Position numbers and translations under genes: made by a program. 64,000 bases of DNA, taken from the IMG/VR virus record IMGVR_UViG_3300032782_000001, positions 1-64,000 of that record. The stretch is one strand, 5' to 3'. The notes beneath the pieces are model-generated. The model saw nothing but the letters and a program-made list of their open reading frames with translations. It made no database searches and had not been told where the DNA came from. Numbering within the stretch: position 1 is the first letter of the stretch; each line of letters starts with the position of its first letter. This document shows, piece after piece, positions 1 to 64,000 of this stretch.

Positions 1-117
1 CAACACCTTGAAACCTTCTCCGAGCTCCGTCCCTCCGTCTTCGGCCATCGCGCTCATCGCATCCGCAACGGCGTCCGCAACTTCGAAATTTTGCAAACGT
101 CCAGCAGATCGGCCCAT
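1..117 (-). CDS. hypothetical protein, runs off the window edge
   Basis: ATG at 117 after promoter cassette and GGAGG; MGRSAGRLQNFEV... open to position 1. Confidence 0.6.
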   Translation of the reverse strand, partial: MGRSAGRLQNFEVADAVADAMSAMAEDGGTELGEGFKVL

Positions 118-120
118 GGT

Positions 121-164
121 CGTCGCCTCCGTCCGCCAATACGACGGACGGAGGCGAATTTCCG
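121..164 (-). promoter_or_regulatory. promoter/RBS cassette with spacer complementary to its RBS
   Basis: CGGAAATTC-N12-CGTAT...GGAGGCGAC; TCGCCTCCGTCCG/CGGACGGAGGCGA inverted repeat. Confidence 0.7.
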
Positions 165-165
165 A

Positions 166-393
166 TCACCCGTCGTCTTGCGCGTCCGCGGTCGCCTCTT
201 CTTCCGTGTCGAAGGGACCGTTCGGCGTCCCGTCAGGCACGCACCCGGGGAAGCAGGCCCACCAGTACCAGCCTGCAGCGAGCTTCTCGCCGTCTTCGGC
301 CTCCAGCTCACCTTCCGGGGCGTAGAAGACCTCGGCGTTCGGCAGAGCCGTCTCTTCGGTCTCACGGCTCTTGTCGGTGTAAATCTGCGGCAT
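166..393 (-). CDS. acidic hypothetical protein
   Basis: ORF track; ATG after GGAGGTGAC cassette. Confidence 0.8.
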   Translation of the reverse strand: MPQIYTDKSRETEETALPNAEVFYAPEGELEAEDGEKLAAGWYWWACFPGCVPDGTPNGPFDTEEEATADAQDDG

Positions 394-395
394 TG

Positions 396-440
396 TCGTC
401 ACCTCCGATCTAGAGTACGACCGGAGGTGACGAACTTACG
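396..440 (-). promoter_or_regulatory. promoter/RBS cassette with anti-SD spacer
   Basis: CGTAAGTTC-GTCACCTCCGGT-CGTAC...GGAGGTGAC. Confidence 0.75.
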
Positions 441-443
441 GCC

Positions 444-704
444 TTACGGCACCTGCCAAGTCCCGTCGCCTTCGTAGTAGAAGACAGACGCGCCGCTCGG
501 CAGCTCGACGAACGGGCAGTAACCGCCGCGGTCTGACCCTTCTGGGTGTTCGTCCACGTAGCCCTTGCACCCTTCCGGCAAGGGTACGTCCTGGTCTTCG
601 ACCCAGCCCTCCCCGCGGGCCACTTCCTTCGTCAAAGTCACCACGCCCTTGTGGACAGACGGGGTGCAGCCTTCGAGGTACTTGAGAAGCTCAGTCCTGT
701 TCAC
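444..704 (-). CDS. hypothetical protein
   Basis: GTG start after cassette at 706-749. Confidence 0.8.
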   Translation of the reverse strand: MNRTELLKYLEGCTPSVHKGVVTLTKEVARGEGWVEDQDVPLPEGCKGYVDEHPEGSDRGGYCPFVELPSGASVFYYEGDGTWQVP

Positions 705-757
705 GTCGTCACCTCCGCACCTGAGTACGCGCGGAGGTGACGAACTTGCCCTTTGTT

Positions 758-1012
758 TTACTTGGACTGGACAACCGTCACTTGGAACTCCGATCCGTCC
801 GTGAGACGGAGGACGAATCCGGCGTTGTTCGTGAGGACCATGGCCTCCTCGAAGGAGCGAAGGTCTGCACCGACCAGCACAGCCCCATCGTCCAAGCCGG
901 ACTCCACCTCGGTCGAAAGACCGATGGTCTCCTGAAGCAGAGTCGCCATTTCCATCTCGTCCATCGTAGCGATGACCTCACCGATCCGGGCCGTGTGTAC
1001 GCTCTTCGCCAT
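758..1012 (-). CDS. hypothetical protein
   Basis: MAKSVHT... after cassette at 1014-1059. Confidence 0.8.
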   Translation of the reverse strand: MAKSVHTARIGEVIATMDEMEMATLLQETIGLSTEVESGLDDGAVLVGADLRSFEEAMVLTNNAGFVLRLTDGSEFQVTVVQSK

Positions 1013-1073
1013 CGTCGTCACCTCCGACTCTGGATACGACGATGGCCGGCGGATTTTCGCTCCGCCGGCCATC

Positions 1074-1427
1074 GAGACTGCACACCCGCGCTTGCCGGTT
1101 CTCCGGCTCTCAGCAAAGTTTGGAGGCGGCCACCAGCCGCCCGCTTTGACCCTTCCTCATCGGCCTCCTCACTTTCTGCGCCAGACCTCCGGTCTGGGAG
1201 AGCGTTGACCTCACCTATCCACGCCGTGCGAGTTGTCTCTTAACTGGGGGCCGGAGAACGGCAGCTTCGATCTCCCACCGCTAGCTGACGATCTTACCCC
1301 ACCCGGCGGCCGCAAGCCGCGCGATATAACGCAATCGGACTGCCTTTCCTTCGTAGGAGGTTGGTTTCTAGGACCTGTATGCCGCCGCGCGGTGGCCGGC
1401 CACCGCGCTCTCCCCGCTTGCGATCTC
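1074..1427 (-). ncRNA. candidate structured ncRNA (~354 nt)
   Basis: own promoter motif at 1430-1455 with no canonical RBS/ORF; 5'/3' closing stem, two interleaved long-range stems, several local hairpins. Confidence 0.6.
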
Positions 1428-1450
1428 CGGTACGCCGCGCGTCGCCGAAC

Positions 1451-1585
1451 TTACGACCGGAGCAACGAGCCGATCGCCTCGCGCGTCTCCAGACAGATCG
1501 CCAGCTGCGCCTCGGTGATCTTGCCCTCGTCGTACCACGCGAGGATCTTCTTCACGCTGCTGAACCGCACGCTCTTCTTCGCCAT
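1451..1585 (-). CDS. small hypothetical protein (44 aa, MAKKSVRFSSVKK...)
   Basis: manual translation; preceded by cassette at 1590-1632. Confidence 0.7.
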   Translation of the reverse strand: MAKKSVRFSSVKKILAWYDEGKITEAQLAICLETREAIGSLLRS

Positions 1586-1644
1586 CGGTCTCACCTCCAC
1601 AACCGAATACGACGCGGATCGCCAGACTTACGACCGCGCCCACA

Positions 1645-1684
1645 ATTCCCCTTTAAAATTGAACTGGGAATTTTAAAGGGGAAT
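1645..1684. repeat. 16-bp AT-rich inverted repeat between divergent promoters
   Basis: ATTCCCCTTTAAAATT-N8-AATTTTAAAGGGGAAT. Confidence 0.8.
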
Positions 1685-1749
1685 CCCTCGCCCAGCGGGC
1701 GCCGCAAATCCGACAGGGCCCGTCGTATCCAGGGACGGAGGTGATGACG

Positions 1750-2115
1750 ATGACGACGAACAACGCAGCGAGCTACCCGTTCCTCAGCAAGGCCCAGATC
1801 AAGGATCGCCTGGCCCAAGACCCGGACTTCGTCCGGGAGTGCGCCCTGATCATGCAGGATCGCCAGACGGCCTACGAGCAGGCCACCCTCACCACGAAGG
1901 ACCGCAACCGCAAGGGCTGGATGAGCAGCCACGCCGTCAACGGCGGCAAGCTCACCGCCAAGCTCCGCCAGGGAGAGGCCCTCGAAGCCGAGGAGTGGCT
2001 CAAGCTCCAGGAGATGGTCTCGCACTACGGCAAGCAGCTCGCGAGCCACTTCCGGGAGGCGGCCATCGAAGCCAACCCGACCCTCAAGGCCGCGGCCGCG
2101 ATCTTCGGCGTCTGA
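1750..2115 (+). CDS. hypothetical phage protein
   Basis: GC3-rich ORF after cassette at 1703-1745. Confidence 0.85.
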   Translation: MTTNNAASYPFLSKAQIKDRLAQDPDFVRECALIMQDRQTAYEQATLTTKDRNRKGWMSSHAVNGGKLTAKLRQGEALEAEEWLKLQEMVSHYGKQLASHFREAAIEANPTLKAAAAIFGV

Positions 2116-2123
2116 TCCAACCA

Positions 2124-2153
2124 GGCCCCGCCCGGGTTCTTCCGGGCGGGGCC
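2124..2153 (+). terminator. GC hairpin, possible terminator
   Basis: GGCCCCGCCCGG-loop-CCGGGCGGGGCC after stop; no U-tract. Confidence 0.5.
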
Positions 2154-2214
2154 TGCCCGTCAAAGCGGCCGCAAATCTGATGCGGCCGCGCGTATTGACA
2201 TTCGGAGGGTAACG

Positions 2215-2463
2215 ATGATCGACACGAGCTGCACGCTCACCGTGGGCGACTTGCTGGAAGCATTGAAGGCCGGTCGCGTGACCCCGGACACCTGCCTGGG
2301 ATACGCCGTTCGAGGGTTCCCGTCCGATGGCGTGGAGTCCATCTCTGCCATCAGCTTCCACAAATACGAGGACGGGACCCGGGTCCTCATCTTCTTGAAC
2401 GACGTTAACTCCCCACAAGTCGCTCGCGACGTCGTACCGCTGGAAGCCGAAGATTTGACCTGA
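2215..2463 (+). CDS. hypothetical protein
   Basis: after cassette at 2170-2210. Confidence 0.75.
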   Translation: MIDTSCTLTVGDLLEALKAGRVTPDTCLGYAVRGFPSDGVESISAISFHKYEDGTRVLIFLNDVNSPQVARDVVPLEAEDLT

Positions 2464-2468
2464 CCCCT

Positions 2469-2501
2469 AAGGCCGGGCTCGCGAAAGCGGGTTCCGGCCT
2501 T
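2469..2501. terminator. hairpin between convergent genes
   Basis: AAGGCCGGGCTCGC-GAAA-GCGGGTTCCGGCCTT. Confidence 0.6.
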
Positions 2502-2509
2502 CGTCGTTC

Positions 2510-2731
2510 TTACTCTGATGGGATGTTAAATCCCTTGGGGTGACCTTCAGGAATATCTGCCAAGATATCTTTTGAAAGATCCCCTTTAAAAGCCAATCCA
2601 ATACACCCCTTTGAACAATAGTCCTTACGGATCGCCTTCAAAGACGAGTCCCCCTCTACTTTAAGGACTAGCCAGTTAGAAGGGATGGACTGCCCGACAA
2701 CCGATTTTCCGCAAGTATTACAAACCCACAT
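2510..2731 (-). CDS. small Cys-rich protein
   Basis: CNTC...YCSKGC. Confidence 0.55.
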   Translation of the reverse strand: MWVCNTCGKSVVGQSIPSNWLVLKVEGDSSLKAIRKDYCSKGCIGLAFKGDLSKDILADIPEGHPKGFNIPSE

Positions 2732-2744
2732 GAAGAACAATACT

Positions 2745-2771
2745 TGGCAGGGGATCGTCGATCCCCTGCCA
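2745..2771. repeat. TGGCA-N17-TGCCA palindrome, copy 1
   Basis: TGGCAGGGGATCGTCGATCCCCTGCCA. Confidence 0.8.
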
Positions 2772-2816
2772 AGTATTTGTTTCAACCAGGGAATTTGCCC
2801 GTGTCGGGCCGAGCTT

Positions 2817-3272
2817 TCAAGATGGGACGACGAAATTTCCGCTTGAAAGAGCTGCCTGAAGGGACTTCATCATCACTTCCGGCGGGACGACACGCACGTC
2901 TCCCTCGACATCCGCGGCCATCCCAACCAGATCTTCCCAAGTGGCCGGAGGCGTCTCACCCTCCTCCAAATCCCACCCGACTTGGTCCCAAACCCCCTCC
3001 ATGTCGTCGTAAAGACCCATGGAGCCCCTGGTCCCACCCCCATGGATTTTCTCGTCAGCCGCTTCCACCGCGGCAGCCATCTCCGGAGTCCCTCCACCCG
3101 GAACTTTGAAAGCCTGCCATCCCCACGGCCCACTAACCGCCACATACGCGTCGCTCATAGCCGCCAGTACGCGGCGCAGCGCCGCACTTACGCGGACGCG
3201 ACTCGGTTTTTGACTGCGGTCAATTTTATCCGCAATTTGGCGCAAAGAAGCAGCAACCCGAGAAGGCGTCAT
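2817..3272 (-). CDS. protein with PSRVAASLRxIADKID leader (paralog of 14874-15284)
   Basis: near-identical 39-aa N-terminus. Confidence 0.85.
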   Translation of the reverse strand: MTPSRVAASLRQIADKIDRSQKPSRVRVSAALRRVLAAMSDAYVAVSGPWGWQAFKVPGGGTPEMAAAVEAADEKIHGGGTRGSMGLYDDMEGVWDQVGWDLEEGETPPATWEDLVGMAADVEGDVRVVPPEVMMKSLQAALSSGNFVVPS

Positions 3273-3363
3273 GCTTCTCTCCGTCAAAGGAGTTTTAGAA
3301 TCACGTCGCCACTTGCGTCAGCGGACCAAATTTTTGCCCCGCTTGCGTACGCGCGCGCAGGTA

Positions 3364-3390
3364 TGGCAGGTATTTCTGCGATCCCTGCCA
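3364..3390. repeat. TGGCA-N17-TGCCA palindrome, copy 2
   Basis: TGGCAGGTATTTCTGCGATCCCTGCCA. Confidence 0.7.
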
Positions 3391-3659
3391 GGGATCGAGC
3401 CGATCCTTCTAGTTAGGTTCGCCTTTTTGGCGTTTCTTTACTGAAGAGCCAAGTCATTCCGAGCACGGTGGTCACCAACCCCACCAAGAAGTAAGGCGGC
3501 GGGTATTCGTAGAGAAGCGCACCCAGCAAAGTAAAGCTGAGTCCGGAGATCACCAGGGCGACGGGAAAAAGGCGAGGCTTCACGAGTAAAAACCGGACCC
3601 TGGAGCCGCATGGTCGCCGGTTGGAGGTGACGACGGTCGGCTCCAGGGTCCCAAGGTGT

Positions 3660-3845
3660 TCAGTCGATGCGCCGCGCCTCCAAGCCCTTCTTCGTCGGAC
3701 GAAGGGTTCCGTCCACCTCGACGATGAAACCCTTCTTGACGAGGGCGAATCGCCGTCGACCGTCGATGGCGTGGGCCGGACACGGCTCCTTCACGTCGTC
3801 GCAATAGACAATTGAGAGCAGGGCCATCCAGGTTTCGAAAGTCAC
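3660..3845 (-). CDS. hypothetical protein
   Basis: SD GGAGG; GTGA overlap with upstream gene. Confidence 0.65.
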   Translation of the reverse strand: MTFETWMALLSIVYCDDVKEPCPAHAIDGRRRFALVKKGFIVEVDGTLRPTKKGLEARRID

Positions 3846-4201
3846 GGCGATTCCTCCTTCTTAGAACGCTCTGCGTCAAGGACCTTCTTGGCCCGGACGA
3901 ACAACTCCCGCCAGTAGACGTGGCTGAAGTAAACGGAGATAGACGAGTTCTTCCCCGGATTGAGGCCCCGGAGGCACTCGAGCAAGTCAGCATCCGAAAG
4001 CCCGTTCGCCGTGGCGAACGCTGCCTCGTACTGCGCTTGAGGAACGAGATTGAAGAGCTGCTCCACGAGCGGAACCTTCTCAGGTAGGTCCGGCGGACCG
4101 TCGCTCGGAGCCGGCGCGTTGTCCTTCACCAGCTTGGCAATGGCCTGAAGCTGGGCCTTTGCCTCCTCGAGCTTGTGCTCAACTTTCTCGTCGGATCCCA
4201 T
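3842..4201 (-). CDS. hypothetical protein
   Basis: SD GGAGG; ORF track. Confidence 0.8.
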   Translation of the reverse strand: MGSDEKVEHKLEEAKAQLQAIAKLVKDNAPAPSDGPPDLPEKVPLVEQLFNLVPQAQYEAAFATANGLSDADLLECLRGLNPGKNSSISVYFSHVYWRELFVRAKKVLDAERSKKEESP

Positions 4202-4245
4202 TTAATCAAAACCTCCGACCGATCTTACGTTGAAAAGCAGAAGGT

Positions 4246-4473
4246 TTACGACGTTTCGTAGACCTTCAAACTCTCCCACGCCGGGATAGCAAACTGCTCG
4301 TCGTAGTCCCGCTCCGTGTCGTTCATGTCCTGCCGCCAGTCGATCTCGTGCTGATAGCAGGACTTGCAAACGATGGCATTGGAATCGCCACCCGTCGGCA
4401 GAAGCCGGACTTCACCTTCGACGCAGATCCCGAGCTGCTTGTCACAGCGAGGATTGTTGTAATGAGTCGCCAA
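4246..4473 (-). CDS. hypothetical protein
   Basis: TTG start after cassette at 4476-4520. Confidence 0.7.
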   Translation of the reverse strand: MATHYNNPRCDKQLGICVEGEVRLLPTGGDSNAIVCKSCYQHEIDWRQDMNDTERDYDEQFAIPAWESLKVYETS

Positions 4474-4528
4474 GTTCGTCACCTCCGGATCCAAATACGA
4501 CCGGAGGTGACGAACTTGCGCCGTCGCG

Positions 4529-4999
4529 TCAGTCCAGACGATCGTCCTGACCACAACGAGGGTCGCACTGGCCCGGAGGCGCCCCGCACTCCTCGCAATC
4601 GTCCGAGTGGTCTTCCGGGTCGGAATTGTCATCGCAGATGGGAGTCCCACCCAAGGCTTCGAGAACCGCCGTCACCGTCTTGCAAACGGACGTCTCGGCC
4701 GTCCGAGGAGAACAGAGGGTCTCGCAAATTTTCCAAGACCGGACGTATTGCCAACCGTCGACGTAAGGAAGGGACAATCCCTCCCAACGGTCGTGACGCC
4801 AAGGGATCTCCCCGTGGTTCTCCTTGTCGATGTGCTTCGCCAACAGGTCGCAGACGACCCGGGCAAGCTCCTCCGAAGCACACAGGACCAAATGGTCCGT
4901 GTCCGGAGCCTCCCCGTCGTAATCGCCGTAGATCGCCCAGCAAGGCACGGCCAGAATCGGCTTGGCCAACTCGTAGATCTTCTCGAGGTCCTCAGTCAC
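4529..4999 (-). CDS. hypothetical protein with Cys-rich C-terminus
   Basis: after cassette at 5001-5045. Confidence 0.8.
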   Translation of the reverse strand: MTEDLEKIYELAKPILAVPCWAIYGDYDGEAPDTDHLVLCASEELARVVCDLLAKHIDKENHGEIPWRHDRWEGLSLPYVDGWQYVRSWKICETLCSPRTAETSVCKTVTAVLEALGGTPICDDNSDPEDHSDDCEECGAPPGQCDPRCGQDDRLD

Positions 5000-5062
5000 G
5001 TCGTCACCTCCGCGATCGGATACGACGCGGCCCGGCGGATTTCTGCGATCGCGCCGAGTTCT

Positions 5063-5359
5063 TCAAAAACTCCCGGCGGTTGAGCTGCGGTCGAACGACA
5101 GGATCATGTCGTTCCCGAAGAGTTTCTCGGCCACCTTCCGGTTCTCCGTCGGAGTTCCTTCTTCCAAGGGATGGACTTTGGAAGCCGGCACCCGGACGTT
5201 CTCGTACATGGAGTGCCACTTCACGACGTACGTGACCCTTCCAATCCCCGGCTTCCGATTCGGGTCGAGCTCGTTGGAGACCACCTCGCCTTCCACGAGC
5301 CGTCCCTTGAGGACGAAACCGACCTTCGAACCCTTCGGAAGAACCTTGTAACCACTCAT
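5063..5359 (-). CDS. hypothetical protein
   Basis: after cassette at 5367-5409. Confidence 0.8.
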   Translation of the reverse strand: MSGYKVLPKGSKVGFVLKGRLVEGEVVSNELDPNRKPGIGRVTYVVKWHSMYENVRVPASKVHPLEEGTPTENRKVAEKLFGNDMILSFDRSSTAGSF

Positions 5360-5437
5360 CCGGCCATCACCTCCTGCCCCCGATACGCCGCGGAACCGCC
5401 AGATTTGCGCCCCGGCTTCAAAGGGGACCTTTAAAGA

Positions 5438-5638
5438 CTAACTCTTCATGACTTCAAGGATGATTTTCTCTTCGCAAGGGACCCACTCCGGAACGGGTCC
5501 AGTACCTTGGACTGGCACGTGGAGATTCCAAGGAGGCTTCCTGGAAGACCAGTGGACTCCTCCGCATTTGGAACACCTCCATTTTAGAGCTCCTTCGGGT
5601 TCTTCCTGGACCCAGACGTGCCCCGAATGTCTTCCCAT
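5438..5638 (-). CDS. VMES-tag protein, HxW/CxxC type
   Basis: ends EEKIILEVMKS. Confidence 0.8.
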   Translation of the reverse strand: MGRHSGHVWVQEEPEGALKWRCSKCGGVHWSSRKPPWNLHVPVQGTGPVPEWVPCEEKIILEVMKS

Positions 5639-5814
5639 AAGCTAAAACGTAAATTCGAACCGGTCAGACGTATCCGGAATCAACAAACATAAATGTACCG
5701 GAAGACGGGATCATTTCAACGAACGTCCGGTATTTCGGGGGGTTTGGAAGTTCCGGGTGATTGGGAGTTGGAGGTCCGGAAGTTCGGGGATTTGGAAGTT
5801 TCGGGAGGTTGGGG

Positions 5815-6105
5815 ATGTTCCGTCGGCTCGTCGGGGTATGGGGCTGGTTCAGGCGTCGATTTCGGTCTTTGCCTCCAGCTCCTCCCAGTCTTCTGGCATG
5901 TGATCACCAGGTTTTGAAAATCCCGTTGTTTTCTCGGGATGGTCGGTGGCAGTCTTGCGGGTGTCCGGCGGCTCATTGGTTCTTGAGGGAGTATGATGGG
6001 TGTTTGGTACCTGTCTGTTCCCGGCATTTCAGTCTTTGGATCCTGCATGGCTGGCATTCCGTCTCTTGGGACGAAGCCCTTGTAGCCCAAGTCATGTTCT
6101 CTTGA
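5815..6105 (+). CDS. VMES-tag protein, Zn-module type
   Basis: ends DEALVAQVMFS; SD GGGAGG. Confidence 0.7.
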   Translation: MFRRLVGVWGWFRRRFRSLPPAPPSLLACDHQVLKIPLFSRDGRWQSCGCPAAHWFLREYDGCLVPVCSRHFSLWILHGWHSVSWDEALVAQVMFS

Positions 6106-6432
6106 GTCTGGCCCTGGAACGGGTCCTTCTTGCGTTCCGTTGCCCCTTCCTTCGTCTCGAACCAGTCTGACGGTCCTCTTGGGCCCTAGAACCTCCCCGA
6201 CGCCACGGAAAAACCGCTCCCTTTCGCGGGCGCCCGCGCAGGTGTGCCATATATTGGCCGAACTCCTGTCATACATTTTCCTACATAATGAACAGGGATT
6301 CTGTTTTATGGTCTGTCGGGTCTATGTTAAGGCGTGTGGCCCTAGGGGTGTTGTTTTGAAATTTCCTTGTTGGACCGCCAAACTGGATTCCAACTTGTTA
6401 AAGGTGATCTTCCCCCTAGTCACCTTTCATTC

Positions 6433-6693
6433 TCAGCTCGACATGATGTTCCATACGACGAATTCGTTGAAGGAGATTTCACGGATGTCGGGTGGAAGAA
6501 TGGTTCCGTCGTCCATTCTTTTGTAGGTTTTGGAGACTCGTTGCCATTCTTCGGCGCAGGTTGGGCAGCAGCTGAAGGTGTTTTTGGTGGTCAGGCCTTG
6601 GAAGTAGACGGAGGTTGGGTTGGGGCAGGGTCCTTTGAAGGACAGGCAGGATTCTGGGTCCCAGGCGAAGTCTTTGGGGTTTCGGACGGTCAT
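6433..6693 (-). CDS. VMES-tag protein
   Basis: ends EFVVWNIMSS. Confidence 0.8.
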   Translation of the reverse strand: MTVRNPKDFAWDPESCLSFKGPCPNPTSVYFQGLTTKNTFSCCPTCAEEWQRVSKTYKRMDDGTILPPDIREISFNEFVVWNIMSS

Positions 6694-6947
6694 GCGTCCA
6701 TCACTTGGGCGACGAGGAATTCTGCTTCTGAGAGTTCTTCCACTTTAACCCATTGGCCAAGGAATTTCAGATATCGCGGTTTATCGGCGTGGGGGCTGAG
6801 GAATTGGAGTTTTCCGTGGGTGGGGCATCGGGCGAAGGTTCGGATGGTTCGTCCGAACAATGTACCTCGGAAGAATTTTGTGGCGGGTTCGCCGCATTCT
6901 TTTTCCGGGTCTAGCGGGTTTTCTGCGTAGTCGCAGGAGTTCTTCAC
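6690..6947 (-). CDS. VMES-tag protein, Zn-module type
   Basis: CGEPA...RCPTH; ends EFLVAQVMDA. Confidence 0.8.
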   Translation of the reverse strand: MKNSCDYAENPLDPEKECGEPATKFFRGTLFGRTIRTFARCPTHGKLQFLSPHADKPRYLKFLGQWVKVEELSEAEFLVAQVMDA

Positions 6948-7159
6948 GAGTCCATCACCTGTCGGCAGATGAATTCTTCTCGGGAGATTTCAATCGGCTC
7001 CATCGGAGCCCCGCGGATTTCCATCGGAAGCAGTCCGTTTAGGCAACATTGGTTACAAGTTCCCCATACGAACATTTTTCCTTCTTGGCGTTCGTACTGG
7101 AAGAATCGAGAGGCTTCGTTCTGGCAGTCGTCTATGCAGGGGATGGGTTCCGTTTTCAC
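6944..7159 (-). CDS. VMES-tag protein
   Basis: ends EEFICRQVMDS. Confidence 0.8.
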   Translation of the reverse strand: MKTEPIPCIDDCQNEASRFFQYERQEGKMFVWGTCNQCCLNGLLPMEIRGAPMEPIEISREEFICRQVMDS

Positions 7160-7956
7160 GAGTCCATCACTTGGGCGACCAGGTACTCTTCCAGGGAGAT
7201 TTCCTGGATGTCATGTCCTGAATCTCGGGCGTGGTATCCGCATCGGGCCACGTTCAGGCGGGCGATCCTTCCTGAGAATTCGAATTCATCTCGGAAGAAT
7301 CGGACGGCCGGGTTTTGGCATTGTCCGGGGTCCAGTTTTTCCCAGTCGCATGGAATTCGGGGGTTTTCCGCGTCCCAGAGTTTTTGAAGCCTCTCCATTT
7401 CTTTCTGGAGGAGTGCTTGTCCGTCGAGTCCGTAGATCTGGTTGTCGAATTCGATGATTTTTTTCCGGTGTTCGGAGGGTCGGCTTGGGAGGCCCAGCGG
7501 GTTGACCATGAGCCAGTGCAGTTCTTTCGGAATCCGGTTTCCGGGGGAGGTGTCCAGGATGACCGGTTGTGGTCCTTCTCCGTCTTTCGGGTCTCCGTAT
7601 TCTTGACCGTCGTAGACGACCACGGGGAATGCGCCTTGGAGGTTGGGGAAGTGTGGGGAGTATTGGAAGATGTCAATTCGTCCGCATTGGAGCGCCATCC
7701 ATCGGCAGATGGTCCAGATGTATTCCCTTTCCAGGGAGCTACAGTTGTAGTCGAAGCCGATCCTGCACGGTCCGTCGTCGTAGGATAGGCTTTCGTTCGT
7801 CGGCAGTCCGTCTTCCAGTGGACCTCGGTAGTAGACTGGTTGGTCTGCCGGTTTTCCCAGGAGTTCGGGGAATTTCCGCAGGTTCTTTTCCAGGAAGGCG
7901 AGCATTCGCTTTTTGGCGATTTCGCTAGCCATTGGCGCAGTAATGCTGTAGCCCAC
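7156..7956 (-). CDS. VMES-tag protein; unknown domain fused to a Zn module
   Basis: ends CQNPA...RCGYH...EEYLVAQVMDS. Confidence 0.85.
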   Translation of the reverse strand: MGYSITAPMASEIAKKRMLAFLEKNLRKFPELLGKPADQPVYYRGPLEDGLPTNESLSYDDGPCRIGFDYNCSSLEREYIWTICRWMALQCGRIDIFQYSPHFPNLQGAFPVVVYDGQEYGDPKDGEGPQPVILDTSPGNRIPKELHWLMVNPLGLPSRPSEHRKKIIEFDNQIYGLDGQALLQKEMERLQKLWDAENPRIPCDWEKLDPGQCQNPAVRFFRDEFEFSGRIARLNVARCGYHARDSGHDIQEISLEEYLVAQVMDS

Positions 7957-7959
7957 CGT

Positions 7960-8163
7960 TTAGCTCTCCATGACTTGTCGGACGACGAATTCTTCCAGGG
8001 TAACAAGTTTAGATTCCCATCCCTGGATGGAGTGAACTCGACATCTTGAAATGAATAGACGGGATGCTTTGAAGTAGTAGAAGTAAATGGATCTTTTACC
8101 GCACCTCGGTTCCTCGACAAGCCGGTCGGCTCCAGCATCGCACGGAATGAATTCGTCTCTCAT
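7960..8163 (-). CDS. VMES-tag protein, Zn-module type
   Basis: ends EEFVVRQVMES; ATGA overlap. Confidence 0.8.
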   Translation of the reverse strand: MRDEFIPCDAGADRLVEEPRCGKRSIYFYYFKASRLFISRCRVHSIQGWESKLVTLEEFVVRQVMES

Positions 8164-8348
8164 GATTCCATGACTTGTCGGATGACGAATTCTTCTCGTG
8201 AAATTTCTTTCGTATATTTTTCTCGCCGGCAGGTCGGGCAGTGTGAAGCGCAGCGTCCTTTCAATTTCCGGAATTTGGAGATTTGGAAGAATCGGATAGC
8301 TGGCAGTCCGCAGACGTATCCCGGTTGTGTGTAGTCGCAGGTGATCAC
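8160..8348 (-). CDS. VMES-tag protein, Zn-module type
   Basis: ends EEFVIRQVMES; GTGA overlap. Confidence 0.8.
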   Translation of the reverse strand: MITCDYTQPGYVCGLPAIRFFQISKFRKLKGRCASHCPTCRREKYTKEISREEFVIRQVMES

Positions 8349-8650
8349 GGGTTTTCCGGCAGGAATTGCACGTCCACCAGGATGTCCGGGTCCACCCGAG
8401 CGTAGTACCCGTATTCGGCTTTGTCCAACCGATCGTCTCGAATCCCGATATCGCCAAAGCGGCTCACCGACGCGATCAGCACTTTGGAGCCGGCTTTCGC
8501 CATCCGCGTCGTCGTGTGTTCTTCCACCGGATGGGATCCATCCCAGATATGCATTTGGCAGTCCACCAGGAGGGTCGCGGTGGCGAAGTAGCCTTTGACT
8601 TCGAAAGTCGCCTTTCGCCGATACATCTCTTCCAAGATCTTCGCGTCCAT
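8345..8650 (-). CDS. hypothetical protein
   Basis: after cassette at 8652-8695. Confidence 0.8.
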   Translation of the reverse strand: MDAKILEEMYRRKATFEVKGYFATATLLVDCQMHIWDGSHPVEEHTTTRMAKAGSKVLIASVSRFGDIGIRDDRLDKAEYGYYARVDPDILVDVQFLPENP

Positions 8651-8698
8651 CGTCGCCTCCAGATCGCAATACGTCTCGACCTTTCGGATTTCCGTCGA

Positions 8699-8947
8699 TC
8701 AGGAATCCATGACTTCGTGGATTACAAATTCTTCCAGGGTCACCTCGGTCCATCCGCTAACGCCATGTTCATCACATCTGGCGTTGCAGCCCGATCGGAA
8801 GACGTAAAACCTCGTCGCGTCTCGTCCGCACGTCTTATTCACGAGCCACGGATAAGACGTGCGGACGAGACGCGACGAGGTTTTACGTCTTCCGCACGTC
8901 TTATCCGTGGCTCGTGAATAGTGGTCACAAGGGATGAGCCTTGTCAC
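8699..8947 (-). CDS. VMES-tag protein with in-frame inverted duplication
   Basis: ends EEFVIHEVMDS. Confidence 0.75.
   Translation of the reverse strand: MTRLIPCDHYSRATDKTCGRRKTSSRLVRTSYPWLVNKTCGRDATRFYVFRSGCNARCDEHGVSGWTEVTLEEFVIHEVMDS
8796..8894. repeat. 43-bp perfect inverted repeat
   Basis: arms 8796-8838 and 8852-8894. Confidence 0.9.
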
Positions 8948-9291
8948 TCCTGGTTGTACGGGTCCACTCGACATTCCAGCCTCGTCCACACGTCTTGGAA
9001 CCAGGTTTCCATCTTCTCGACCGAATCTCCCTCCCTCAACGATCGGGAGATGTCGAAAAAGTCGTCTTGGTTCCTTCGATAGAACCGGGCTTCGGCAGAG
9101 AAGGCGGTGTCTCCGCCGTAAGGCCGATGATCCCACCAATACACGTGAATGCAGTACAACTTCTTGACGTAGGTCGTGTCTTGGTCGAGGAAACTTCCTC
9201 GGATCCATTTGGACCACAAGCCGTCCGCCTTGTGAGGCTTGGATTCCCGGTACCCGGCTTTTTCGAGATCTGCTTCGGTGATCATCGTCAA
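8944..9291 (-). CDS. hypothetical protein
   Basis: ORF track; overlaps both neighbours by 4 nt. Confidence 0.75.
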   Translation of the reverse strand: MTMITEADLEKAGYRESKPHKADGLWSKWIRGSFLDQDTTYVKKLYCIHVYWWDHRPYGGDTAFSAEARFYRRNQDDFFDISRSLREGDSVEKMETWFQDVWTRLECRVDPYNQE

Positions 9292-9950
9292 ACCTCCACC
9301 ACTTGATATCCGATCTCGCGCGGTTGCCTTTCCTCGTCCAGATAAGCTGAATTGCAGAACTCCATCTCTTGGATGGTTTGGCGACCGAATCCGCCGTGCA
9401 CGTGTCCACTGAGCACGGCTTTCACTCGATGATCCGACTCGTAGAACAGGAAGTTGTACAGGTGAATGTTCCCCCTTTGCAGATCCAGGATCATGCTGGG
9501 CGGACAGTGGGCGAGCAACACGTCCGCCATTTTCAGCTCATCTTGGATCCAACGGAACTCTTGCCACATGTCTTGTGACCGACGTTCCCAGTTCCACTCC
9601 CCTTGAAGGTACGGGATGAAAGGGATCCCGTAGAACGTTCGGTCTTCCCACGTGATCAACTTCTTCGTCACGTTGACGGCGCGGATCCCGCCGGCTTTCA
9701 ACAGATCCTCGACGCGTTCCGGTTCCAGAAAGTCGTGATTTCCCGCCACGAACAGGAACGGCCGGTCTCCAAGCCATTCCTTCAATTTCTTCATCCTCCT
9801 CCGGAGCCAGTCCTCTTGGAACTTGGGCTCGACGGACCAGTCTCCACGCGTCTCGTTCGGCATGAAATCCCCCGAATGGACGACAGGCGCATCCAAATCC
9901 GGCAAATCCGGGAGCCTCCCATGCGTGTCAGAAACGTGGATGAGTTTCAT
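9288..9950 (-). CDS. calcineurin-like metallophosphoesterase
   Basis: motifs SDTH, HSGD, GNHD, GHVH. Confidence 0.9.
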   Translation of the reverse strand: MKLIHVSDTHGRLPDLPDLDAPVVHSGDFMPNETRGDWSVEPKFQEDWLRRRMKKLKEWLGDRPFLFVAGNHDFLEPERVEDLLKAGGIRAVNVTKKLITWEDRTFYGIPFIPYLQGEWNWERRSQDMWQEFRWIQDELKMADVLLAHCPPSMILDLQRGNIHLYNFLFYESDHRVKAVLSGHVHGGFGRQTIQEMEFCNSAYLDEERQPREIGYQVVEV

Positions 9951-9982
9951 CTCACCAACCAATACGGCTCGACCCGTCGAAT

Positions 9983-10225
9983 TTACGCCGACATCACTTC
10001 CCAGACGAGGAATTCTTCTTCAGTTATCCGGATCCATTTGTCTCCCAGGAACCCTGGTTTAAATCTGAGTGAATACTGATGTAGATTGCAAACAGCTGCG
10101 GCCCGATTCCCCGTAGGGCTCAATAGGAAGAAGTGTCTTGCAGGCCCGTTCGGCATCGACCCTTCTTCGCGTCTCTGCGCTTCGCACATCTCGCATTTTC
10201 GGACGCCACTTGTAAAATCTTCCAT
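9983..10225 (-). CDS. VMES-tag protein
   Basis: ends EEEFLVWEVMSA. Confidence 0.75.
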   Translation of the reverse strand: MEDFTSGVRKCEMCEAQRREEGSMPNGPARHFFLLSPTGNRAAAVCNLHQYSLRFKPGFLGDKWIRITEEEFLVWEVMSA

Positions 10226-10442
10226 GTCGTCTGACAATCGGAAAGTTTGTCAGTCTAAACAACCACCCTGCAATGATCCGGCGGTCTTTGTCTATCACTA
10301 CTGGGATCCGCCTCCAGACCATCCCGGCTTGTCTCACCTGCCAAAAGACGACGAGGCCGCATTATGCGCGCGGTTACTGCAATCCCTGCTACCAGCGCGC
10401 CAAGCGGCCTTCAAGAGCTAAGTCGGCTTTCCGTGAGGAATT

Positions 10443-10724
10443 TCAAACCCACTCGAAGCCGAGACAGGAAAGGACGCTGGAAAGCCAGTCTCCGATGAGC
10501 TCCGGGTCCTGATCGGTGTCTCCCTCGAGGAGCTCGCCGTACTCCTTGTTGGCCTTTTGGATCTCCTCCCAGAGCTCGAACTTGTTGAGGGCGTCCGTGC
10601 CGATGCGCTTGTCGTTTCCGAAGTGGAACTTCCCGCCTCGGAGTTCTCCTTCCGCTTCCAGCTCATCCCAAGCCGCGTCGTACTGCTCGAACGTGGGGAG
10701 CTCGCCGTAGGTCATCGAGATCAT
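10443..10724 (-). CDS. acidic hypothetical protein
   Basis: after cassette at 10728-10770. Confidence 0.8.
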   Translation of the reverse strand: MISMTYGELPTFEQYDAAWDELEAEGELRGGKFHFGNDKRIGTDALNKFELWEEIQKANKEYGELLEGDTDQDPELIGDWLSSVLSCLGFEWV

Positions 10725-10792
10725 CGCGTCACCTCCGCGATCGGATACGCCGTGACTCGTTGGATTTACGATCGCGTTGTACGGTTCCCTAA

Positions 10793-11032
10793 GTGATCGT
10801 CCTTGACGATATTCCGACTTGCACTGCGGACCTCGGCGGTCTTTGGGATGATGAACCTCTTTGCAAGAATCCGGTCCGGTGGGTATTAGTGACACCCAAC
10901 GCTTGCCGACACTCCATGGATGATTTTCCAGAGGGAGTTTGTGATGAGCATAAGATGCATCTGCGCCCAAGAGATGATCAAGTCATCCTGAGCGTAGAAG
11001 AATTCATCTGCTACGACGTCTCTACCTCTTGA
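10793..11032 (+). CDS. Zn-module protein with divergent tag
   Basis: CKNPV...CDEH; ends EEFICYDVSTS. Confidence 0.7.
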   Translation: MIVLDDIPTCTADLGGLWDDEPLCKNPVRWVLVTPNACRHSMDDFPEGVCDEHKMHLRPRDDQVILSVEEFICYDVSTS

Positions 11033-11035
11033 AAT

Positions 11036-11251
11036 TTATTCGCCGTGACGCGTGCTTTTCAGCTCCTGCATCTCGACATTGAGCGCCTTGAGTTCCTTGT
11101 AGAACCCGAGCTTCTTGGCGAGTGCTGCGATCTTCTTGAGATCCGATCGCTTCACGACCACGTGAGCTCGCATCCACTTCCGAGCGTCTTCTTCTCGGAA
11201 GATATCCTCGGTGTTGTTGATGTAGATCATTCGCCCTCCATCAACGTACAC
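11036..11251 (-). CDS. hypothetical protein
   Basis: ORF track; start may be 11230. Confidence 0.6.
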   Translation of the reverse strand: MYVDGGRMIYINNTEDIFREEDARKWMRAHVVVKRSDLKKIAALAKKLGFYKELKALNVEMQELKSTRHGE

Positions 11252-11270
11252 TTCTTTCCGGCTGAACCCT

Positions 11271-11297
11271 TGTAGGCGTGAAGGGAGTCGAACCCTT
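11271..11297 (-). pseudogene. orphan tRNA 3' fragment (T-arm plus acceptor strand)
   Basis: AAGGG-TTCGACT-CCCTT-CACGCCT-ACA; no matching 5' half. Confidence 0.55.
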
Positions 11298-11514
11298 AAG
11301 ACATCATTACTTCATGGACGATGAACTCTGCTCGAGTGAGTTCCTGGACGAATCCCTTCTTGATTTCTTCCAAGAAAGTCGGATCCTCCGCGACGCATCG
11401 TTTGCAGCGGATAATGGGTCGCTTGCTGATGGTTCCTACAAAGAACCGGACGTCCTTGCTCATGCACATCGTGGTTTCCCACCCGAAGGGTACTTGGTTC
11501 TGGCAATAATCCAT
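11296..11514 (-). CDS. VMES-tag protein
   Basis: ends EFIVHEVMMS. Confidence 0.8.
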   Translation of the reverse strand: MDYCQNQVPFGWETTMCMSKDVRFFVGTISKRPIIRCKRCVAEDPTFLEEIKKGFVQELTRAEFIVHEVMMS

Positions 11515-11592
11515 ACTAGTCCCGGAAACCAGCCAATACGACGACCGGCGAATTTGCGCTATTGCCAAGTATGGCTGAGGACAGTTTACAGG

Positions 11593-11667
11593 TGGACCGG
11601 AAGGGATTCGAACCCTCAGTTAGGAAGTTTTTAAAACCTCTGTGTCTGCCTTTTCCACCACCGGTCC
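11593..11667 (-). tRNA. tRNA-Leu(UAA) with short variable loop
   Basis: acceptor GGACCGG/CCGGTCC, Leu-type D arm, anticodon loop TTTAAAA, T loop TTCGAAT, discriminator A. Confidence 0.85.
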
Positions 11668-11867
11668 GGATTGGTTCCTTCTTCGGTTCAGTTTTCTTTG
11701 AGCCAATTACGATGACTGGCTGCTCGGAGTTTTTCCAGTTTTCGCAGTTCTTTTAATTCTCGTAGCCATTTTGCTAGTTGCTTATGATCTCTTCCGCAAG
11801 GAGTGTCCTCGGAGGATTTTTCTTCCGCATGTTTAATAGCTTCTTCGAGTCTCATCCAGTGTATCCT

Positions 11868-12098
11868 TTACGCTTCCGGCAGCTTCACATGGATCCAGCC
11901 GAGAGACTTCGAGTTGTTGAGGCTCGGCTTCCTCTCACCTTCTCGAGCTGGCTGAGTATCCCCGGCCTTACGTTCCAGAACATCGAAGTTCGTGGCAGCC
12001 GTGTTCTTCTGACGAATCTCGTTGAAGGCCATCTGAGCGGCCTCTTCCGGCGAATTGGCCTCGAAGTCCATGTCCCAGCGCACGCGGTAATTCTTCAT
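11868..12098 (-). CDS. hypothetical protein
   Basis: MKNYRVRW...; ATGA overlap. Confidence 0.7.
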   Translation of the reverse strand: MKNYRVRWDMDFEANSPEEAAQMAFNEIRQKNTAATNFDVLERKAGDTQPAREGERKPSLNNSKSLGWIHVKLPEA

Positions 12099-12469
12099 CG
12101 CTTCTCCTTCGGAGCCTTCTTTGCTGGACGAACACTCGCCTTGTTGAACCTTCCTGAGACGAGGCTGATGACGCCAAGGAGCGTGGCCTCCCCACAAAGG
12201 ATGGAGCCTTCCGCAGCGTCGTAGAGGTAAATGCCCTCGAAAGGGTGACTCACCAACCCGAGGTAATCCTCTTCGTATTCCTGGACGACCTTCCGGTCCT
12301 TCCAGAACTGTTGGGCGCGTTTGGTGGCGAGTTGGATGTCGGAGTATGCTCCGAGGATGACATCCGTTGTCTCGTCATCTTGGACGATGACGTCCGGATC
12401 TCCTTCACCGTCTTGGTCCGTCACCACGTCGTAGTTGTTCCAAACGGTTCCCAGGATCACAACTGCCAT
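12095..12469 (-). CDS. hypothetical protein
   Basis: after cassette at 12472-12516. Confidence 0.8.
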   Translation of the reverse strand: MAVVILGTVWNNYDVVTDQDGEGDPDVIVQDDETTDVILGAYSDIQLATKRAQQFWKDRKVVQEYEEDYLGLVSHPFEGIYLYDAAEGSILCGEATLLGVISLVSGRFNKASVRPAKKAPKEKR

Positions 12470-12520
12470 CGTCGTCACCTCCAGATCAGGATACGACGTG
12501 ATCCGCCGAATTTGCGCTGG

Positions 12521-12709
12521 TCAGGCCGACATCACTTCGTACACGAGCCACGAGTTTCTCTCTTCGGGGGACATGGACTGAATAACTTCATCCAAGTTTG
12601 CCTGAAGCCTTTGCCGAAAGACTTCACGTTTCTCTTCGGACCTGGTGTCGTTCGTCAGCACATCTTGCAGTTGAGCGCTGATCCAGAACGCATCTTGAAC
12701 TTTGCTCAT
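12521..12709 (-). CDS. VMES-tag protein
   Basis: ends WLVYEVMSA. Confidence 0.8.
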   Translation of the reverse strand: MSKVQDAFWISAQLQDVLTNDTRSEEKREVFRQRLQANLDEVIQSMSPEERNSWLVYEVMSA

Positions 12710-13029
12710 GATGCATGGACCGCCAAGATGGTCATCTGACGCTTCACACGTTCTTTGATTTCCTCGAGGGGTCCGAAGAAGATGCGAAACCCGACGCCAT
12801 CCTTCGTGTACCAGATCTCACGACCATTGGCCTCTTGGGCGATGTTCATCCCGATCTGGATGTACTCGTGGGGCTCCAAATCCTGCCCCACATAATCGAA
12901 ATCCGTGAGTCCACCCTCGGTGAAATCCCCATTATCCAACGGGAAGATCTCGGCGTCGTTCTCTCGAGCGACAATGAACTCGGCGACAAGCGCCTGGAGT
13001 TCCTCATCCTCCTTGAATTTCAGCTCCAT
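12706..13029 (-). CDS. VMES-tag protein (variant)
   Basis: ends TILAVHAS. Confidence 0.75.
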   Translation of the reverse strand: MELKFKEDEELQALVAEFIVARENDAEIFPLDNGDFTEGGLTDFDYVGQDLEPHEYIQIGMNIAQEANGREIWYTKDGVGFRIFFGPLEEIKERVKRQMTILAVHAS

Positions 13030-13229
13030 GAGCCATCCTCCAGCTTCTTCAGCTCCACGAGCGCCTTGGCATATGCCTCTTCGATCATCGACCGACGAGC
13101 CAATGCGAGGTGAGCTTTTTCGTGGTCGACGACTGCCTTCCGCTCGGACGCCGTGAGCTTCCGGATCATGCCGGGGTCCCAACAGACAGAACAGGTTCCA
13201 GCCTTGTAAACCATCTTAGGTTCGGCCAT
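13020..13229 (-). CDS. hypothetical protein
   Basis: after cassette at 13233-13276. Confidence 0.75.
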   Translation of the reverse strand: MAEPKMVYKAGTCSVCWDPGMIRKLTASERKAVVDHEKAHLALARRSMIEEAYAKALVELKKLEDGSWS

Positions 13230-13277
13230 TATCGTCACCTCCAGATCTGAGTACGTCGGCGACCGGCGAATTTACGA

Positions 13278-13841
13278 TCACGCCTCCATCACGTCGAACA
13301 CATAACATAACTGAAGGGCTTTTTCCTTGGAAATTTCCTCGAATTTCTTGACCTCTTTGGCAAGTATGCAGACTTCACAAAGTCCAAATGGAGGTTCTCC
13401 CTGGAAGAACTTCTTAGCCGGCTTCCGCTCGGCGGTTTTCCCGAGGTCTCTACCTTTGGAATCGTATTTTGAATGCATGTTCCTGCAAAACATCAGCATC
13501 CCGGAAGGAGGAAGTGGAGTTGATGATAAGAAGGCTTCTTGTTCGGGTAGTCCTGTGAGGTCGGATTTATTTATCGCTCCCGCTCCAAGCGCTCTTACCT
13601 GGTCGAGGACGTGCATGACCGATTGGTACTTGGTGAGACGCAGATCCTGAATGATTTCTGTACTGAGACCACTTTTGAGTAGCCTTTGAACCGAGCCCAC
13701 AGGCACGTGTTCCATCATGGAGCACACTTGCACATAACGCTCCGTGGCGTACCGCTTGTAGCCCTTTTCGTAAAGCCCTTTCGCCTCCAGCATGGCTTGA
13801 CGAATTTTGTCCATCAAAGCATTCAACGATATGTCGTCCAT
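13278..13841 (-). CDS. VMES-tag protein
   Basis: ends CYVFDVMEA. Confidence 0.8.
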   Translation of the reverse strand: MDDISLNALMDKIRQAMLEAKGLYEKGYKRYATERYVQVCSMMEHVPVGSVQRLLKSGLSTEIIQDLRLTKYQSVMHVLDQVRALGAGAINKSDLTGLPEQEAFLSSTPLPPSGMLMFCRNMHSKYDSKGRDLGKTAERKPAKKFFQGEPPFGLCEVCILAKEVKKFEEISKEKALQLCYVFDVMEA

Positions 13842-13849
13842 GATTCGAC

Positions 13850-14170
13850 CTAGCTATACATGACCGTCCAGACAGTCCACTCTTCGTCCGAAAGCTTGCG
13901 GATTTTCCCATGGAAGATGGTGTCTTCTCCCATAAAGCCCTTGTTCATGCACGACTTGCAGACGAGGAACATGGTGGCCCGGATCTTATCCAGCTTATCC
14001 AGACTCCCTACATTGGAATGCTGTTGAAGGTATTCTTCGGCGAAGACGAAAGCTGCAATGGGCTTCCCTGACTGAGTCCCCATGTGATTGGAACATGATG
14101 GGTCGCAGCAACGACCAGCTGTACCCCTCTTGGCCCTGGCCAGAAGCACCATCAGCTCTCGGTCGTTCAT
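13850..14170 (-). CDS. VMES-tag protein
   Basis: ends SDEEWTVWTVMYS. Confidence 0.8.
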   Translation of the reverse strand: MNDRELMVLLARAKRGTAGRCCDPSCSNHMGTQSGKPIAAFVFAEEYLQQHSNVGSLDKLDKIRATMFLVCKSCMNKGFMGEDTIFHGKIRKLSDEEWTVWTVMYS

Positions 14171-14172
14171 AT

Positions 14173-14325
14173 CTACTCCCAGTTCTCGACTTTCCAAGCG
14201 GACTGGCGCTCCTTGGCGCGTCGATCCGCTCGATGACGCATCTTCGCAGCCTTGCAGTTAAGAATGGCCGTAAGGCATTCGATGGAACGGGGCTTTTTAG
14301 GCTGCCGAGCCTTGCGAATCTTCAT
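14173..14325 (-). CDS. small basic protein (50 aa, MKIRKARQPKK...)
   Basis: manual translation; cassette at 14328-14372. Confidence 0.7.
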   Translation of the reverse strand: MKIRKARQPKKPRSIECLTAILNCKAAKMRHRADRRAKERQSAWKVENWE

Positions 14326-14372
14326 CGTCGTCACCTCCAGGCGAAAATACGCCGGGGGCTGACGGACTTCCG

Positions 14373-14787
14373 CTATGCGACTTGCACCTGCTGGACAATC
14401 CTCTTAGCGAGGTATACGTTGCATTCCGCGATGAAGGCATCGTTGATGGCGTAATATCGATTGTCGAGATCATCGGTATCCTCACCAGACACCGCGTCCG
14501 GGTCGAATTTCATCGCCAGTTGGACGAGCCGCAGAACTTTCGCGGACAGGTCCGTGTTCATCTGATTCAGGGCGAACTTCAGGAACGGAAACCCGACGTC
14601 GTAGCGGTTGCCGAGCCACTGGGAGAAGCCCCCCGTTTTGAACCTGATGGTTCAATTGCCCGAGAACGGCGGCGTCCCTTTGCAGAGGCTCGAGACTCAT
14701 GAGGAAGGTCTCCGTCGACCAATCACTGTGGTCTCGCCACAGGTCGTATGCCTCGTTCATGAGCCTCTGGTGCACGGAATCCGGCAT
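14373..14787 (-). pseudogene. DMP19/DUF4375-like gene frameshifted in a G6 run
   Basis: removing one G at 14629-14634 restores LNHQVQNGGFSQW and joins two ORFs. Confidence 0.7.
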
Positions 14788-14873
14788 ATGTCGCCTCCGG
14801 CACCGAATACGACGCGGCCCGGCGGACTTACGACCGGCCGGGCCCTAGACTTTCAAGCGTAATTGCTTTAACG

Positions 14874-15284
14874 TCAGCTTACGCCGAGGAAATCGGCGAC
14901 GGCATCCATTACGATCTGCTGGATCCCTTCGGGATCTTGCGTAATATCGAAACCCGGTTTCCCCTCAATGCTCCCGTTCTTCCAATCCCAACCGCCGACG
15001 TTGCCCGCATCGTCCAGCATCAAAATCATGACGCCAGCAACAGGGTTCCCATCGACCAGTCCTTGAAACTTGGCTGCAGGTTCATTTGGTTTCTTTGTAA
15101 CTTCCGTCATCTCTAGACGGTATCCGCCAGGCTGCATCGGATCGCCGGATTCCGCCTCGCCTTCGTTCATACTCGCGAGTACGACGCGGATCGCCGAACT
15201 TACGCGGACGCGACTCGGATTGGAAGATCGGTCAATTTTATCGGCGATCTCTCGCAAGGAGGCGGCAACCCGAGAAGGTATCAT
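14874..15284 (-). CDS. protein with PSRVAASLRxIADKID leader
   Basis: N-terminus paralogous to 2817-3272. Confidence 0.85.
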   Translation of the reverse strand: MIPSRVAASLREIADKIDRSSNPSRVRVSSAIRVVLASMNEGEAESGDPMQPGGYRLEMTEVTKKPNEPAAKFQGLVDGNPVAGVMILMLDDAGNVGGWDWKNGSIEGKPGFDITQDPEGIQQIVMDAVADFLGVS

Positions 15285-15311
15285 GCCTCAATCCCTCAAA
15301 AGAGGGCTAGT

Positions 15312-15509
15312 TCAGTGAGGCCAGAGCGGAACCGAGAAGTATGCTTCAGGCGGAATACCAGGAACCGTTGCGGGGATGGGATCCACAATCGTGTTCGTGG
15401 GCTTCGGCACGTATTTGACGGGGTTATTGGTGGGTACGTATGAAGCCGGGTCAACCTTCGTCGACTGGGCCGTGAGCTGTCCGAGATCGGTGTATGCGAC
15501 GGTTGCCAT
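15312..15509 (-). CDS. Pro/Thr-rich small protein
   Basis: ORF track. Confidence 0.6.
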   Translation of the reverse strand: MATVAYTDLGQLTAQSTKVDPASYVPTNNPVKYVPKPTNTIVDPIPATVPGIPPEAYFSVPLWPH

Positions 15510-15524
15510 ACAACCTTATCGCAA

Positions 15525-15749
15525 TTAAAGACCTTGCGATGCAACGAAAGACTCTTGGACGTCTTCCTTCCGAAGGACCATTCCACCCCCGTTCCAGCCG
15601 AGACTGTATGGGTGGTCTTCATGCCACTTCGTCCATCTTCCTTCACCTCCGTGAGGTGGGTGCTCTGTGATGGATAGTTTGAGAGTTAGTGGCAGTTCCA
15701 ACTCGGGAGAAAGCTTGGAAAGCACTTCCATGAGTTCACATACTTTCAT
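15525..15749 (-). CDS. hypothetical protein
   Basis: MKVCELMEVLSKL...; SD GGAG. Confidence 0.65.
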   Translation of the reverse strand: MKVCELMEVLSKLSPELELPLTLKLSITEHPPHGGEGRWTKWHEDHPYSLGWNGGGMVLRKEDVQESFVASQGL

Positions 15750-15767
15750 GGGTTCTCCACAGAATAA

Positions 15768-15844
15768 GAAGGCGCCTCGAGAAAGGGACCGTTCCTGAAC
15801 CATTTCTCAGATCCAGCTCCGGGTCCCTTTCTCGAGGCGCCTTC
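15768..15844. repeat. 23-bp perfect inverted repeat with 31-nt loop
   Basis: GAAGGCGCCTCGAGAAAGGGACC and its reverse complement. Confidence 0.85.
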
Positions 15845-15849
15845 CTCCG

Positions 15850-16017
15850 TCAGTCCTTGTAACCGGTCGATACCTTCGGAATCGTTTCATCTCCGATGCG
15901 GAGCAGCTTCTTCGAGATGCGGCGGAACTCCTTGTGAGCCCGGCGCTTGTGCTCCCCCTTGGTTGCAGAGGATGCACGCTTGCACTGACGACAATTGCAC
16001 GAGTAGTAGACCTTCAT
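15850..16017 (-). CDS. small basic Cys-containing protein (55 aa)
   Basis: MKVYYSCNCRQCKR...; SD AAGGAGG. Confidence 0.75.
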   Translation of the reverse strand: MKVYYSCNCRQCKRASSATKGEHKRRAHKEFRRISKKLLRIGDETIPKVSTGYKD

Positions 16018-16148
16018 CGAGAACCTCCTTCAATTCATCGCCAGCCTCCTTTCCGTGAGCTAGTTTAGCACTGTGTTTCACAGGTCAGCTCACTTCCACC
16101 TGTTTAGATCATTGTACTAGGCGTGGGCACTGATCTATTACCTGGGAA

Positions 16149-16358
16149 TCATCGTTTGGTCGTTCCAGTCGAGGACTCTAGATGAGCCCTAATAGCCGCA
16201 GCCCAATCCCGGAGTGCTGACGTATGAACGACTGAGAGATGCCCGGTGGCCGTATAAATGAGGTGGTTCTGTCCTTGTGGTAGAACCCAGCCGCCGCCAT
16301 CTCCGGTTTTGGCAGCTTCTTCGATACACTCGAGAACCTCATCTAACGGTCGGGTCAT
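16149..16358 (-). CDS. hypothetical protein
   Basis: ORF track. Confidence 0.6.
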   Translation of the reverse strand: MTRPLDEVLECIEEAAKTGDGGGWVLPQGQNHLIYTATGHLSVVHTSALRDWAAAIRAHLESSTGTTKR

Positions 16359-16359
16359 T

Positions 16360-16611
16360 TCAATCGTCCCAACCTTCCGGCATCTTCTCTGAGACGTCCA
16401 GTCCTGCTTTCTCGAGGCTATCCTCGATGGACTGGTAGATTTCGTTGGCCGTCAACAAGGCCTTCCCCTCTCGAATCGAGAGAACGACATCTTCGAGGAG
16501 CGCGCGGACCTCCGCTTCGGAGAGATCCGCGATCGTCTTCTGGGCGACCGACTGCTTCTGAGCGGCTTTCTTCTGAGCGGCTTTCTTCTGAGCGGCTTTC
16601 TTGGTTGCCAT
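16360..16611 (-). CDS. protein with (KKAAQ)3 basic N-terminal repeat
   Basis: 15-bp tandem repeat at about 16556-16602. Confidence 0.75.
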   Translation of the reverse strand: MATKKAAQKKAAQKKAAQKQSVAQKTIADLSEAEVRALLEDVVLSIREGKALLTANEIYQSIEDSLEKAGLDVSEKMPEGWDD

Positions 16612-16621
16612 TGTTCTCTCC

Positions 16622-16957
16622 TCAGTCGAACACACCGCGCTGGCAAGCCTCCTCGAGGCTGTAATCTTCCTCGTCTTCCTCGTCTTCCTCGTCCTCGTCG
16701 CTCTCGTAGGCGACTTGCGGAAAGTACACGATGACGTCGCGACCCATCGAATCGCTGTGGGCTCCTTGCAATTCCTCCGCGATCGTCTGCATGTCGCACG
16801 AGACGTCGGCGGCAGCCTGGAAAAGTGCCCCGTAGATCTCGGTGATGCTGGACCCCTCGATGCCGAGGCAATCCTTACCGAACATGAACCGGCCGGAATA
16901 CGACCGGACGTGGAGCTCCGCGGCCTCGGCCAAATCTTGCAATGCGCTCTTCGTCAT
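16622..16957 (-). CDS. hypothetical protein with acidic tail
   Basis: after anti-SD cassette at 16958-17003. Confidence 0.8.
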   Translation of the reverse strand: MTKSALQDLAEAAELHVRSYSGRFMFGKDCLGIEGSSITEIYGALFQAAADVSCDMQTIAEELQGAHSDSMGRDVIVYFPQVAYESDEDEEDEEDEEDYSLEEACQRGVFD

Positions 16958-17016
16958 TTCGTCACCTCCACGGTTCGATACGCGCGGAGGTGACGAATTT
17001 GCGCCGGCCGATCGAC

Positions 17017-17472
17017 TTATTCCTTCCGGATGCTCTGGATCATCTCCTTGGCATGCCGGTCGGCGTAGTTCGCGATGTGTCGCTGAATGTTGTCGAGGTC
17101 CCGGAAAGCCCGGTCCACCCGAGTGGCCAGGAAATCCTTCGTGGACTCCTTGGACTTGAAATCGATCTGGAGATCCTTTTTGATCGCCTCCATTCGATTG
17201 AGCGCGTCGACCAACATCTTCAGGCGCGCGTTGCAAACCTCATCGACCTTGGCGACCTGGCCGTTGAGCTCATCGATCCTCTCGGCCAACTTGATCACAT
17301 CGGGCTTCTGACGGGGTCGCTTGACGAGATACGCCCCGTGGAATCCGAACGGGCCCACGGAGGTCCGGTCGTCGACGAACTCCCATCCGTCAGACGTGTG
17401 CTTCTCGAGTTCGCTCCCGCGAACTTCCTTGAAAACGAAGCCTTCTCCGCTGGTCGCATTCGTGTCGGTCAT
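17017..17472 (-). CDS. coiled-coil hypothetical protein
   Basis: after cassette at 17475-17515. Confidence 0.8.
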   Translation of the reverse strand: MTDTNATSGEGFVFKEVRGSELEKHTSDGWEFVDDRTSVGPFGFHGAYLVKRPRQKPDVIKLAERIDELNGQVAKVDEVCNARLKMLVDALNRMEAIKKDLQIDFKSKESTKDFLATRVDRAFRDLDNIQRHIANYADRHAKEMIQSIRKE

Positions 17473-17529
17473 AACGCCTCCGACCTCCGATACGGCGCGA
17501 GCCGCCGAACTTGCGCCCGGCGGCTCGTA

Positions 17530-17644
17530 TTGAAGTGCAATAGTCTGGACCAGGTGATTGACTCCTGGATAGGAGCCGCGAAGATGGCCGAAATGGAGGT
17601 GACGACTTCTTCGAAGTCACCTGGTCCAGACTATTGCACTTCAA
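17530..17644. repeat. 28-bp inverted repeats flanking 59 nt
   Basis: TTGAAGTGCAATAGTCTGGACCAGGTGA / TCACCTGGTCCAGACTATTGCACTTCAA. Confidence 0.85.
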
Positions 17645-17797
17645 CCTGATGGAGTGGAAGCGGCACCCGATGCGCCAGACCCCGCCGAAAGGCGAGTTCC
17701 CCTGCCAGGGCGGACGGTTTCAGGGAATTCGGTGGCAGCCTCTTGTCCCTTTGTCGCCCCTTACTATGGTCTGCTATCAGGCGCCGCTTTCACTCCA

Positions 17798-18214
17798 CTA
17801 GGGCTTCCTCCACTTTCCCTCGTACTCATCCCAAACCGCAATTTGCGCGCGAGGTTCGCAGAACTTTGCCTCCCTCACCGTAGCAAAAAAGATAAGCGCT
17901 GCAAAATCATCTCCTTCAGGAGTCCAAGTTCCCGTGGCGACTGGGCCCAACTGCCTGAGGAGCTTGCCATCGGCAGAATACACCGAACCGCGCGCCATGA
18001 CTCTCGCTGAATCACAGTCAACAGGCGGCTCGGCTCGCACGGACTCGGGCCGGTCGGCGCGCGCCAAGGGCCGCGACGGGGCGAGGAAGGGCCGCGACGG
18101 GGCGAGGAAGGGCCGCGACGGGCCGACCGATGCGCGCTCCACACAGCCGATGAGCACTACGCCGATCACGACGAGTACAGCACTTCGACCAGATTGGCTC
18201 CACACCTGGGACAT
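17798..18214 (-). CDS. membrane-anchored protein with 21-bp tandem repeat
   Basis: hydrophobic N-terminus; (PSRPFLA)n repeat. Confidence 0.55.
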   Translation of the reverse strand: MSQVWSQSGRSAVLVVIGVVLIGCVERASVGPSRPFLAPSRPFLAPSRPLARADRPESVRAEPPVDCDSARVMARGSVYSADGKLLRQLGPVATGTWTPEGDDFAALIFFATVREAKFCEPRAQIAVWDEYEGKWRKP

Positions 18215-18465
18215 TTTCCTTCTTCCTCTACCTTCTCATCACAAAATTTCTCATGCCATCCACAGTGGAACCCCTGTGCGATCAGTATATGAACACAAGG
18301 ACCTGGCTCTTCTCGGAAGGCAGCACAATTGCATGCATACCCGAACGGGATTCCCAATCTCGGGTCTGTAGGAGTGATGAGTTGGACCTTATAGGTCCTC
18401 CCTTCATCCTCCACGTCCTGTGACCACTTGGTCCAAGTTTCACAGGCTTTAACCAGCTGCCTCAC
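18166..18465 (-). CDS. SWIM-type zinc-finger protein
   Basis: CNC...PCVH plus CPRC. Confidence 0.65.
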   Translation of the reverse strand: MRQLVKACETWTKWSQDVEDEGRTYKVQLITPTDPRLGIPFGYACNCAAFREEPGPCVHILIAQGFHCGWHEKFCDEKVEEEGKCPRCGANLVEVLYSS

Positions 18466-18514
18466 GTGAAAGTTTACATGGAATCTTGTAAAATTTACAA
18501 GATTTTACGCGTGT

Positions 18515-18814
18515 TCAGCGATATGGACTGTCGGCCTTCCTGTCGGGGAGTTCACGAATGGCTTGGACGACGAATCGATACTTGCCCTGGAAAATCAGGA
18601 TGGTCTGGTCATCTCCGTGCCACGTGAAATAAGTGAAATCCGTGTCCTTGTTCGCCCCGAGCTCCGCTCCCAGCTTGAAGAAGACAGCATCCCTTTTGCC
18701 GGCTCCAAGGTCTTGAGGTTGGATGACCCGGGTTGCTGCCTTGAAGAGCGCGTCGGCGTCCTTGGAGTATGCGATCTCTTCGAGGAAGGTGGAATATTCG
18801 AGCTTCGCATTCAT
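18515..18814 (-). CDS. hypothetical protein
   Basis: after degenerate cassette at 18822-18846. Confidence 0.7.
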   Translation of the reverse strand: MNAKLEYSTFLEEIAYSKDADALFKAATRVIQPQDLGAGKRDAVFFKLGAELGANKDTDFTYFTWHGDDQTILIFQGKYRFVVQAIRELPDRKADSPYR

Positions 18815-18822
18815 GGATCGGA

Positions 18823-19212
18823 CTACGCCGAGCGGCGGCGAATTTGATCCGTCTCTATCCAACTTTGTTCTGGCGTGCAACGAATCCACGAACGATAGAA
18901 TTCATCGCTTTCCACCAGGAGTTTATCTCCAGCACACTCAATTTCAATCAGACCGAGGAGCCCATAGAGACCTTCATGGATGCTCAGGAAGCCGCCTTTA
19001 GGCCTGGCTGCCAAGATTTCCGTGATGTGAGACACGGTTCCCGGTGCCAAAAACTTAATGACAGCCGGATTCTTCCAGGATCCTTCGATCTCTTTGCGAG
19101 AAAGGGGCCTCACCCGAATCCAAGAGTCACCTATCTCGGTGCGCTTTCTCCGGCGATTATGTTCCAGAACGAAATTTCCGACTTCTTCCGAGAAGTCCCA
19201 TTCTTCCTTCAT
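18823..19212 (-). CDS. hypothetical protein
   Basis: ORF track. Confidence 0.55.
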   Translation of the reverse strand: MKEEWDFSEEVGNFVLEHNRRRKRTEIGDSWIRVRPLSRKEIEGSWKNPAVIKFLAPGTVSHITEILAARPKGGFLSIHEGLYGLLGLIEIECAGDKLLVESDEFYRSWIRCTPEQSWIETDQIRRRSA

Positions 19213-19224
19213 AAGAAACGTTAC

Positions 19225-19428
19225 TCAGGACTCCATAGTATCTACGACGATTTCCAAGTTCCTGGCGATCTGTAGCGCTTCGCTGTCAGTGTCGCACCTG
19301 ACAACTACTTCACCTCCCCATGGTGAATCACTCATACTCTGGACCTTCATAGGAATGAACTGCGGCTTCCCAGATCCAGGTATCCTTACGACTGCGTAGA
19401 ATCCTACTTCTTGATCGGAATTTTTCAA
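19225..19428 (-). CDS. VMES-tag protein
   Basis: ends IVVDTMES. Confidence 0.75.
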   Translation of the reverse strand: MKNSDQEVGFYAVVRIPGSGKPQFIPMKVQSMSDSPWGGEVVVRCDTDSEALQIARNLEIVVDTMES

Positions 19429-19628
19429 GATTCCATGACCAAGAAGACCAAGAATTCTTCCTTGGTCATCTTTAGAGAGACGCTCTGACGATAAAGAGGA
19501 ATTCCCATCCCCTCATGTTCAGAACACCGGCTTTGAAAAGGGAACCCGGCAACGCCGCGGTAGAAGTGGGTCCCATCACGTCCGCATATGACGCATTGGC
19601 ACATTTCTTCATCAGTTAGTGTGCTCAT
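19425..19628 (-). CDS. VMES-tag protein, Zn-module type
   Basis: ends EEFLVFLVMES. Confidence 0.8.
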   Translation of the reverse strand: MSTLTDEEMCQCVICGRDGTHFYRGVAGFPFQSRCSEHEGMGIPLYRQSVSLKMTKEEFLVFLVMES

Positions 19629-20053
19629 GACTCCATGACTCCGCGCACCAGCTTTAGAGCTTTCCTCTTCTGCTTGATGGCTTTATCGTGCTTTTCGAAC
19701 CAATCGGTTCCCTTAATGATGAACCCGATTTCAGAATGCACTGCAGTCCAGAATTTCTCCCAGTCTACATGCCCATCCAACATTTTGTAGATATGGGCTG
19801 TGGCGCGATCTTCCAAGATATCTTCGAGAAACTTGTCTTTAGCCCAGGTTCCTTCCCCTACGAGGGTCAAGAACTCTTGGCCAATCGTGTGGGGGTTCTG
19901 ATTCAGGAACGCGCACGGATCGAGCGAAGGCAGTGTCTTGAGCACGAAATCTTTGGCCCAGAGAGCGAACCACCAGTCGATGAGACTGATGAAGACAGCT
20001 TCCGATCCGGAGATGATTCCCGAATGGATAGACCTCATTATTGCCTCCATCAT
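19625..20053 (-). CDS. VMES-tag protein
   Basis: ends LVRGVMES. Confidence 0.75.
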   Translation of the reverse strand: MMEAIMRSIHSGIISGSEAVFISLIDWWFALWAKDFVLKTLPSLDPCAFLNQNPHTIGQEFLTLVGEGTWAKDKFLEDILEDRATAHIYKMLDGHVDWEKFWTAVHSEIGFIIKGTDWFEKHDKAIKQKRKALKLVRGVMES

Positions 20054-20102
20054 CCAATACGCGCGACCGGACCAAACTTGCCCGGCGACGCCATATTGTC
20101 GC

Positions 20103-20291
20103 CTACGACTCCATGACCTCGTAGATGAGGCACATGGCGATGAACTCTTCTTGAGAAATGCGTAGATCCATCAAGTCAGGATCGTTATCGATTCGGTTCC
20201 CGAAACAGTCAGCACACCATGCAAACGGCTTCCCGTCGAAGACGAATTCTTCCGCTTCGCGGAGACATTGCCTACAAGGAATAGTGTTCAC
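20103..20291 (-). CDS. VMES-tag protein
   Basis: ends LIYEVMES. Confidence 0.8.
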   Translation of the reverse strand: MNTIPCRQCLREAEEFVFDGKPFAWCADCFGNRIDNDPDLMDLRISQEEFIAMCLIYEVMES

Positions 20292-20300
20292 GATTTCTAA

Positions 20301-20846
20301 TCAAGATTCGTGGACTTCACGCACGGGATCTTGCTTGTAGATGACCTCGGCCCACCCCTCACCGAGGTAGATCTGACCGTGACCGTCTTCTTCCGTTCCC
20401 TCGCAGAGGGGACACGGGAGGTGTTCGTCCGCGTCCTCACACCCCTCCCAAGAACAAGCAGTCTCGCCAGAACTTGTGAAGTGTGCCACGCGATACCACT
20501 TCCCGTCCTCGTCTTCGATGACTTCAGGTGGAAGACCCCAAGAGCAATCTTGGACGATGGTCCGATATGACACATCGTAGAAATCCGGATAATCCCGCTT
20601 GGCGAGATAATCCGGGATTCCTTCGAACCAGAAAATGTACTGAGCCTGTCCACTCACCGTGTGATTGTTCGGGTCTGACGGGGTGCTGGTCTCGATGACC
20701 ACCCAAGGCTCGTCTTCGAGCTCTCCGCCCGTCAGACCGAAGACTTGCTCCACCCGCTCACGCTCAATGGCTGCGTCTTGGGCCTGGCGCTTACGCTCCA
20801 GTTCCGCCTCGTGATCCTCCACAGCCTTCAAATCCAGCTGCTCCAT
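20301..20846 (-). CDS. VMES-tag protein
   Basis: cassette-led; ends VREVHES. Confidence 0.85.
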   Translation of the reverse strand: MEQLDLKAVEDHEAELERKRQAQDAAIERERVEQVFGLTGGELEDEPWVVIETSTPSDPNNHTVSGQAQYIFWFEGIPDYLAKRDYPDFYDVSYRTIVQDCSWGLPPEVIEDEDGKWYRVAHFTSSGETACSWEGCEDADEHLPCPLCEGTEEDGHGQIYLGEGWAEVIYKQDPVREVHES

Positions 20847-20888
20847 CGTCGTCACCTCCGCGATTGAATACGACGCCGACTGCTGAAT

Positions 20889-21170
20889 TTACGTCGCGAG
20901 CGCTCCGGCTGCCCAGTGGAGCGTATCTCGAAGCTTTTCGGCTTCCTCCTCGTCTTGCCTATTGTATCCCCACTTGTAAAGCTGACTGTCAATGGCCGCC
21001 GCGAGAGTACCAGCCTTGTCACCTGCTTCATCGAGAAGCTGCTGGAGCCCGGGGCCGGGCGGCAAGACCTCGCGATCCTGAAGCTCCTCCCAAGCCTTTT
21101 GGATGATCTCCTTGAGTTGTCCGTCCGAGAGACTTTCGTAATTGGGTTGACTGGCGTCCATATACTGCAC
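20889..21170 (-). CDS. hypothetical protein
   Basis: after cassette at 21167-21208. Confidence 0.75.
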   Translation of the reverse strand: MQYMDASQPNYESLSDGQLKEIIQKAWEELQDREVLPPGPGLQQLLDEAGDKAGTLAAAIDSQLYKWGYNRQDEEEAEKLRDTLHWAAGALAT

Positions 21171-21203
21171 CTCCGCGATCGAATACGACGCGGATGTGCG
21201 AAT

Positions 21204-21416
21204 TTACGCCGCTGCCGTGTCCAAGGTTGCAGCTTCTTCTTTTAGAAGCGATGCGGCTTTTTCTGCTATGGTGGCAAGTAAAAGCATTTGCTCGGACGAA
21301 ATTCTCTCAAACCCCTGATTCGAAATTTCGTCTATGTCCCGATCAGGTACTAGCTTCAATACATGACCGGCCAAAAGCATGATCCTGACAAGACACACTT
21401 TGGAATCAATGGTCAT
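21204..21416 (-). CDS. hypothetical protein
   Basis: SD GGAGG; ORF track. Confidence 0.6.
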   Translation of the reverse strand: MTIDSKVCLVRIMLLAGHVLKLVPDRDIDEISNQGFERISSEQMLLLATIAEKAASLLKEEAATLDTAAA

Positions 21417-21711
21417 GACTCCCCCTCCTAAATTACTTCAATATTCGCCATCATCGTCGAGGACGACTACCTCTCCGGGCCCCAATTTCTGATTCGGCGA
21501 GTATTGATTCACGGCGGGTTCGTGAACAATAGGTGACGAATCAGCGTCAACGGGGTCTGAGATTTCCGAATGTGTGGTCTCCATGAACTTACATCTCATT
21601 GAGAATTCACCAACGCCTTGCGCCGAGACTTAGGGAGAAGTATACTTTAGTAAAGGGACGAAACCACCGGCGGGAATCGGCATCCAATCAGACATCATCT
21701 GTAGGCAGACG

Positions 21712-22140
21712 ATGAAAGTTTCGCGGTCCGGAACGTACCAGATCCTGGAGGGCGTGCGTATGCGCCAGGAGATGAGAACGAAGCCGTCCGTGGAGGCCGG
21801 CATCAAGTCCGATTCCACGGACGGTCGAGCGCGTGTTGTCGACTACCAGCCGGGCAATGGTACGAGGTATGTCCTCGTTTTGACGAGCCTTTCAGGTCAT
21901 CCGAGCCAAGAGAAAGTTCTGACTCGAGAAGATCAGTGTGCTCTCGTCTGGGTTCAAAATTTCAAGCGTGGATGGATCGCTGGATTCGGCGGTACGAATC
22001 TCGTTCATTATTCTGACATCCAGAAGCATCTAGGTTGCTCCATCATGGATGCCGTCTCTTTGGCGGAAATTATTGGATTCCTTCTCAATCGACCGTGCGT
22101 TTCGGTAGATGATTTTCTCCGCGAAAAGAACGCCGTTTAG
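21712..22140 (+). CDS. hypothetical protein
   Basis: ORF track; start may be 21760 or 21772. Confidence 0.7.
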   Translation: MKVSRSGTYQILEGVRMRQEMRTKPSVEAGIKSDSTDGRARVVDYQPGNGTRYVLVLTSLSGHPSQEKVLTREDQCALVWVQNFKRGWIAGFGGTNLVHYSDIQKHLGCSIMDAVSLAEIIGFLLNRPCVSVDDFLREKNAV

Positions 22141-22142
22141 GG

Positions 22143-22169
22143 TGGCATACCCCGTTCTAATCCCTGCCA
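22143..22169. repeat. TGGCA-N17-TGCCA palindrome, copy 3
   Basis: TGGCATACCCCGTTCTAATCCCTGCCA. Confidence 0.7.
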
Positions 22170-22204
22170 GGGATTATGTAACCTGGTCCTAAGCTCCTTT
22201 TGAA

Positions 22205-22402
22205 ATGCTTAGGGCATGGCAGCTCAGACTGTTGCAATCACTTTCGGCACCACAGGACTCGGTCCGTATTGCAGGCCGTAAACATCGTTATGGGCTTAAC
22301 ATCCAAAGTGGAACAGAGTTTTATAAATATTTGAAACGAGAAAATTTCCCTGGAATCTTCCGGGTTCTTTGTTTTAATCATAACTGCGGCAAGCTTCACT
22401 AA
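22205..22402 (+). pseudogene. HNH-like endonuclease C-terminal remnant
   Basis: FYKYLKRENFP...RVLCFNHNCGK resembles phage HNH tails. Confidence 0.4.
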
Positions 22403-22425
22403 ACTCCTTTTGGGAATTTGGGTGT

Positions 22426-22830
22426 ATGGCCGCTCAAACGGTATCGATCTCGGTCGGATGTCAGTGGACGCCGCCTTTCGCGGTGCTCAACTCGGGCAAC
22501 AGCTCTTTCAACCTGAGCGCCCAGTACAACGCCCAAAATGTCGGGCAGATCGACATTCCTGGAGCAACGACTACGCCGACGGTCTTCCCGATTCCCTTTG
22601 GGACCGTGGCGAGTTGCAAGATGCTCATCATCAAGAACTGCATGTCGAGTGATATCGGCGTCCGATTCAATGGAGCAGTCGCAAATGAGTTCCAGGTGGC
22701 GCCTGGAGGTATGGTGATGGTTTCGATGCCGCAAGCACCTGTCACCAATCCTGTGACTTCAATTTCTGTCGTGACGACGTCCGTCCCCGGAGCGACCGAA
22801 TATGTCAGCTTCTGGGTTTTTGGCGACTGA
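22426..22830 (+). CDS. beta-rich protein, possibly virion-associated
   Basis: T/V/P/N-rich; no promoter cassette; CTAAACTCCTTTTG upstream. Confidence 0.7.
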   Translation: MAAQTVSISVGCQWTPPFAVLNSGNSSFNLSAQYNAQNVGQIDIPGATTTPTVFPIPFGTVASCKMLIIKNCMSSDIGVRFNGAVANEFQVAPGGMVMVSMPQAPVTNPVTSISVVTTSVPGATEYVSFWVFGD

Positions 22831-22844
22831 AGTAAAGTGGCAGA

Positions 22845-23090
22845 GTGAAAGATCCTGCCACTTGTAACCATTTCTTTGAATGGGAGTTCAACCCTCCTCC
22901 GAGGTCAACTCTCACGCGGAAGGAAATCCGCGACTTGGTTCGTTCGGAAGAGGCTTTGAAAGCCTATTGCGAAAAGGACGCTGCGGAGTTTAAAGCCCGG
23001 GGTCCAGCTGATCCGAAGGAATTCGGTCGGATTCTTTGCAGGTGGTGTCGGAAAGAACGTCAAGACTCCGATTTCCAACGGTTAGCGTAA
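22845..23090 (+). CDS. small Cys-containing protein
   Basis: CNH...CRWC. Confidence 0.6.
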   Translation: MKDPATCNHFFEWEFNPPPRSTLTRKEIRDLVRSEEALKAYCEKDAAEFKARGPADPKEFGRILCRWCRKERQDSDFQRLA

Positions 23091-23131
23091 ATTCGGCACT
23101 CCACCGCGTACTCGCGGTCCGGAGGTGACGA

Positions 23132-23731
23132 ATGTCACTTTCATGTGTGATAACTGTCAAAGGCCACGGACGAGATAAGCCTCAGCTGGGCTCGTTGAAG
23201 AACGACCAGACACGGGTTGTAAAGGACTTCATCAAGGGTGTCGATTCTTACTATCGGACCGTATTCAATCACGTCCAATCGTGCCCCAAATGCGACCCTC
23301 AAGAAGTCCTTGAGGCTTATCTCACGGATCGGAATCGTCCCAAGTTCGGCGGCCTGACTTCAGCGGGCTTGGCGAAACTTGCCCTGCGTTACGAGAAGAA
23401 TTTCGGCAACCGAGTGTCTCAAAAGACTGTGCGGGAATTCCTCTGGCGCGTCGGATCAGTTGACCGTTTGACAGAATTTGCATCCCGGCTCGAGCCAGAG
23501 GAAGTGGTCTCCGGCGTTTACCTCATGTTCCAGCGCTGGGTGAGTGAACCTAGCTCATTTAATGAGACTTGGGTTAACTCTTGTGTGGAGGCTTCCAAGA
23601 ATTTCCAGTGCCCCTACGCGCACATCTTCGAAAGTGTGTTCATTCTCAGGAAGAACGGGGTAACCGTGCTTCCACCCGAACGGGACGAGCTCATCAAGCT
23701 CGCGACCGTCGCTTTCGTCATGGACTGCTAG
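23132..23731 (+). CDS. VMES-tag protein
   Basis: cassette-led; ends VAFVMDC. Confidence 0.8.
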   Translation: MSLSCVITVKGHGRDKPQLGSLKNDQTRVVKDFIKGVDSYYRTVFNHVQSCPKCDPQEVLEAYLTDRNRPKFGGLTSAGLAKLALRYEKNFGNRVSQKTVREFLWRVGSVDRLTEFASRLEPEEVVSGVYLMFQRWVSEPSSFNETWVNSCVEASKNFQCPYAHIFESVFILRKNGVTVLPPERDELIKLATVAFVMDC

Positions 23732-24096
23732 TGGAGGGGGACTTCAGTCAGCTCTGACATCTGGAGACGCATCCGTTCTACGTGATCTGAAAATGCGAGG
23801 TAATCACCTCGAGAAGCTGCCCAGCAAGCAGCTTCTCCCCAAAAAGCGCATGCCTCAAGAGCGAGGCGCCAATGGCGAGATGCTCGAGGTGCTTCATGGA
23901 CACGAATCCTTTGAAGAATTCTACATGCTGCTGCGAGGGTCCGTCGACATTCTACGGGGCCAAGTGATCGAAGATGGCCACTCATTTCAGGGAGACCAGC
24001 CGCATCAGTCATACACGGCATGAGTTGACGGACAACCGAATCAGCTTCAGGCAAGAGCTCCATGCTTTGGGAAGCACGCGGGTACAAAGACTTCAT
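23728..24096 (-). CDS. hypothetical protein
   Basis: ORF track; convergent overlap. Confidence 0.5.
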   Translation of the reverse strand: MKSLYPRASQSMELLPEADSVVRQLMPCMTDAAGLPEMSGHLRSLGPVECRRTLAAACRILQRIRVHEAPRASRHWRLALEACAFWGEAACWAASRGDYLAFSDHVERMRLQMSELTEVPLH

Positions 24097-24174
24097 TCCA
24101 ACAAGTTACAACAGAGCCGCGAGCTCCGCAAATTCGACAGATCGGCACGTATGCAATTGTCAGGAGGTGCCGAC

Positions 24175-24801
24175 ATGTCGGACAACAAGAAGGGTTCGAG
24201 TTACGAGAGGATTTACCAAGCACTGCTGGACACGACGGAGGGCAAGGGGATCCAGGCGCGGGTGAAGCAGGCCATCGAGAACGTTCGGGTCACGGGCTAC
24301 CAGTTCAAGCTCAACAGCTCGGACGACGGACGGCCCGTCGCCGTGCCGCATTTCACGACGAACTGGGCGAAGGAACGGTCCTTCACGAAGAACAACATCT
24401 ACTGCAGCGTCTACGATCTCTTCACTACCGAAGAGTTCAATGCCATCGTGGAGGCCCACTTCGAGAAGGATGTGAAGACGTTCTTCTGCCGCAAGGACAC
24501 CGTGCTCAAGGGTTGCCGTGACGAGCGTGGCCGCAAGCACATCTCGTCGTTCGCTGCCTGGGCAGGGACTCAGATCGAAAATCTGACCGCCGACATCCGG
24601 GACGCAGCCGTCATCCGCCTCGAAAGTCAAGCTACGGAGCTTGCGTCCACCGCGGATTTCTTGCAGGACAGGCACAACGCGCTCCTGCGGTTCTGCCACG
24701 ACGAGGTGGTTCAGGTCATGTCGCGCTACGCGTTTCTCGGGACGGACGTCCTGAAGGGCGCACTCAAGGAGTTCTGCGTGGCAGATGTGATGGAGGCGTG
24801 A
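24175..24801 (+). CDS. VMES-tag protein
   Basis: cassette-led; ends EFCVADVMEA. Confidence 0.85.
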   Translation: MSDNKKGSSYERIYQALLDTTEGKGIQARVKQAIENVRVTGYQFKLNSSDDGRPVAVPHFTTNWAKERSFTKNNIYCSVYDLFTTEEFNAIVEAHFEKDVKTFFCRKDTVLKGCRDERGRKHISSFAAWAGTQIENLTADIRDAAVIRLESQATELASTADFLQDRHNALLRFCHDEVVQVMSRYAFLGTDVLKGALKEFCVADVMEA

Positions 24802-24802
24802 C

Positions 24803-25360
24803 ATGACACGGGAAGACGTCTTGATGAGTCTATCGGTCAAGGCTCTCCTGGCCGTCAACCCGAACTTGAGGAATTCTGACACCTGGAAGGAGGACGTACG
24901 CAAAACCATTCGGTACGTCCTCCAATGCCAGGTGTCAGGGTCCCATTTCAGCGACACTGTGCCTCCCCTCCCTGTTGTCGTGCTCAAGAGCGGCAAAGGA
25001 GACAAGAAGTGCCATGTCGTTCCAGGCTCGGCAGTGAAAGCCATTATCCACGGAGGCACATTCTTCGAACCGGTAGGCCCTATCCGTGATGCCTGTCTGG
25101 AGGCGCTGTATAAAGTCTTGGAACCGGACGGGAAACGTGTAGAAACGATGGTGGTGGAGGCCGCTCAAAAACTACTGAACGACCCGGTACGGGTTCAAAA
25201 GAAAAAGGACCAGATCGCCAGCCAGAGGGCCGCTTACAAGGCCAAAAAGACCGAGCAGCTCCGCGGCGCGTTTCGCGACTACTTGAAAGATGGATGGACG
25301 GAGGAGGAAATCCTCCGAATCCTGCATGAAGCACAAGTGGCGGAGGTCATGGATTCTTGA
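24803..25360 (+). CDS. VMES-tag protein
   Basis: ends AQVAEVMDS. Confidence 0.85.
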   Translation: MTREDVLMSLSVKALLAVNPNLRNSDTWKEDVRKTIRYVLQCQVSGSHFSDTVPPLPVVVLKSGKGDKKCHVVPGSAVKAIIHGGTFFEPVGPIRDACLEALYKVLEPDGKRVETMVVEAAQKLLNDPVRVQKKKDQIASQRAAYKAKKTEQLRGAFRDYLKDGWTEEEILRILHEAQVAEVMDS

Positions 25361-25414
25361 AGGACTTCTGGAGGCTCGTCCTCGCCATCGTCCGTTCGAA
25401 GGTGTCATGGAAGC

Positions 25415-25597
25415 ATGATTCATTGTTTTGAAGGCTGTGACAAACCAGTCATTGCTGGATATTCCGCTCAGGTTAACGATAGCCAGAGGCGCTTCCAATT
25501 TGTGTGTGAAGACCACGAAAAGCGATTCTTTCCGTGGGATGGTTGGATAAAACTGACCGATGAAGAGCTATTGGTTTACGAAGTCATGACATCATGA
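25415..25597 (+). CDS. VMES-tag protein, Zn-module type
   Basis: ends EELLVYEVMTS. Confidence 0.8.
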   Translation: MIHCFEGCDKPVIAGYSAQVNDSQRRFQFVCEDHEKRFFPWDGWIKLTDEELLVYEVMTS

Positions 25598-25794
25598 CCA
25601 CCGTTATTCATTGCGAATACATGGAACCCGGAAAGTGTAAGCGACAGGCTAGAGTCGCTTATTGGGTTCCTTCTAGCAATGAAGTCTGGTTCAGGTGTAA
25701 TCGACACAAGCTCCATGTTCGGACTACGGAGACTTTATGGGCACGAAAAATTCCAATTTCGGAAGGAATTGTTCTTTCTGTCATGGAGTCGTGA
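25594..25794 (+). CDS. VMES-tag protein, Zn-module type
   Basis: ends IVLSVMES. Confidence 0.8.
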   Translation: MTTVIHCEYMEPGKCKRQARVAYWVPSSNEVWFRCNRHKLHVRTTETLWARKIPISEGIVLSVMES

Positions 25795-25845
25795 TCGACT
25801 GTAAAGTGCTCGGCCCCAACTTCAAAAGCAGTGCGGCGCGCAGCC

Positions 25846-25887
25846 GCAAATTCGCCGCTGCTCCGCGTATCGGGCAGTGGAGGTGAC
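25846..25887 (+). promoter_or_regulatory. promoter/RBS cassette
   Basis: CGCAAATTC-N12-CGTAT-N8-GGAGGTGAC. Confidence 0.8.
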
Positions 25888-25891
25888 GCGA

Positions 25892-27001
25892 ATGCTCACG
25901 AACATCAACGAGATCGATCAAGAGACGCTCATGCGGGTTCTCCGCTTCACGATCAAGTCGGGGGGCAATCTCATGACCTTCGGGCCGGCCGGCATCGGCA
26001 AGACCGAGATGGCCATGCAGGCCTGCAAGGAGGAGGGTTACAGGTTCGTCTATCTGAACCTGTCCGTCCTCGAGGCTCCGGACATGGTGGGCCTGCCGCA
26101 GGTCCAGGATGGCAAGACGAGCTATGCTCCGCCGGAGACCATCCCGCTGCGCGACGACAACCAGAAGAAGGTGGTGCTGCTCGTGGATGAGGTCGACAAG
26201 GCCAAGCCCGAGCTGCAGAACCCCTGCCTCGAGCTCTTCCAGTTCCGCGCCATGAACGGTCGCGAGATGAACATCCACAGCGTCATCGCGACGGGCAACC
26301 TGCCCGACGAGGGCGCCTTCTCGCAGCCCGTCAGCCACGCGCTCACGAACCGGTGCCTCGTGTTCAGGGTCACTCACGCCTTCGATCCGTGGCTGCAGTG
26401 GGCGACCGGCCCCGCGGCGGTCCATCCTCTCATCGTGGGCTTCCTCAGCAAGAACCCGGAGTACCTGCTCATGCCGGATGCCTCGGGTGACACCACGGCT
26501 TACTGCCATCCGAGCCCTCGCCAGTGGACCCTCGCCGCGAAGGACCTGGAGCACACGTCGACGGCGGACCACATCGACTTCCAGACGCTCCTCATCGCGG
26601 GTCGCGTCGGGACGGCGGCCGCCGTCAAGTTCCGGGTCTGGCTGGAGCACTACCGCCACGTCGAGCCCCTCATCGAGGCGCTCGTCAAGAAGGGCGAGCA
26701 CCCGGACATCAAGAACATGGCGATCGACCGCCAGTTCGTTTGTGCCCTGAGCGCCGTGGGTGCCATCGCAGCCGAATGCCGCAAGACGCTCGCCCCTGGC
26801 AAGGACAAGGAAGAGCAGAAGAAGAAGACCCACAAGTACACGGAGAACGTCTTCACGTGGCTCGGGAAGCTCCCCTCGGAGTTCGTCATCGGGGCCGTCA
26901 AGACGGTCCTCAACATGAAGATGATCCAGGACTACGACCTCACGAAGATCGCTCCGTTCATGCAGGAGTACATGAAGGTCAGGCAGGCCTTCAAGGACTG
27001 A
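25892..27001 (+). CDS. MoxR-family AAA+ ATPase
   Basis: Walker A GPAGIGKT, Walker B LLVDE, sensor ATGN, Arg finger ALTNR. Confidence 0.88.
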   Translation: MLTNINEIDQETLMRVLRFTIKSGGNLMTFGPAGIGKTEMAMQACKEEGYRFVYLNLSVLEAPDMVGLPQVQDGKTSYAPPETIPLRDDNQKKVVLLVDEVDKAKPELQNPCLELFQFRAMNGREMNIHSVIATGNLPDEGAFSQPVSHALTNRCLVFRVTHAFDPWLQWATGPAAVHPLIVGFLSKNPEYLLMPDASGDTTAYCHPSPRQWTLAAKDLEHTSTADHIDFQTLLIAGRVGTAAAVKFRVWLEHYRHVEPLIEALVKKGEHPDIKNMAIDRQFVCALSAVGAIAAECRKTLAPGKDKEEQKKKTHKYTENVFTWLGKLPSEFVIGAVKTVLNMKMIQDYDLTKIAPFMQEYMKVRQAFKD

Positions 27002-27154
27002 TCTAGTATTCTCATAATCTTGACAAACCGAGTCTGCGTTAAGTTGATCTTATGGAAACAGAAGATCCTTCGCAGACTCGGATCGACGTCTAATTTCAGG
27101 AAGGGCAATCAAGGACTGGCACGGAATACTCCAGGTAAGATGAGATGTAATTGA

Positions 27155-27379
27155 ATGCCTCATGCCTGGATGAAGTATGAATCTGCAAACGCATACCGTC
27201 CTTACGGAGAAATGACTGGCACATACTTCCGTTTTGTATGTGCAAATTGTGGCCAAACCAAGATGCGAACAGATTCTCCCGAGTCTGATGAACGTCTTTG
27301 GACCAGCCCTTCTTGGTCCCCAAATGCCGTCCTGATGTCTTGCGAAGAAATCGTAGTTCTTGCAGTCATGGACTCTTGA
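27155..27379 (+). CDS. VMES-tag protein, HxW/CxxC type
   Basis: ends CEEIVVLAVMDS. Confidence 0.8.
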   Translation: MPHAWMKYESANAYRPYGEMTGTYFRFVCANCGQTKMRTDSPESDERLWTSPSWSPNAVLMSCEEIVVLAVMDS

Positions 27380-27465
27380 ATGGCAGACATTCAAGCCGTC
27401 AAGGATTGACTTAAATTCTGAGAGTCTCCACGTATGTAGGTTCCAGGCCTTAGGAGGGCCATCTA

Positions 27466-28428
27466 ATGACCAAGGCAGCCGCTAAGCAGTCCGTTGTCAC
27501 CAGCCTCAATCAACTCGAGCATCTCTTGAGGTCTCAGGAGACTTCCACTCCCATCACGGACGTAGCACTCTCGGCTGCCGCTGCCAGGGAGATCATCGAG
27601 AAGTGGGGCAAGGGAAACAGGCCTGTCTCGGATGTGACGGTCCAAAAATATAAGGGGGATATGGAGAACAACCGCTGGCGTTCCCATTCCCCCATCGGGT
27701 TCGGTGTGTTTCCGGACAAGATTCAGATTGGCGATGGGCAGCACAGGCTCATCGCACAGGACAAATCCTCCACCACGCAGGTCTACAGCGTTCAAGCATT
27801 CTCGGATAGTGACGAGTTCGAGGTCTTCGTCAAGACGGTGGACTCTGGGAAGCCCCGGAAGTTGTCGGATCTCTTCAGCATCCTCGAGACCTTCCCCCCG
27901 AATCAGTCCGCTCGGGCCCAGGCCATCACCAATTTCATGATGAAGTTTAGTGACATCAAGCTCACTACCGAATCTCAGCAGGACAAGGTGGACTATGCCA
28001 CTAGTCACCTCAAAGCCATCAGGTTCGCTTCCAGCCTGAACTCGAAGGAGTTCCAATCTCACGTCGCCGCGGCAATCGCCATCGCTCACAAGAAGCATCA
28101 GCGTGTTGTCGAAGCATTCGTGGATGCTGTTCACTCTGGTGTCGGCCTTGCAGCTGGTTCTCCAGCTCTCGTATTCAAGAATGCACTCAATGATTTGAAT
28201 TGTATCGCGCTGACCAACAAGAAGGAGGTCAAGCCTCGAGATCGTGCAATGGCAGTGACTTTGCGGGTGATTTACGACCACGCTCGCAACAAGAAGACTT
28301 CACACGTCAAAAAAACTCGCACGGACTCGAAGTACCTCCATGAGGTGATTACGTATTTCATCTCTTCGGATGTCGCTGACCAGTATCTGGCTCGGCATGC
28401 CAAAGAGGACACTTCTCACACTCCGTGA
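27466..28428 (+). CDS. ParB/Srx-fold protein with DGQHR motif
   Basis: IGDGQHRL. Confidence 0.7.
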   Translation: MTKAAAKQSVVTSLNQLEHLLRSQETSTPITDVALSAAAAREIIEKWGKGNRPVSDVTVQKYKGDMENNRWRSHSPIGFGVFPDKIQIGDGQHRLIAQDKSSTTQVYSVQAFSDSDEFEVFVKTVDSGKPRKLSDLFSILETFPPNQSARAQAITNFMMKFSDIKLTTESQQDKVDYATSHLKAIRFASSLNSKEFQSHVAAAIAIAHKKHQRVVEAFVDAVHSGVGLAAGSPALVFKNALNDLNCIALTNKKEVKPRDRAMAVTLRVIYDHARNKKTSHVKKTRTDSKYLHEVITYFISSDVADQYLARHAKEDTSHTP

Positions 28429-28435
28429 GGTATTG

Positions 28436-29365
28436 ATGGACATCAGGCATGTTCCGATTGAGGTCGACGACATCGTCGTCGACCATGACGTCATGATCCG
28501 GGATCGTTTGGATGAATCCTGGGTAAGGGAGCTCGCTGCCCTTTACGAAGATCGTCATCAGATCGATCCGATTCTTCTCATGAAAGACAAAGACGGAATC
28601 ATCCGCTTGGTGCACGGATTCTATCGGGTGGCCGCGCTGAAAATGTGCGGCCATTCCGGTACAACTGCAGAGATCCGCGAAGGTTCAAAGGATCAAGCCA
28701 TTCTTGCTGCATGCAGGGTGGACCATCATGGGTTGAGGAGGACTATTCAAGAGCAAAAGAAGGCAGTATTTCGGGTGAAAGAATCAGCCGAAATGAAGAA
28801 TTCAAGTAATAGGGCCATCGGAATTTATTGTGGTATTCCGGAGTGGGCCGTCGTCAAAATTCTTTTGGGCGAGGAACCTATCCTTGGTCCCAGGGTTTGC
28901 CATGTTTCAGTTCCTGGCGAACTCCCTTTGAAGAAGAACTTGACTGCCCTCTACGCGAAAATCGACTCGGCTCTCCGAGCTAATCCGAGCATGAATAGCA
29001 CGGAAATCAGCAAACTCTTGAAGTGCAACAGGGCGCTCGTTGCGAAGAGGCGGATTGAGATCGGAGTTCCTCAGGCTAACTTTCCGGGAAAGGCAAAACC
29101 TGAAGCTCGAGCCAGTATCATTGAATTACTGAAAAATAACCCCAAAAGGACTCTGGCTTCTATTGCTGAAGAGGTGGGAGTAGCCCCGTCCACTGTCAGT
29201 GGGATTAGGGACAAGCTACTAAAGGAGAAGAAGGAACAAGACGAGAAAAAGAAGGAACAAGCCCCGGCTCCCTCTGATGAAATGCCTTCGGCTCCCTTCA
29301 GGAAGGGAGCCCAACCCGATCCTCGCCTTACGTTCCAACAGTATAAGGTACGTTCAGGATCTTGA
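28436..29365 (+). CDS. ParB-like N-terminal domain plus HTH motifs
   Basis: PILL...LVHGFYRVAA; HTH-like SNRAIG and TLASIAEEVGVAPSTV. Confidence 0.75.
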   Translation: MDIRHVPIEVDDIVVDHDVMIRDRLDESWVRELAALYEDRHQIDPILLMKDKDGIIRLVHGFYRVAALKMCGHSGTTAEIREGSKDQAILAACRVDHHGLRRTIQEQKKAVFRVKESAEMKNSSNRAIGIYCGIPEWAVVKILLGEEPILGPRVCHVSVPGELPLKKNLTALYAKIDSALRANPSMNSTEISKLLKCNRALVAKRRIEIGVPQANFPGKAKPEARASIIELLKNNPKRTLASIAEEVGVAPSTVSGIRDKLLKEKKEQDEKKKEQAPAPSDEMPSAPFRKGAQPDPRLTFQQYKVRSGS

Positions 29366-29578
29366 TTCAAGACTGGTTGCAAATCAATGTATATCCGAAG
29401 TTACCGTCGATGGACGGTTCAAGGACTGACGATCCCCTGAGGATCGCAAAGGAGTGGCGTTCGCACGTCACCTCCGCTCGCCTCGGAAGGTCTGGAATGG
29501 GCCAGATCTTCCGAGGCTGAGCCTTGTCGTGTAAGATCGTTCCGATTATGCACAGGAGATTGTCTCCTCGGTGATGCC

Positions 29579-29833
29579 TTGAAGGTCTTTAGGGAGAAGG
29601 ACCCGAAATCGGTCCAATGTCACCACGTCTACACCACCTTTGAAGTGGTACGGGAACAAGGACGATGTAAATATAAGGCATCCCGGTTCTTCATGTTGAT
29701 AGCGCTGGGGGCGTACTACGGATTTTGTAGGAAACATTGGAATGATGGTGAGAGATTGAATTCACCAGGAGAAACTCGGGCCACGGAGATCACCCGAGAC
29801 CAATACGTCGTCCATGAAATCATGGACTCTTGA
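29579..29833 (+). CDS. VMES-tag protein, Zn-module type
   Basis: ends YVVHEIMDS. Confidence 0.75.
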   Translation: MKVFREKDPKSVQCHHVYTTFEVVREQGRCKYKASRFFMLIALGAYYGFCRKHWNDGERLNSPGETRATEITRDQYVVHEIMDS

Positions 29834-29899
29834 AAGGCAATTTGGCGTCGATCCGCAAATTCAGCGATCCGACGCGTATCGATCTGTGGAGGTGACGAA

Positions 29900-31387
29900 A
29901 TGCAGATGTCCGATGTCTCCAGGCTGAAAGACCCGAAGCGGGTCTGCACGAAGGAGGACGGGTCTTACGACCACGCCCGTCTCGCCCTCTTGCAAAAGAA
30001 GGTTTCCGACTGCATGACGAAGATGTTCCGCAAGCCCGAGGGCGGCGGAAACCCCTTCCTCTACGCCCTCACCCTGCCCAAGCCGCACGAGCTCGCCATC
30101 GAGCTCCCCGGGCCCAATGGGAAGGACTTCCACACGGCTGCCACCGACGGCAAGAAGTTCTGGTGGCACCCGGACTTCCTCGAGAAGCTGGACTCGGAAG
30201 AGGTGCCCACGGTCATGGAGCACGAGGGTTATCACGTGATCCTCTTCCATCCGCAACGTGGCGTGGGGACCAACCCCCGCATCTTCAACTGGGCGATCGA
30301 CTACGTTGTCAACGCCATCATCGAGACCAATCACAAGCAGCTCAACCGCAAGGGCAAGCTTTGGGGCGGGAACCTCGGCGAGCCGCTCTCGTTCGCGGAT
30401 CTTCTCTCGTACATCGATGGAAATTCGGAGCTCCCGAAGGACAAGAATTCCATCTTCGTGGACGTCTCGCTTCACGGACGGAGTCCGGAGTCGATCTACG
30501 AAGAGATCATGGATCATTGGGACAAGAGTCCGCGCAAGTGCTCTCTCTGTACGTGCCTGTCCATCGATCCGAAGACTGGCAAGCCCATCCACGCCCTTCA
30601 CGGCAAGAGCCCAGTGCCGCCGGAGAAACCGCACGACCCCCACTGCGACGGGACCTGCTGTCCCAAGTGTGGCGTCAAGTCGGACCCGCTCGGGTCGATG
30701 GACGCTCACATCCCGGGCGCCCTGACGAAAGATGAGGTCATGGCGGATATCATGCGCGCCAGGGACCAGTCGACGGCCATGAGGGGCACCGTTCCCTCCG
30801 AAGTGGAAGATGCGCTCAAAGAGCTGATGAAGCCTACGCTGAAGTTCACGGACATCGTCAAGTCCTGCTTCATGCGCAAGATCCAGGATGCTGGGATGAA
30901 GAACGACTGGAAGCGCTGCCGACGCCGGTGGTTGGCCTCCAATCCCAAGCAGTATCTCCCGAGGCGCCACACTCATCGGCCCCGGTGGCTTGCGATGGTG
31001 GACACCAGCGGCTCCATGCAGGACGATGATCTCCTCTACGGAATCTCTCAGCTCAAGGTTCTGGGAGACAACACGGAAGGTTACGTCATCCCCTGCGACG
31101 CATCTCCGAAATGGGATGCCATGCAGAAGATCGACAAGGCCACGGACCTGCAGAGGACCAAGATCGTCGGGCGCGGAGGAACGGTCTTCGATCAGTTCTT
31201 CCAGGACTTCCCGAAGAAGATCGGGACGGACTTCGACGTGGTGGTCATCATCACGGACGGAGACTGCGGGACGATCCCCCTGCACCTCAAGCCGCCGTGC
31301 GATGTCGTCTGGGTCATCACCCGGACCATGAAGGAGTATAAGCCCAGCTTCGGACGCGTGGCCCCGCTCCGCCCCTCTCGGATGTGA
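29900..31387 (+). CDS. DUF2201-type putative metallopeptidase with VWA domain
   Basis: TAATDG, HExxH (HEGYH), MIDAS DTSGS, GGT, ITDG; cassette-led. Confidence 0.88.
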   Translation: MQMSDVSRLKDPKRVCTKEDGSYDHARLALLQKKVSDCMTKMFRKPEGGGNPFLYALTLPKPHELAIELPGPNGKDFHTAATDGKKFWWHPDFLEKLDSEEVPTVMEHEGYHVILFHPQRGVGTNPRIFNWAIDYVVNAIIETNHKQLNRKGKLWGGNLGEPLSFADLLSYIDGNSELPKDKNSIFVDVSLHGRSPESIYEEIMDHWDKSPRKCSLCTCLSIDPKTGKPIHALHGKSPVPPEKPHDPHCDGTCCPKCGVKSDPLGSMDAHIPGALTKDEVMADIMRARDQSTAMRGTVPSEVEDALKELMKPTLKFTDIVKSCFMRKIQDAGMKNDWKRCRRRWLASNPKQYLPRRHTHRPRWLAMVDTSGSMQDDDLLYGISQLKVLGDNTEGYVIPCDASPKWDAMQKIDKATDLQRTKIVGRGGTVFDQFFQDFPKKIGTDFDVVVIITDGDCGTIPLHLKPPCDVVWVITRTMKEYKPSFGRVAPLRPSRM

Positions 31388-31399
31388 TTTGCTGATATA

Positions 31400-31426
31400 T
31401 GGCAGGGGTCGTTACGACCCCTGCCA
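31400..31426. repeat. TGGCA-N17-TGCCA palindrome, copy 4
   Basis: TGGCAGGGGTCGTTACGACCCCTGCCA. Confidence 0.8.
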
Positions 31427-31444
31427 TATACTGGGGAGGTAACC

Positions 31445-31741
31445 ATGGACGACGAAGAGGACTACAACTCGCAGCCTCCGCGTAATTTCCGTCAGCGTCT
31501 ATCGATGAAGATCGGTGCCTGGTCAGATGGGATGGACGGGATTCGGACTCGAATCTATCATTTCGAGTCTGGCTGTTTTCATAGACTGCCTTTGCCATCC
31601 AGGGCTGTAAGGTGGTTTCAGAACCTTCTCGTCCGAATTTCATTTGCAGTAGATGACATCTGCCCGGAGTGCCAATGTTCTCCGGGTCATTCACGCGAAT
31701 GTTCGAAATACTGCCCTGTCAAGTACGTGATGGAATCTTGA
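31445..31741 (+). CDS. VMES-tag protein
   Basis: ends CPVKYVMES. Confidence 0.75.
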   Translation: MDDEEDYNSQPPRNFRQRLSMKIGAWSDGMDGIRTRIYHFESGCFHRLPLPSRAVRWFQNLLVRISFAVDDICPECQCSPGHSRECSKYCPVKYVMES

Positions 31742-31743
31742 AC

Positions 31744-32070
31744 ATGAACCTTGCAGGATCTCCCAAGCTTGTCGCCAGCCAGCTGCGCAAATTCTTATCG
31801 TCGGCGCGTATCGTTGCGTCGGAAGTTACTGATCCTGTAATCTGGGAGGCGGTCTGTAAGGACCCGAGCTTTTCGGGTCTCATTGAGACGGGTGCAGTAG
31901 CAAGTGCTTACCGGGCTCGGACCCAATTTCTTGGTAGGGACCGGAGGGATTTAACGGTTTACGTCTTCGTCAACTCTCTTACCTTGGATATTGTCGTCCA
32001 TTTCCGGACGAAAAATGCCATGCAAACCATCGTCAACAATGCGGTTATCCAATCCGTAATGGAATCCTGA
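31744..32070 (+). CDS. VMES-tag protein
   Basis: ends VIQSVMES. Confidence 0.7.
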   Translation: MNLAGSPKLVASQLRKFLSSARIVASEVTDPVIWEAVCKDPSFSGLIETGAVASAYRARTQFLGRDRRDLTVYVFVNSLTLDIVVHFRTKNAMQTIVNNAVIQSVMES

Positions 32071-32072
32071 AC

Positions 32073-32426
32073 ATGACCATGAATCAAAGGGACTTCGCGA
32101 ATTCTGATCAACCCCAAGAGCCCCGGCTCCGTACCAGGGAGTACCAGCCCCGGGACCCCAACCGTCCTCAGGACGATCGTCCTCGTCCTCCTCGCAGGGA
32201 CAGCCAGATCATCCTCACCGCCCGCGCCATCGACACGCAAAACGGCGAGGCCATGGTGTTCGAGTTCAAGGTCTGGATGTTCAAGGTCTGCTGCATCGTG
32301 AACTTCCCTCGATACGAGGACGAGAAGACCGCTCCTGTGTACGTCCGGCTGAAGCCTCTTCATCGAATCGAAGCCGATGATGTGGTTCAGCCTTCGGACG
32401 AGTTCCACCTCGCTGAAAATGGCTGA
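32073..32426 (+). CDS. hypothetical protein
   Basis: GC3-rich ORF. Confidence 0.75.
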   Translation: MTMNQRDFANSDQPQEPRLRTREYQPRDPNRPQDDRPRPPRRDSQIILTARAIDTQNGEAMVFEFKVWMFKVCCIVNFPRYEDEKTAPVYVRLKPLHRIEADDVVQPSDEFHLAENG

Positions 32427-32958
32427 ACCCTCTTGTTCCATCCATCCCGACGAGAAAAACTTCTACCTCTATGAGGGGAAGAAACCTCGTTGCAAGTCTT
32501 GCGTTCGGGATGGACTCAAGAGGTCTCGTCTAAAGAGGAAGCAAGCCGCCGCGTCCGCGGGGGTCTCGGCGGCGCCGGCATCGGCCGACGCCCCGGCCCC
32601 CGTGGCGCGGGCGCCACGCGCGGAGAAGCCCAAGCCCGCGCCCGCGCGGCCCCATCCGGCGGCCCCGCGGGCGCGCGGCTCGGTCCAATATCAAACCAAG
32701 GACCGGAACGCTCCTAACTATTGGAGCGTCACTTGGGGTAGACCTCCTGGAGGATGGCAGGGTCCTCCTTCTACGTCTCCGGACGCGTGGGGTCCATTCA
32801 AAGGGATGACGGACGACGAGATCCGTTATCGGAAGACCCTGCGCGGCCAGCCTTATCTGGCTCGGGGGTCAGCGTGGGTGTCTAAGGATGAATGGGACGC
32901 CCACGACAAATGGCTTGAGGAGTACAAAGTCAACCTTGCCAATAAGCACAATCGGTGA
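32419..32958 (+). CDS. hypothetical protein with Ala/Pro linker
   Basis: ORF track. Confidence 0.7.
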   Translation: MAEPSCSIHPDEKNFYLYEGKKPRCKSCVRDGLKRSRLKRKQAAASAGVSAAPASADAPAPVARAPRAEKPKPAPARPHPAAPRARGSVQYQTKDRNAPNYWSVTWGRPPGGWQGPPSTSPDAWGPFKGMTDDEIRYRKTLRGQPYLARGSAWVSKDEWDAHDKWLEEYKVNLANKHNR

Positions 32959-33017
32959 GGTTGTAAAGCCGACAGAAATCGCCGGGCTCGGCGCGTATCA
33001 GACAGTGGAGGTGACAC

Positions 33018-33374
33018 ATGGCTCGTACGCATTCCGATCAGGCGAAGATGGCGGTGGTTCTCGACGTGATGGAGGTGTCGGATGCCTTGAAGGGCAAGTC
33101 CTTCTCCATCACCGGCCATCTCGGTCGTCCGCGCCCCGAAATCGTGGAGATCATCACGAGGGCGGGCGGTCGTTTCGAGGAGAGGCCCAAGAACCTCTGG
33201 GGTAAGGATGCCTATCTGGTCACCAACGCCGACTGGACGAAGAATTCCATCAAGGGGAAGGTCTCGTCCAAGTTCGATGAGGCCAGGCGCAACGGCATCA
33301 AGATCATCTCGGAGGACGAGCTCTACAAGATGATCATCGACAACGACCCCAACATGAAGGACGAAGCATCGTGA
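33018..33374 (+). CDS. stand-alone BRCT-domain protein
   Basis: GKSFSITG...GG...YLV...SSK..A...GIKIISEDEL, LigA-type BRCT pattern. Confidence 0.85.
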   Translation: MARTHSDQAKMAVVLDVMEVSDALKGKSFSITGHLGRPRPEIVEIITRAGGRFEERPKNLWGKDAYLVTNADWTKNSIKGKVSSKFDEARRNGIKIISEDELYKMIIDNDPNMKDEAS

Positions 33375-33745
33375 GACAATCCGATGCCGTCGCAGCAACT
33401 GTTTGCTGCTCGGTCGCCATCGGTTTCTTAGCGGGCACGTTCATCAATCTGGCAGGGAAGACCGACCGCGGCGATTTGCCTCCAGTGGCTTCGCACTTCG
33501 AAGTGCGAATCCATGTGGTCGTGGAGACTAATACCCACTACAAGAAACTGTGGGAGGAGGCTATGCGTGTCGTAGACGACTGCGTTGCTACTCCTCCGAA
33601 GAACAACCCGGTGAAGCTAGTTCTCATGGGAGACGGCGTACCGGAGAATCCTTGCGATAACGGGCGTCTTTACGGACGTCGGGACGGCAAGAAGGGCAGT
33701 TCTCTCTACATCTGCGAAGAAGGGAATTGGAGGCCAGTCAAATAA
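33371..33745 (+). CDS. membrane-anchored hypothetical protein
   Basis: N-terminal hydrophobic helix. Confidence 0.7.
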   Translation: MRQSDAVAATVCCSVAIGFLAGTFINLAGKTDRGDLPPVASHFEVRIHVVVETNTHYKKLWEEAMRVVDDCVATPPKNNPVKLVLMGDGVPENPCDNGRLYGRRDGKKGSSLYICEEGNWRPVK

Positions 33746-34012
33746 GCCTCAACTGACTTCCGCGAGGAGGACCGCGAGAACCCTCAACACCGCGAGGTTT
33801 GAGACTTAGAACCGGGTCAAGTCAAGAATACCGAACAACATCTACAGAGCATCGTAGGGGTCCGGTAAGTTGTTACGGCCAGCTAATTGTTGATGGCGGC
33901 CCGGTTAACTTGCATTGTGAAATGCAAGTTCCCTGTGACCTAATAAATAGTCCCAGGCGCCCGGCGTGACGTAAGTCCGCCGGGCTCGCGCGTATTCGGA
34001 TCCGGAGGTGAC

Positions 34013-34318
34013 GTGATGCGAGACACGACGCGAAGCTTCTTGATCATTGCGAAATGCGGGCGCTTCTATGCCTGGGACTACGGGTCCGGAAATACGCCCG
34101 AAGAAGCTGGAAAGGAATTCATCGGCATCCTCGAATGTGGGGGCGACATCTGGGAGACCGAAGACGGAAATCTTCCGGAATCTCTCATCAATGAGTTCTA
34201 CGAGATCATTGCTGAGGTAGACGTCACCAACCTCAGCCACGAGTCTATCGTGACTATGGCCGAATTTCTCAAGAAGATGTCTGACCTGAGCGTGGTCGAA
34301 CAGGTGATGGTGGCCTGA
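34013..34318 (+). CDS. VMES-tag protein
   Basis: cassette-led; ends VVEQVMVA. Confidence 0.8.
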   Translation: MMRDTTRSFLIIAKCGRFYAWDYGSGNTPEEAGKEFIGILECGGDIWETEDGNLPESLINEFYEIIAEVDVTNLSHESIVTMAEFLKKMSDLSVVEQVMVA

Positions 34319-34368
34319 TCGACGTAAATTCAACAGGCTCGTGCGTATTGACACTCGGAGGTGATGCG

Positions 34369-34809
34369 ATGGCGCAGCGGAGCTTCGTGGATTTCCGTCT
34401 CGGACTGTCCGGTCAAGCTTGGGCAGTGCTCCATTTGTTGGATGGGGAACCGAGCTTTGCTCCATTCAACCTGACCACCCACGAGTACGAGCTCGAAATC
34501 AAGACTTCGGCCTTCTACAACGGTCGGGAACGCGGATTTGTGTTGGATGTTCAACACAGCTTCCTCGACAATCGGGATCACCTCTACGTGGTGTGCGCAA
34601 ACCAGCGTAGCTCGGACAGTCTCGTCATCTACAAGTGGACGGGTCCTCTACGCATGAACCCTCCCACTGTTGCCGACCTGACGGAACAGGTTTACAACGT
34701 TTTCTTGAACTCGCCCGAGGAAGCTGCTAAGCGCATTCGGGAGATCATCGGCGACTACTTGGACCGAGAATCGAAAGAAAAGACCGTCGCATCCGTCATG
34801 GAATCGTGA
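34369..34809 (+). CDS. VMES-tag protein
   Basis: cassette-led; ends VASVMES. Confidence 0.85.
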   Translation: MAQRSFVDFRLGLSGQAWAVLHLLDGEPSFAPFNLTTHEYELEIKTSAFYNGRERGFVLDVQHSFLDNRDHLYVVCANQRSSDSLVIYKWTGPLRMNPPTVADLTEQVYNVFLNSPEEAAKRIREIIGDYLDRESKEKTVASVMES

Positions 34810-34810
34810 A

Positions 34811-35245
34811 ATGGTCTCCGAAAAGAACAGGTGGACTCTCGATTGGGTCCGTGAGAGAGTGCGACAGAAACACCATCGCATCCTTACAAAGTATCTTTTG
34901 CGTCGCGACCAGGCTGTAGCAGACGATCACCTTGCAGCAGGATGGTCGACCGATCGCATCGTGCGAGAGGGATTCGACGTAAAAGAAGGACAGACAGCAG
35001 TGCCGCAAGCGGCAATCAAGTGCTTGAGGAATTGTTCTGACCTTGATCCTCGCGTCGTACGAGACGTTGTCTTGCAAAGCAAAGATTTCAAACAGCATTT
35101 GGCGTTTGAGGCCGCGCTGAAGAAACTGTTGTTGCCCACTACCATCGACACACGAGGCTATTCACCCGAACGTGTCTCTCTTTTGAGGGAAACATGGATC
35201 GAGATTCGGAATCGGAACACGATTCTTGAAGTCATGGAATCATGA
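34811..35245 (+). CDS. VMES-tag protein
   Basis: ends TILEVMES. Confidence 0.8.
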   Translation: MVSEKNRWTLDWVRERVRQKHHRILTKYLLRRDQAVADDHLAAGWSTDRIVREGFDVKEGQTAVPQAAIKCLRNCSDLDPRVVRDVVLQSKDFKQHLAFEAALKKLLLPTTIDTRGYSPERVSLLRETWIEIRNRNTILEVMES

Positions 35246-35294
35246 CCGGCGTAAATTCGATCGATTGCGACGTATTGGATCGTGGAGGTGACGA

Positions 35295-36020
35295 ATGGAC
35301 CCCGATGCGGAACGTAAGTATTCGTTCGTCGTAGACAGTGACTCGTCTGAGGAAGGAGCGCGCGATGCGCTTCTGAGTCTACGTCGTACGATTAAGCTCG
35401 GCAAGCTCGCTGAGCGCGCCCTGCTCAACATCAAGACTCACGGTCACCATAATGGCCGCGTCCTTGTCATGTCCGGCAAGCCCGGCTATGGGTCGGATAT
35501 CTCGGAGTACAGGTTCCCTCAATATATCAAACCGACGCGTGAAACGGTCCCCGGATACGGTCAATACGAAGTTATCCTCGGCAATCTTCATAACGGCATC
35601 CATGGCGATGCTGTTACGAAGGAAGTTCTCGTCATTCTGAAATGCCAGGGGTGGAGTGCAGGATCATGGGATCCGGTTCACCTCAAAGTCGGAAACGCTC
35701 GCGTCAAGACTTCTGACGAAGTGGTCTTTGTCCATGACCGAACGTGGGGACCCGACCTCCCAAACAACAGGACCATCTCCAAGCTCTACACGCGAGCCAC
35801 AACCGAGAAGGCTTTGGAAGCATACAAGGAGATCGCCGTAACTTTGGCTTGCAATATCATTCGCTTCAATCAAAATGACATCAGGAACCAATCCGTTCCT
35901 CAGGTCATCTTCGACACCCGGAAAATTCTCAGCCAGTGGCTCATCGAAGATGGTTTCATCGAGGAGTTCTGTCAACGCCTCCGCCGCACGGCACATGTGG
36001 CAATGGTAATGGATTCATGA
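35295..36020 (+). CDS. VMES-tag protein
   Basis: cassette-led; ends VAMVMDS. Confidence 0.85.
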   Translation: MDPDAERKYSFVVDSDSSEEGARDALLSLRRTIKLGKLAERALLNIKTHGHHNGRVLVMSGKPGYGSDISEYRFPQYIKPTRETVPGYGQYEVILGNLHNGIHGDAVTKEVLVILKCQGWSAGSWDPVHLKVGNARVKTSDEVVFVHDRTWGPDLPNNRTISKLYTRATTEKALEAYKEIAVTLACNIIRFNQNDIRNQSVPQVIFDTRKILSQWLIEDGFIEEFCQRLRRTAHVAMVMDS

Positions 36021-36310
36021 AACCGATACACAAACTCCACGGTCCTCGCCTAGAACGTCGTCAAGCCGAGAATCGGAAGTCGCTTCACAAGTTTCTGTCC
36101 AAACAACATCGGCCGATCCGTCGATATTTGACGGATGTATCCCCGGAACTTCTCTTCAAGGTCATCCGGTTCTTTGCATTGCATCCGGACCTGGCTTCTT
36201 CTTTCTCCGATTTCGTGAAGGAGGAGAAGCAACTCGTTAAAGATCTGGACGTGGAAGACGTAAAACACGTCCAGATGCTCATCATCGTGGAAGAAGTTCA
36301 GGAGTCCTGA
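36017..36310 (+). CDS. VMES-tag protein
   Basis: ends IVEEVQES. Confidence 0.8.
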   Translation: MKPIHKLHGPRLERRQAENRKSLHKFLSKQHRPIRRYLTDVSPELLFKVIRFFALHPDLASSFSDFVKEEKQLVKDLDVEDVKHVQMLIIVEEVQES

Positions 36311-36311
36311 A

Positions 36312-36599
36312 ATGTCAGACGTCCCGAAACCAATCCGAAATGCGTGGAAGCGGATCAAGCAGGCTTGGGAATCCAGCCGCATCCACAGGCAAAGTCAACC
36401 GGGCGTCTGGACAATCTTCCATGTCGGAAAGAGGACTTATCGTTGTACGCAAACTGGCCTGAATACCATCGAGATCCAGTTTTTCGACAGCGGTGCCTTC
36501 AAGCAAGAAGTAGCCGGTCGTCTTCCGGAGAAGATCGATCTGCACGGCCTCCAGAAGGCTTTGGACCTTCTGGAGGTCGAACGTGTGATGACTGCCTAA
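36312..36599 (+). CDS. VMES-tag protein
   Basis: ends VERVMTA. Confidence 0.8.
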   Translation: MSDVPKPIRNAWKRIKQAWESSRIHRQSQPGVWTIFHVGKRTYRCTQTGLNTIEIQFFDSGAFKQEVAGRLPEKIDLHGLQKALDLLEVERVMTA

Positions 36600-36862
36600 G
36601 CAGCGTGCGCTTCCAGCCCGATGGCCTTCTTCATCGCCTTGGTCATCCAAGGAGCAGAGGCCAGATATGCCTGGAGTGCTTCGTTACTCGGCAGGTCCTT
36701 CACCTTACCTTCGCCCTTGATGATAGAGAGCACGATGCTATGAATCCTAGCATCATGTCCAGGTGCGAACCTGGAGCTCGTCTGCGCCTTGCAGCCACAG
36801 AGACAATGCTTGGAAGTCGCCTTGGTCGCAGTGACCTTGGTCGCAGTCTTCTTGGTCTTCAT
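36596..36862 (-). CDS. small protein with CLCGC...PGHDAR motif
   Basis: SD GGAGG; Lys/Thr-rich N-terminus. Confidence 0.75.
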   Translation of the reverse strand: MKTKKTATKVTATKATSKHCLCGCKAQTSSRFAPGHDARIHSIVLSIIKGEGKVKDLPSNEALQAYLASAPWMTKAMKKAIGLEAHAA

Positions 36863-36943
36863 ATGGGTATTTCCTCCCTTGAGGAAACTAAACCCATCTT
36901 GGAATTCGCACAAGTTCGGAGAATCCCGAACCCGACGTCGGAC

Positions 36944-37336
36944 TCACCCGAGGTCGTCCATGTCGGGCGGACCCGCCGGTGCTGGGTGTGTGCCGGCGTC
37001 GGCGGGCTCGGGCGCGGGCTCGGCGCCCAGCTCCTCCTCACCTCGCGCCTCCTCGATCGACCCCGCCAGCTCCGCCGCCTCTTCGGCAAGCTTCTCAAGC
37101 GCTGCCTTTCCGAAAATGACTTTGAAAGCTTCGGCGTCCACTTCTTGAGCCGTGTCAACCCGAGTCACCTTTTGGACGTCGAAGGTCTCCACTGAACATT
37201 CTACTTCGTATTCTACGGCCTCTCCCGATCCATCAGCTAGGACAGCCATAACCTTCACCTCGGAAGGTGCGCCAGTCTCAGCCGCACGACGCGACTTGGC
37301 GGCGAGGATGTCCCTAGCGATCTTCAGGAAATTCAT
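36944..37336 (-). CDS. acidic protein with basic leader (MNFLKIARDILAA)
   Basis: SD AAGGAG. Confidence 0.75.
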   Translation of the reverse strand: MNFLKIARDILAAKSRRAAETGAPSEVKVMAVLADGSGEAVEYEVECSVETFDVQKVTRVDTAQEVDAEAFKVIFGKAALEKLAEEAAELAGSIEEARGEEELGAEPAPEPADAGTHPAPAGPPDMDDLG

Positions 37337-37409
37337 ACTCCTTGAAGGTTACCAAAGTCTTAGACTGGCTTCAAGGATTCCCTGTATTTGCTATCCCAGG
37401 CGTGAGGTT

Positions 37410-37661
37410 TCATGATTCCATGACCTCTTGAACGACGGCCTCTTCCAGTGACATGACGACGTAAGTCCTCGGGAAGATGAAGTCCCCGGCGCACAATCGA
37501 CACACGGGATATGCCTTCTTTTGGGATGCGTTGAATAACGCGGAATGAACTTGTCTTGGACAATCGAATCCGAACCGGACCTCAGTATAACTGATCGAAT
37601 TGAATTCGCGGACTTCATGAAGGCTCGGGTGAGCGCATTTCATGTGGTCTTGAATGGACAT
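37410..37661 (-). CDS. VMES-tag protein
   Basis: ends EEAVVQEVMES. Confidence 0.75.
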   Translation of the reverse strand: MSIQDHMKCAHPSLHEVREFNSISYTEVRFGFDCPRQVHSALFNASQKKAYPVCRLCAGDFIFPRTYVVMSLEEAVVQEVMES

Positions 37662-37665
37662 GGAG

Positions 37666-37935
37666 TCATGACTCCATGACTTCTCGGACGAGAGCTTCCT
37701 CCGGATCCATTGGGGTAAATAGACTACCGAGAATAGCAGACTTGTCACATTGGAAACAGAGGAAATATGCCTTCTTTTCTTCTTCGTGGTATACGGCTGA
37801 GAACACAGGGTTGTAGCAACCGGAAAGCATCCTGATCCTGTTATGGATCACGGTTGGTTGACAACACTTCAGATGGTGAAGCCGACGCTTCTGAATCCTG
37901 ACGCACTCCTTTTCAGACTTTCCTACGAGTTCCAT
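37666..37935 (-). CDS. VMES-tag protein
   Basis: ends EEALVREVMES. Confidence 0.75.
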   Translation of the reverse strand: MELVGKSEKECVRIQKRRLHHLKCCQPTVIHNRIRMLSGCYNPVFSAVYHEEEKKAYFLCFQCDKSAILGSLFTPMDPEEALVREVMES

Positions 37936-37972
37936 CTGAGTGGTTGCCTCCGTAGATGACAATCTCAAATAA

Positions 37973-38443
37973 CTAGGATTCGTGGACGTCCCGACATTTA
38001 TTGAGTTGACACTCCGTCCCATGTCCTGGGTTGGCATGACGGTTCTTGTTCTCAGCGTGTCGCCCACACCGAGGGCAAATACCGCTTTTGTTGATGCCCC
38101 TCTTCCCGAACCGACGGTAACTCGTCGACGGAACATTCGGCCTCGTTGCAGGTGGAGGGGACTGCCGGCGAATGATATAGGTCGTTCCAACCAATCGGAG
38201 GTGCTCGTAATGCACCAATTCTTCGATGGTGGCTTCAGCGTCATTCATGCTTGCCGTTGGCCAAGCTTGCTGGAGAATGAAGAACACTTGCTCCGTGGAG
38301 ATCTTCTCGATGTGACTCCATCGCGAATCCCCGAATGTGGAGAATCCAAGACCCTTGGGTCGAGCGTGCTTGCCGAATGGATCGACCGTGCACATGATGA
38401 GAGCCGGCATGTCCGTTCGATGCGACTCCTTTCGAAATTCCAT
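37973..38443 (-). CDS. VMES-tag protein with GICPRCG module
   Basis: ends CRDVHES; shares its C-terminal module with the next gene. Confidence 0.8.
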   Translation of the reverse strand: MEFRKESHRTDMPALIMCTVDPFGKHARPKGLGFSTFGDSRWSHIEKISTEQVFFILQQAWPTASMNDAEATIEELVHYEHLRLVGTTYIIRRQSPPPATRPNVPSTSYRRFGKRGINKSGICPRCGRHAENKNRHANPGHGTECQLNKCRDVHES

Positions 38444-38444
38444 A

Positions 38445-38945
38445 CTAGCTCTCCATCACCTGCCTAACGCGATTCAATTTGCACTCCGTCCCATGCCCCG
38501 AATTTGCATGACGGTTCTTGTTTTTGGAATATTCACCGCATCGGGGACAAATTCCGGCGTGCGGATTTTGACTGTTGTATCGAGATGGGATCAACGGAGT
38601 TTCTGGGAGATCCGGGAGACTGAAGGCCCGGAAACTGTCTTCTCGAAGGAACCCCTCTGCAAGAAGGATTTCGACGGTGGACTGGACTTCCTCTTGGGAG
38701 ATCTTCTCCCATTTCTCTTCCAAAACCTTGGTGATTTCGGCGAGAGTGACCTTCGAAAGCCGAGCTCGTCGCATCCTTTCATCTTCACGCCTGAGATTTT
38801 CTTCCCAGGGCAGGCGCATTTTGTTTGTCTCTCGATACCTGGCACGACGCTGCGCCGCGGTCGGCCGGAAGGTTACACGAACGTGCTCCGGCATGTCAAA
38901 CTGATGCTGAAGTTTGCGAAAAGCCACAACATCCTCACAATACAC
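38445..38945 (-). CDS. VMES-tag protein with GICPRCG module
   Basis: ends VRQVMES. Confidence 0.8.
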   Translation of the reverse strand: MYCEDVVAFRKLQHQFDMPEHVRVTFRPTAAQRRARYRETNKMRLPWEENLRREDERMRRARLSKVTLAEITKVLEEKWEKISQEEVQSTVEILLAEGFLREDSFRAFSLPDLPETPLIPSRYNSQNPHAGICPRCGEYSKNKNRHANSGHGTECKLNRVRQVMES

Positions 38946-38988
38946 GAGAGCCCGGAAGATTTGGCCTCCGGGCTCTCGGGAAGTGGAA

Positions 38989-39957
38989 CTACTTGGTGGA
39001 CTTCACGGTCACCCGGACGCAACCCTTCGGCGTCTTGGCGAAATAGTCCTTGTAGTGCCGAAGGAGCAGGTTCCAAATGATCCGCTTGTGCGTCTCTTGC
39101 TCGCCGGTCGTCGGGTCACGACCCATCAGAGGGCGCTGCTCCTCCCGCACCTCACTCCCGATGTCCACCCGGACAATCTTGTGGAGGGGAACGACCGTCG
39201 CGCGCAGCGGCTTGCTGAAGAAGGCACCCTGGAGGTACTTCAGGGAGTTCGTGAACTGCCACTTCCAATCGGCCTTCTTGCACCAGATCTCGACCGAGCC
39301 GGGGTATTTCTCCGACTCCTTGATCTCGACGACGCAGAGGCTCTCGCGCAGGAGGGAGGCCAGCATCCTGTAGCCGAGGCTCTCGATGGCGTCGGTGCAC
39401 GCCTTGTGGACCTCGCTCTTGCGATTGAGGCTGCAGACGCGGACCAGACCGTTGACCATGCCCCGAATGCCCTGCGGCTTGTAATTCTGGACCAGGAACT
39501 CCACGAGTTCCGGGTACTCCGCCAGATCGATCATGGCCTGCATCTCGTCGCCGTCCTTCGGCTCCTCGAAGTAGCCCTTCTTGCTGCAGATCGGCCCGAG
39601 ACCGCGCTCCACGGACTCGGAGTCCGTCAGCTTCAGCGCGCAGTGGGCGCAATGCGTGCACACGCCCTCGAGGATGAGCTGCCCATGGCGCTGCTTCTGC
39701 TTCAGGACGCCGCCGACGATGCCGTTCTGGGGCAGGTTCAACTGCGCCATCTGCGAGACCAGGACGGGCTTGGGGCCGCTTTCGGGCGCGGGCTCCTCCT
39801 TCGCGGGGTTGCCATCGTTCGACTCGGACGGGTACTCGTCCCGAGCCGAATCCGGCTCGGAATCCATCTCGGCCTGGTAAGCCGCTCGCTCTTGCTCGGC
39901 CTCCTGGCGACCGAATTCGTTCTTCATCGCGATCCAATCTTGCGCTGCTTGATCCAT
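38989..39957 (-). CDS. DUF6011-like zinc-ribbon protein
   Basis: CAHCALKLTDSESVERGLGPIC; cassette-led. Confidence 0.75.
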   Translation of the reverse strand: MDQAAQDWIAMKNEFGRQEAEQERAAYQAEMDSEPDSARDEYPSESNDGNPAKEEPAPESGPKPVLVSQMAQLNLPQNGIVGGVLKQKQRHGQLILEGVCTHCAHCALKLTDSESVERGLGPICSKKGYFEEPKDGDEMQAMIDLAEYPELVEFLVQNYKPQGIRGMVNGLVRVCSLNRKSEVHKACTDAIESLGYRMLASLLRESLCVVEIKESEKYPGSVEIWCKKADWKWQFTNSLKYLQGAFFSKPLRATVVPLHKIVRVDIGSEVREEQRPLMGRDPTTGEQETHKRIIWNLLLRHYKDYFAKTPKGCVRVTVKSTK

Positions 39958-40055
39958 CGTGTCACCTCCATCGTCCGATACGCCGGGAGGCGCCGAATTT
40001 GCGGCTCGCCTGTCGGCTTCTTCTTCAATGCGAAGGAGGAATTCCTTGAGTTTGC

Positions 40056-40745
40056 TCATGACGACATCACTACTTCCGTAAGGGCTTCACGTAGGATGGT
40101 GACCATCTCATCGAAGTCACCTCCGTGTTGGAATGCGTGAATTGCGCCTTCCTTCAAGACGCTGTATGCACGTTTGGTCTGATGCTTGGAGAATTTCTTG
40201 TTCAGGCCGCCGTTTTGAATGAATTGGAATGCTTCGGATACGGCAGCATCAATTGCGTTTGGCTTTCCTGCAAGTAGAACTTCCAGATCCATCAGGAAAC
40301 GAACTTCCCAAGAGACATGGTGAATGTACACAGTCAAACCTAACTTGGATTCAACATGATTTTTCTCAACTGCTGCAGTCTTTAGGAATTGAGCAATCAA
40401 GTCATTCTTTTGGAAGAAGCTCTTAGCGAATGACTTCATGGCCTCTTCTTTCATGAGGCCAATAGTCCGGGGCTCACGTCGGCCTTCGTACGGACAGAAA
40501 TGAAGTGTGTACTTGACGTCCCCTACTTTCACCTGTACGTCTGCTTTATTTCCTGTAGGATTGGGACGCGCTCGACCAGGAACCGCTTTCATGAGTGCAG
40601 TCGCAGCCGATTGCACGGAATCTGCCCAAAGAGGCTTCCTAAAGACGGATTGGATGACAAACTCCGCCGCCCGTTCATAATCAGAAGCCGGCGGGGAGGT
40701 ATGTTGGTAAGTCCGGAGATAACAAGCAGGTTTCGTGCTGTTCAT
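40056..40745 (-). CDS. VMES-tag protein
   Basis: ends LTEVVMSS. Confidence 0.8.
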   Translation of the reverse strand: MNSTKPACYLRTYQHTSPPASDYERAAEFVIQSVFRKPLWADSVQSAATALMKAVPGRARPNPTGNKADVQVKVGDVKYTLHFCPYEGRREPRTIGLMKEEAMKSFAKSFFQKNDLIAQFLKTAAVEKNHVESKLGLTVYIHHVSWEVRFLMDLEVLLAGKPNAIDAAVSEAFQFIQNGGLNKKFSKHQTKRAYSVLKEGAIHAFQHGGDFDEMVTILREALTEVVMSS

Positions 40746-40892
40746 TCCTTACCCTCCATCCGGTCTATACGCCGGGAGGCGCCGGATTTGCGGCTCGCCT
40801 GTTGGACTCTTCAATTCGAATTCTTTGAATTTCCCCAAAGCGGTGTACGCTGGGATTAGCTCATCTGCGAAAATTTCAAGTCAAAGGCGATC

Positions 40893-41723
40893 ATGGCGAA
40901 GATTGACGACATTTTGAAAGAAATTCAAAAAAATTTCGATAAAAGTATTTTTGGACCCCCTGAACCTGGATCGCTCCGACTGGGAAGGAAACCAATGGTT
41001 TCTACCTACGAAGCCATGCAACCATTGGTTCAAGTTCGGTCTAACTGGGATGCCTTTGTCAGTTTTATTCGGAAAGCAGAAGTAGTCGTCAGGGCACCCA
41101 AGTTTCTCAGGAAATCTAAAGGTATTTATTATGGCCACATCAACGTTGGAACCGGACGAGGGATTTTTCCTCAAGTGTTCTTGAAAGTCGGGACTAATGA
41201 AATCCAAGTCCCAACTCCAACTAGCCTTGACACATCCTTGATGCGTTCCGATAAATTGGTTGTCTACCAACTACCGGGGATTGGATGGCTTCATGGATGC
41301 AAGCTCCAGTTGGGTCACATTCCGGAAGGTGTCAGCGGCGACCATAAACAGAAGATTTGCGAACTTCTCGTTGAAGATTGTGGGGAGGAGAAATATGCGT
41401 CCTTGAAGGCGCGGATTCAGTTCGAATGGGATGCGGTTCAAAAGAATGCCGATGAGCTAATGAAGGCCCACCTTTCAGGCAGTCAGTCTCATAAAGAACG
41501 GGATAGCTTCGTAACGAAGCTATCCAACCTTTTAGCAAAAAGTCCAGATCTAATTGAAGTCGACCCTGACGTTGTATTGACCATCTTCCAAATGGATCCG
41601 AAGGAATTGGAAAAGATGATCGGATTTATGAAGCGGAATGTGGCAGATATTGACGTGATCGTAGAAGAGGATGTGAAGAAAGCCCAAGACTTGGCGAAAG
41701 TGCAATCTGTCATGGAGAGTTGA
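40893..41723 (+). CDS. VMES-tag protein
   Basis: ends KVQSVMES. Confidence 0.85.
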   Translation: MAKIDDILKEIQKNFDKSIFGPPEPGSLRLGRKPMVSTYEAMQPLVQVRSNWDAFVSFIRKAEVVVRAPKFLRKSKGIYYGHINVGTGRGIFPQVFLKVGTNEIQVPTPTSLDTSLMRSDKLVVYQLPGIGWLHGCKLQLGHIPEGVSGDHKQKICELLVEDCGEEKYASLKARIQFEWDAVQKNADELMKAHLSGSQSHKERDSFVTKLSNLLAKSPDLIEVDPDVVLTIFQMDPKELEKMIGFMKRNVADIDVIVEEDVKKAQDLAKVQSVMES

Positions 41724-41788
41724 AGATAATATGACAACACGGCGCAAATTCATCTGATCACGGCGTATCGGCCGGTGGAGGTGACGCC

Positions 41789-42097
41789 ATGATGAATTCC
41801 GAGCAGATGGTGAACACGTTGAAGAACGTCCCTGAGGGAGCGCTCCTCTTCGTCAGTTACATCGCCGGCCGTGAGCCCACCGAGCGCGCCATCCAGGAGG
41901 CGAAGCCTCACACGGAGAACCCTGCGCGCAGTCGACGCCACTTCGTCGGCACCCTTTCGCGCGTCTGGACTGCCCGCAACGGTGACCCCATTCTCACTAT
42001 TCACGCACACAACCGCAACACGGGCGACAAAGCCGGGGGTTACCGGTCTTTCAATCCGAGCCTCGGTCAACTGCTCGCCGTGCAGGTTCTCTCATGA
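41789..42097 (+). CDS. hypothetical protein
   Basis: cassette-led. Confidence 0.8.
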   Translation: MMNSEQMVNTLKNVPEGALLFVSYIAGREPTERAIQEAKPHTENPARSRRHFVGTLSRVWTARNGDPILTIHAHNRNTGDKAGGYRSFNPSLGQLLAVQVLS

Positions 42098-42480
42098 AAT
42101 TCATCCGCCAACAGGTCAGTGATAAGGGAATCGTTACGGACTTCTACTGGAAGACGTGGCGGCATCACAAGATCATCGTGGCATTCGAGTATGAGCTCTC
42201 ATGCGATGCCCACTGGGATGGCGACGAACCTATTCCTGATCATTACGAGTGCTACGATATCCTCGTGAAGGCCAGGTTCCAAGGTCACGAAGGAACTGCC
42301 AGTCTCTGCAATAGTTGGATTGATCCACGCACGGAAGGTCGGCGCGGCTCCAACTATCTCTATACTGTGGCCTGCGACCTCCTGGAGGAAGCTATCCACG
42401 AAATGGGAAAAAAGCTCATCCAGAGCGGTCACGTCTGCAAGAACAAACTCTGCATCGTCGAGTCCGTTCACGAATCTTAA
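42094..42480 (+). CDS. VMES-tag protein
   Basis: ends IVESVHES. Confidence 0.8.
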   Translation: MKFIRQQVSDKGIVTDFYWKTWRHHKIIVAFEYELSCDAHWDGDEPIPDHYECYDILVKARFQGHEGTASLCNSWIDPRTEGRRGSNYLYTVACDLLEEAIHEMGKKLIQSGHVCKNKLCIVESVHES

Positions 42481-42505
42481 TAGGACCCGGCCAGTAGAGT
42501 CCTTC

Positions 42506-42670
42506 ATGGGACTCTGGACGATCTATTGTCATACTGTATGTCGGGTTGACAAAACAAACTTTGGCGAAGAGGTGGAAGAACCACGTCAACGCAGCCAAGT
42601 TGTCCAAAGGACGATGGCATTTCCCGAATGCCATTCGAAAATATGGAGATGTGGCGTTCTCGCATGAAGT
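42506..42670 (+). pseudogene. GIY-YIG homing endonuclease remnant
   Basis: WTIYCHT then, in another frame, YVGLTKQTLAKRWKNH...NAIRKYG. Confidence 0.65.
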
Positions 42671-42852
42671 GCTGCTTCACGCTTTGTCCCCGAGATGCTT
42701 GTCTGGTCTTTCATGACTCAAATCATGAGTGGCCTATGTGCAAAGAGCACGAGGAAGAAGGAGAAAAGGACCTGAAAGCTCAATTTGAGGACAATCCTAT
42801 TCAGGTTATTTCCGGTCCTGAATTTCTTGTTTGGGAAGTCATGGAGTCATGA
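42664..42852 (+). CDS. VMES-tag protein, Zn-module type
   Basis: ends EFLVWEVMES. Confidence 0.8.
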   Translation: MKCCFTLCPRDACLVFHDSNHEWPMCKEHEEEGEKDLKAQFEDNPIQVISGPEFLVWEVMES

Positions 42853-42853
42853 A

Positions 42854-43063
42854 GTGAAATGCGGATTCGGAACCGAGAAGGACCCGGAATTCTCTTGCCC
42901 AAAAGCAGCCACTGTCGGGTTGCAATCTCGAACGCATAGAAATCACATTTTTATTCGTTGCAAAGAGCACTCCCTGGAACTTATCCTTCGGGGATTGTAC
43001 GACGTCATCGACCTGGAAGATGCCGAAAATTTCACTGTCGTCTATGAGATCATGAAGTCCTGA
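42854..43063 (+). CDS. VMES-tag protein, Zn-module type
   Basis: ends VVYEIMKS. Confidence 0.75.
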   Translation: MKCGFGTEKDPEFSCPKAATVGLQSRTHRNHIFIRCKEHSLELILRGLYDVIDLEDAENFTVVYEIMKS

Positions 43064-43139
43064 TCTGTTGTAAATTCTGCAAGGCCCGTCGGATCCGCAA
43101 ATTCGGCGGGCCGCGACGTATCTGGATCTGGAGGTGACT

Positions 43140-44084
43140 GTGCGCGATCTATCGAGGCTCAGGTATTTGCTTAGGTGGGCCCAACTCAATAAGACCTTCG
43201 AAAGGGTCCCGGCCAGTGGAATCCATGTTCCGCTTCGCGACAGTGTGACCCGGTATCAAATCCCAGTGGCCGGGGCCGAATTCCGTCGTGTGAACAATCC
43301 GCACGGGAATCCCGTCGCCAAGCTCCTCGTGGGCTCTCAGGAGATCCAGATCGGAGCCGAGGGATTGGACGACGCCGAGAAGCTGGAAATTGCCCTGGAA
43401 ACTCTCTTCCAGGAGAGGCCGCCAGTGTGGGAATCTCCAGATCTTTCGGACGCCATTCAGCAGGCGTTGTCCCACGCTCGACGAGATGACGTCAAATCCC
43501 GTTTCAATAAGGTCGTCACCGGTCCCATGGACACCGATGAATATACCCATTGGATGAATTTCACCCTTGGTTTGGCTGAGGGGGAGTGTTCGAAAGAATC
43601 TCGAACGGAAATGGTCCTGGGCCATTACATCACCACGACTTATATCTTCAAAGGAACGGAAGCTCAAGCCATTTCCAGCTTGGAAGGACTCCGCGACGTC
43701 AAGCGAATGCCGACTCCGCGTCGTGTGCTCGTCAAAATGGTGCATCTCCGGATGTCGAAGATGCGCAAGGAAGTGGAAGAAGAGAACAATCGTCGGAGGA
43801 AGCAAAGGGCCGAAGACGCATTGCAAGCCAGCCTTCCTCCCAATGATCCGAACAAGCAGAAGAATTACCACCCTAGTGGTAAACCCGACGTCATTATTGG
43901 AGATCTGGATAACCGCGCCAATTGCAAGATGTCAGCATCCAAAGCCAACTATGACGCTGGGTACTGGACCATCCGGCGGGAAGCTGAAAACCTGATGAAA
44001 TGTCTGCAGCGAGAAGACATTGACGATAGCATTATTCACGATGCTTGGAAATTGTATCTCGTCGGCGATGTGATGCAATCATAA
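43140..44084 (+). CDS. VMES-tag protein (314 aa)
   Basis: cassette-led; ends LVGDVMQS. Confidence 0.85.
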   Translation: MRDLSRLRYLLRWAQLNKTFERVPASGIHVPLRDSVTRYQIPVAGAEFRRVNNPHGNPVAKLLVGSQEIQIGAEGLDDAEKLEIALETLFQERPPVWESPDLSDAIQQALSHARRDDVKSRFNKVVTGPMDTDEYTHWMNFTLGLAEGECSKESRTEMVLGHYITTTYIFKGTEAQAISSLEGLRDVKRMPTPRRVLVKMVHLRMSKMRKEVEEENNRRRKQRAEDALQASLPPNDPNKQKNYHPSGKPDVIIGDLDNRANCKMSASKANYDAGYWTIRREAENLMKCLQREDIDDSIIHDAWKLYLVGDVMQS

Positions 44085-44085
44085 C

Positions 44086-44112
44086 TGGCAGGGGTTTACT
44101 AAACCCCTGCCA
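44086..44112. repeat. TGGCA-N17-TGCCA palindrome, copy 5
   Basis: TGGCAGGGGTTTACTAAACCCCTGCCA. Confidence 0.8.
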
Positions 44113-44128
44113 CATATCTGGAGAAATT

Positions 44129-44581
44129 ATGTACGGGAGTGGCTCTTCCAATGAGCAGATGAATACGTTGCTGGCCGAGCGCATCTTCAAGTGGTTGCTC
44201 GACCGTGGTGATTTCATTGAATGGCTGGACCGCCAGCTCATGGACCAAGGATTGGAACTCTTCGCTCAATTGGACTCTCTCACCGCCATGGATGTTGGCC
44301 GAGTCCTTCTCGGCATGCCCGAATGGATTAAAACGAGGTACCGGACCGTTGGAGGTGGTGGCTCCGACGTCCCAACTTTCTTCACGGAGCGCGTGAAGGA
44401 AGAAGTGGCGAAAGATTCCTTCCTCGAGTCATGTGTTGGTAAGTCCGTCCCTGTGACCGCCGCCTGTTTGTCGATGGTCGGTGAGGCTGTCAAACGGACG
44501 AGGTTCTACACGGAGAATGCAACCGAGATGCGACGTCGGATCCGCCATACTAAGGTTGTCCGCCACGTCATGGACTCATGA
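44129..44581 (+). CDS. VMES-tag protein
   Basis: ends VVRHVMDS. Confidence 0.8.
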   Translation: MYGSGSSNEQMNTLLAERIFKWLLDRGDFIEWLDRQLMDQGLELFAQLDSLTAMDVGRVLLGMPEWIKTRYRTVGGGGSDVPTFFTERVKEEVAKDSFLESCVGKSVPVTAACLSMVGEAVKRTRFYTENATEMRRRIRHTKVVRHVMDS

Positions 44582-44919
44582 GCGTACTTTCCCTCGTGAG
44601 CAATCCATTCCAAAGCCTCGACGAGGCCTGTACGCGAGTTCTTGAACACCTATTTCCGGAGAACAACCGGACTGAAATCGTCATGGACTTATCCTATGAT
44701 GAGCAGGAACTCCTCAAGAGTGGCTGGGTCCGAGGTCTCAACGATTGGTGGCGTCATCCTGATGCTCCACTGGATGAGAGCATGAGTCTCTTCTTTGCGA
44801 AGAAGGTGCAAAGGAAGATCGCTCAGTACGACATGCGGAAAGACCAGGAATGGCGGAAAGACTACACGTCCTACCGCATGGCCGTGTCTTCAGTCCACTT
44901 CGACACCTTTACTGACTAA
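44578..44919 (+). CDS. hypothetical protein
   Basis: ATGA overlap. Confidence 0.75.
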   Translation: MSVLSLVSNPFQSLDEACTRVLEHLFPENNRTEIVMDLSYDEQELLKSGWVRGLNDWWRHPDAPLDESMSLFFAKKVQRKIAQYDMRKDQEWRKDYTSYRMAVSSVHFDTFTD

Positions 44920-45016
44920 ACACCCCGCTTTCAAACAGACCGAAAGGCCCCGATAGAGCATGCCGTGGCGGCGTAAATTCCCATCGATCGGCCGTACCGA
45001 TCGGTGGAGGTGACAC

Positions 45017-46285
45017 GTGTCCGATCTCATCGAAGGTCAGATCCAATACGTCCAAGGGAGTGGGAAGAAGCCTTATGAGCTCCAGCTCAAAGGCGGCGTC
45101 TACAGCTGCTCTTGCATGGCTTGGCGCAACCAGAGCATCCCCATCAACAAGAGGACGTGCAAGCATCTCAAAATGGTGCGCGGAGACGCCGCCGAACAAG
45201 TGCGCGTCTCCGGAACTTTCCATCAAGCCGGCGTCACGTCGGGCCGCATTCAAACGGCAGTTCCCAACCAGACCAAGCCGCCACGCACCGACCCTGATTA
45301 TGAATTCACGCCGCAAGAAGACGGCCGCATCCCGATCATGACGTCGGACGAGTACGTGGCGGCGCAGCGACAGGCATTGACCCTTCTTGCAGAAGGGTCC
45401 TTTCGGGACAAGGAGTCCGTTCTCGCAGACGCCGAGCTGAAGGCCGGTCGCAAGCTTCGCCCCGACGAGAAGACCAAGCTCTTCGGGCCGCCCGTGCTCC
45501 TCGCGCATCCGTTCGAGGACGCCGAGGGCGTGGACCCGACGGGCTGGTGGATGTCCGAGAAGCTGGATGGGGTGCGCGCTTACTGGGACGGCAAGCAGTT
45601 CCTCTCGCGCCAGGGCAATGTCTTCCACGCGCCAGATTGGTTCAAGGCGGGTCTGCCGGACCATCCGCTCGATGGCGAACTCTGGACGGACCGTCGATCC
45701 TTCCAGCAGACCATCAGCATCGTCAAGTCGATTGATGCGGGTGAGAGGTGGAAGGCCATCAAGTACATGGTCTTCGATCTCCCGCACCTGACCACGCATT
45801 TCGAGCACCGGTACGAGCAGCTCGACAATCTCATGCTCGCCTCCACGAGCAAAGTGCTCAAGATGGTACAGCAGCGCTCATGCACGAGTCTGAACGACCT
45901 CAAGCAGGAACTCGAAAGGGTCGTCAAGCTTGGAGCCGAAGGGCTCATGATCCGCAAGCCCAAAAGCATGTACGAAGCGGGCCGAAGTTGGTCCATCCTG
46001 AAGGTGAAGCCATGGCGTGATTCCGAAGCCACCGTCGTTGGCTATGAGGCCGGAAAGGGTCGTCACAAGGGCAGGACGGGCGGGCTTATCGTCCGGCTCG
46101 ATGTCCCCTTCACCGACCCTCGTCTGAAGCGCGGCGCTGAATTCAATATCGGCACGGGCCTCTCGGACGAAGACCGCCGCAACCCTCCGGCCATTGGGAA
46201 GGTAGTCACGTTCCGCTACATGGACACCACCGATGCGGGGGTCCCGAAGGGCGCCAGCTTCGTCTCAGTGCGGGATTACGAATGA
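45017..46285 (+). CDS. lig: ATP-dependent DNA ligase with N-terminal SWIM finger
   Basis: motif I SEKLDGVR, III LDGEL, IV EGLMIR, V LKVK, OB domain; CSC...CKH at N-terminus. Confidence 0.92.
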   Translation: MSDLIEGQIQYVQGSGKKPYELQLKGGVYSCSCMAWRNQSIPINKRTCKHLKMVRGDAAEQVRVSGTFHQAGVTSGRIQTAVPNQTKPPRTDPDYEFTPQEDGRIPIMTSDEYVAAQRQALTLLAEGSFRDKESVLADAELKAGRKLRPDEKTKLFGPPVLLAHPFEDAEGVDPTGWWMSEKLDGVRAYWDGKQFLSRQGNVFHAPDWFKAGLPDHPLDGELWTDRRSFQQTISIVKSIDAGERWKAIKYMVFDLPHLTTHFEHRYEQLDNLMLASTSKVLKMVQQRSCTSLNDLKQELERVVKLGAEGLMIRKPKSMYEAGRSWSILKVKPWRDSEATVVGYEAGKGRHKGRTGGLIVRLDVPFTDPRLKRGAEFNIGTGLSDEDRRNPPAIGKVVTFRYMDTTDAGVPKGASFVSVRDYE

Positions 46286-46512
46286 CTATGGGCAGTCAAA
46301 AAGCCCCTACCGTGAAATCGACTATTAGGTCCTCTCCACGAGGAGGGAATCAGAACAAGACCAGCACGTTCGTCAACGAACCGGCTGTGGAGATCACCTT
46401 GGCGAATTACCGGCATTCTCAGGTGCTATCCATCAAACAGGCGGAAGTTCTCGCCAAGAAACTCATGAAACTCGTCAACGAACACAAGGTCCGGGAGGTC
46501 ATGGAATCATGA
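46282..46512 (+). CDS. VMES-tag protein
   Basis: ends KVREVMES. Confidence 0.8.
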   Translation: MTMGSQKAPTVKSTIRSSPRGGNQNKTSTFVNEPAVEITLANYRHSQVLSIKQAEVLAKKLMKLVNEHKVREVMES

Positions 46513-46660
46513 GGCGCGAAGAAGACTGTTACCACGACTGGGAGCTCACCTACGCCGACGGCCCGCTCGATACTTCCGACTGGAAGTGCAAATGCTGTGG
46601 GAAGCATGTCGTCGGACAACGAGGGCAAGAGCCTCCTCCTGCCCGCGACAACGAGGAGTC

Positions 46661-46897
46661 ATGAAAGCGATTGCTCCCGAGAGCCTCACGGAGTCTCTCA
46701 ACGAGATCATCTCTACATGCATTCACGGACCTGGAGGTGACCCTGACCGTTGCCATATGAGGGCCGCCGCTAAAGCATTCGTCCTCCTGCGGCGCATGGG
46801 ACTCCCCATCCATGGGGAGGAGGATTATGAAGATCAGCTGAGGAAGTGCAATGCCTCGGAAGTTGACTTCCTGGCAGAAGAAGGGCTCCCCGAATGA
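46661..46897 (+). CDS. hypothetical protein
   Basis: SD GAGGAG; ATGA overlaps. Confidence 0.7.
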   Translation: MKAIAPESLTESLNEIISTCIHGPGGDPDRCHMRAAAKAFVLLRRMGLPIHGEEDYEDQLRKCNASEVDFLAEEGLPE

Positions 46898-47328
46898 AAT
46901 TCTTCGTTCCTGCCTGCGGAGATCGCATCATCCTCATGAAGCCATGGACCTTCCCTCTCTATCTGGAGAAGCGGAACATGCAATTCGCCAAAGTCCGCGG
47001 CTTGGTGGACGCCAAGGCGGATAATTGGATGGGCGTCAGGGAAGGTGATCGTTGGACTGGCAAGTACAAATCTGTAAGCATCACGCTCGGAGCCGGCACG
47101 ATCATCGAGTGTGATCGCATTTATATCCGCACTTTCAACAAGTCCCGGATCCATCTGGAAGAGGATTACGACAGCATTACCTGGAAAGTGACTAATAACG
47201 GGAAAGCCGTTCGACATGGTCGTTTCTGGGTGAAACTCCCAGATTGCTACAATATTGAATTCGAGCTCCAGGTAGACTCTCTCTATCGAGATCGGGTCAA
47301 GGTTGTCAAGGAGGTTATGGAATCGTGA
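46894..47328 (+). CDS. VMES-tag protein
   Basis: ends VVKEVMES. Confidence 0.85.
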   Translation: MKFFVPACGDRIILMKPWTFPLYLEKRNMQFAKVRGLVDAKADNWMGVREGDRWTGKYKSVSITLGAGTIIECDRIYIRTFNKSRIHLEEDYDSITWKVTNNGKAVRHGRFWVKLPDCYNIEFELQVDSLYRDRVKVVKEVMES

Positions 47329-47603
47329 AGCTGTTTCTCCCAACGGGTCGGAGATGCAACTTCAAGGTAGCTCGTGATTCCTCCAATCCACCTTCGAAAC
47401 ATGACGTAAAACTTTGCGGTGAACCAACCATTGCGTATTGGTTAACTAAACCAGATGTTATACCGTTTGACGAACATCATCAATTGGTTAAACGGTGTGA
47501 GGAGCATACTCCTAATACTCGCCATTGGATGAGCTCTCGAGGAGAGTGGTGGTCCGAGATTTCTGAACAAGAACTGATCGTATTGGAGGTGATGGAATCA
47601 TGA
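47325..47603 (+). CDS. VMES-tag protein, Zn-module type
   Basis: ends ELIVLEVMES. Confidence 0.8.
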   Translation: MKLFLPTGRRCNFKVARDSSNPPSKHDVKLCGEPTIAYWLTKPDVIPFDEHHQLVKRCEEHTPNTRHWMSSRGEWWSEISEQELIVLEVMES

Positions 47604-47830
47604 TCAAAGGCAGCCAAATCAATACCGCGTCTCAAGTCGCCCGAGATCTGGAAGAGATCAAGATGAAGATCCGTGATCTCCAGAAGAAACTCGGTTCTGC
47701 GCAGTTGAACGACGACGCGTCGAAGCTTGGCGGTCTTGCCGAGCACTGTTGGGAAATTTCTCATGGTCTCGAACGCAAGGCTCTTGAATCGTTCTTGGCA
47801 GCTCGTCGTGGAGAGGAGCTGCCGCAATGA
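47600..47830 (+). CDS. hypothetical protein
   Basis: ATGA overlaps. Confidence 0.7.
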   Translation: MIKGSQINTASQVARDLEEIKMKIRDLQKKLGSAQLNDDASKLGGLAEHCWEISHGLERKALESFLAARRGEELPQ

Positions 47831-48009
47831 CCAGGAGCCGTCTAGATGATGCTAATGCCTCAAGGCAACGAATGAGTGATGCTGCCAAGAAGGCATTTCT
47901 CGCACGCTTCCGGAAAGAGTGTGTTCGAGGTCTCCGAGGTGGAGTGACCTCAGAAGAGCTGCAACAAGCTCTCGACATGGCCCTTGTCCAAGACGTCCAC
48001 GAATCATGA
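47827..48009 (+). CDS. VMES-tag protein
   Basis: ends LVQDVHES. Confidence 0.8.
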   Translation: MTRSRLDDANASRQRMSDAAKKAFLARFRKECVRGLRGGVTSEELQQALDMALVQDVHES

Positions 48010-48242
48010 GCGATTCCGATAATGTCCACTACGTCTATCGACTGGAGGATGTGTATTATTCAGATCGGATCTTTCATCCTGAGATTCTCGTAGAGAGGAA
48101 GGACGGTCTTTACGTCTACAATGGTGACACCTGCATCCAATCCCACTTCTTGGCTGAACTCTGCGGTCGAGATCTGACTTGCCGAGAAGCCAACATAATG
48201 AAATCTCGACTCCAACAGGTTGCTGACGTTCAGGATGCCTGA
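48006..48242 (+). CDS. VMES-tag protein (variant)
   Basis: ends VADVQDA. Confidence 0.75.
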   Translation: MSDSDNVHYVYRLEDVYYSDRIFHPEILVERKDGLYVYNGDTCIQSHFLAELCGRDLTCREANIMKSRLQQVADVQDA

Positions 48243-48326
48243 TGTATGGCATGGATCAGCTTTATCCTTGTCATATATTTTGTAAAGCTATGTCATAGAT
48301 CTTGGAAATTATGAGATTCTGAACCC

Positions 48327-48557
48327 ATGTCGAATTCCAAAAAATCTCACCCATTTTACGTCGCTCGGAGAGCGTACATATATGAGCCAGGGAAACGCTC
48401 TCTACCTGAATATCTCGTAATTCATACCTCTCAGGAATATTGCATCGGGTGTTTCACGCGATCAGGTTATGAAATTGTCAGCGTGAAGCTCGGAATGCGA
48501 CACGCAAAAAGATTAGCTGGCAAGCTAAACGACGTTCGGAAAATCATGGATTCCTGA
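48327..48557 (+). CDS. VMES-tag protein
   Basis: ends VRKIMDS. Confidence 0.75.
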   Translation: MSNSKKSHPFYVARRAYIYEPGKRSLPEYLVIHTSQEYCIGCFTRSGYEIVSVKLGMRHAKRLAGKLNDVRKIMDS

Positions 48558-48977
48558 ATGGATGATCTGGAGATTCAATCAAGAATAACTTCTCTTCAAG
48601 AATCCAAGCGGATCACATCTGCGGTGGAGGCCATATTGAATGAGGTAAATCTTGGAGAGATATTCCAGTTTATCCAATTGGGAGTCATGGAATCTGTCGA
48701 TCAAGGGCCGCTTTTAACTGCCATCTGGTCTGTGCCTAATGCGGATGACTTGAGCACGACAATGAAATTCCGGGCTGTCACTGAAATTATGGTCAAACCG
48801 GAAGACTCGGATTTCGTTCCAACAATCCATAAAACGTGTCGAGCCTTAGTGTTTCATGTATTGGCTCATGAACTACATGAATTTTATCAGTACCAAGGGA
48901 AAAGAGTATTTGAGCCTCATCCCACAGGCAACGTGAGCCCATTCATCATCCGATGGATGATGATACCTATACCATGA
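48558..48977 (+). CDS. protein with internal GVMES and an HELHE motif
   Basis: ORF track. Confidence 0.7.
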   Translation: MDDLEIQSRITSLQESKRITSAVEAILNEVNLGEIFQFIQLGVMESVDQGPLLTAIWSVPNADDLSTTMKFRAVTEIMVKPEDSDFVPTIHKTCRALVFHVLAHELHEFYQYQGKRVFEPHPTGNVSPFIIRWMMIPIP

Positions 48978-49029
48978 AGTAGCAGGAATTCTTACGATTC
49001 TGACGTACAGATATGTGGAGGCAATTCGA

Positions 49030-49725
49030 ATGAAGGACAACGAGGAACGGAGCACGCACGAGAGTTACGGGATGGTGAGCTTCAGCCGGCGCACCGGGAA
49101 CCCGGGACGCTTGTTTGGTTCTCCACTCAATCAGCACGAAAGTTACGTTTGCCTCTCCATCCGCAAGTCGGAACTCATCCGAGATGGCCTCCATGATAGG
49201 ACATACGGCTCGATTCGGGGTGACCTCATTGAGGTGGACATGTCGGCAGCGCAGTTTGCCGAACTTCTGACGACCATGAACGTTGGCATGGGAGTCCCAT
49301 GCACGATTTCCAGTTTCAACGGGCGTCAAATGGAAAGGCCCCCGGAGATCGAGCATGAAGTGGAGAAGGTTCGCACGACCTTCAAGAAGGAACTTTCCAA
49401 TCTTGTCGCAGAGACCAAGAAGAACACCAAAGAAATTTGGGACCTTTTGGACACGAAAGGTTCTCTCTCGAAGGCTGACCGCGAGAAGATCAAAGCTCAT
49501 TTGAGTCACATCAGTATGGAGCTGGAAGCCAACATGCCTTACACGTTGGATATGTTCCGAGAAGCGACCGAAAAGGTCGTCGTTCACGCGAAAGCTGAAG
49601 TGGACGCGTTTGTGACGGCAAACGTCGTCCAAACCGGTCTTCGGACCCTCATCGAACAATCCCAGAAATCTCAGACTCCAGCACTGCCTGCACCGGAGGA
49701 CGATGAGACGGCCGGAGACCGTTGA
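49030..49725 (+). CDS. hypothetical phage protein
   Basis: SD GGAGG; long ORF. Confidence 0.85.
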   Translation: MKDNEERSTHESYGMVSFSRRTGNPGRLFGSPLNQHESYVCLSIRKSELIRDGLHDRTYGSIRGDLIEVDMSAAQFAELLTTMNVGMGVPCTISSFNGRQMERPPEIEHEVEKVRTTFKKELSNLVAETKKNTKEIWDLLDTKGSLSKADREKIKAHLSHISMELEANMPYTLDMFREATEKVVVHAKAEVDAFVTANVVQTGLRTLIEQSQKSQTPALPAPEDDETAGDR

Positions 49726-49950
49726 GATCTAATCTTCCCAACGTACGTTCGGTTCATGGCTAAAAAATCTAAGCCTTGTTGCCCCAAGTGCAAGTCGAAG
49801 GACTTGAAGGTATATCAAGTCGTCCACAACGTCCCGCACTATCGCTGCCAGGGATGCAACTGGGAAGGCCGACCGAAGAAGTAAATGGGAGACAAGATAA
49901 TAGTCTTGTCTCCCATTTCCGTATTTGTATGCATTTGTGTTTGTTCGGCC

Positions 49951-50169
49951 CTAACGAACGTGAACAGGTCCAATGACTGGGCCTCCCCCAATCCCTCCAA
50001 GGATTGAGACGAGCCATATAATCAAAAAAATCGCGCAGATAACCAGAACCGCGATCCGTGCAAAATTCTTGATAGCCGGATCGATGGGCAGGAGAGATAC
50101 TACGTAGAGCAAAAGCCCTACGATAATCGCAATCACGATGGCGTAGATTAGCAACGCAACAAGCGACAT
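49951..50169 (-). CDS. small two-TM membrane protein (Thivi_2564-like)
   Basis: two hydrophobic helices around LPIDP; SD AGGAGG. Confidence 0.75.
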   Translation of the reverse strand: MSLVALLIYAIVIAIIVGLLLYVVSLLPIDPAIKNFARIAVLVICAIFLIIWLVSILGGIGGGPVIGPVHVR

Positions 50170-50217
50170 AACTCAACCTCCTAGGGAACGGGGCTGTTAG
50201 TGTGGCGCTTGTGTTGG

Positions 50218-50448
50218 CTAGGCTGCCACGGGTGGGACGATCTTGTATTCCCGCTCGGGATGAACGATTTTGAGTTCGTCCACTTTGGCAGTGGCTTCTT
50301 CAGCAGTCGCGAACTCTCCCTTCAACGTCTTGTACTCAGACTGGCCTGCGGTGTTGTCACGCCATTGGATGACGAACAGGAGCCGATGTTTCCCGGATTC
50401 GGGGGCATTCGTATCTTCTACGTTGGACTGGGTGTTGTGCTTTGCCAT
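50218..50448 (-). CDS. hypothetical protein
   Basis: ORF track. Confidence 0.65.
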   Translation of the reverse strand: MAKHNTQSNVEDTNAPESGKHRLLFVIQWRDNTAGQSEYKTLKGEFATAEEATAKVDELKIVHPEREYKIVPPVAA

Positions 50449-50733
50449 AAGAATACTTTTAGCAATATTTGTTCCATATTGGTGAATTCATTCTAACGGT
50501 TAAGTGTGCCAACCTGTATCAGGTTGAATATGACTAATAATAATGTATATCATGATTCTTCCAAGAACACTCGTTCCGACCGATGGAAATTCTGGTGTCA
50601 GCAGGGTACCGATTTTAGGAACAGACCTCAGGAATCCTGGTAGGTTACGCTAAATGGCACCTCTCCGAGGTACTATTTAATAGCCCCGGTTCTTGAGAAG
50701 GTCCGGCTTTTTAGGATCGGGGCTGTTAAATAC

Positions 50734-51120
50734 ATGTCGGACTGTCCCAAAGACTTGGTGTTTCCGTTCCATTATGAGAGCGGTGGAATTTCTTGGCACT
50801 TGGAACGGCCCCTCCGTGAAGGTGGTCGGTTTTCAACATCGGTCAACGGGATAACATCTGAATTCTGGCTGACGGGATCTGAACGTTGGTCCGGCCGACG
50901 CCGGATTCTTCCTGGTTTAATCCGTCGTTTTGTTCGAAAATGCCGGAAACTTCGGCCTGGTCACATATGGTCAGTCCAGTCTCTAGATTTCGGGACTTGG
51001 GGAGTCTCGTGTGTCCATTGTGGACTCAATCAACATTGGGTTCCAAGATTCCGTGATGTCCCTGATCTCGGTACCCTGAATTGCAGAATGCGTCAGGTAT
51101 CTCAAGTGATGGAGAGTTGA
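50734..51120 (+). CDS. VMES-tag protein
   Basis: ends VSQVMES (Ser codon AGT). Confidence 0.8.
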   Translation: MSDCPKDLVFPFHYESGGISWHLERPLREGGRFSTSVNGITSEFWLTGSERWSGRRRILPGLIRRFVRKCRKLRPGHIWSVQSLDFGTWGVSCVHCGLNQHWVPRFRDVPDLGTLNCRMRQVSQVMES

Positions 51121-51130
51121 CGGAGGGCTA

Positions 51131-51415
51131 ATGACCTCTGTAATCGGAATCGAACAAGTTATTGCTTGCCTCTGTCAAAGGAAAATTTCTTTGGTCGATG
51201 AAATTCATCAGCGGGACGAAGCCGATATGGCTCTGGCGGATCTCTTCGGGGGATCCGAAATCATGTTGGACCTTTCTAAAGAATTCCGATCAGATGGTGC
51301 CTGGTTGATTGTCACCTGGTGGTTAGAAACTGAAATGGAACAATCTCAATTTGAGGTTCCTGTGGAAATGCTTTGTCCTGGAAACGAATCTGTTTTGATT
51401 GTTATGCTTTCTTAA
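51131..51415 (+). CDS. VMES-tag protein (variant)
   Basis: ends VLIVMLS. Confidence 0.65.
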   Translation: MTSVIGIEQVIACLCQRKISLVDEIHQRDEADMALADLFGGSEIMLDLSKEFRSDGAWLIVTWWLETEMEQSQFEVPVEMLCPGNESVLIVMLS

Positions 51416-51496
51416 ATATATGGCATATATTAAAACGACCCTTCTGCCATATATTCACGGTATGCCACATATTTAAACGATCCCTGCCATGCGTCC

Positions 51497-51925
51497 ATGC
51501 GATTTCAGTTCTTGAGCGTAAGATCTGACGTGGGGCAATATCGTATTGACCCGTCTCTCTTACCGGATTTGAGTGAGTTTGATACTACTAAGCCCGAACT
51601 TCAAACCCCTGCTCTTCCATCAGAGCACGTTTCGATCGTCTCAGACGGTATATTAGGTGAAGAATTCGGTGGTTGTTGGACGGTCGTTGACCGAGGGGAG
51701 CGGAGACCTCCAGGACAAAAACGATATGGGGTTGTGTCGTTTGATCATCAGCCGGCTAGGGTAATCATTCGCCCAGATCCATGGCGAGCAAAGAACGGAG
51801 CCAAGATCACTGTCGATCCCTCATCTCCTCCTGTTATTCTTTCTGAAGGAGGCCCTATGACGTATGAAGAAGCGTGCGAATCTGCTCGCCGCATGAATGA
51901 GATTTTGGAAGTTCACGAGTCTTAA
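51497..51925 (+). CDS. VMES-tag protein
   Basis: ends ILEVHES. Confidence 0.8.
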   Translation: MRFQFLSVRSDVGQYRIDPSLLPDLSEFDTTKPELQTPALPSEHVSIVSDGILGEEFGGCWTVVDRGERRPPGQKRYGVVSFDHQPARVIIRPDPWRAKNGAKITVDPSSPPVILSEGGPMTYEEACESARRMNEILEVHES

Positions 51926-52134
51926 TGCAATTTGAACGCTTCTGTACTCATTATTCCACTAATGACGCCCGGGCTCCTTGCGGTTCTCTAGCGATTTGGG
52001 CTTATGTGAATATGGATGCACCACACCCTTTACGAACTGTCAGTTTCCGCTGTGGTCTACATCTTGTGGATAATACGTTTTTCAGAAAACTTTCCATGGA
52101 AGAATGGCTGATTTTGGAAGTCCACGAATCCTGA
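51925..52134 (+). CDS. VMES-tag protein, Zn-module type
   Basis: ends EEWLILEVHES. Confidence 0.8.
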   Translation: MQFERFCTHYSTNDARAPCGSLAIWAYVNMDAPHPLRTVSFRCGLHLVDNTFFRKLSMEEWLILEVHES

Positions 52135-52400
52135 TGGGCCGATATAACCTTCGCAGCTTTTCTCCGGACGTTCCTGCTTGCTGCGGGGCTCCAGATGACG
52201 ATCCTTGCGGAGAACCATCTTCCGCATTCTTTATTCAAGAAGTTCCTTTAAGGAGTTTTTCTCCTAGGACCACTGCATGGTTCGGTGTATGCGCCGTTTG
52301 TTCATTCAAATGGCGACGCCTGATCGAGAATGAGAAAAAGCTTCGAATTAAAGAAATTTCCTACGAAGAATATATTGTCTACGAGGTCATGGCGTCATGA
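52134..52400 (+). CDS. VMES-tag protein, Zn-module type
   Basis: ends EEYIVYEVMAS. Confidence 0.8.
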   Translation: MGRYNLRSFSPDVPACCGAPDDDPCGEPSSAFFIQEVPLRSFSPRTTAWFGVCAVCSFKWRRLIENEKKLRIKEISYEEYIVYEVMAS

Positions 52401-52430
52401 AATTCGTGACTTTCTGACGTATGATCTTGA

Positions 52431-52643
52431 ATGGAGCTGACGTGTGTTAAGCGATTCCCTGATGGTACACGCTGCGGTGCAAAAGCCACCCTCGCGTATT
52501 TGACGACTGAAGGCAAACGGTTCGTCTATCGATGCGAGCAACATCCCATCAACAACAAGAAGCGGGCTTGGAATCAAGAATATATGCAGTGCCGCAAGAT
52601 TCCAATCGAAGAGGCTATCATCATGGAAGTCATGACTGCATGA
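52431..52643 (+). CDS. VMES-tag protein, Zn-module type
   Basis: ends EEAIIMEVMTA. Confidence 0.8.
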   Translation: MELTCVKRFPDGTRCGAKATLAYLTTEGKRFVYRCEQHPINNKKRAWNQEYMQCRKIPIEEAIIMEVMTA

Positions 52644-52849
52644 GTCCGGTCGAAGATTTCGAATGCGTCGTGAATGTGGAGGGAAGGGCCGCTTGCGACA
52701 AGATTGTCAGCGCTGTCCTGTTCCCCACTGACGGTTCCGAGGATCCGTGGCCCGTATGTAAGGACCACATAGATATTAATCTGTACGGCTACGGCCGGCG
52801 TGTGGGGACAATTGAAGAGTTGATCATATTTGAAGTAATGAACTCATGA
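52640..52849 (+). CDS. VMES-tag protein, Zn-module type
   Basis: ends EELIIFEVMNS. Confidence 0.8.
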   Translation: MSPVEDFECVVNVEGRAACDKIVSAVLFPTDGSEDPWPVCKDHIDINLYGYGRRVGTIEELIIFEVMNS

Positions 52850-53205
52850 CTCGGACGATGCACGGGAAGAATCTCAGTGATGATGGGTTTGACTCATACA
52901 TTCAGACCCTTCTCCGTGCAAAATCCCAACCTGACCGAATGCGAACGCTGGAATGGATTATTGAAATCCAGACTTCACGAATACGTGGTATTATCATCCG
53001 GTTCACGTTATACTTTATTCTGAACATTTGTGGGATCTGGTATCTTGGAACCAATTTCGTCAAAGAACCATGCTGGGGTTCTGGAACCGAGTTCGCATTC
53101 CTGGCCATTTTCGGAGGTGTCGTCCTCGTCCATGACTTGTCCAAAATTCGGAACATCAGGAAATCATTGCGGGAAGCAATCGTGGCTTCCGTGATGGAAT
53201 CATGA
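52846..53205 (+). CDS. VMES-tag membrane protein (2 TM)
   Basis: two hydrophobic segments; ends IVASVMES. Confidence 0.8.
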   Translation: MTRTMHGKNLSDDGFDSYIQTLLRAKSQPDRMRTLEWIIEIQTSRIRGIIIRFTLYFILNICGIWYLGTNFVKEPCWGSGTEFAFLAIFGGVVLVHDLSKIRNIRKSLREAIVASVMES

Positions 53206-53208
53206 TTC

Positions 53209-53430
53209 ATGACTGTCCTTTGTACTGAGCCTCGGCTTCCAGGAGAGACTCCGAGTCACGACTGGCAGAAAAAACGTGATTGGCACGGGGACTGGACTGG
53301 AAAATGGATTTGTTCTAATTGCAAGGAAATTCGAACTAACTGTAAACATGCGAATGGCGATTGGACGGGTCTCTTCATGGAAGATTGTCAAGAGCCCGAA
53401 TGTGTAGTTCGTAGTGTGATGGAATCATGA
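53209..53430 (+). CDS. VMES-tag protein, HxW/CxxC type
   Basis: ends VVRSVMES. Confidence 0.8.
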   Translation: MTVLCTEPRLPGETPSHDWQKKRDWHGDWTGKWICSNCKEIRTNCKHANGDWTGLFMEDCQEPECVVRSVMES

Positions 53431-53678
53431 GGACTCTCGATATGGACATCGTCACGCAACGAGAGCACGTAAAAACTTGGTGTGTTATTCGGGTGGATGA
53501 GAAAACCGACGCATATCCTTCTAGGTATGAAGTATTTGGCCTCGGAGATGGACAGACGGCGGAGAGACTAAGGGAAACTGGCTATGCCGAAGAAGTCCTG
53601 ATCGGTTTTCCGGATGAAGAATCGGCTACGGCAGTGGCAGAAAAACTAAACATGATCACCGAAATCATGGAATCATGA
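53427..53678 (+). CDS. VMES-tag protein
   Basis: ends ITEIMES. Confidence 0.8.
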   Translation: MRTLDMDIVTQREHVKTWCVIRVDEKTDAYPSRYEVFGLGDGQTAERLRETGYAEEVLIGFPDEESATAVAEKLNMITEIMES

Positions 53679-53884
53679 GTTTTGTCCGATGCAGCCACAC
53701 TCGGACCGAGAAGGTATTCGAGGGGACTTTCTCTAATGTTGTCCATATCGAACGTTATCAATGCGAAGCTAATGCCATCGTATTCTTCACTCGTGGTGCT
53801 TTCTGCAAAGATCACGAACCGGAATCACTGGATGGTCAAATTTCCTTACAAGAATATGTCGTTCTCGAAGTCATGCGTTCATAA
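53675..53884 (+). CDS. VMES-tag protein, Zn-module type
   Basis: ends EYVVLEVMRS. Confidence 0.8.
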   Translation: MSFVRCSHTRTEKVFEGTFSNVVHIERYQCEANAIVFFTRGAFCKDHEPESLDGQISLQEYVVLEVMRS

Positions 53885-53938
53885 GTTTGGCGTTGACGCC
53901 GGTACAATAGGAAGCCACCCCATTCCCCACGGAGAATC

Positions 53939-54466
53939 ATGAGCATCTCGCATCTCATCGAGCAGAACGCGCAGCAGGATCATTCCAAGCCGGCTTGGAA
54001 GCCCGAATATCCGGCAGTCGGTTACCTCATCGCTACGGTCAAGGATGACCGCACCGAGATCGTCGAGGTCATGGCTTGGGATGAAGAGTATCCCGATATG
54101 CCCAATCGGGATCTTCTCAAGTACCCGAATCACTACGCCGTGCAGCTGTGCAAGAGCACGCACCGTCCGTTCCGGTACCACCGATTCTTCATTGGCACCA
54201 TCCTGGCCAATGGCAAGTTCGTTTTCTCTGTGGCGCCGCGCGTCGATGACTGGAAGTCCGGATCTCCCAAGGTCGATTCTGGGTCGTGGGATGCCCTCCA
54301 CAAGCTCCTCGAAGCGGCTGAGTCGTGGCAAGGTGGGGACGCATCGTTCCAGACCGATGGCTACGTCGAACGGTCTTCGGGCCCGCCTCAAACCTCTGGA
54401 TTCCGAAAGACTGGAAAGACTGAGCGTGCTCGAGCTCGAGGCAAGGCCAAGCCCAAGTCGGACTAG
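53939..54466 (+). CDS. hypothetical protein
   Basis: GC3-rich; preceded by sigma70-like TTGACG...TACAAT but with very short spacing. Confidence 0.8.
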   Translation: MSISHLIEQNAQQDHSKPAWKPEYPAVGYLIATVKDDRTEIVEVMAWDEEYPDMPNRDLLKYPNHYAVQLCKSTHRPFRYHRFFIGTILANGKFVFSVAPRVDDWKSGSPKVDSGSWDALHKLLEAAESWQGGDASFQTDGYVERSSGPPQTSGFRKTGKTERARARGKAKPKSD

Positions 54467-54472
54467 TCGATC

Positions 54473-55039
54473 GTGTCGCCGGAGATCAAATGCGATCGCG
54501 CCCTCTGGTCTACGGGAGGGAAGATCAGCACATGCGAAAAACCGGCGCATCGCTTTGTAAGCTACTCGGGTCCCCCTGGGGACCCGAGAGCTATGGCGGT
54601 TTGTGACCGCCATGCAGTAGATACAACCCGAATTGGTCCGACCAAGACTCTGACCCGCGAAGAGTTCTTCGTGTTGGCAATTTTAGGTGTTGCGGTGCTT
54701 CCTGAAGAAACCCTTGAAGAAGTTTTCGGCTTCCTTCCATCGGCTTACGATGGGCACCCTATTCTTGAAGATGAAGCTCGAGAAGCCTTGGACTGGTTGA
54801 GAAATCACCGTCAGGCTGCGCTTCGTCCTTCCGAAGAGACCAAAGAAATTTTGTTTTCTTTGACTTCCTCTCCTGGTTATGTCGAAGCCAGAGCCACGTG
54901 GCGAGATCCTCCATATCACGCAATCGAAGATTCCGAGCGTGTTGGCTTCTGGCATGGGATTCCATCGGTTGAGCAACTCTGTGAGGTCCTTCGACGCGTT
55001 TTAAAGACTGCCATCGTAATGCGAGTCATGGAATCATGA
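54473..55039 (+). CDS. VMES-tag fusion protein
   Basis: Zn module, internal TREEFFVLAIL, second domain; ends MRVMES. Confidence 0.8.
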   Translation: MSPEIKCDRALWSTGGKISTCEKPAHRFVSYSGPPGDPRAMAVCDRHAVDTTRIGPTKTLTREEFFVLAILGVAVLPEETLEEVFGFLPSAYDGHPILEDEAREALDWLRNHRQAALRPSEETKEILFSLTSSPGYVEARATWRDPPYHAIEDSERVGFWHGIPSVEQLCEVLRRVLKTAIVMRVMES

Positions 55040-55272
55040 GCTTGAATTACTGCAGTGCTTCCTTCGCTGAAGATCGAACGTTCGGGCCTGTGGTAGGTAG
55101 TCAGATCAAATTCTGCGGTCAGCTTGCCGTTCGTTGGTACATGAGCCGTAGGACCGGTCACATTGCTCAGTTTTGCAATTGTCATGCGAAAGAATATGGA
55201 GACGATGATCCAATTTGGCTTCCTCTATCATCTCAAGATGAAGCCATTGTTGCCGAAGTGATGAATTCATGA
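55036..55272 (+). CDS. VMES-tag protein, Zn-module type
   Basis: ends EAIVAEVMNS. Confidence 0.8.
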   Translation: MSLNYCSASFAEDRTFGPVVGSQIKFCGQLAVRWYMSRRTGHIAQFCNCHAKEYGDDDPIWLPLSSQDEAIVAEVMNS

Positions 55273-55514
55273 ACGCGAACGAACTCATTGCTAAGGCAAA
55301 ACAAGATCTTACCTGCATGCATGCGACCACTTGCATACACACTAAAAACCAGGTCACTTGCGGGAAGCCTGCCACTCGTGCGTTCCGTTTCCCGTTCGGA
55401 AGAATCAAGTGGTATTTGGCCTGTCCAGATCATTCCGAAGGTTCTTGGTGTGATAACGGATGGGAAGAAGTCCCTCTCGGTGAATTCGTAACTTGGGAAA
55501 TTCACGAGTTGTGA
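55269..55514 (+). CDS. VMES-tag protein, Zn-module type
   Basis: ends EFVTWEIHEL. Confidence 0.8.
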   Translation: MNANELIAKAKQDLTCMHATTCIHTKNQVTCGKPATRAFRFPFGRIKWYLACPDHSEGSWCDNGWEEVPLGEFVTWEIHEL

Positions 55515-55738
55515 CAGAACGACCTCCCTGCTCTTGTTTCATCGGAGTAGAGAAATCTCCCGATAGAATGGGATTCTGCATGGAACCTTCCATTCGTTTT
55601 TATCGAGACGGGAGAACAGTCGTTGGCATAATCTCCCGGTGTGGAAATCACCCAATTCCTGTCGATTATCTGCGTGATAATAAAATGGAAGAGGTCACTT
55701 TCGAAGAATATATCGTTAACGAAGTGATGCGTTCGTGA
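55511..55738 (+). CDS. VMES-tag protein, Zn-module type
   Basis: ends EEYIVNEVMRS. Confidence 0.8.
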   Translation: MTERPPCSCFIGVEKSPDRMGFCMEPSIRFYRDGRTVVGIISRCGNHPIPVDYLRDNKMEEVTFEEYIVNEVMRS

Positions 55739-55998
55739 AGTTACTTCACGGAGATACTGAATTCATAGAATGCCGTGGGTCACGGTGGGCACGGGTTGGC
55801 CCTCCGTGTGAAAGTTCCGGGACAATATTTGTAAAGTCGAGAGATTGGGTGGGACCCGGAACGGAAATGGCCAATGTTGAATGGCATGTTTACTGTAAAC
55901 CATGCTGGAATGCTCACAGAAAGAATATGAAGGGACTTGATGAGTTCCAGGTCATGAGTTTCGAAGAATGGATTGTGTCCATAGTGATGGAATCGTGA
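55735..55998 (+). CDS. VMES-tag protein, Zn-module type
   Basis: ends EEWIVSIVMES. Confidence 0.8.
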   Translation: MKLLHGDTEFIECRGSRWARVGPPCESSGTIFVKSRDWVGPGTEMANVEWHVYCKPCWNAHRKNMKGLDEFQVMSFEEWIVSIVMES

Positions 55999-56053
55999 AA
56001 GCTGAAAAGCTGAAACAGTTCCTTTCCGATGTGATTCCACTTATCTGAACTGT

Positions 56054-56356
56054 ATGATCGAACACCTTTGGCGGAGGTCTATTCCGCAAGACGGTGTTTG
56101 GAAATGTATTCGTTGCGGAATTGAAATCTTTTGGATCCCTGACGGGGATCAATTCACCCCATTAGACGATCCATTCTACGACAGACGTCCGTTTCCTCAC
56201 GAATCCGGTCCGGTCGTGTCTGTTTTGGATGGGGCGTATATGAACGTATCTGTTTTGGATGGGGCGTATATGAACGGGTACGACGCGTGGGAAGCTCCAT
56301 GCGGAGCTCCCAGAGATTGTGGGCTTCTGATCGTACAAAAGATTATGGAGTCTTGA
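56054..56356 (+). CDS. VMES-tag protein, HxW/CxxC type, with a 27-bp internal duplication
   Basis: VSVLDGAYMN twice; ends VQKIMES. Confidence 0.8.
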   Translation: MIEHLWRRSIPQDGVWKCIRCGIEIFWIPDGDQFTPLDDPFYDRRPFPHESGPVVSVLDGAYMNVSVLDGAYMNGYDAWEAPCGAPRDCGLLIVQKIMES

Positions 56357-56359
56357 CTT

Positions 56360-56668
56360 ATGATCTCACCGCGAAGTGCTGCGAAAATTCGTGATTTCGG
56401 ACAGGTCTACGGAGTCAGAGGCCCTCGTATGACCAAGCATCGGCTTCTGACTGATGAACTCCGTGTCCGATGTTCCATTCCCGGATGTTTGGAACCGGCT
56501 TGTTATTTTTGGGTTTGTGAGAAGGCTTCTCCGCTCCAAGGCTTGGATATTTGTACGTGGTGTCGAAATCACGTGTTGAAGGTATACCAACCTTCAACCA
56601 ATCATGTTTGGATGTCTGAATCCGTACTCATCGACATCCTGATCGTAATGGAGATCATGGAATCATGA
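56360..56668 (+). CDS. VMES-tag protein, Zn-module type
   Basis: ends IVMEIMES. Confidence 0.75.
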   Translation: MISPRSAAKIRDFGQVYGVRGPRMTKHRLLTDELRVRCSIPGCLEPACYFWVCEKASPLQGLDICTWCRNHVLKVYQPSTNHVWMSESVLIDILIVMEIMES

Positions 56669-56892
56669 AGCAGCGCGTAATCGCGAACGAAGAAAGGTGT
56701 GAATGGCTCGGCCCTTTCCGATTTCATGGCTATCAGGAGAAATGTGGTCGCAGGGCTGTTCGCTTCTATCTTTGCCATGACGGCACTGTCTCTGCTCGTT
56801 GCAAGGGCCACGTTCCTCCTGGCGTTCCCGAATCTATTTCCCAGGAGGATTGGTCTCGTTTGAAAATTGTGTCGGAAATCATGACCGCATGA
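56665..56892 (+). CDS. VMES-tag protein, Zn-module type
   Basis: ends IVSEIMTA. Confidence 0.8.
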   Translation: MKQRVIANEERCEWLGPFRFHGYQEKCGRRAVRFYLCHDGTVSARCKGHVPPGVPESISQEDWSRLKIVSEIMTA

Positions 56893-57356
56893 ACCGTTTG
56901 ATTTGTGATTTGCGGATTTGGACTGATGAGTATCAGTCCAAGAAGTGTGGTCGCGCTGCAGCCTTTTTCTTTGCCGGGTTTGACGTCCACGGCAGACTAA
57001 AAGTTCTCATCCGTTGCCGGTGGTGTGGCGATGTCCAAAAGCATTGGATCCTGGGATCACCTCCCAATCCCGGATTACGATTTCGACAAATTCCTGCATC
57101 ACAAGTTCCTGTTCTTTTGGCAATTTCCGAAATAATTAACACCACGATCGTCCAGGAAATTGCTCGGCCAATCATGCATCGATGGCGCCGGATTCGGAAA
57201 ACTGTCAAAAAACCTGCACATTATAAATGCGATCGATGTGACCGCGTGTGTGAAGGTAATGCCCGACCAACGGATTCTATCATGATGAGAGACCCTGTGA
57301 CAGGTGTCCGGCGAACCTGTGATGAAGAAATTATCGCGGCGGTTATGGAATCATGA
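56889..57356 (+). CDS. VMES-tag protein with two fused modules
   Basis: ends CDEEIIAAVMES. Confidence 0.8.
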   Translation: MNRLICDLRIWTDEYQSKKCGRAAAFFFAGFDVHGRLKVLIRCRWCGDVQKHWILGSPPNPGLRFRQIPASQVPVLLAISEIINTTIVQEIARPIMHRWRRIRKTVKKPAHYKCDRCDRVCEGNARPTDSIMMRDPVTGVRRTCDEEIIAAVMES

Positions 57357-57562
57357 GTAGGACTCGAGATTCAAGCCGGTGTGAACATCGATTTTCTCAG
57401 GAGTCTGCTGCATATAGACTAAAGAATGTCACAGTTCAATCTTGTGATCGATGCAAACTGAATATCTTCCGTTGTTCCCGGTGCAAGCAATTGGTTTTGA
57501 AGGCTCAAAAGTTCCAATGCATCAATAATCTTTGCATTGTAGCCGATATTATGGAATCATGA
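57353..57562 (+). CDS. VMES-tag Cys-rich protein
   Basis: ends IVADIMES. Confidence 0.8.
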   Translation: MSRTRDSSRCEHRFSQESAAYRLKNVTVQSCDRCKLNIFRCSRCKQLVLKAQKFQCINNLCIVADIMES

Positions 57563-57723
57563 GTAACAATGTAATGTCTATGGTGATCAATGGCATGCTC
57601 GGAATTTTCGCAGCAGTTGGATGGGCCCTAGCAATACTGGAACTTGGCGTCATTGTCTTATTTTTCAGTTGGTTCATGAGCGGGGCTTGGTATCGATGGA
57701 AGCATCGAATCCCAAAGTCATAG
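57559..57723 (+). CDS. small membrane protein
   Basis: hydrophobic; ATGA overlap. Confidence 0.65.
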   Translation: MSNNVMSMVINGMLGIFAAVGWALAILELGVIVLFFSWFMSGAWYRWKHRIPKS

Positions 57724-57935
57724 GAGAATGTCCATGGTCCCTTTGGGACGGTCAACATGATTTCCAAGCGGGGGTTCTCGTAAGTCTAGCCCCGGGAGCC
57801 GTCCGGATTTCTTGTTGCTTTTGCGGATTGGAATGGCACCAGTGTCCACACGGTTGGCTTTGGGATTTTGCCACTGATGGCTCTCTTTGTCCCATCTGCG
57901 GACTGAAGATAGTGGAAACGATCATGGAATCATGA
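57696..57935 (+). CDS. VMES-tag Cys-rich protein
   Basis: ends IVETIMES. Confidence 0.7.
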   Translation: MEASNPKVIGECPWSLWDGQHDFQAGVLVSLAPGAVRISCCFCGLEWHQCPHGWLWDFATDGSLCPICGLKIVETIMES

Positions 57936-58159
57936 ACAGTTTTCTTCGAGATCCCAATTCTCCACCTCACCATTGGAAGCGTGTTCCAGGTGATTGGGGT
58001 CGATGGAAATGTGAAAAATGTGAGTCTCTTTACCCGGGTTCACAGAATCCGCATCCTGATCCAAATGCGGACACTCCAGATCCTTACATGAAGTCCTGGT
58101 GTGGAGGTAAATTCTTGAGTTGCGACGAGATTGTAGTCTGGGCAGTCCAAGAAGAATGA
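57932..58159 (+). CDS. VMES-tag protein, HxW/CxxC type (variant)
   Basis: ends CDEIVVWAVQEE. Confidence 0.75.
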   Translation: MNSFLRDPNSPPHHWKRVPGDWGRWKCEKCESLYPGSQNPHPDPNADTPDPYMKSWCGGKFLSCDEIVVWAVQEE

Positions 58160-58365
58160 GAATTACCTGCGAATGGGTAGTAGCTGACTTGACATTTCGT
58201 TGTCCTGAGGACGCCGTAATTGGAATAGTCGGATCCTTTCCTGGTGGGACGATTAGGGAAGTTTACTGTCAGGCTCATTACGAATGTGTGGTCGGTATTC
58301 TCGACAGCTGTTTGGAGACTATGTCTGTAGGTGAGTTTTTGGTTCGAGAAATTCATGATTCTTGA
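58156..58365 (+). CDS. VMES-tag protein, Zn-module type
   Basis: ends EFLVREIHDS. Confidence 0.8.
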   Translation: MRITCEWVVADLTFRCPEDAVIGIVGSFPGGTIREVYCQAHYECVVGILDSCLETMSVGEFLVREIHDS

Positions 58366-58385
58366 TTTCGGCGTAAAATGGGTCT

Positions 58386-58610
58386 GTGATTCCGTCCCAT
58401 AAATGCAATAATTCAGTTCAATTCGGATGGGATGCCGCACTTTGCGGAAGTCTCGCAATTCGAGTCTTCAGGGACCTTCGTCCGCATTCCACTAACGTGA
58501 AATATCTATGCGAACGTTGTTTCAAAGAAGAGCGTGAGAGGCTTCAAAAAGCTGGAATGACCGAAATGTCTTTAGAAGAAGACGTCGTTTATGGGGTCAT
58601 GGAATCATGA
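58386..58610 (+). CDS. VMES-tag protein, Zn-module type
   Basis: ends EEDVVYGVMES. Confidence 0.8.
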   Translation: MIPSHKCNNSVQFGWDAALCGSLAIRVFRDLRPHSTNVKYLCERCFKEERERLQKAGMTEMSLEEDVVYGVMES

Positions 58611-58912
58611 CTGTCCCGGATGTTCGAAACCAGACGGAAGTAGAAGCAGGATCCAATTACCATAAGTCTTGGATATACGTCCTACACTCATCTCTTGATC
58701 GCGTTAGTGATAGTCCTTTCCGATCTATTTGTCCTGCTTGTGATCGAGGACTCTTACTAGTCAAGCGAGATCACACACTAGAATACTGTTTTCGGATCGA
58801 CAATTGTTCCTTGTGCGGTCAAATCGTTGTTTACGAAGATGACAATATTGGTGGAATCAGCCTCCACCCATCCCTCAATGAATGTTTGGTTGCGGAGGTA
58901 ATGGATTCATGA
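58607..58912 (+). CDS. VMES-tag zinc-ribbon protein
   Basis: CPAC...CSLC; ends LVAEVMDS. Confidence 0.8.
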   Translation: MTVPDVRNQTEVEAGSNYHKSWIYVLHSSLDRVSDSPFRSICPACDRGLLLVKRDHTLEYCFRIDNCSLCGQIVVYEDDNIGGISLHPSLNECLVAEVMDS

Positions 58913-59193
58913 ACGACGGTTTCATTTATGAGTTCATTGCAAAGGAACGAGAGATTATCAGGAAAACACAGTTAGAAGTCAGGATTGTAGGAACACTTTC
59001 TATTTGTGCAGGAATAGCTGGCGTTGTTGGACATGCCACCATTCGCATCTATGGAGTGGAATGGTGGAGAGGAATATTCACTGTTGTATGCATTGTGTTG
59101 TGTCCTCATTTCGCTAAATGGTGGTGGGATGAGCGGAACCACGTTAAGCAATTGGAGAAGAATTTGTTGGTGTTTGAGGTCATGGAATCATGA
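58909..59193 (+). CDS. VMES-tag membrane protein (2 TM)
   Basis: ends LVFEVMES. Confidence 0.8.
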   Translation: MNDGFIYEFIAKEREIIRKTQLEVRIVGTLSICAGIAGVVGHATIRIYGVEWWRGIFTVVCIVLCPHFAKWWWDERNHVKQLEKNLLVFEVMES

Positions 59194-59378
59194 TCGAACA
59201 CCAGTGGCTTTGGAAGAGAATGAGTAAGACGGGGAGTGATAATATCTGGGTTTGTGAAAGATGCGGAACAGAATTTCCCGTAGGTACTAGTGGGTATAGG
59301 CCTGAAGTCTATATACCAACGTCCCAAACTTCGGAAGACTGTGACGTAGAAATGATTCGTCAAGTGATGGAATCATGA
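59190..59378 (+). CDS. VMES-tag protein, HxW/CxxC type
   Basis: ends MIRQVMES. Confidence 0.8.
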   Translation: MIEHQWLWKRMSKTGSDNIWVCERCGTEFPVGTSGYRPEVYIPTSQTSEDCDVEMIRQVMES

Positions 59379-59602
59379 AACTCACGAAATCCGAAATCAA
59401 GGCTCTTCTCCAGCTTTGGGAAGCTGGAATCCATAATGCTGTCGCTCCCAGCTCCAATGAGCGTCGGTTCTTCCAATCCCTCCGGCAAAAAGGGTATGCC
59501 ATTACTTTCAGTGTAAACAGAAATTTCCGAATCACTGAGAATGGAATTCTTCGAATCGAAGATCCGGCCAAACTCTTCGTGAAGGAAGTAATGGAATCAT
59601 GA
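59375..59602 (+). CDS. VMES-tag protein, winged-helix-like
   Basis: L..KGY...ITENG pattern; ends FVKEVMES. Confidence 0.8.
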   Translation: MKLTKSEIKALLQLWEAGIHNAVAPSSNERRFFQSLRQKGYAITFSVNRNFRITENGILRIEDPAKLFVKEVMES

Positions 59603-59904
59603 GTGATAGTAAGTATAGCGTACCCAAATTAGACATCGGGGACGGAGAGGTCTTCTGGTCCGATGGAGGTCAACAAGTCCGGGTCTTCGGACCGACTTCC
59701 AGTCTTCGTGGTCCATGGCGCATCATGGAGAAAGTCGCCATGAGGATTCTCCACCTCGTGGACCGACATGGCGGATATTACGATGAGTCGGACGATAAAT
59801 GTGTCAAATGTCGCATGATTCGGGCCTTCCGTCAACAATTTGGAGGAGCTCTTGTTATGAAACAAGAGACAATTGACCACATGGTCCAAAATCCGAACGC
59901 CTGA
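59599..59904 (+). CDS. hypothetical protein
   Basis: ATGA overlap. Confidence 0.7.
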   Translation: MSDSKYSVPKLDIGDGEVFWSDGGQQVRVFGPTSSLRGPWRIMEKVAMRILHLVDRHGGYYDESDDKCVKCRMIRAFRQQFGGALVMKQETIDHMVQNPNA

Positions 59905-59922
59905 CTTGCACCGGGGGCTCAC

Positions 59923-60327
59923 GTGCCCACCCATCTTCCACAACCTGAAGGATCTAGTCTATGTGGTCATTGCTGCATAGCTATGATTCTCGGTATTAAC
60001 CTGGAAAAAGCCATATCCATCGTTGGACACCAACGTGGTTCGAAGAATTCGGAGTTAATATCAGCACTGGGTTCTTATGCTAAAACCACCAAGAGTATTC
60101 GAATATCCGGCAACCCTTTGGATCCATCCATACTCCGGATCAAAGGGCAAACAGGACGACATCATGTAGTGTTGCTACATGATCGGTTAATCTACGATCC
60201 TGGCGTTCCCCGATTTGTTCCATACTATGCTTGGGAACATTGGGTATTGGGTCGCGGATGGCGCATCGTAAGTCAAATCCCACTCCACTCGAATTCACCG
60301 GGGTTCAAACTAACGAATCTTGGATGA
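59923..60327 (+). CDS. peptidase C39-like protein
   Basis: Q...CGHCCIAM, HVVL, IYDP pattern. Confidence 0.65.
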   Translation: MPTHLPQPEGSSLCGHCCIAMILGINLEKAISIVGHQRGSKNSELISALGSYAKTTKSIRISGNPLDPSILRIKGQTGRHHVVLLHDRLIYDPGVPRFVPYYAWEHWVLGRGWRIVSQIPLHSNSPGFKLTNLG

Positions 60328-60799
60328 TTTCCATTTCCCCTTTCGGGATTCCATTTTTGGCAAGAGAAGAATTGGAATATCTTCCATCGAAGGTAACTTC
60401 TTGTCCCACCCAAGAAGGAAGTTCAAATGACTCATTGGGGGAAACAAGTTCAATTTCCGCAGTCCACAGTCCCTGAAGGTCCCCGAGATATTGATCCACT
60501 TCCCATTTGTGCCCGGAATGTTCGATAACGAATCGATTCTTTTCGAGTTTATGCTGACATAGAAGGAGAAGGTCTTCGCCATCTTTGACTGGAATTTCAT
60601 ACTCGAATTCTTGGCGCGACATTTTTCCAGGTCCCTTAATGGTGAGGAATGCGCTGGTATACGCCAACCTCACGCGTACGGTGGCCGTCCCTGAATCCGA
60701 CAAATACCCTTGTCGGAACCAAAGCCCGGTAGGGAGTGGCGGAAGTGCATTGATTTGAATAAGAAATTTTCGCTCGATCTCGAGATTTCCGGGCTTCAT
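60305..60799 (-). CDS. CYTH-domain triphosphate tunnel metalloenzyme
   Basis: EIERKFL, VRVR, EFEYEI, EK.R, WEVD, AEIE, YSN. Confidence 0.9.
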   Translation of the reverse strand: MKPGNLEIERKFLIQINALPPLPTGLWFRQGYLSDSGTATVRVRLAYTSAFLTIKGPGKMSRQEFEYEIPVKDGEDLLLLCQHKLEKNRFVIEHSGHKWEVDQYLGDLQGLWTAEIELVSPNESFELPSWVGQEVTFDGRYSNSSLAKNGIPKGEMEIIQDSLV

Positions 60800-60831
60800 G
60801 CCTGAAACTACAGTGAGCGTACGATCATGTC

Positions 60832-61143
60832 GTGGTCCAAACGCATTCAATCCCAGATGCTTGCCCTATTTGTGAACGCCCGAATTATCGGCCGTCAGAT
60901 CACCACATGATCCCGCGGAGTCGTGGGGGAAGATCCACTGAGACAATTTGCGGTGACTGTCATAAGGCCGTTCATGCCACTTTCACCAATAAGCAACTTG
61001 AACGCGAGTTCCACACAGTAGAAGCGCTCATGGGCCACGATGGCTTTTCTCGTATGGTGGCTTTCATCAGGAAACAAGATCCTATGAGAAAAATTACGAC
61101 CAAACGATCCAGGGATACCCGTCGTCGCGGCAGGTCCGGATGA
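60832..61143 (+). CDS. HNH endonuclease-like protein
   Basis: CPIC...DHHMIPRSRGG...ICGDCHKAVH. Confidence 0.8.
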   Translation: MVQTHSIPDACPICERPNYRPSDHHMIPRSRGGRSTETICGDCHKAVHATFTNKQLEREFHTVEALMGHDGFSRMVAFIRKQDPMRKITTKRSRDTRRRGRSG

Positions 61144-61358
61144 CTCCTCCTTTCAACGTAGTAATTTTATACGCATTTGGATCCGTTGTAACGGCCGCGA
61201 TTCTCATGAACATGGTGTCGGATGAACCTTCCGACCCTGGACCGTGGCCTTTGCATCTAAGGATCTTTTTCTTTATTGTATTTCTGCTCTGGCCATTACC
61301 GTGGCTTTTCGTGATTGCTCTAGCTTTACTCGGTCATACTAAACGACGCAAGTTCTGA
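61140..61358 (+). CDS. small membrane protein
   Basis: two hydrophobic helices. Confidence 0.7.
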   Translation: MTPPFNVVILYAFGSVVTAAILMNMVSDEPSDPGPWPLHLRIFFFIVFLLWPLPWLFVIALALLGHTKRRKF

Positions 61359-61383
61359 TGATTCCTCGGTACATAGAGGCAGA

Positions 61384-61608
61384 ATGGCACCGTTGTCTCT
61401 CCGCATGAGTAAGTTCCTTTTGAATGTTGCTGCCATGCCTGGCGCAAAAGGGGAGTTCCGCGACGGATGGGGAAGTGCGAAAGGACTTGCTCGCCGAGGG
61501 CTCTCCACATTCCCGAAGATGTTCAATTCTCGGGAGTTTTCCGTTTCGCTCACCGAAGCGGGAGTGGAATTCGCCAAAACCCTGGATTTCCCAAATCCCA
61601 ATGGGTAA
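61384..61608 (+). CDS. small winged-helix-like protein
   Basis: L.RRGL...LTEAG pattern. Confidence 0.6.
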   Translation: MAPLSLRMSKFLLNVAAMPGAKGEFRDGWGSAKGLARRGLSTFPKMFNSREFSVSLTEAGVEFAKTLDFPNPNG

Positions 61609-61870
61609 GCCTGAAACTTTTGCCGGTGAGAAAGTTCTGAACCGAGCTGTCGCTAGGTTCAGGACCGGAGTCCGTAAACCATTCCAATTCAATGGGAAAA
61701 CTTTTGAATTGACAAATGGAGTGTCAGAAGACGGATTCCTATCTGTTCGAGTACAAACTCAATCTAATTCACCACCATTTTCGAAGTGGATGCAGTTGCG
61801 AACCTTGGATGCTTCTGGTCTGCTTGAAGCAATCAATATGTTCGTCATTTCCGAAGTCATGGAGTCCTGA
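61601..61870 (+). CDS. VMES-tag protein
   Basis: ends VISEVMES. Confidence 0.8.
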   Translation: MGKPETFAGEKVLNRAVARFRTGVRKPFQFNGKTFELTNGVSEDGFLSVRVQTQSNSPPFSKWMQLRTLDASGLLEAINMFVISEVMES

Positions 61871-61880
61871 ACGGGACTCT

Positions 61881-62168
61881 ATGTTCGCAAACTACGGTGC
61901 CTCAGGAGTATCGAAATCCATGACGCCTGACGAGATCCGGTCGAAGGTAGTTGTCTTGCTCTCCAAGAGCCATCCGGGGGAAGATGTAAAGGTGGACGTT
62001 GGAAACGTCCCTTACGGACTCTTCGTATGGGAAGAAGGCGATCATAAGCACGTGCCCTTGAAGACTGGCGATCTATTCAAGTCGCTTGGCTTCTCCCCTG
62101 ATGTCCGTGATTGGGCCCATTCCCTTCCTATTGTTGCACTTGAATTGTCAGCACTGAAGGCGTCATAA
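61881..62168 (+). CDS. hypothetical protein
   Basis: ORF track, start trimmed to MFANY. Confidence 0.65.
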   Translation: MFANYGASGVSKSMTPDEIRSKVVVLLSKSHPGEDVKVDVGNVPYGLFVWEEGDHKHVPLKTGDLFKSLGFSPDVRDWAHSLPIVALELSALKAS

Positions 62169-62169
62169 T

Positions 62170-62358
62170 TTGCCATACGACAACGCTGGCTCAGCAATTT
62201 TCCCCTTTACAGACGTTAAATGTTGGACATCCGTAGGTCCAATATTTTGCAAACGATGCGGCGGAAGTTACTGGATTGTAGATCAGCAAACCCAAGAAGA
62301 GGCCCACACGCAACAAAAATGTGATTTGGCGATTGTGGAAGCGGTGATGGAATCATGA
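62170..62358 (+). CDS. VMES-tag protein
   Basis: ends IVEAVMES. Confidence 0.75.
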   Translation: MPYDNAGSAIFPFTDVKCWTSVGPIFCKRCGGSYWIVDQQTQEEAHTQQKCDLAIVEAVMES

Positions 62359-62687
62359 CCGTTAATGAATTGAAGAAGGCGATCATTAAGGCTAGTTGGA
62401 AACAAATTATCGATTGGACCCTCCTTATCGACACTCTCCACGAACTCAAAGACACGACTAAAGGTCGTCGCTATGCTCGTACTGGATGGAAAGACCGTCA
62501 CATCCGTCGGGGAGCCGTTCTAGCAGCTCTTTTCAGGACTTATATTCCGTTCGACTTCCAAGTGGAAGAAGCTCGCAAGCTTCTGAAGTATTACGCTGGC
62601 CAAATCCGAGCGTATGAGGGGAAAGTCCCCATGAAGACTCGTGAAGCCATTTTCAATGAATCTGCCAAAAAGTGGCAAGCGGCATGA
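62355..62687 (+). CDS. hypothetical basic protein
   Basis: ATGA overlaps. Confidence 0.75.
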   Translation: MTVNELKKAIIKASWKQIIDWTLLIDTLHELKDTTKGRRYARTGWKDRHIRRGAVLAALFRTYIPFDFQVEEARKLLKYYAGQIRAYEGKVPMKTREAIFNESAKKWQAA

Positions 62688-63013
62688 AACAAGAAGAATC
62701 CAATTGTGACTCCGAAGAATCTGAATGCCCTGGAGATGGCAAGTGTCATGGGCCTATGCGTTGGTGCACGAGGTGCGGAGAAGTCGATCTGGTCTGCGAT
62801 TTCCCGGAATGCGATTCTCATCCGAGAATTGGAGTAATTCAAAAGATTGTAGAATCATCGAGACGTGAAGTCCAAAGACTGGAATCTGAACTTCGACTCG
62901 CTCGAAAAGAACTGGATGAAGCGGAGGAAAAGCTTTACCACTATCTTCGTGGTCCTTACCGGATGACTAAAGAATCTCGTCTGGATGTTATCCGAACCGT
63001 CATGGATTCATGA
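62684..63013 (+). CDS. VMES-tag Cys-rich/coiled-coil protein
   Basis: ends IRTVMDS. Confidence 0.8.
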   Translation: MKQEESNCDSEESECPGDGKCHGPMRWCTRCGEVDLVCDFPECDSHPRIGVIQKIVESSRREVQRLESELRLARKELDEAEEKLYHYLRGPYRMTKESRLDVIRTVMDS

Positions 63014-63014
63014 G

Positions 63015-63233
63015 ATGAAACAGTTCAAGTTAGGCATTGGGCTTCACGGGATAGTGAAAAAACATCGTTGGATTCGGACGTCTGAGTCTCAACGTCAACC
63101 TGGCGATGCTTATTATTTCAAATGGAAATGTCGGCGTTGCGATACTACAACGAGTTTCCGACGCAAGAAACCCAAGTCTCCTGAGTTCGGAGACTGTGCA
63201 GAAGCTATCATCCGTCAGGTGATGGACTCGTAG
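63015..63233 (+). CDS. VMES-tag protein, HxW/CxxC type
   Basis: ends CAEAIIRQVMDS. Confidence 0.8.
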   Translation: MKQFKLGIGLHGIVKKHRWIRTSESQRQPGDAYYFKWKCRRCDTTTSFRRKKPKSPEFGDCAEAIIRQVMDS

Positions 63234-63266
63234 AGATCGGGCCTTTTATTCCGTAATGACATCGAG

Positions 63267-63893
63267 ATGAAACTCTCTAGGGTCATCCCATTCTTCCTGT
63301 TGTTCAATCTCGGATCCTGTTTCCAGGATCGGACGCCACAGAGTTCGAAGGAGATGCCTGCGCTATCTTCTCCGAGTCCGTCTGTTGTCGAATCCGTAGC
63401 GGCACCCGCGGCTACTCGCGCTCCCGTTGTGGAGACTTACTTTTCGCCGAAAGGTGGATGTACCGACGCCATCGTAGCTCGAATTGAGAAGTCCAAAAGC
63501 ATTCGGGTCCTCGCCTATTCTTTCACGTCTAAACCCATCATTGCCGCGCTCATTGTATCTCAACAGAAATATGGAGACGTCAAAGTTGTTCTGGATCGGG
63601 AGGACGAGGATTCGGATCAATCCAAACAGTTAATGGATGCGGGGATCCCTGTTTGGATCGATAAAATGCACGCCATCGCTCACCAGAAAGTCATGATCTT
63701 CGATGGTGAGATTACCGAAGAAGGTAGTTTCAATTACACGCAACAGGCAGAAACTAGTAACTCCGAGAATTGCAATTTCATCCACATTGGAGCAGTGTCT
63801 CAGGACTACCTCTCGAATTGGGAACTTCATCAATCCCATTCAGTAGTCCCGGGGACTACGCCCGTCTCCACGAAAAAGAAACGGTTCAAATAA
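63267..63893 (+). CDS. phospholipase D-family (Nuc-like) nuclease with lipoprotein-like signal
   Basis: FSP.GG, AYSFT, HQKxxxxD, GSFN...N.E; LGSC lipobox-like. Confidence 0.85.
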   Translation: MKLSRVIPFFLLFNLGSCFQDRTPQSSKEMPALSSPSPSVVESVAAPAATRAPVVETYFSPKGGCTDAIVARIEKSKSIRVLAYSFTSKPIIAALIVSQQKYGDVKVVLDREDEDSDQSKQLMDAGIPVWIDKMHAIAHQKVMIFDGEITEEGSFNYTQQAETSNSENCNFIHIGAVSQDYLSNWELHQSHSVVPGTTPVSTKKKRFK

Positions 63894-64000
63894 TGGTAGA
63901 GAAGATTAAGGATTGTCCTTGCTATTCATGTCTGGATGACCCGGATGCTGGATTAGAAAATCCAGTCTTCCAGAGAATGGTTCTTTGCCCTATATGCGGA

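What the first reader, a model, noticed from the sequence alone, without database searches (positions are those of the whole stretch)
2745..51489. Dispersed palindrome TGGCA-N17-TGCCA
Seen with exact 17-nt spacing at 2745, 3364, 22143, 31400 and 44086, all at gene boundaries, often TGGCAGGGG...CCCCTGCCA with AT-rich flanks. Two degenerate tandem copies lie at 51421-51489. Spacing is kept even when the interior cannot pair (22143), which argues for a dimeric DNA-binding protein rather than a terminator. Inference: an operator or parS-like organising site; the ParB-fold/HTH proteins at 27466-29365 are candidate binders.
Basis: partly seen in the sequence, partly recalled or inferred. Interest (0 to 1): 0.6.

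Follow-up and report, generated by a model that had tools for sequence, protein, structure and literature searches.

The report
Conserved dyad at phage gene junctions
A 27-base mirror-image DNA motif, present about eleven times in one arc of a 436-kb phage genome and kept at the same gene junctions in related huge phages, is most likely a gene-expression control signal that often doubles as a hairpin, not a DNA-partition site.

Summary
TGGCA-N17-TGCCA occurs 5 times in the window against 0.05 expected. It occurs 7 times in the whole 436-kb circularly assembled virus genome, all in one 45-kb arc across the contig junction. A profile search raises this to 11 sites, none outside the arc.

The same dyad sits at the same place, just 3' of a DUF2201/VWA gene, in phages whose protein is only 52-71% identical. 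There the arms differ but stay complementary. More distant relatives keep only a half-unit, (C)TG[GC]CA[CT]ATA, next to an unrelated hairpin.

The sites always lie at stop/start junctions. They fall either 16-45 nt before a start codon or between convergent genes, and two paralogous small genes are bracketed by them.

The arc coincides with about 40 copies of a second repeat ("P1", a promoter-plus-ribosome-site cassette). Genes directly after a dyad lack P1.

No ParA, Pfam ParB_N or integrase match is found.

Best reading, at confidence 0.4: a junction element made of a protein-bound dyad plus a hairpin that gates expression of P1-less genes, akin to PeSL or CIRCE. The binder is unknown and no transcript data exist.

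The parts
2745..2771 (.). Dyad, perfect palindrome. Arms reach 19 bp when the flanks (2739-2777) are included. It lies 45 nt beyond the stop of the minus-strand gene B, and the nearest gene to its left is on the plus strand (P1 at 1706), so the junction is convergent.
   Evidence: (dG -34.8, z -9.0)
3364..3390 (.). Dyad whose interior does not pair. Its right arm forms a substitute hairpin with 3391-3397. It lies 91 nt upstream of the start of gene B at 3272 on the minus strand.
2817..3272 (-). Gene B (151 aa), bracketed by the dyads at 3364 and 2745. It is a paralogue of gene A (435,042-435,368, outside the window), which is bracketed by the dyads at 434,989 and 435,375.
22143..22169 (.). Dyad whose interior does not pair, with a substitute hairpin formed by its right arm and 22170-22176. 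It starts 2 nt after the stop of gene 21760-22140. A truncated duplicate of the 5' end of the 22426 gene follows it.
29857..29899 (+). P1 cassette in front of the DUF2201/VWA gene. It is one example of about 40 P1 copies, all confined to the arc that also holds the dyads.
29900..31387 (+). DUF2201/VWA gene. It has a P1 cassette upstream and a dyad downstream, and it served as the anchor for finding relatives.
31400..31426 (.). Dyad, palindrome with arms of 16-17 bp counting flanks (31396-31430). It starts 12 nt after the DUF2201 stop and ends 18 nt before the ATG at 31445. The orthologous site is present in L024, L025/L026 and L139.
31445..31741 (+). First of four genes (31445-32958) that follow the dyad and have no P1. 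It has no homologue in any of the relatives fetched.
44086..44112 (.). Dyad, perfect palindrome with 13-bp arms. It starts 1 nt after the stop of gene 43134-44084, which has a P1 at 43099, and ends 16 nt before the ATG at 44129. In L027 the matching junction keeps only the right-hand half-unit.
48247..48273 (.). Degenerate dyad (TGGCA-N17-TGTCA) with paired flanks, 53 nt upstream of the ATG at 48327.
51421..51489 (.). Cluster of four half-units in the gap before the gene at 51497. It contains TGGCA-N19-TGCCA at 51421 and TGCCA-N17-TGCCA at 51463. No stable hairpin forms here.
27466..29365 (+). The two ParB/Srx-superfamily genes proposed as binders: a DGQHR-motif protein at 27466-28428 and a ParB-like N-terminus plus winged HTH at 28436-29365. 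They are not conserved together with the motif.

Best explanation
The dyads are junction elements of a distinct expression regime that covers about 58 kb of this huge phage.

Shown:
- Nearly every gene of the arc 430.4 kb -> junction -> 52.4 kb carries its own P1 cassette. P1 consists of a CGYAAATYC box, about 12 nt, a CGTAT box, about 7 nt, GGAGGTGA, then ATG.
- The 11 dyads occur only in this arc.
- They sit at the end of a P1-driven gene and directly in front of genes that lack P1, or between convergent genes.
- Two paralogous small genes are bracketed by a dyad on each side.

Inferred mechanism:
- A still unidentified dimeric or two-domain protein, phage- or host-encoded, binds the two AT-r-T-r-TGGCA half-sites. 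Because the motif is conserved across the clade, the protein should be too.
- The half-sites are 22 bp apart centre to centre, which is two helical turns, so both lie on the same face of the duplex.
- The right half-site ends in CCATAT, one base different from the CGTAT box of P1. It lies 18-28 nt before the start codon, the same geometry as in P1.
- Binding would therefore decide whether transcription starts at, or passes through, the junction into the P1-less and mostly variable genes.
- In RNA, most copies also fold into a 12-22-bp hairpin that ends or stabilises the upstream message. The element would then be a combined operator and hairpin.
- Bracketing of genes by such repeats would, as a by-product, favour gain and loss of cassettes by recombination.
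For: - Non-randomness and arc restriction.
- The spacing is fixed at 17 where the interior cannot pair.
- The half-site is conserved beyond TGGCA, at the flank positions A-5 and T-4 and in the inner GGG.
- The same dyad lies 3' of the DUF2201 gene in L024, L025/L026 and L139, at 52-71% protein identity.
- A half-unit is retained at the same junction in nearly all of 16 relatives. It stands either inside or next to a hairpin, and occurs in inverted, everted, direct or single layouts.
- Clusters of sites occur in G001, syntenic with the own junction region, and in G003.
- Pairing exceeds the controls: 71.5% of cells paired against 64.2% in shuffles (0 of 500 reach it) and 32-42% when the partner is slid.
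- Six sites form stable hairpins.
- P1 is restricted to the same arc, and genes directly after dyads lack it. P1 is conserved in relatives.
- Gene A is bracketed by 434,989 and 435,375, and gene B by 3364 and 2745.
- Generic perfect hairpins elsewhere in the genome show the same junction contexts: 16 co-directional, 7 convergent, 1 divergent.
Against: - No binding protein has been identified.
- The only Pfam HTH in the arc belongs to a protein that is absent from relatives.
- No RNA data exist for this uncultured phage, so no transcript start, end or read-through has been shown.
- The symmetry of non-conserved positions is not required by a DNA-binding dimer. It could mean the element acts purely as RNA, or it could result from template-switch 'palindromisation'.
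- G:T versus A:C mismatches (28 against 19) do not discriminate between the two.
- Only about 2 of about 13 larger intergenic gaps in 19.9-41.4 kb carry a dyad, so its role is a special one rather than a general one.
- The reading of P1 as a promoter is itself inferred from sequence.
Confidence: 0.4

Rival explanations
1. A purely RNA-level hairpin: a terminator, a processing site or an mRNA-stabilising stem between cistrons. The sequence would be conserved because a phage RNA-binding protein or nuclease recognises the stem, in the manner of boxB.
For: - Six strong hairpins.
- Compensatory changes between orthologous sites.
- Substitute hairpins at 3364 and 22143.
- The sites at 2745 and 435,375 lie between convergent genes.
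- Generic hairpins in this genome occupy the same contexts.
Against: - The N17 spacing is kept in sites where TGGCA and TGCCA cannot form a stable stem (22143, 435,577, 51421 cluster; z -0.7 to -2.5).
- There is no U-tract. Only two sites are flagged by the terminator scan, and overall counts do not exceed the shuffles.
- No excess of G:U over A:C mismatches.
- No Rfam family matches.
- Relatives keep single half-units without a partner.
Confidence: 0.2
2. Recombination or mobility sites that bracket gene cassettes. This would resemble PeSL mini-circle shuffling, attC or REP/MITE elements, and would explain why variable ORFan genes follow the dyads.
For: - Genes A and B are each bracketed by two dyads.
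- The genes after the dyads at 31400 and 44086 are not conserved in relatives, whereas the genes before them are.
- A truncated duplicate of a gene's 5' end lies next to 22143.
- PeSLs in T4-type phages behave this way (PMC4122927, PMC2839356).
Against: - The genome has no tyrosine recombinase match.
- The sites are stable at syntenic positions across 50-70% protein identity.
- The gene blocks after 31400 and 44086 have a dyad on one side only.
- An IMG/VR-wide scan for the motif returned only single hits at chance level.
Confidence: 0.13
3. A promoter in its own right, for one of the two phage sigma factors or for an unrecognised phage RNA polymerase. TGGCA and TGCCA would then act as -35/-10-like boxes with a 17-nt spacer, or the site would be a hairpin promoter of the N4 type.
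For: - The phage encodes a full-length sigma-70-family protein with regions 1.2, 2, 3 and 4, and a second shorter one.
- A 17-nt spacer is the canonical -35/-10 spacer.
- The right half-unit plus its AT-rich tail lies 16-45 nt before start codons.
- Single half-units suffice in relatives.
Against: - A promoter has no need to be palindromic.
- Two sites lie between convergent genes.
- The boxes do not resemble a sigma-70 consensus, and sigma-70-like sites are not enriched.
- P1 is the abundant promoter-like motif of the arc, and it is different.
- There is no match to T7-type or Rpb2-type polymerase models, although divergent polymerases would be missed.
- The stems are far longer than the 5-7-bp N4 hairpins (from my own knowledge).
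Confidence: 0.12
4. A parS-like centromere or organising site bound by the ParB/Srx-like proteins at 27466-29365.
For: - The sites straddle the cumulative GC-skew minimum and the main strand switch at about 20-22 kb.
- Two ParB/Srx-superfamily genes lie in the arc.
- Dispersed copies of a palindrome are typical of parS, matS and similar sites.
Against: - The two proteins are missing from relatives that keep the motif.
- There is no match to Pfam ParB_N or to ParA-type AAA_31.
- No GERRxR CTPase motif is present: one protein reads HGFYRVAA and the other GDGQHRL.
- Every site lies at a stop/start junction, a constraint that parS does not have.
- The arc is equally well defined by the P1 cassettes.
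Confidence: 0.07

Closest known systems
PeSL / PmSL elements of T4-type phages (composite stem-loop plus early promoter; Arbiol 2010 PMC2839356; Comeau 2014 PMC4122927)
   Same: - Short repeated intergenic elements in the region of small variable genes of a large phage.
- A stem-loop at the end of one gene, followed directly by expression signals, a Shine-Dalgarno sequence and the start of the next gene.
- Genes can be bracketed by two copies.
- The elements lie next to gene content that differs between relatives.
   Different: - PeSLs carry a recognisable sigma-70-like -35/N17/-10 promoter downstream of a short stem-loop.
- Here no such promoter is found.
- The conserved sequence lies inside the stem.
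- The dyad spacing persists without pairing.
- The abundant promoter-like cassette (P1) is a separate element.
CIRCE operator of HrcA (9-N9-9 inverted repeat; from my own knowledge)
   Same: - A 27-bp inverted repeat with conserved arms and a variable centre.
- Placed between the expression signals and the start codon.
- Reported to act both as a DNA operator and as an mRNA hairpin.
   Different: - The arm sequence differs (TTAGCACTC against TGGCAGGGG).
- The equivalent spacing is N15, not N17.
- CIRCE is a host heat-shock regulon.
- HrcA was not looked for here.
parS / ParB, and related organising sites such as matS and NBS
   Same: Several dispersed copies of a palindrome, confined to one sector of the replicon near the GC-skew minimum.
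   Different: - The sequence and length differ.
- The sites lie strictly at gene junctions.
- No ParA or Pfam ParB_N match is found.
- The ParB/Srx-like genes are not conserved with the motif.
Phage phi29 p4 binding sites (inverted repeat with a 15-bp gap; from my own knowledge)
   Same: A small phage transcription regulator that binds two short half-sites about two helical turns apart, next to promoters.
   Different: - The sequence is unrelated.
- phi29 has only a few sites at one promoter region.
- No hairpin component is involved.
Stoperators of cluster A mycobacteriophages and REP/BIME elements of enterobacteria (from my own knowledge)
   Same: Sequence-conserved short repeats placed in the short gaps between genes of one genome region. 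REPs are palindromic and act on mRNA ends.
   Different: - Stoperators are asymmetric 13-bp sites, oriented with transcription.
- REPs number in the hundreds, depend on RAYT transposases, and are not known in phages.

Membership tests
parS/ParB partition or organising system | A cognate ParB (ParB_N CTPase domain with GERRxR, plus HTH) encoded with the sites and conserved together with them | tested here: not met
   - The whole genome has no Pfam ParB_N match at E<=0.01.
- P0121 shows only weak ParB/Noc similarity (E 0.02-0.3) with the motif HGFYRVAA. P0122 has a DGQHR motif.
- Both proteins are absent from L024, L025 and L139 and from G001, G002, G003 and G005.
parS/ParB partition or organising system | A ParA-type ATPase partner | tested here: not met
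   PF13614 (AAA_31) has no match in the genome, while the control genomes all match. Other ParA models were not tried.
parS/ParB partition or organising system | Sites clustered near the replication origin | tested here: inconclusive
   The dyads straddle the cumulative GC-skew minimum at 20-25 kb. The same arc is, however, defined by the P1 cassettes. The origin has not been located experimentally.
parS/ParB partition or organising system | Protein binding and CTP-dependent spreading | not testable with these tools
   This needs EMSA or ChIP.
PeSL (T4-type promoter-early stem-loop) | A stem-loop at the 3' end of a gene, directly upstream of the next gene's expression signals, SD and ATG | tested here: met
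   At 31400, 44086 and 434,989, and at L024, L025, L139 and G001_a, the order is stop, hairpin, 16-26 nt, ATG.
PeSL (T4-type promoter-early stem-loop) | A sigma-70-like -35/N17/-10 promoter inside the element | tested here: not met
   The consensus scan places no sigma-70-like promoter at any dyad, and counts do not exceed the shuffles.
PeSL (T4-type promoter-early stem-loop) | Located in hyperplastic regions, next to gene content that differs between relatives | tested here: met
   The genes after the dyads at 31400 and 44086 have no or only distant homologues in 16 relatives, whereas the flanking core genes are conserved.
Intrinsic (Rho-independent) terminator | A G+C-rich hairpin followed by a U-tract | tested here: not met
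   The hairpin is present in 6 of 11 sites. Only 2745 and 44086 pass the T-tail rule, both on the minus strand, and for 44086 that is the non-coding direction. Terminator-like sites are not enriched over the shuffles.
N4-type hairpin promoter | A 5-7-bp stem with a 3-nt loop, recognised by a giant virion RNA polymerase | tested here: not met
   The stems are 12-22 bp. No T7-type polymerase match was found (the control was uninformative), and five of the largest ORFs had no matching PHROG. A very divergent polymerase cannot be excluded.
Integron attC / cassette sites | A tyrosine recombinase and the GTTRRRY core sites | tested here: not met
   The genome has no PF00589 match, and the core sequence is different.
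Rfam RNA families | A match to any curated covariance model | tested here: not met
   Only tRNAs were found, in the window and in 420-436 kb.
CIRCE/HrcA | The TTAGCACTC-N9-GAGTGCTAA consensus and an HrcA repressor | not tested
   The geometry is similar (9-N9-9) but the arm sequence differs on inspection. HrcA was not searched for, and the host is unknown.

The most novel reading that the evidence does not exclude
A clade of huge soil and wetland phages may use a two-tier, lineage-specific expression code in one roughly 60-kb arc. In the first tier, a P1 promoter/ribosome-site cassette stands in front of almost every gene, and some copies carry a built-in anti-SD hairpin. In the second tier, TGGCA-N17-TGCCA dyads work as protein-gated hairpin switches, acting as anti-termination or insulator points. 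These switches would release, and by recombination also exchange, cassettes of P1-less ORFan genes. The dyad-binding factor would be a new conserved regulator.
Probability: 0.2. Interest if true: 0.7.

Novelty: new variant of a known kind. Interest (0 to 1): 0.55.

Why it matters
Gene regulation in huge phages known only from metagenomes is almost unexplored. This genome carries two sequence-defined, clade-conserved cis-elements, the dyad and P1, which mark out a 58-kb expression domain. They give concrete handles for work that needs no cultured host:
- synthetic reporters;
- cell-free expression combined with DAP-seq to find the binder;
- annotation of transcription units in hundreds of related contigs.

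The result also removes a tempting but unsupported ParB/parS annotation.

Tried and rejected
- Sigma-54 promoter: the GG/GC spacing is wrong on inspection of the sites.
- Sigma-70 promoters and intrinsic terminators: not enriched, and not centred on the dyads.
- Rfam: nothing but tRNA.
- Megablast of 22-46 kb against the phage and plasmid collections: no match.
- Exact motif scan of IMG/VR: 21 contigs with one hit each and no matching flanks, which is chance level.
- Close-relative scan with a single protein: nothing found.
- Handles for the Logan, ENA and JGI loci: not held.
- Sequencing-run search: only two DNA runs and no RNA run. Read laying was therefore not used, because contigs cannot show RNA ends.
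- G:U versus A:C mismatch asymmetry: not significant.
- Enriched 8-mers upstream of crude ORF calls: no clear motif at first. P1 emerged only on reading the intergenic gaps.
- PHROG scan of five giant ORFs, done to identify a polymerase: one weak tail hit and nothing else.
- The small paralogues A and B considered as autoregulated binders: no relatives by word search, and an uninformative Atlas lookup of the third paralogue. This idea stays unsupported.
- Literature searches for the motif strings: only unrelated hits or none.
- N23 matches of TGGCA...TGCCA: unrelated sequences.

Full report
WHAT THE WINDOW IS. The window is the first 64 kb of a single 436,316-base virus record from a wetland metagenome. 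Its ends share 127 identical bases, so the assembly is circular or circularly permuted, with 436,189 unique bases. Cumulative GC skew reaches its minimum at 20-25 kb. Long genes run on the plus strand from about 22 to 170 kb and on the minus strand from about 175 to 400 kb. The genome encodes two sigma-70-family proteins. No model matched for an RNA polymerase core, a T7-type polymerase, ParA, ParB_N or a tyrosine recombinase.

THE OBSERVATION.
- TGGCA-N17-TGCCA occurs at the five stated places, against 0.05 expected.
- Genome-wide there are seven at N17 and 0-2 at every other spacing. N23 is the exception with five, and those sequences are unrelated to each other.
- The two extra sites, at 434,989 and 435,577, lie just before the junction. 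All seven therefore fall in one 45.3-kb arc (p about 9e-6).
- A profile built from 18 sites finds 11 places in the genome with E<0.3. Approximate starts are 434,989, 435,375, 435,577, 2745, 3364, 22143, 31400, 44086, 48247, 51421 and 51463.
- Nothing outside the arc scores below E=1.
- The half-site is longer than five bases. Reading outward it has A at -5 and T at -4, and reading inward it has GGG followed by (G/A)T(C/T).

STRUCTURE AND SPACING ARE BOTH KEPT.
- Four of the seven exact sites are perfect palindromes with arms of 13-19 bp.
- As RNA, six of the eleven fold at -17 to -35 kcal/mol, with z from -3.7 to -9.0.
- The sites at 22143, 435,577 and 3364 keep the 17-nt spacing with an interior that cannot pair.
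- At 3364 and 22143 the right arm pairs instead with the next bases downstream, which puts TGCCA in the loop.
- Over 18 sites from five genomes, the palindromic pairing holds in 71.5% of cells. Column shuffles give 64.2%, and none of 500 reaches the observed value. Sliding the partner gives 32-42%.
- G:T and A:C mismatches (28 against 19) do not show whether the pairing matters in RNA or in DNA.

RELATIVES. The neighbouring DUF2201/VWA protein has hundreds of relatives on large contigs.
- In L024, L025/L026 and L139 (52-71% identity) the same dyad lies 7-16 nt after the stop of that gene. The arms are 17, 20 and 22 bp long. The outer and inner parts of the arms differ between genomes but remain complementary.
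- More distant relatives carry other layouts at the same junction: an everted layout (L030, L143, L147), a direct one (L145), or an unrelated G+C-rich hairpin followed by a single (C)TG[GC]CA[CT]ATA unit (L140, L142, L033).
- The junction after the homologue of gene 43134-44084 in L027 keeps only that unit.
- The position matching 22143 in L024 keeps the right-hand unit.
- The complete relative G001 has four N17 pairs within 850 bp, at a place weakly syntenic with the junction region of this genome.
- G003 has three sites within 560 bp of an ORF-free, palindrome-rich stretch.
- The constant part across all of these is a half-unit with an AT-rich tail, on the strand of the downstream gene, 16-28 nt before its start codon, and always next to or inside a hairpin.

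CONTEXT IN THIS GENOME. Reading the larger intergenic gaps revealed a second repeat, P1. It consists of a CGYAAATYC box, 11-14 nt, a CGTAT box, 4-14 nt, GGAGGTGA, and then the start codon.
- A regular expression finds 42 copies, all between 430,445 and 52,400. At least one of them, at 21740, is probably spurious. A relaxed form gives 49 copies inside the arc and 9 outside.
- P1 stands in front of the conserved genes (MoxR-type ATPase, DUF2201, BRCT, ligase) and is conserved in L024, L025, L027, L139, L033, L140 and L147.
- The dyads occupy the same arc, but the genes right after them (435,042, 3272, 31445, 44129, 48327 and 51497) have no P1.
- At 31400 and 44086 a P1-driven gene ends, the dyad follows, and then come two to four P1-less genes that relatives do not share.
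- Gene A (435,042-435,368, plus strand) has the dyad 434,989 lying 26 nt upstream and the dyad 435,375 lying 6 nt after its stop.
- A convergent 36-codon gene (435,421-435,531, minus strand) shares that 3' dyad and has the dyad 435,577 lying 45 nt upstream.
- Gene B (3272-2817, minus strand) is a paralogue of A. It has the dyad 3364 upstream and 2745 downstream, and 2745 faces a plus-strand gene.
- Dyads therefore occur at 5' ends and also in convergent gaps. That fits neither a pure promoter nor a pure terminator.

THE PROPOSED BINDERS. P0121 (28436-29365) has a weak ParB/Noc-like N-terminus and a winged HTH. P0122 (27466-28428) has a DGQHR motif and matches an uncharacterised PHROG. Neither has a homologue within 10 kb of the motif in L024, L025 or L139, nor anywhere in G001, G002, G003 or G005. 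P0121 carries the only Pfam HTH in the arc. The conserved binder, if there is one, is therefore either unrecognised or host-encoded.

INTERPRETATION. The evidence shows a sequence-specific, spacing-constrained dyad that is usually also a selected hairpin. It sits at junctions of a particular expression domain. I rank a combined operator/hairpin junction element first, at 0.40. It would gate expression of P1-less genes. It works like the PeSL terminator-promoter composites of T4-type phages (PMC4122927, PMC2839356) and like CIRCE (from my own knowledge). The other readings, in order:
- an RNA-only hairpin (0.20);
- a recombination or cassette site (0.13);
- an autonomous promoter for a phage sigma or polymerase (0.12);
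- a parS-like site (0.07).

The element is not a member of any of these families. The PeSL promoter, the terminator U-tract, ParB/ParA, the N4 hairpin geometry and the attC recombinase were each tested and not met. The steps from 'binds a dimer' onwards are inference. No transcript or binding data exist.

LIMITS.
- Gene calls outside 19.9-41.4 kb are my own crude ORF calls, refined with P1.
- P1 as a promoter is itself inferred.
- Relatives were sampled through a single anchor gene.
- No RNA runs hold this phage.

Noticed in passing
window 127-52400, and 430,445-434,502 of the same genome (for example window 29857-29899, 25848-25891, 43099-43133): About 40 copies of a promoter-plus-ribosome-site cassette, 'P1'. 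It consists of a CGYAAATYC box, about 12 nt, a CGTAT box, about 7 nt, GGAGGTGA(CGA), then ATG. All copies lie within one 58-kb arc of the 436-kb genome, and P1 is conserved in related phages. It also reveals the true gene strands in the G+C-rich first 22 kb.
   Followed up: partly
window 123-157, about 403, about 713, about 4483, about 16966; genome 436,074-436,102: In several P1 copies the spacer between the two boxes is the reverse complement of the Shine-Dalgarno region. This gives a 12-bp anti-SD:SD hairpin with the CGTAT box in the loop, which could be a translational switch acting on read-through transcripts.
   Followed up: no
window 2817-3272 (-), 14874-15284 (-); genome 435,042-435,368 (+), about 327,900-328,036 (-); L024 about 1656-1745 (-): A paralogous family of small proteins with a conserved N-terminus of about 40 residues (MTPSrVAaSLRqIAdKIDrS...) and unrelated C-terminal parts. 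This recalls the targeting sequences of phage internal proteins. No relatives were found by word search.
   Followed up: partly
window 22205-22402: A truncated, stop-ridden duplicate of the 5' end and upstream CTCCTTTTG motif of the gene at 22426-22830. It lies directly after the dyad at 22143.
   Followed up: partly
genome 434,421-436,102 and window 123-2777: A 4.6-kb stretch across the contig junction, with G+C up to 0.63, holds ten perfect palindromes with arms of 11-25 bp. One of them is a 50-bp perfect palindrome at 434,421-434,470. G003 has a similar palindrome-rich, partly ORF-free stretch at 160.6-163.2 kb.
   Followed up: partly
window, for example 31739-31741, 44579-44581, 48555-48557, 44082-44084: Many small proteins end in (V/I)-M-(D/E/Q)-S, with the next gene's ATG overlapping the stop codon. 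Words such as GTGATGGA and ATGGAATC are the most enriched 8-mers before starts. This looks like a translational-coupling signal written into the C-termini.
   Followed up: no
window about 22190-22215, about 22400-22425, about 3290-3300 (-), about 15300-15310 (-): A recurrent CTCCTTTTG(A/G) motif lies 15-20 nt before the start codon of a few genes that have neither P1 nor a nearby dyad half-unit. It is also present in L024, L027 and L147.
   Followed up: no
genome 152,751-153,953 (+) and 175,734-176,399 (-): The phage encodes two sigma-70-family proteins. One is 400 aa with regions 1.2, 2, 3 and 4. The other is 221 aa, and only region 2 is detected in it.
   Followed up: partly
genome about 435,690-435,720 (-): A sequence resembling the T-arm and acceptor end of a tRNA, which ARAGORN and Rfam do not call. 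It lies just right of the dyad at 435,577.
   Followed up: no
whole genome: The tetranucleotide TATA occurs at 0.34 of expectation and GATC at 1.47. The dyad flanks and interiors are nevertheless rich in TATA and GATC respectively.
   Followed up: no
window 49883-49918: A perfect 15-16-bp-arm hairpin, unrelated to the dyad family, followed by a T-rich tail. It is probably an ordinary terminator.
   Followed up: no

What the first reader, a model, noticed from the sequence alone, without database searches (positions are those of the whole stretch)
5438..63233. About 85 unrelated phage proteins share one C-terminal peptide (VMES tag): candidate modular docking/adaptor system
Seen: more than half of the genes end in (S/T)xEE(F/Y/W/A)hhx(E/Q/S/D)-(V/I)-(M/H/Q)-(E/D/x)-(S/A)-stop, e.g. 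EEFVIRQVMES, EEWLILEVHES, EFCVADVMEA. Carriers are 60-314 aa, on both strands, with unrelated bodies (Zn modules, winged-helix-like, two-TM membrane proteins, large unknown domains). The last Ser is encoded by TCN and also by AGC/AGT (7960, 38445, 41723, 51120), and all three stop codons follow, so selection acts on the peptide and its terminal position. None of the recognisable enzymes carry it. Inference: an amphipathic helix with a free C-terminus binds one shared partner, turning a hypervariable library of binding domains into interchangeable adaptors or cargo. Conceptual parallels are the poxvirus ankyrin-PRANC/F-box proteins, EEVD-TPR clamps and C-terminal protease degrons. I know of no described phage family with this motif, but cannot search.
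Basis: partly seen in the sequence, partly recalled or inferred. Interest (0 to 1): 0.95.

Follow-up and report, generated by a model that had tools for sequence, protein, structure and literature searches.

The report
Shared C-terminal tag on phage proteins
About half of the genes in this arm of a 436-kb uncultured wetland phage, mostly unrelated small proteins, end in the same short helix (…V-x-x-V-M-E-S-stop), which looks like an undescribed address or docking tag whose partner is still unknown.

Summary
In the window, 76 six-frame ORFs end in [VI][MHQ][EDSTKNQA][SA]-stop against 0.64 expected; about 81-85 do so with variants. The whole 436,316-bp phage genome has 131. Conservation is at the peptide level: codon positions 1 and 2 are informative, position 3 is nearly free, and nothing is conserved after the stop. 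The end point is fixed: 107 of 108 homologues of one tagged family end in the same alignment column.

The tag recurs in related uncultured huge phages, while the tagged proteins themselves turn over fast. No tagged protein has a Pfam match. About a quarter form one Zn-ribbon paralogue family; the rest show no detectable similarity to each other.

New finding: one conserved, single-copy, untagged protein carries the same motif internally, at its flexible N-terminus. It is a small LigA-type BRCT protein (33018-33374). Its key residue varies with the lineage's tag residue, and where its motif has decayed the tags are almost absent.

Best reading: a modular docking tag for one shared partner, with the BRCT protein as part of the system. 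Binding is not shown, because the complex prediction gave no answer. I found no description of this in the literature searched.

The parts
5438..10237 (-). Array of 9 tagged small genes (ends VMKS, IMSS, VMDA, VMDS x3, VMES x2, VMSA), mostly of the Zn-ribbon/[ST]xEE[FYW] class.
11296..13841 (-). 4 tagged genes (EVMMS variant, VMSA, VHAS, VMEA).
19225..20855 (-). 4-5 tagged genes (DTMES variant, VMES x3, VHES).
23132..25794 (+). 5 tagged genes. They include the clade-conserved 23132-23731, which has the variant end VMDC (orthologues end VQLC and VTLS).
25892..27001 (+). MoxR-type AAA_5 ATPase, untagged and conserved in the clade. It is a neighbour, not a demonstrated part of the tag system.
   Evidence: Pfam AAA_5 4.7e-07; 57-59% identity in G001, G003 and G017.
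27155..27379 (+). Tagged gene (VMDS).
29579..29833 (+). Tagged Zn-ribbon-family gene (IMDS).
29900..31387 (+). DUF2201 protein: an HExxH metallopeptidase domain plus a vWA domain with an intact DxSGS MIDAS motif. Untagged. It was a candidate receptor but is not supported.
   Evidence: Pfam DUF2201_N 2.5e-21 and DUF2201 9.2e-10. Invariant H108 E109 H112 H117 D368 S370 S372 in 68 homologues. It is present in contigs with few or no tags.
31445..32070 (+). 2 tagged genes (VMES x2).
33018..33374 (+). Small LigA-type BRCT protein that carries the tag motif internally at its N-terminus (residues 13-20, VVLDVMEV). It is conserved and seen once per relative examined (each genome searched also holds a larger, ligase-type BRCT), and is the best candidate component or hub of the system.
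   Evidence: Pfam BRCT 7.8e-10. PDB LigA BRCT 1l7b 6.9e-13. Motif conserved in 27 homologues. It is one of only 2 internal matches in all G000 genes, against 53 terminal. It co-varies with the tags. The N-terminal helix 8-17 has low pLDDT, 50-60.
34013..36599 (+). 6 tagged genes (VMVA variant, VMES x2, VMDS, VQES, VMTA). They include the clade-conserved 35295-36020.
37410..38945 (-). 4 tagged genes (VMES x3, VHES). 37973-38443 and 38445-38945 are paralogues.
40056..40745 (-). Tagged gene (VMSS).
40893..44581 (+). 6 tagged genes, up to 316 aa (VMES x2, VHES, IMKS, VMQS, VMDS).
46282..48557 (+). 6 tagged genes. They include 46894-47328 (P0001), the best-conserved tagged family: a beta-rich body plus a C-terminal tag helix.
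50734..53884 (+). 11 tagged genes (including the IVMLS and EVMRS variants). Many are Zn-ribbon family; one is a membrane protein.
54473..59602 (+). 16 consecutive or nearly consecutive tagged genes, many with ATGA stop/start overlaps.
61424..63233 (+). 4 tagged genes (VMES x2, VMDS x2).

Best explanation
The window is the early or accessory arm of a complete 436-kb uncultured huge phage from a wetland metagenome. About 81-85 of its roughly 150 genes, and 131 to about 190 genome-wide, encode small, fast-evolving proteins of mostly unknown fold. Each ends in the same short amphipathic helix: (S/C N-cap)-[ED]-[EL]-x-h-[VI]-x-[EQ]-[VI]-[MHQ]-[ED]-[SA]-COOH.

Shown:
- The conservation is on the peptide.
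- The protein ends exactly two residues after the M/H/Q.
- The tag is appended to different bodies.
- The tag persists across a phage clade while the bodies are replaced.
- The one conserved protein with the motif in an internal position, a small LigA-type BRCT protein with a flexible N-terminal helix, changes its key residue in step with the tags. It loses the motif where tags are absent.

Inferred:
- The tag is a modular docking or address peptide read by one shared partner. It ties a large, rapidly renewed set of binder or inhibitor domains to a common site. The one tagged protein with a recognisable fold resembles an immunity protein.
- The BRCT protein belongs to this system. Either it is the hub itself, with its N-terminal helix pairing with the tags or acting as a built-in pseudo-ligand of its BRCT groove, or it is a co-client of the same unknown receptor.
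- Because LigA/RFC1-type BRCT domains bind DNA nicks or 5'-phosphate ends (established knowledge, not tested here), the hub version would bring the tagged proteins to DNA ends or the replication site.
For: - Enrichment: 76 observed against 0.64 expected, p about 6e-127. Terminal VMES 58 against internal 3.
- Codon-periodic information, free third positions and no downstream conservation.
- 107 of 108 homologues of the tagged family P0001 end in the same alignment column. Endings among the 120 listed homologues are VMES 33, VHES 8, VMET 7 and others.
- The tag is present in relatives: G001 (61 ORFs), G003 (55), G017, G002, and loci L137, L147, L149. It is absent in more distant G004, G005, G011, G013, G014.
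- Only about 4 tagged proteins are shared by G000, G001 and G003.
- In the P0001 model the tag is helix 131-143. Cellular look-alikes, including an Imm72-domain protein, align only to residues 1-124/126.
- The BRCT internal motif is one of 2 internal matches against 53 terminal, with 1.5 expected in shuffles. It is conserved in 27 homologues.
- Co-variation of the BRCT residue with the tag -3 residue on the same contig: M with M/H/Q in 8 lineages; L with L (L206, 4 of 4); L with L11/M11/I2 (L208); L with V/V/V/M/L (L211); L with I (L142); I with V/I (L146); S with H/T/Q/N and no M (L210); a degenerate motif with almost no tags (L209).
- The BRCT N-terminal helix is predicted with low confidence, as expected for a free tethered helix.
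Against: - No binding is shown. The one complex prediction (DUF2201 + BRCT + tagged P0001 + Mg) returned 'no answer', score 0.00.
- The BRCT copy of the motif is internal, while all others obey a strict C-terminal rule. The two may therefore not be read in the same way.
- G002 keeps M in its BRCT protein although its tags favour H.
- The co-variation rests on about 15 contigs, several with few genes. The BRCT tree is too poorly resolved to count independent events, and a single origin is not excluded.
- No BRCT-domain column co-varies convincingly with the motif residue.
- A host-encoded partner cannot be examined, because the host is unknown.
Confidence: 0.5

Rival explanations
1. The tag is a degron or timer. 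A protease or unfoldase, of the host or of the phage, recognises the free C-terminal peptide and clears the whole class of early proteins together.
For: - The position of the C-terminus is strictly conserved.
- The last residue is small, and C-terminal degrons with a free carboxylate are a known principle (ssrA/ClpX; established knowledge).
- The carriers are small early-type proteins in operon-like arrays.
- The phage carries its own tmRNA.
Against: - The sequence (acidic -2, Ser -1) does not resemble the ssrA or ClpX C-motifs.
- No ClpP-, Lon- or S41-type protease was searched for or found here.
- A degron does not explain the conserved internal copy at the N-terminus of the BRCT protein, or its co-variation with the tags.
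Confidence: 0.18
2. The receptor is the neighbouring MoxR AAA+ / vWA-metallopeptidase (DUF2201) pair. The vWA MIDAS site binds the acidic C-terminus, and the HExxH domain trims or degrades the tagged proteins or their bound targets.
For: - The pair lies in the middle of the tagged arrays and is conserved in all tag-rich genomes.
- The HExxH and DxSGS MIDAS residues are invariant in 68 homologues.
- PF13203 is absent from 5 tag-less relatives.
- MIDAS sites bind acidic ligand residues (established knowledge).
Against: - The pair is also present where tags are weak or absent: G008, G019 and L209.
- The same kind of pair is described in group 2.2 jumbo phages and was proposed to act in virion assembly (PMC7824862).
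- The complex prediction gave no support, although that is not evidence against.
Confidence: 0.1
3. There is no shared partner. The tag is only the conserved last helix of one very large, fast-diverging paralogue superfamily and serves as an internal structural element.
For: About 30 tagged proteins do form one Zn-ribbon family, and BLAST misses such relations.
Against: - The carriers include beta-rich, helical, Cys-free and membrane proteins.
- Cellular look-alikes of P0001 lack the helix.
- A purely internal structural helix would not keep the same M-E-S end on different folds. It would also not drift in concert within each genome together with the BRCT motif.
Confidence: 0.1
4. The signal is at the nucleic-acid or translation level. 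It could be a junction sequence for translational coupling or re-initiation, a nascent-peptide effect on termination, or microhomology for cassette recombination.
For: - TGA is over-used in tagged genes (73-84% against about 50%).
- ATGA stop/start overlaps are more frequent (38% against 12-17%).
- TCA-TGA creates an ATG for the next gene.
Against: - Third codon positions are nearly free. Ser is encoded by both TCN and AGY, M is replaced by H (CAC/CAT) or Q, and all three stop codons occur.
- Nothing is conserved after the stop.
- 46 of 89 tagged ORFs have no same-strand start within 30 nt.
- Positions -7, -8, -10 and -11 are conserved as amino acids.
- The motif is conserved internally in the BRCT protein.
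Confidence: 0.03

Closest known systems
Poxvirus ankyrin-PRANC (F-box-like) and similar viral adaptor families
   Same: Many proteins with variable binding domains share one C-terminal module that docks to a single partner. Both are large, fast-evolving viral gene sets.
   Different: PRANC is a domain of about 40-50 aa that binds host Skp1. Here the element is an 8-16-aa helix ending the protein, with no sequence relation (0 Pfam hits in 74 proteins), in a bacteriophage, and the partner is unknown.
C-terminal signals read by one machine (Dot/Icm T4SS effector C-termini, T9SS CTD, LPXTG, PEP-CTERM)
   Same: Dozens to hundreds of unrelated proteins of one genome carry the same C-terminal signal.
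   Different: There is no transmembrane or basic tail after the motif and no 70-100-aa CTD. No sortase, exosortase or secretion machine was seen. The carriers are small proteins of a virus, and the motif is the very last residues.
Short acidic C-terminal docking tails (SSB C-terminal tail, Hsp70/Hsp90 EEVD-TPR, gamma-H2AX tail-BRCT)
   Same: Each is a short peptide whose free C-terminus is positioned exactly. A BRCT domain that reads a C-terminal tail has precedent (MDC1 and gamma-H2AX; from knowledge).
   Different: In those cases one protein carries the tail and many partners read it. Here more than 100 proteins carry it. The sequence is also different, and no phosphorylation is known.
ssrA/ClpX-type C-terminal degrons
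   Same: Both are terminal peptides with a small last residue, and the exact end matters.
   Different: The -2 and -1 residues are Glu-Ser rather than non-polar Ala-Ala. No protease link was found.
Hyperplastic early-gene regions of T4-type phages (PeSL cassettes)
   Same: Both are long arrays of small, fast-turnover early genes of unknown function.
   Different: In T4-type phages the shared element is a DNA or RNA promoter and stem-loop cassette (from knowledge). Here it is a translated peptide under amino-acid selection.
MoxR-vWA-metallopeptidase pair of group 2.2 jumbo phages (Iyer et al. 2021, PMC7824862)
   Same: Genes 25892-27001 and 29900-31387 have the same architecture: a MoxR AAA+ ATPase, and a vWA protein with an N-terminal metallopeptidase.
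   Different: That pair was proposed to act in virion assembly. It is not known to be linked to any tag, and here it also occurs in contigs with few or no tags.

Membership tests
C-terminal sorting signals (LPXTG / PEP-CTERM / T9SS CTD) | The motif is followed by a hydrophobic transmembrane stretch and basic tail, or is a 70-100-aa CTD domain. A cognate sortase, exosortase or PorU is present. | tested here: not met
   The motif is the last 4-8 residues, directly followed by the stop. No Pfam domain is present in 74 carriers. The cognate enzymes were not searched for.
ssrA / ClpX C-motif degron | A non-polar C-terminal tripeptide such as L-A-A-COOH. | tested here: not met
   The consensus is [VI]-[MHQ]-[ED]-[SA]. 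Position -2 is E or D in 104 of 131.
TPR-clamp EEVD tails / PDZ ligands | EEVD-COOH for TPR clamps, or a hydrophobic last residue for PDZ ligands. | tested here: not met
   The last residue is S in 116 and A in 15 of 131.
PRANC / F-box-like C-terminal domain | A recognisable C-terminal domain of about 40-50 aa (Pfam PRANC or F-box). | tested here: not met
   0 Pfam families at E <= 0.01 in 74 tagged proteins.
BRCT domain (protein 33018-33374) | A match to the BRCT profile above its curated cut-off, and similarity to solved BRCT domains. | tested here: met
   PF00533 E 7.8e-10, 39.3 bits against a cut-off of 21.3. LigA BRCT 1l7b 6.9e-13 and RFC1 BRCT 2.4e-09. The AF2 model shows the beta-alpha-beta-beta-alpha-beta-alpha order.
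BRCT domain (protein 33018-33374) | Binding of a phosphate or of a C-terminal tail in the T/S-G...K pocket. | not testable with these tools
   G33 is invariant, and T32, S83 and K85 are nearly invariant. Equating them with the phosphate pocket is my inference from memory.
MoxR AAA+ / vWA-metallopeptidase (DUF2201) pair | An AAA_5 ATPase next to a protein with DUF2201_N (HExxH) and a vWA-like domain with a MIDAS motif. | tested here: met
   Literature: PMC7824862. Membership of the pair is met, but its link to the tag is not supported.
Immunity protein 72 (body of tagged protein 46894-47328) | A sequence or fold match to Imm72. | tested here: inconclusive
   Foldseek against AFDB clusters gives E 1.7e-6 and TM 0.56 over residues 1-124. 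There is no Pfam hit.

The most novel reading that the evidence does not exclude
A clade of huge phages runs a proteome-wide addressing system. More than 100 rapidly renewed early proteins per genome act as interchangeable adaptors, inhibitors or cargo. Each docks through the same C-terminal helix onto one phage-encoded hub, the small BRCT protein, whose own N-terminal copy of the helix pairs with the tags or gates the site. This would concentrate a library of host-takeover or anti-defence binders at one place, such as DNA ends or the replication site. It would be a bacteriophage counterpart of the modular adaptor families of eukaryotic viruses.
Probability: 0.25. Interest if true: 0.95.

Novelty: categorically new. 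Interest (0 to 1): 0.88.

Why it matters
Huge phages encode hundreds of small proteins with no known function. Here a fifth or more of one phage's genes, and about half of this 64-kb arm, carry one common, strongly selected handle.

A shared handle gives a direct experimental route into this unknown gene set. One peptide could be used as bait to find the partner, and one mutation class could switch the whole set off.

If the tag is a docking signal, it would be a new organising principle for phage early proteins. It could also serve as a compact, portable tag for synthetic biology.

The concerted drift of the tag and of the BRCT motif between lineages offers a natural co-evolution data set for finding the receptor.

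Tried and rejected
- DNA-junction or coupling explanation. Rejected on codon-periodic information, synonymous and AGY codons, all three stops, no downstream conservation, and 46 of 89 tagged ORFs without a nearby downstream start.
- Stop-codon recoding. Two tRNA(UCA) genes exist at 139122-139296, but long late genes are intact under code 11 and use TGA in 52% of cases. Global TGA reassignment is unlikely, and these tRNAs remain unexplained.
- DUF2201/MoxR as receptor. Co-occurrence looked good at first: present in four tag-positive genomes, with PF13203 absent from 5 tag-less relatives. It failed when G008, G019 and L209 turned out to have the pair with few or no tags.
- Phylogenetic profiling for a receptor. 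103-119 clade-specific genes remain, which is not discriminating.
- Complex prediction of DUF2201 + BRCT + P0001 + Mg: 'no answer'.
- ESM Atlas look-alikes of two larger tagged proteins: nothing usable.
- Column-wise co-variation inside the BRCT domain: no clear site.
- BRCT tree, to count independent changes: unresolved.
- Searches of GenBank phages. The BRCT protein has no match, and the region 25500-33000 has no DNA match. The nearest terminases are an uncultured 485-kb phage at 40% identity and Tunturiibacter phage Tunturi_5 at 28%. No cultured member is known.
- Literature searches for VMES, C-terminal motifs in huge or jumbo phages, DUF2201 and BRCT: nothing describes the tag.
- IMG/VR scans with single proteins or small alignments found few loci.

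Full report
**What the window is.** The window is bases 1-64000 of a single 436,316-bp contig. It is an IMG/VR virus record with direct terminal repeats, estimated 100% complete, from a wetland metagenome. GC content is 50%. The genome has 48 tRNA genes, a tmRNA and two tRNA(UCA) genes. Late and structural genes are long and intact under the standard bacterial code. No GenBank phage matches at the DNA level. The nearest terminases in GenBank are an uncultured 485-kb phage at 40% identity and Tunturiibacter phage Tunturi_5 at 28%. No cultured relative is known.

**Check of the observation.** The window has 636 six-frame ORFs of at least 40 aa.
- 76 end in [VI][MHQ][EDSTKNQA][SA]-stop. The internal frequency of the same pattern predicts 0.64 (Poisson p about 6e-127).
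- 84 end in [VI]xx[VI][MHQ]xx-stop, and the union of the two patterns is 89.
- After removing obvious chance or antisense ORFs and adding variants (EVMRS, EVMMS, QVMVA, IVMLS, FVMDC), about 81-85 genes carry the tag.
- My rough gene caller finds 143 genes within 5438-63233 (158 in the whole window), so about half are tagged.
- Genome-wide, 131 ORFs match the strict pattern. Terminal VMES occurs 58 times and internal VMES 3 times.
- A definition that does not fix the -3 residue gives 194 ORFs against 52 expected.
- Tagged genes are densest in the first 80 kb but occur all along the genome.

**Peptide or DNA?** The codons settle this.
- Val is GTC 33, GTG 21, GTT 6, GTA 5; Ile is ATC 8, ATT 3.
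- Glu is GAA 30, GAG 15; Asp occurs 15 times.
Ala occurs 10 times.
- Met is replaced by His (CAC/CAT) or Gln (CAG).
- All three stop codons occur.

Nucleotide information is high at codon positions 1 and 2 and near zero at position 3. This also holds at -7 (1.0/1.6/0.06 bit) and at -8, -10 and -11, which were not used to select the set. Downstream of the stop it is at most 0.07 bit.

TGA and ATGA stop/start overlaps are over-represented in tagged genes. That explains the preference for TCA-TGA. However, 46 of 89 tagged ORFs have no same-strand start within 30 nt. A DNA junction or translational-coupling signal is therefore rejected.

**Anatomy of the tag.** The consensus in G000 (n = 131) is:
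- -13: S or A
- -12: C in 29
- -11: E, D or N
- -10: E in 49, L in 30
- -8: I, L or V in 87
- -7: V or I in 121
- -5: E, Q or D
- -4: V or I
- -3: M in 119, H in 8, Q in 4
- -2: E in 83, D in 21
- -1: S in 116, A in 15

Hydrophobic residues at -8, -7, -4 and -3, with an S/T or C cap, fit an amphipathic helix.

In the only family with a deep alignment (window 46894-47328, P0001), AlphaFold2 gives a mean pLDDT of 86. The model has a beta-rich body and a C-terminal helix 131-143, which is the tag. Cellular structural look-alikes align only to residues 1-124/126 and lack this helix. They include a 117-aa protein (E 7.5e-9) and an 'Immunity protein 72' domain protein (E 1.7e-6, TM 0.56). So the tag is an added module.

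**The carriers.** None of 74 tagged proteins has a Pfam match, and only 3 hit PHROGs, all of unknown function. BLASTP of the bodies finds almost no relations: 128 clusters for 131 proteins. An HMM of 19 small Cys-rich members, with tags removed, gathers 27 tagged and 3 variant-tagged proteins. This is a Zn-ribbon-like paralogue family with the [ST]xEE[FYW]hVxEVMES form of the tag. Others include Cys-free helical proteins, membrane proteins and proteins up to 316 aa. 'Unrelated bodies' is therefore largely, but not wholly, correct.

**Conservation elsewhere.** Relatives were found through the terminase, and several were fetched whole.
- The tag is abundant in G001 (393 kb, terminase 62% identical): 61 strict ORFs.
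- It is abundant in G003 (377 kb, 51%): 55 ORFs.
- G017 (363 kb) and G002 (308 kb) also carry it.
- So do the loci L147 and L149, and an ENA contig (L137) with independent gene calls.
- It is absent in more distant relatives: G004, G005, G011, G013, G014.

Only about four tagged proteins of G000 have homologues in both G001 and G003. The bodies are replaced quickly while the tag stays.

In the conserved P0001 family, 107 of 108 aligned metagenomic homologues end in the same alignment column. Endings among the 120 listed homologues are VMES 33, VHES 8, VMET 7, VHDL 6, VMEG 5 and others. The position of the C-terminus is under selection.

**Concerted drift.** The preferred -3 residue differs by lineage.

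| Genome | Residues at -3 |
|---|---|
| G000 | M 139, H 10, Q 6 |
| G001 | M 61, H 17, Q 14 |
| G003 | M 48, Q 23, H 13 |
| G017 | M 30, Q 24, H 18 |
| G002 | H 11, Q 6, M 6 |

Other contigs use L, V or I. All tags of a genome follow the local rule, which is what a single shared reader would produce.

**The BRCT protein.** Few untagged genes of this region are conserved in all tag-bearing relatives:
- the MoxR AAA_5 ATPase (25892-27001)
- the DUF2201 HExxH + vWA protein (29900-31387)
- a DUF6011 protein (38989-40059, minus strand)
- a 102-aa protein (41789-42097)
- a 118-aa BRCT protein (33018-33374)

The BRCT protein matches Pfam BRCT at 7.8e-10. Its closest solved relatives are the LigA and RFC1 BRCT domains.

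This BRCT protein carries the tag motif internally, at its N-terminus: MARxNExT…V-x-x-V-M-E-V-S, followed by the BRCT domain. In all G000 genes the extended motif occurs 53 times at a C-terminus and only twice internally. This is one of the two, and shuffles give 1.5 in total. The motif is conserved in 27 homologues. It lies in a helix (residues 8-17) of low confidence (pLDDT 50-60), which suggests a free, tethered helix.

Its key residue follows the tags of the same contig.

| BRCT residue | Tag -3 residue on the same contig |
|---|---|
| M | M/H/Q in eight lineages |
| L (L206) | four of four neighbouring tags have L: VLAE, VLAE, VLNS, TLDA |
| L (L208) | L 11, M 11, I 2 |
| L (L211) | V, V, V, M, L |
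| L (L142) | VIES |
| I (L146) | VVES, VINS, VVDS, VVEG |
| S (L210) | H/T/Q/N, no M |
| D, degenerate motif VMMVDEK (L209) | almost no tags, although DUF2201, DUF6011 and the ligase are present |

The non-M variants do not cluster on a BRCT tree. That tree is poorly resolved, so a single origin is not excluded.

**Candidates that did not hold.** The MoxR/vWA-metallopeptidase pair looked attractive. It sits among the tagged genes, has invariant HExxH and MIDAS residues, and is absent from five tag-less relatives. But it is also present in G008, G019 and L209, which have few or no tags. The same architecture is already described in group 2.2 jumbo phages, with a proposed role in virion assembly (PMC7824862). 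The only complex prediction allowed (DUF2201 + BRCT + tagged P0001 + Mg) returned 'no answer'. It counts neither way.

**Interpretation.**

Shown:
- A strongly selected, modular, strictly terminal peptide sits on more than 100 mostly unrelated small proteins per genome.
- It is conserved over a clade of uncultured huge phages.
- It drifts in concert within genomes.
- It is mirrored by an internal copy in one conserved BRCT protein.

Inferred:
- It is a docking or address tag read by one partner.
- The BRCT protein belongs to the system, either as the hub (helix-helix pairing, or a pseudo-ligand of its own groove) or as a co-client of an unknown receptor.

The main rival is a degron or timer. 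A purely structural paralogue helix and a translation-level signal are unlikely.

**Novelty.** Full-text searches found no description of this motif or of any proteome-wide C-terminal tag in phages. The tag fails the defining features of the known C-terminal signals I considered: sortase or exosortase signals, the T9SS CTD, ssrA, EEVD, PDZ ligands and PRANC. It works like a short linear docking motif but belongs to none of those families.

Noticed in passing
G000:C1:139122-139296 (outside the window): Two adjacent tRNA genes with anticodon UCA, which ARAGORN labels SeC; they are 77 and 74 nt long. They would read the stop codon TGA. Long late genes are intact under code 11 and use TGA in about 52% of cases. 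Global recoding therefore looks unlikely, and their role is unexplained.
   Followed up: partly
G000:C1:97491-115165, 141433-141807; window 11593-11667 (-): The phage carries 48 tRNA genes, mostly in one block at 97-115 kb, and its own tmRNA with tag peptide ANDNGALRIAA. The window holds one tRNA-Leu(UAA).
   Followed up: partly
window 25892-27001 and 29900-31387: A MoxR AAA_5 ATPase and a DUF2201 protein (HExxH metallopeptidase, a Cys4 insert, and a vWA domain with an intact MIDAS motif). This is the pair described for group 2.2 jumbo phages (PMC7824862). It is conserved at 45-59% identity in the relatives.
   Followed up: yes
window 46894-47328: The body of the best-conserved tagged protein resembles cellular proteins that include an 'Immunity protein 72' domain protein (Foldseek E 1.7e-6). 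This hints that tagged proteins may be inhibitor or immunity-like binders.
   Followed up: partly
window 45017-46285; G000:C1:387803-388600 (-): The phage has an ATP-dependent DNA ligase. Far away it also has a 265-aa protein that looks like the C-terminal half of an NAD-dependent ligase (Zn finger, HhH, BRCT). The small BRCT protein of the tag region is a third, stand-alone BRCT.
   Followed up: partly
window 27466-29365: Two untagged genes lie between the MoxR and DUF2201 genes. One contains a DGQHR sequence motif, which is my reading of the sequence and has no Pfam hit. The other has a winged-helix HTH (Pfam). They are not at this position in the relative L137.
   Followed up: no
window 9288-9950 (-): A calcineurin-like phosphoesterase (Pfam Metallophos 1.4e-12) lies among the tagged genes and is untagged.
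   Followed up: no
window 38989-40059 (-): A 356-aa protein with a DUF6011 motif. It is untagged and conserved near the tagged arrays in most relatives examined (L137, L141-L143, L146, L147, L209, L210).
   Followed up: no
window 1-6000: The first 6 kb have higher GC (58-63%) than the rest (46-58%) and hold no convincing tagged genes. The terminal repeat of the genome should lie here.
   Followed up: no
window-wide, tagged genes: Tagged genes use TGA in 73-84% of cases, against about 50% in other genes. They overlap the next gene by ATGA in 38% of cases, against 12-17%. The last codon TCA plus TGA creates the next start codon.
   Followed up: yes

Follow-up and report, generated by a model that had tools for sequence, protein, structure and literature searches.

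The analysed window is a 64,000-nt stretch of a complete 436-kb (436,316 bp) genome from a wetland metagenome. The genome is that of an uncultured phage and contains portal, large terminase and RNR genes. The window holds 30-36 small genes, mostly of 60-100 aa, that encode very divergent copies of an undescribed, putatively zinc-binding protein; about 33 are listed below. They share the scaffold C-x(2-30)-C-x3-A-x2-F-[YF]...(A-R)-C-x2-H, which is followed by E-I-[ST]-x-E-E-[YF]-[IL]-V-x-x-V-M-E-S-stop. The latter segment, hereafter the tag, is a short C-terminal helix in the models and is also carried by about 140 otherwise unrelated proteins of the phage. In the list, "module" denotes the putative zinc module.

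5761-6105 (+), module and tag (ends AQVMFS), start uncertain; E 1.4e-6 with the tag-less foreign profile described below
6433-6693 (-), module and tag (C-C-C-C variant, ends NIMSS)
6690-6947 (-), module and tag (CGEPA / RCPTH); E 8.6e-11 with the tag-less foreign profile
6944-7159 (-), module and tag (CxxC in place of CxxH)
7156-7956 (-), 266-aa protein with module and tag in the last ~70 aa; best genome match of the family profile, E 1.8e-16
7960-8163 (-), module and tag, 67 aa; the member that was modelled
8160-8669 (-), module and tag at the C-terminal end, start uncertain
8699-9409 (-), module and tag at the C-terminal end, start uncertain
9983-10237 (-), module and tag (ends EVMSA), last gene before a promoter-like site
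11296-11568 (-), module and tag
19425-19628 (-), module and tag
20103-20291 (-), module and tag (CxxC...CxxC variant); family profile E 8.8e-4
25415-25597 (+), module and tag
25594-25794 (+), module and tag
29579-29833 (+), module and tag (ends EIMDS)
42628-42852 (+), module and tag
42854-43063 (+), module and tag (ends EIMKS)
47325-47603 (+), module and tag
51925-52134 (+), module and tag (CGSLA / RCGLH, ends EVHES)
52134-52400 (+), module and tag; synonymous SNP at 52190
52431-52643 (+), module and tag (CGAKA / RCEQH)
52640-52849 (+), module and tag, divergent; family profile E 9.6e-4
53675-53884 (+), module and tag
54473-55039 (+), 188-aa protein with the module at the N-terminal end, about 130 further residues, and the tag only at the very end
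55036-55272 (+), module and tag
55269-55514 (+), module (CGKPA / ACPDH) with a deviant end, WEIHEL
55493-55738 (+), module and tag, TTG start uncertain; two synonymous SNPs
55735-55998 (+), module and tag (CxxC then H)
56360-56668 (+), module and tag (ends EIMES)
56665-56892 (+), module and tag (CGRRA / RCKGH, ends EIMTA)
56889-57356 (+), 155-aa protein with the module at the N-terminal end and CxxC...C plus tag at the C-terminal end
58120-58365 (+), module and tag (ends EIHDS)
58386-58610 (+), module and tag (CGSLA, CxxC)

The existence of such a family, as put forward in the original prediction, is confirmed, and all five motif pairs given there as examples are present (6690-6947, 51925-52134, 52431-52643, 55269-55514 and 56665-56892). 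Several details differ. The prediction counted 25-30 proteins between 6433 and 58610, while we find 30-36, one of which (5761-6105) lies just outside this range. The 52-kb range also holds many unrelated genes. Several members are longer proteins that carry the module at one end (7156-7956, 8160-8669, 8699-9409, 54473-55039 and 56889-57356). The sequence between the ligands had been described as essentially unrelated, but more than the four ligands is conserved: G-[KR]-P-A-[TV]-[RH]-F-[YF], A-R before the third Cys, and E-I-[ST] before the helix.

In an alignment of 30 window members, the first and third Cys are invariant and the second is nearly so. In 137 family sequences, mostly from other metagenomes, C8 is conserved in 131/131, C21 in 137/137, C41 in 137/137 and H44 in 133/137 (with 2 Cys substitutions), as expected for a generic single-zinc structural module, a small domain with four invariant Cys/His positions that lacks a large hydrophobic core. 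A six-frame search with the family profile gives 40 matches in the genome, 36 of them in the window. A profile built only from foreign sequences, with the tag removed, recovers 28 ORFs at E<0.01. Of these, 25 carry the tag, against a background of 147 tagged among 5814 ORFs, and 26 lie in the window. A search of 1.84 billion public metagenome proteins at E<=1e-3 gives 622 cluster representatives, all short and all matched up to their own C-terminus, and arrays of the same kind lie on other metagenome contigs of 40-60% GC. The family has no match in Pfam, PHROG, PDB or GenBank phages (the latter by tblastn), and the phage is known only from metagenomes. No member is fused to a domain of known function.

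AlphaFold2 models the 7960-8163 protein with pLDDT 88 and pTM 0.71, as a three-stranded sheet (strands 27-31, 36-40 and 52-54) and a C-terminal helix (56-66), which is the tag. The tag had been described as directly following the scaffold, which understates the structure: in the model it is the C-terminal helix of the fold and not a loose appendage. The best structural neighbour is Pfam DUF7455 (PF24254), small proteins of unknown function from actinobacteriophages and Actinomycetota, with TM 0.61 by the query, 52 residues aligned and rmsd 2.2 in the ESM Atlas, and with several BFVD hits. The Foldseek E-values are not significant, however, and a C-terminal VMES helix is not known in DUF7455. 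A Pfam scan of 30 members listed only five families, each matched by one member (best E 0.011), and DUF7455 was not among them. B-box and ZZ type fingers, which also combine a small sheet, zinc and a helix, are the weak best hits among solved structures (Z 2.1-3.2, at noise level). Cross-brace fingers of the B-box, ZZ and RING types bind two zinc ions through seven or eight ligands, while only four positions are conserved here. The family is not a classical, rubredoxin-like zinc ribbon with two CxxC/CPxCG knuckles at the tips of two hairpins, since the first two ligands are 2-30 residues apart (median 11), only one C-x2-H knuckle is present and no zinc-ribbon Pfam model matched.

The four ligand positions and a small aromatic core are nearly invariant, while the other alignment columns have entropy near 4 bits. 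The three loops measure 2-30, 11-40 and 8-35 residues. The best paralogue identity is 30-45%, and with the tag cut off, BLAST at E<1e-3 links only 5 pairs among 142 tagged proteins. The pI ranges from 4.7 to 8.7, which suggests varied targets. The family profile gives 40 copies in this phage, 10 in its complete 393-kb relative and 1 in a 193-kb relative, while backbone genes are 45-60% identical. Neutral decay, which would have spoken against the original prediction, is unlikely: all copies are open, the ligands are kept across the 622 clusters, and three of the 4 SNPs seen in a second sample are synonymous in the predicted frames, although this polymorphism sample is tiny.

It is possible that the family is an expansion of sequence-specific DNA- or RNA-binding zinc-finger regulators, although we consider this unlikely. 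The closest precedent is the lineage-specific expansion of a zinc ribbon in Bacillus phage G (about 35 copies; Iyer et al. 2021, PMC7824862), where a huge phage also carries tens of copies of a small zinc-binding protein of unknown role, interpreted as an adaptation for regulation or conflict. Conserved basic positions flank the ligands ([KR] after the second Cys, [RH] before F-Y and R before the third Cys), and the neighbours are DNA-metabolism genes (ligase, BRCT, HNH and PLD nuclease). However, the net charge is not uniformly basic, with a median pI of 6.0 and many acidic members, the variable parts are loops of changing length rather than a recognition helix, and no similarity to known DNA-binding zinc fingers was found. 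Judged without a sequence comparison, the phage G proteins have a different ligand pattern, with two CxxC knuckles rather than C, C, CxxH, and the present family always ends in a conserved C-terminal helix that other families share.

The tag is fixed to the extreme C-terminus. VMES occurs 63 times in all ORFs, and 58 of these are at the very C-terminus, where 0.03 are expected. One alternative is that the tag is a nucleotide signal, a Shine-Dalgarno or coupling element for the next gene read in a fixed frame, so that the small ORFs need not be real proteins. Indeed, 63 of 142 tagged genes overlap the next start by ATGA or GTGA, and GAG-GTG-ATG would spell the strong SD GGAGGTGA that precedes the first genes of operons. 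This reading is already contradicted by codon usage. Val, Glu and Ser codons follow the genome's usage, GTC is more frequent than GTG at Val -4 and GAA more frequent than GAG, and only 15 of 142 tags contain an SD-like 4-mer. The remaining 79 tagged genes are not overlapped by a downstream start, and they use all six Ser codons and the stops TGA, TAA and TAG. Residues -7 to -13 are also conserved as amino acids. The tag is therefore a protein-level feature.

The tag is shared by proteins that otherwise have little in common, including membrane proteins and 150-300-aa helical proteins. A profile comparison with a second, non-homologous zinc family (HxW-CxxC-C) aligns only the last 15 columns (probability 91%), and this second family also models as a sheet plus terminal helix. 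The tag is also clade-specific: the two relatives, which have different gene sets, contain 66 and 29 tag-like ORFs, while the nearest GenBank huge phages have none, and more distant huge phages lack both tag and family.

While these results indicate a shared module, the helix is part of the fold, with high confidence, in both models, and its conservation could be structural only. In this view, which appears unlikely but not negligible, the helix is merely the best-conserved core element of an ancient sheet-plus-helix mini-domain that has diverged beyond recognition, there is no common partner and each protein acts on its own. The helix is largely hydrophobic, and Cys-poor tagged proteins also look like small sheet-plus-helix proteins. 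On the other hand, the polar end E-S has no obvious core role yet is conserved, and in 54473-55039, where the module is N-terminal, VMES still sits at the end of the protein. These observations, together with the C-terminal position, the occurrence in membrane and helical proteins and the profile comparison, argue against a purely structural role.

The tag might instead be a packaging signal, so that tagged proteins would be loaded into the large capsid and ejected with the DNA. This reading is improbable on present evidence, but is compatible with a binder function. Unrelated, fast-evolving small proteins that share only a short terminal peptide match the pattern in phage T4, where hypervariable and otherwise unrelated small internal proteins share only a short terminal capsid-targeting sequence, and at least one of them (IPI*) counters a host defence. 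The conservation of the tag across phages of 40-60% GC favours a phage-encoded reader, and the ending [VI]-M-E-S resembles the hydrophobic-x-Glu sites of T4-type prohead proteases. The T4 signal, however, is N-terminal, is cleaved off at a prohead-protease site and marks a handful of proteins, while the tag is C-terminal, helical, part of the predicted fold and found on about 140 proteins, a number of cargo species far beyond any known case. Tagged proteins include ones with two membrane segments (52846-53205 and 58909-59193), and the tagged genes lie in blocks of their own, partly behind a promoter-like motif that is confined to about 50 kb and absent from the structural region. Encapsulin cargo-loading and microcompartment encapsulation peptides are likewise short C-terminal peptides or helices that serve as portable addresses on unrelated cargo and bind the inside of a protein shell, including HK97-fold shells. 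They have no sequence likeness to the tag, which is packed against its own domain in the models.

A C-terminal degron that gives accessory proteins a short, programmed lifetime is very unlikely. Most known readers of free C-termini in bacteria are proteases or their adaptors, and the phage encodes no ClpP, Lon or S41 protease of its own, so that a host enzyme would have to be used. However, ssrA-like degrons are unstructured tails with non-polar ends such as LAA, while the consensus end V-M-E-S is polar and acidic and is modelled as a packed helix, and there is no evidence of instability.

We tentatively favour a model in which the proteins are a repertoire of variable binding modules, used in host take-over or counter-defence. 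Each would consist of a module of about 50 residues, in which three Cys and one His most likely hold one zinc ion and a few aromatic residues (A-x2-F-Y, and [VL][IF] on the second strand) form the three-stranded sheet, completed by the C-terminal helix. The first knuckle loop, the hairpin tip and the linker after the His differ freely in length and sequence, so that each paralogue would present a different surface on the same frame. The terminal helix, as the one constant surface, would tie the modules to one common partner, either a phage-encoded reader or a conserved host machine. The analysis itself establishes the family, its scaffold and hypervariability, selection for the scaffold, the protein-level nature and C-terminal position of the tag, and its conservation in a clade of huge phages. 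Zinc binding is inferred from the ligand pattern and a predicted model, without inspection of its coordinates; the binding function, any target or link to host defence and the existence of a common partner are inferences as well. No partner was identified, and neither experiment nor expression data (no RNA run was listed) bears on the model. The original interpretation, a fixed metal-stabilised scaffold with diversified loops that resembles a binder repertoire, for example against host defence proteins, is thus partly supported: the scaffold and the loops hold, while the function remains inferential.

A broader possibility, which we regard as less likely than not, is that a clade of huge soil and wetland phages uses a protein address code. 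The portable helix ending in V-M-E-S would mark a quarter or more of the phage's genes, including at least two non-homologous zinc families, membrane proteins and larger proteins, and a dedicated reader would recognise it and sort, load, assemble or remove these proteins as a class. The zinc-module family would be the variable 'warhead' set of this system.

Huge phages are full of small genes that nobody can name. Here, about 140 of them in one genome can be grouped by a single short C-terminal signature, and the largest group has a clear, confidently modelled putative zinc scaffold with free loops. If the tag has a reader, it would be the first class-wide protein address signal described in a phage, and would offer one peptide with which to pull out the partner and follow a quarter of the phage's proteome. 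If the scaffold is a binder frame, the family would be a natural library, with hundreds of distinct versions in public metagenomes, of very small, metal-stabilised binding proteins that may be directed at host take-over or defence targets, which would be of interest for work on phage-host conflict and protein engineering. If neither holds, the family still defines a new domain that current annotation libraries miss.

The window comprises the first 64 kb of a single 436,316-bp contig that encodes a portal protein, a large terminase, ribonucleotide reductase, a RecD/Dda-type helicase and collagen-like fibre proteins, identifying it as a huge phage. The source collection rates the contig as complete. 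However, the 'terminal repeat' is only a 127-bp assembly overlap, so the contig start is arbitrary and the position of the window says nothing about early injection. The DNA originates from a wetland metagenome, and a second wetland sample holds a strain more than 99% identical. By large terminase, the nearest GenBank records are an uncultured 485-kb phage (40% identity) and Tunturiibacter phage Tunturi_5 (28%), while a megablast of 20 kb against GenBank phages found no match. Acidobacteriota are suggested as candidate hosts only by the 28% terminase match to Tunturi_5. Recognisable window genes are a MoxR-type AAA ATPase, a DUF2201/VWA protein (29900-31384) and four further genes interspersed with the tagged arrays. 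In the first 4 kb (1-4000), with 60% GC and many overlapping long ORFs on both strands, gene calls are uncertain. Non-family features of the window discussed here are:

33018-33374, 45017-46285, 60832-61143 and 63267-63893 (all +): a stand-alone BRCT domain, an ATP-dependent DNA ligase, an HNH protein and a PLD-like nuclease; all are conserved in the 393-kb relative, BRCT and the ligase also in the 193-kb one
11591-11667 (-): a tRNA-Leu (anticodon TAA) among the small tagged genes
5438-5638 (-), 27155-27379 (+), 59190-59378 (+), 62170-62358 (+) and 63015-63233 (+): members of a second tagged zinc family
52846-53205 (+) and 58909-59193 (+): small tagged proteins with two predicted membrane segments
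53427-53678 (+): a Cys-poor tagged protein
23974-24801, 24803-25360, 40893-41723 and 43134-44084 (all +): tagged proteins of 170-320 aa with a longer shared C-terminus

About 80 ORFs in the window and about 145 in the genome end in [ILV]-V-x-[EQD]-[VI]-[MH]-[ED]-S-stop. VMES occurs 63 times in all six-frame ORFs and sits at the very C-terminus in 58 of these, where 0.03 are expected. The recurrent PGDP/PGEP C-termini resemble a second tag, but are spurious ORFs in antisense frames of the collagen-like repeats of a 2430-aa gene (genome 303504-310796, minus strand).

The signal acts at the protein level. Val at -4 is encoded by GTC, GTG, GTA or GTT, and Glu by GAA or GAG. In the 79 tagged genes that are not overlapped by a downstream start, Ser uses all six codons in roughly background proportions and the stop is TGA, TAA or TAG. 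The excess of TCA-TGA is confined to the 63 genes whose stop overlaps the next start as ATGA, and only 15 of 142 tags contain an SD-like 4-mer. We therefore reject a Shine-Dalgarno or coupling signal, although GAG-GTG-ATG does resemble the strong SD GGAGGTGA found before first genes of operons. The reading of the tag as a nucleotide signal is thus contradicted.

While a sigma-70 promoter scan found no more than chance, a composite promoter-like motif can be observed, CG[TC]AA[AG]TTCG-N9-13-CGTA[TC]-N8-10-GGAGGTGAC-N2-5-ATG, always oriented with the genes. In the window it lies within 155-44981 (for example 9978-, 12507-, 13267-, 23086+, 25845+, 35250+, 43096+ and 44972+), and it is also present at genome position 430771-. 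Matches to CGTAAATTCG with at most one mismatch number 21, against 3.9 expected. The composite form occurs 23 times in the genome, all between 430 kb and 45 kb on the circular map, and precedes MoxR, VWA, ligase and several tagged operons. GC content drops from about 55% to about 48% where the motif stops (~45000-48000). The long plus-strand array of tagged genes from 46 kb onward lacks the motif, so the tagged genes belong to at least two predicted expression blocks.

The observation behind the original prediction held, and all five examples given there are present. Thirty window members align with invariant C1 and C3 and nearly invariant C2. A profile of these found 622 representatives of 50%-identity clusters at E<=1e-3 among 1.84 billion proteins; all listed hits are short and are matched up to their own C-terminus. 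In an alignment of 137 such sequences the ligand columns are C 131/131, C 137/137, C 137/137 and H 133/137. Also conserved are G-[KR]-P-A-[TV]-[RH]-F-[YF] after C2, A-R before C3, and E-I-[ST]-x-E-E-[YF]-[IL]-V-x-[EQ]-V-M-E-S at the end, while most other columns have entropy near 4 bits. Spacers range over 2-30 (C1-C2), 11-40 (C2-C3) and 8-35 residues (His to tag).

To separate the module from the tag, we cut the profile before the last strand and removed every row from this genome. This profile still finds 28 ORFs at E<0.01, of which 25 carry the tag and one more a deviant tag, against 147 tagged among 5814 ORFs. Twenty-six of the 28 lie in the window. The full profile finds 40 places in this genome (36 in the window), 10 in the complete 393-kb relative and 1 in a 193-kb relative. 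The module is therefore a true homologous family, which is strongly expanded in this phage and is essentially always combined with the tag.

AlphaFold2 prediction of the 67-aa member at 7960-8163, with the 137-row alignment, gives a mean pLDDT of 88 and a pTM of 0.71. It places strands at residues 27-31, 36-40 and 52-54 and a helix at 56-66, which is the tag. It is possible that the role of this helix is purely structural, and this reading cannot be excluded. Foldseek and VIA searches of PDB, BFVD, AlphaFold DB clusters and the ESM Atlas, including an exhaustive alignment against PDB, gave no significant match. The weak neighbours are B-box/ZZ fingers (Z up to 3.2) and the uncharacterised DUF7455 of actinobacteriophages (TM 0.61 by the query). 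An ESM Atlas feature search scored below its meaningful range. None of the 30 members scanned matched a Pfam or PHROG family at a meaningful score, and Pfam scans of 20 larger or other tagged proteins gave nothing useful. A PDB sequence search with the family gave no match, nor did tblastn of a family member against GenBank phages.

The family is hypervariable and turns over rapidly. With the last 13 residues removed, BLAST at E<1e-3 links only 5 pairs among 142 tagged proteins, and the best paralogue identities, tag included, are 30-45%. Backbone genes (MoxR, VWA, ligase, BRCT and others) are 45-60% identical and syntenic between this phage and its 393-kb and 193-kb relatives, while the small tagged genes between them are not alignable. 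Ten sampled family clusters at 90% identity are singletons or pairs from JGI, ENA, NCBI or Logan assemblies, all named 'hypothetical' where named at all. Contigs of 40%, 56% and 60% GC carry the same kind of array with the same tag. The pI of family members ranges from about 4.7 to 8.7. All copies are open reading frames, and most starts overlap the preceding stop by 4 nt. The strain in the second sample shows only 4 SNPs in 6 kb, of which 3 are synonymous in the predicted frames, too few for a selection test.

The tag is shared by non-homologous domains. A second cysteine-rich class, with the pattern M-x2-H-x-W...CxxCG...[DE]-C-x3-V-x2-V-M-E-S, has 55 members across the three phages, including loci L001-L004 and the G001 and G003 loci (L and G numbers are our labels for loci and genomes). 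It is predicted to form three strands plus a terminal helix that starts at the last Cys (pLDDT 82). A profile-profile comparison of the two classes aligns only the last 15 columns (probability 91%). The tag also ends the proteins with two predicted membrane segments (also L080:4345-4599), where it follows a basic stretch, suggesting that it faces the cytoplasm. It further ends Cys-free small proteins. Cys-poor tagged proteins (also L027:2296-2718 and 3215-3427, and L019:8965-9165, minus strand) follow the pattern W-x-V-V-x-D-x2-G-H-H-R...P-x-G-W...tag, which is reminiscent of MbtH-like sheet-plus-helix proteins, although this is a resemblance only. Proteins of 150-320 aa without any Pfam domain carry the tag as well. 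Those of 170-320 aa (also G001 L020:2475-4293) share the longer C-terminus [ST]-x-E-[DE]-h-h-x2-W-x4-V-x2-V-M-E-S, occur in tandem and are conserved with the tag in relatives. In 54473-55039 the zinc module is N-terminal and is followed by its own T-R-E-E-F-F-V helix start, but V-M-E-S occurs only at the end of the 188-aa protein. This suggests two layers: a helix that completes small folds, and a terminal signature that must sit at the free C-terminus.

A degenerate DNA pattern for the tag found multiple hits in three IMG/VR contigs, against zero for the reversed control. The 393-kb relative has 66 tag-like ORFs and the 193-kb fragment has 29. The 485-kb GenBank phage has 2, which is background, Tunturi_5 has none, and neither has the family. 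The tag and the family are therefore traits of one clade of uncultured huge phages.

Expansions of small zinc proteins in huge phages are known in principle, and nucleic-acid-binding regulators, as proposed for the zinc-ribbon expansion of phage G, cannot be excluded as an alternative. The present family, however, is not in Pfam, PHROGs, PDB or GenBank phages. Literature searches for the motif or for a comparable phage-wide tag found no report of a phage in which about a quarter of the genes share a C-terminal peptide. A reading of the tag as an address code remains possible, and would be the larger novelty.

Our results demonstrate a new family defined by its zinc-ligand pattern, a fixed scaffold with free loops, a strong lineage-specific expansion with rapid turnover, and a protein-level C-terminal signature shared across unrelated proteins. 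In contrast, the function is inferred, as are metal binding and the existence of a common partner. The original interpretation of a constant metal-stabilised scaffold with diversified loops, resembling a binder repertoire, is thus supported only in part. It cannot be excluded that the tagged proteins are packaged and ejected, or that the tag is a degron.

The search for a reader of the tag did not identify one. The phage has no ClpP, Lon_C or Peptidase_S41. A complex prediction of the neighbouring DUF2201/VWA protein with a family member returned a score of 0.00, which is not evidence either way. A comparative screen for genes present in the tag-bearing relatives and absent from a tag-less huge phage left 138 candidates, too many to be useful. 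Because the tag is the same in phages of 40-60% GC, the partner should be phage-encoded or a very conserved host machine. The pattern of one constant surface plus many variable ones, in fast-evolving accessory genes of a virus, fits adaptor-like binders that would be used in host take-over or counter-defence and joined by the tag to one partner.
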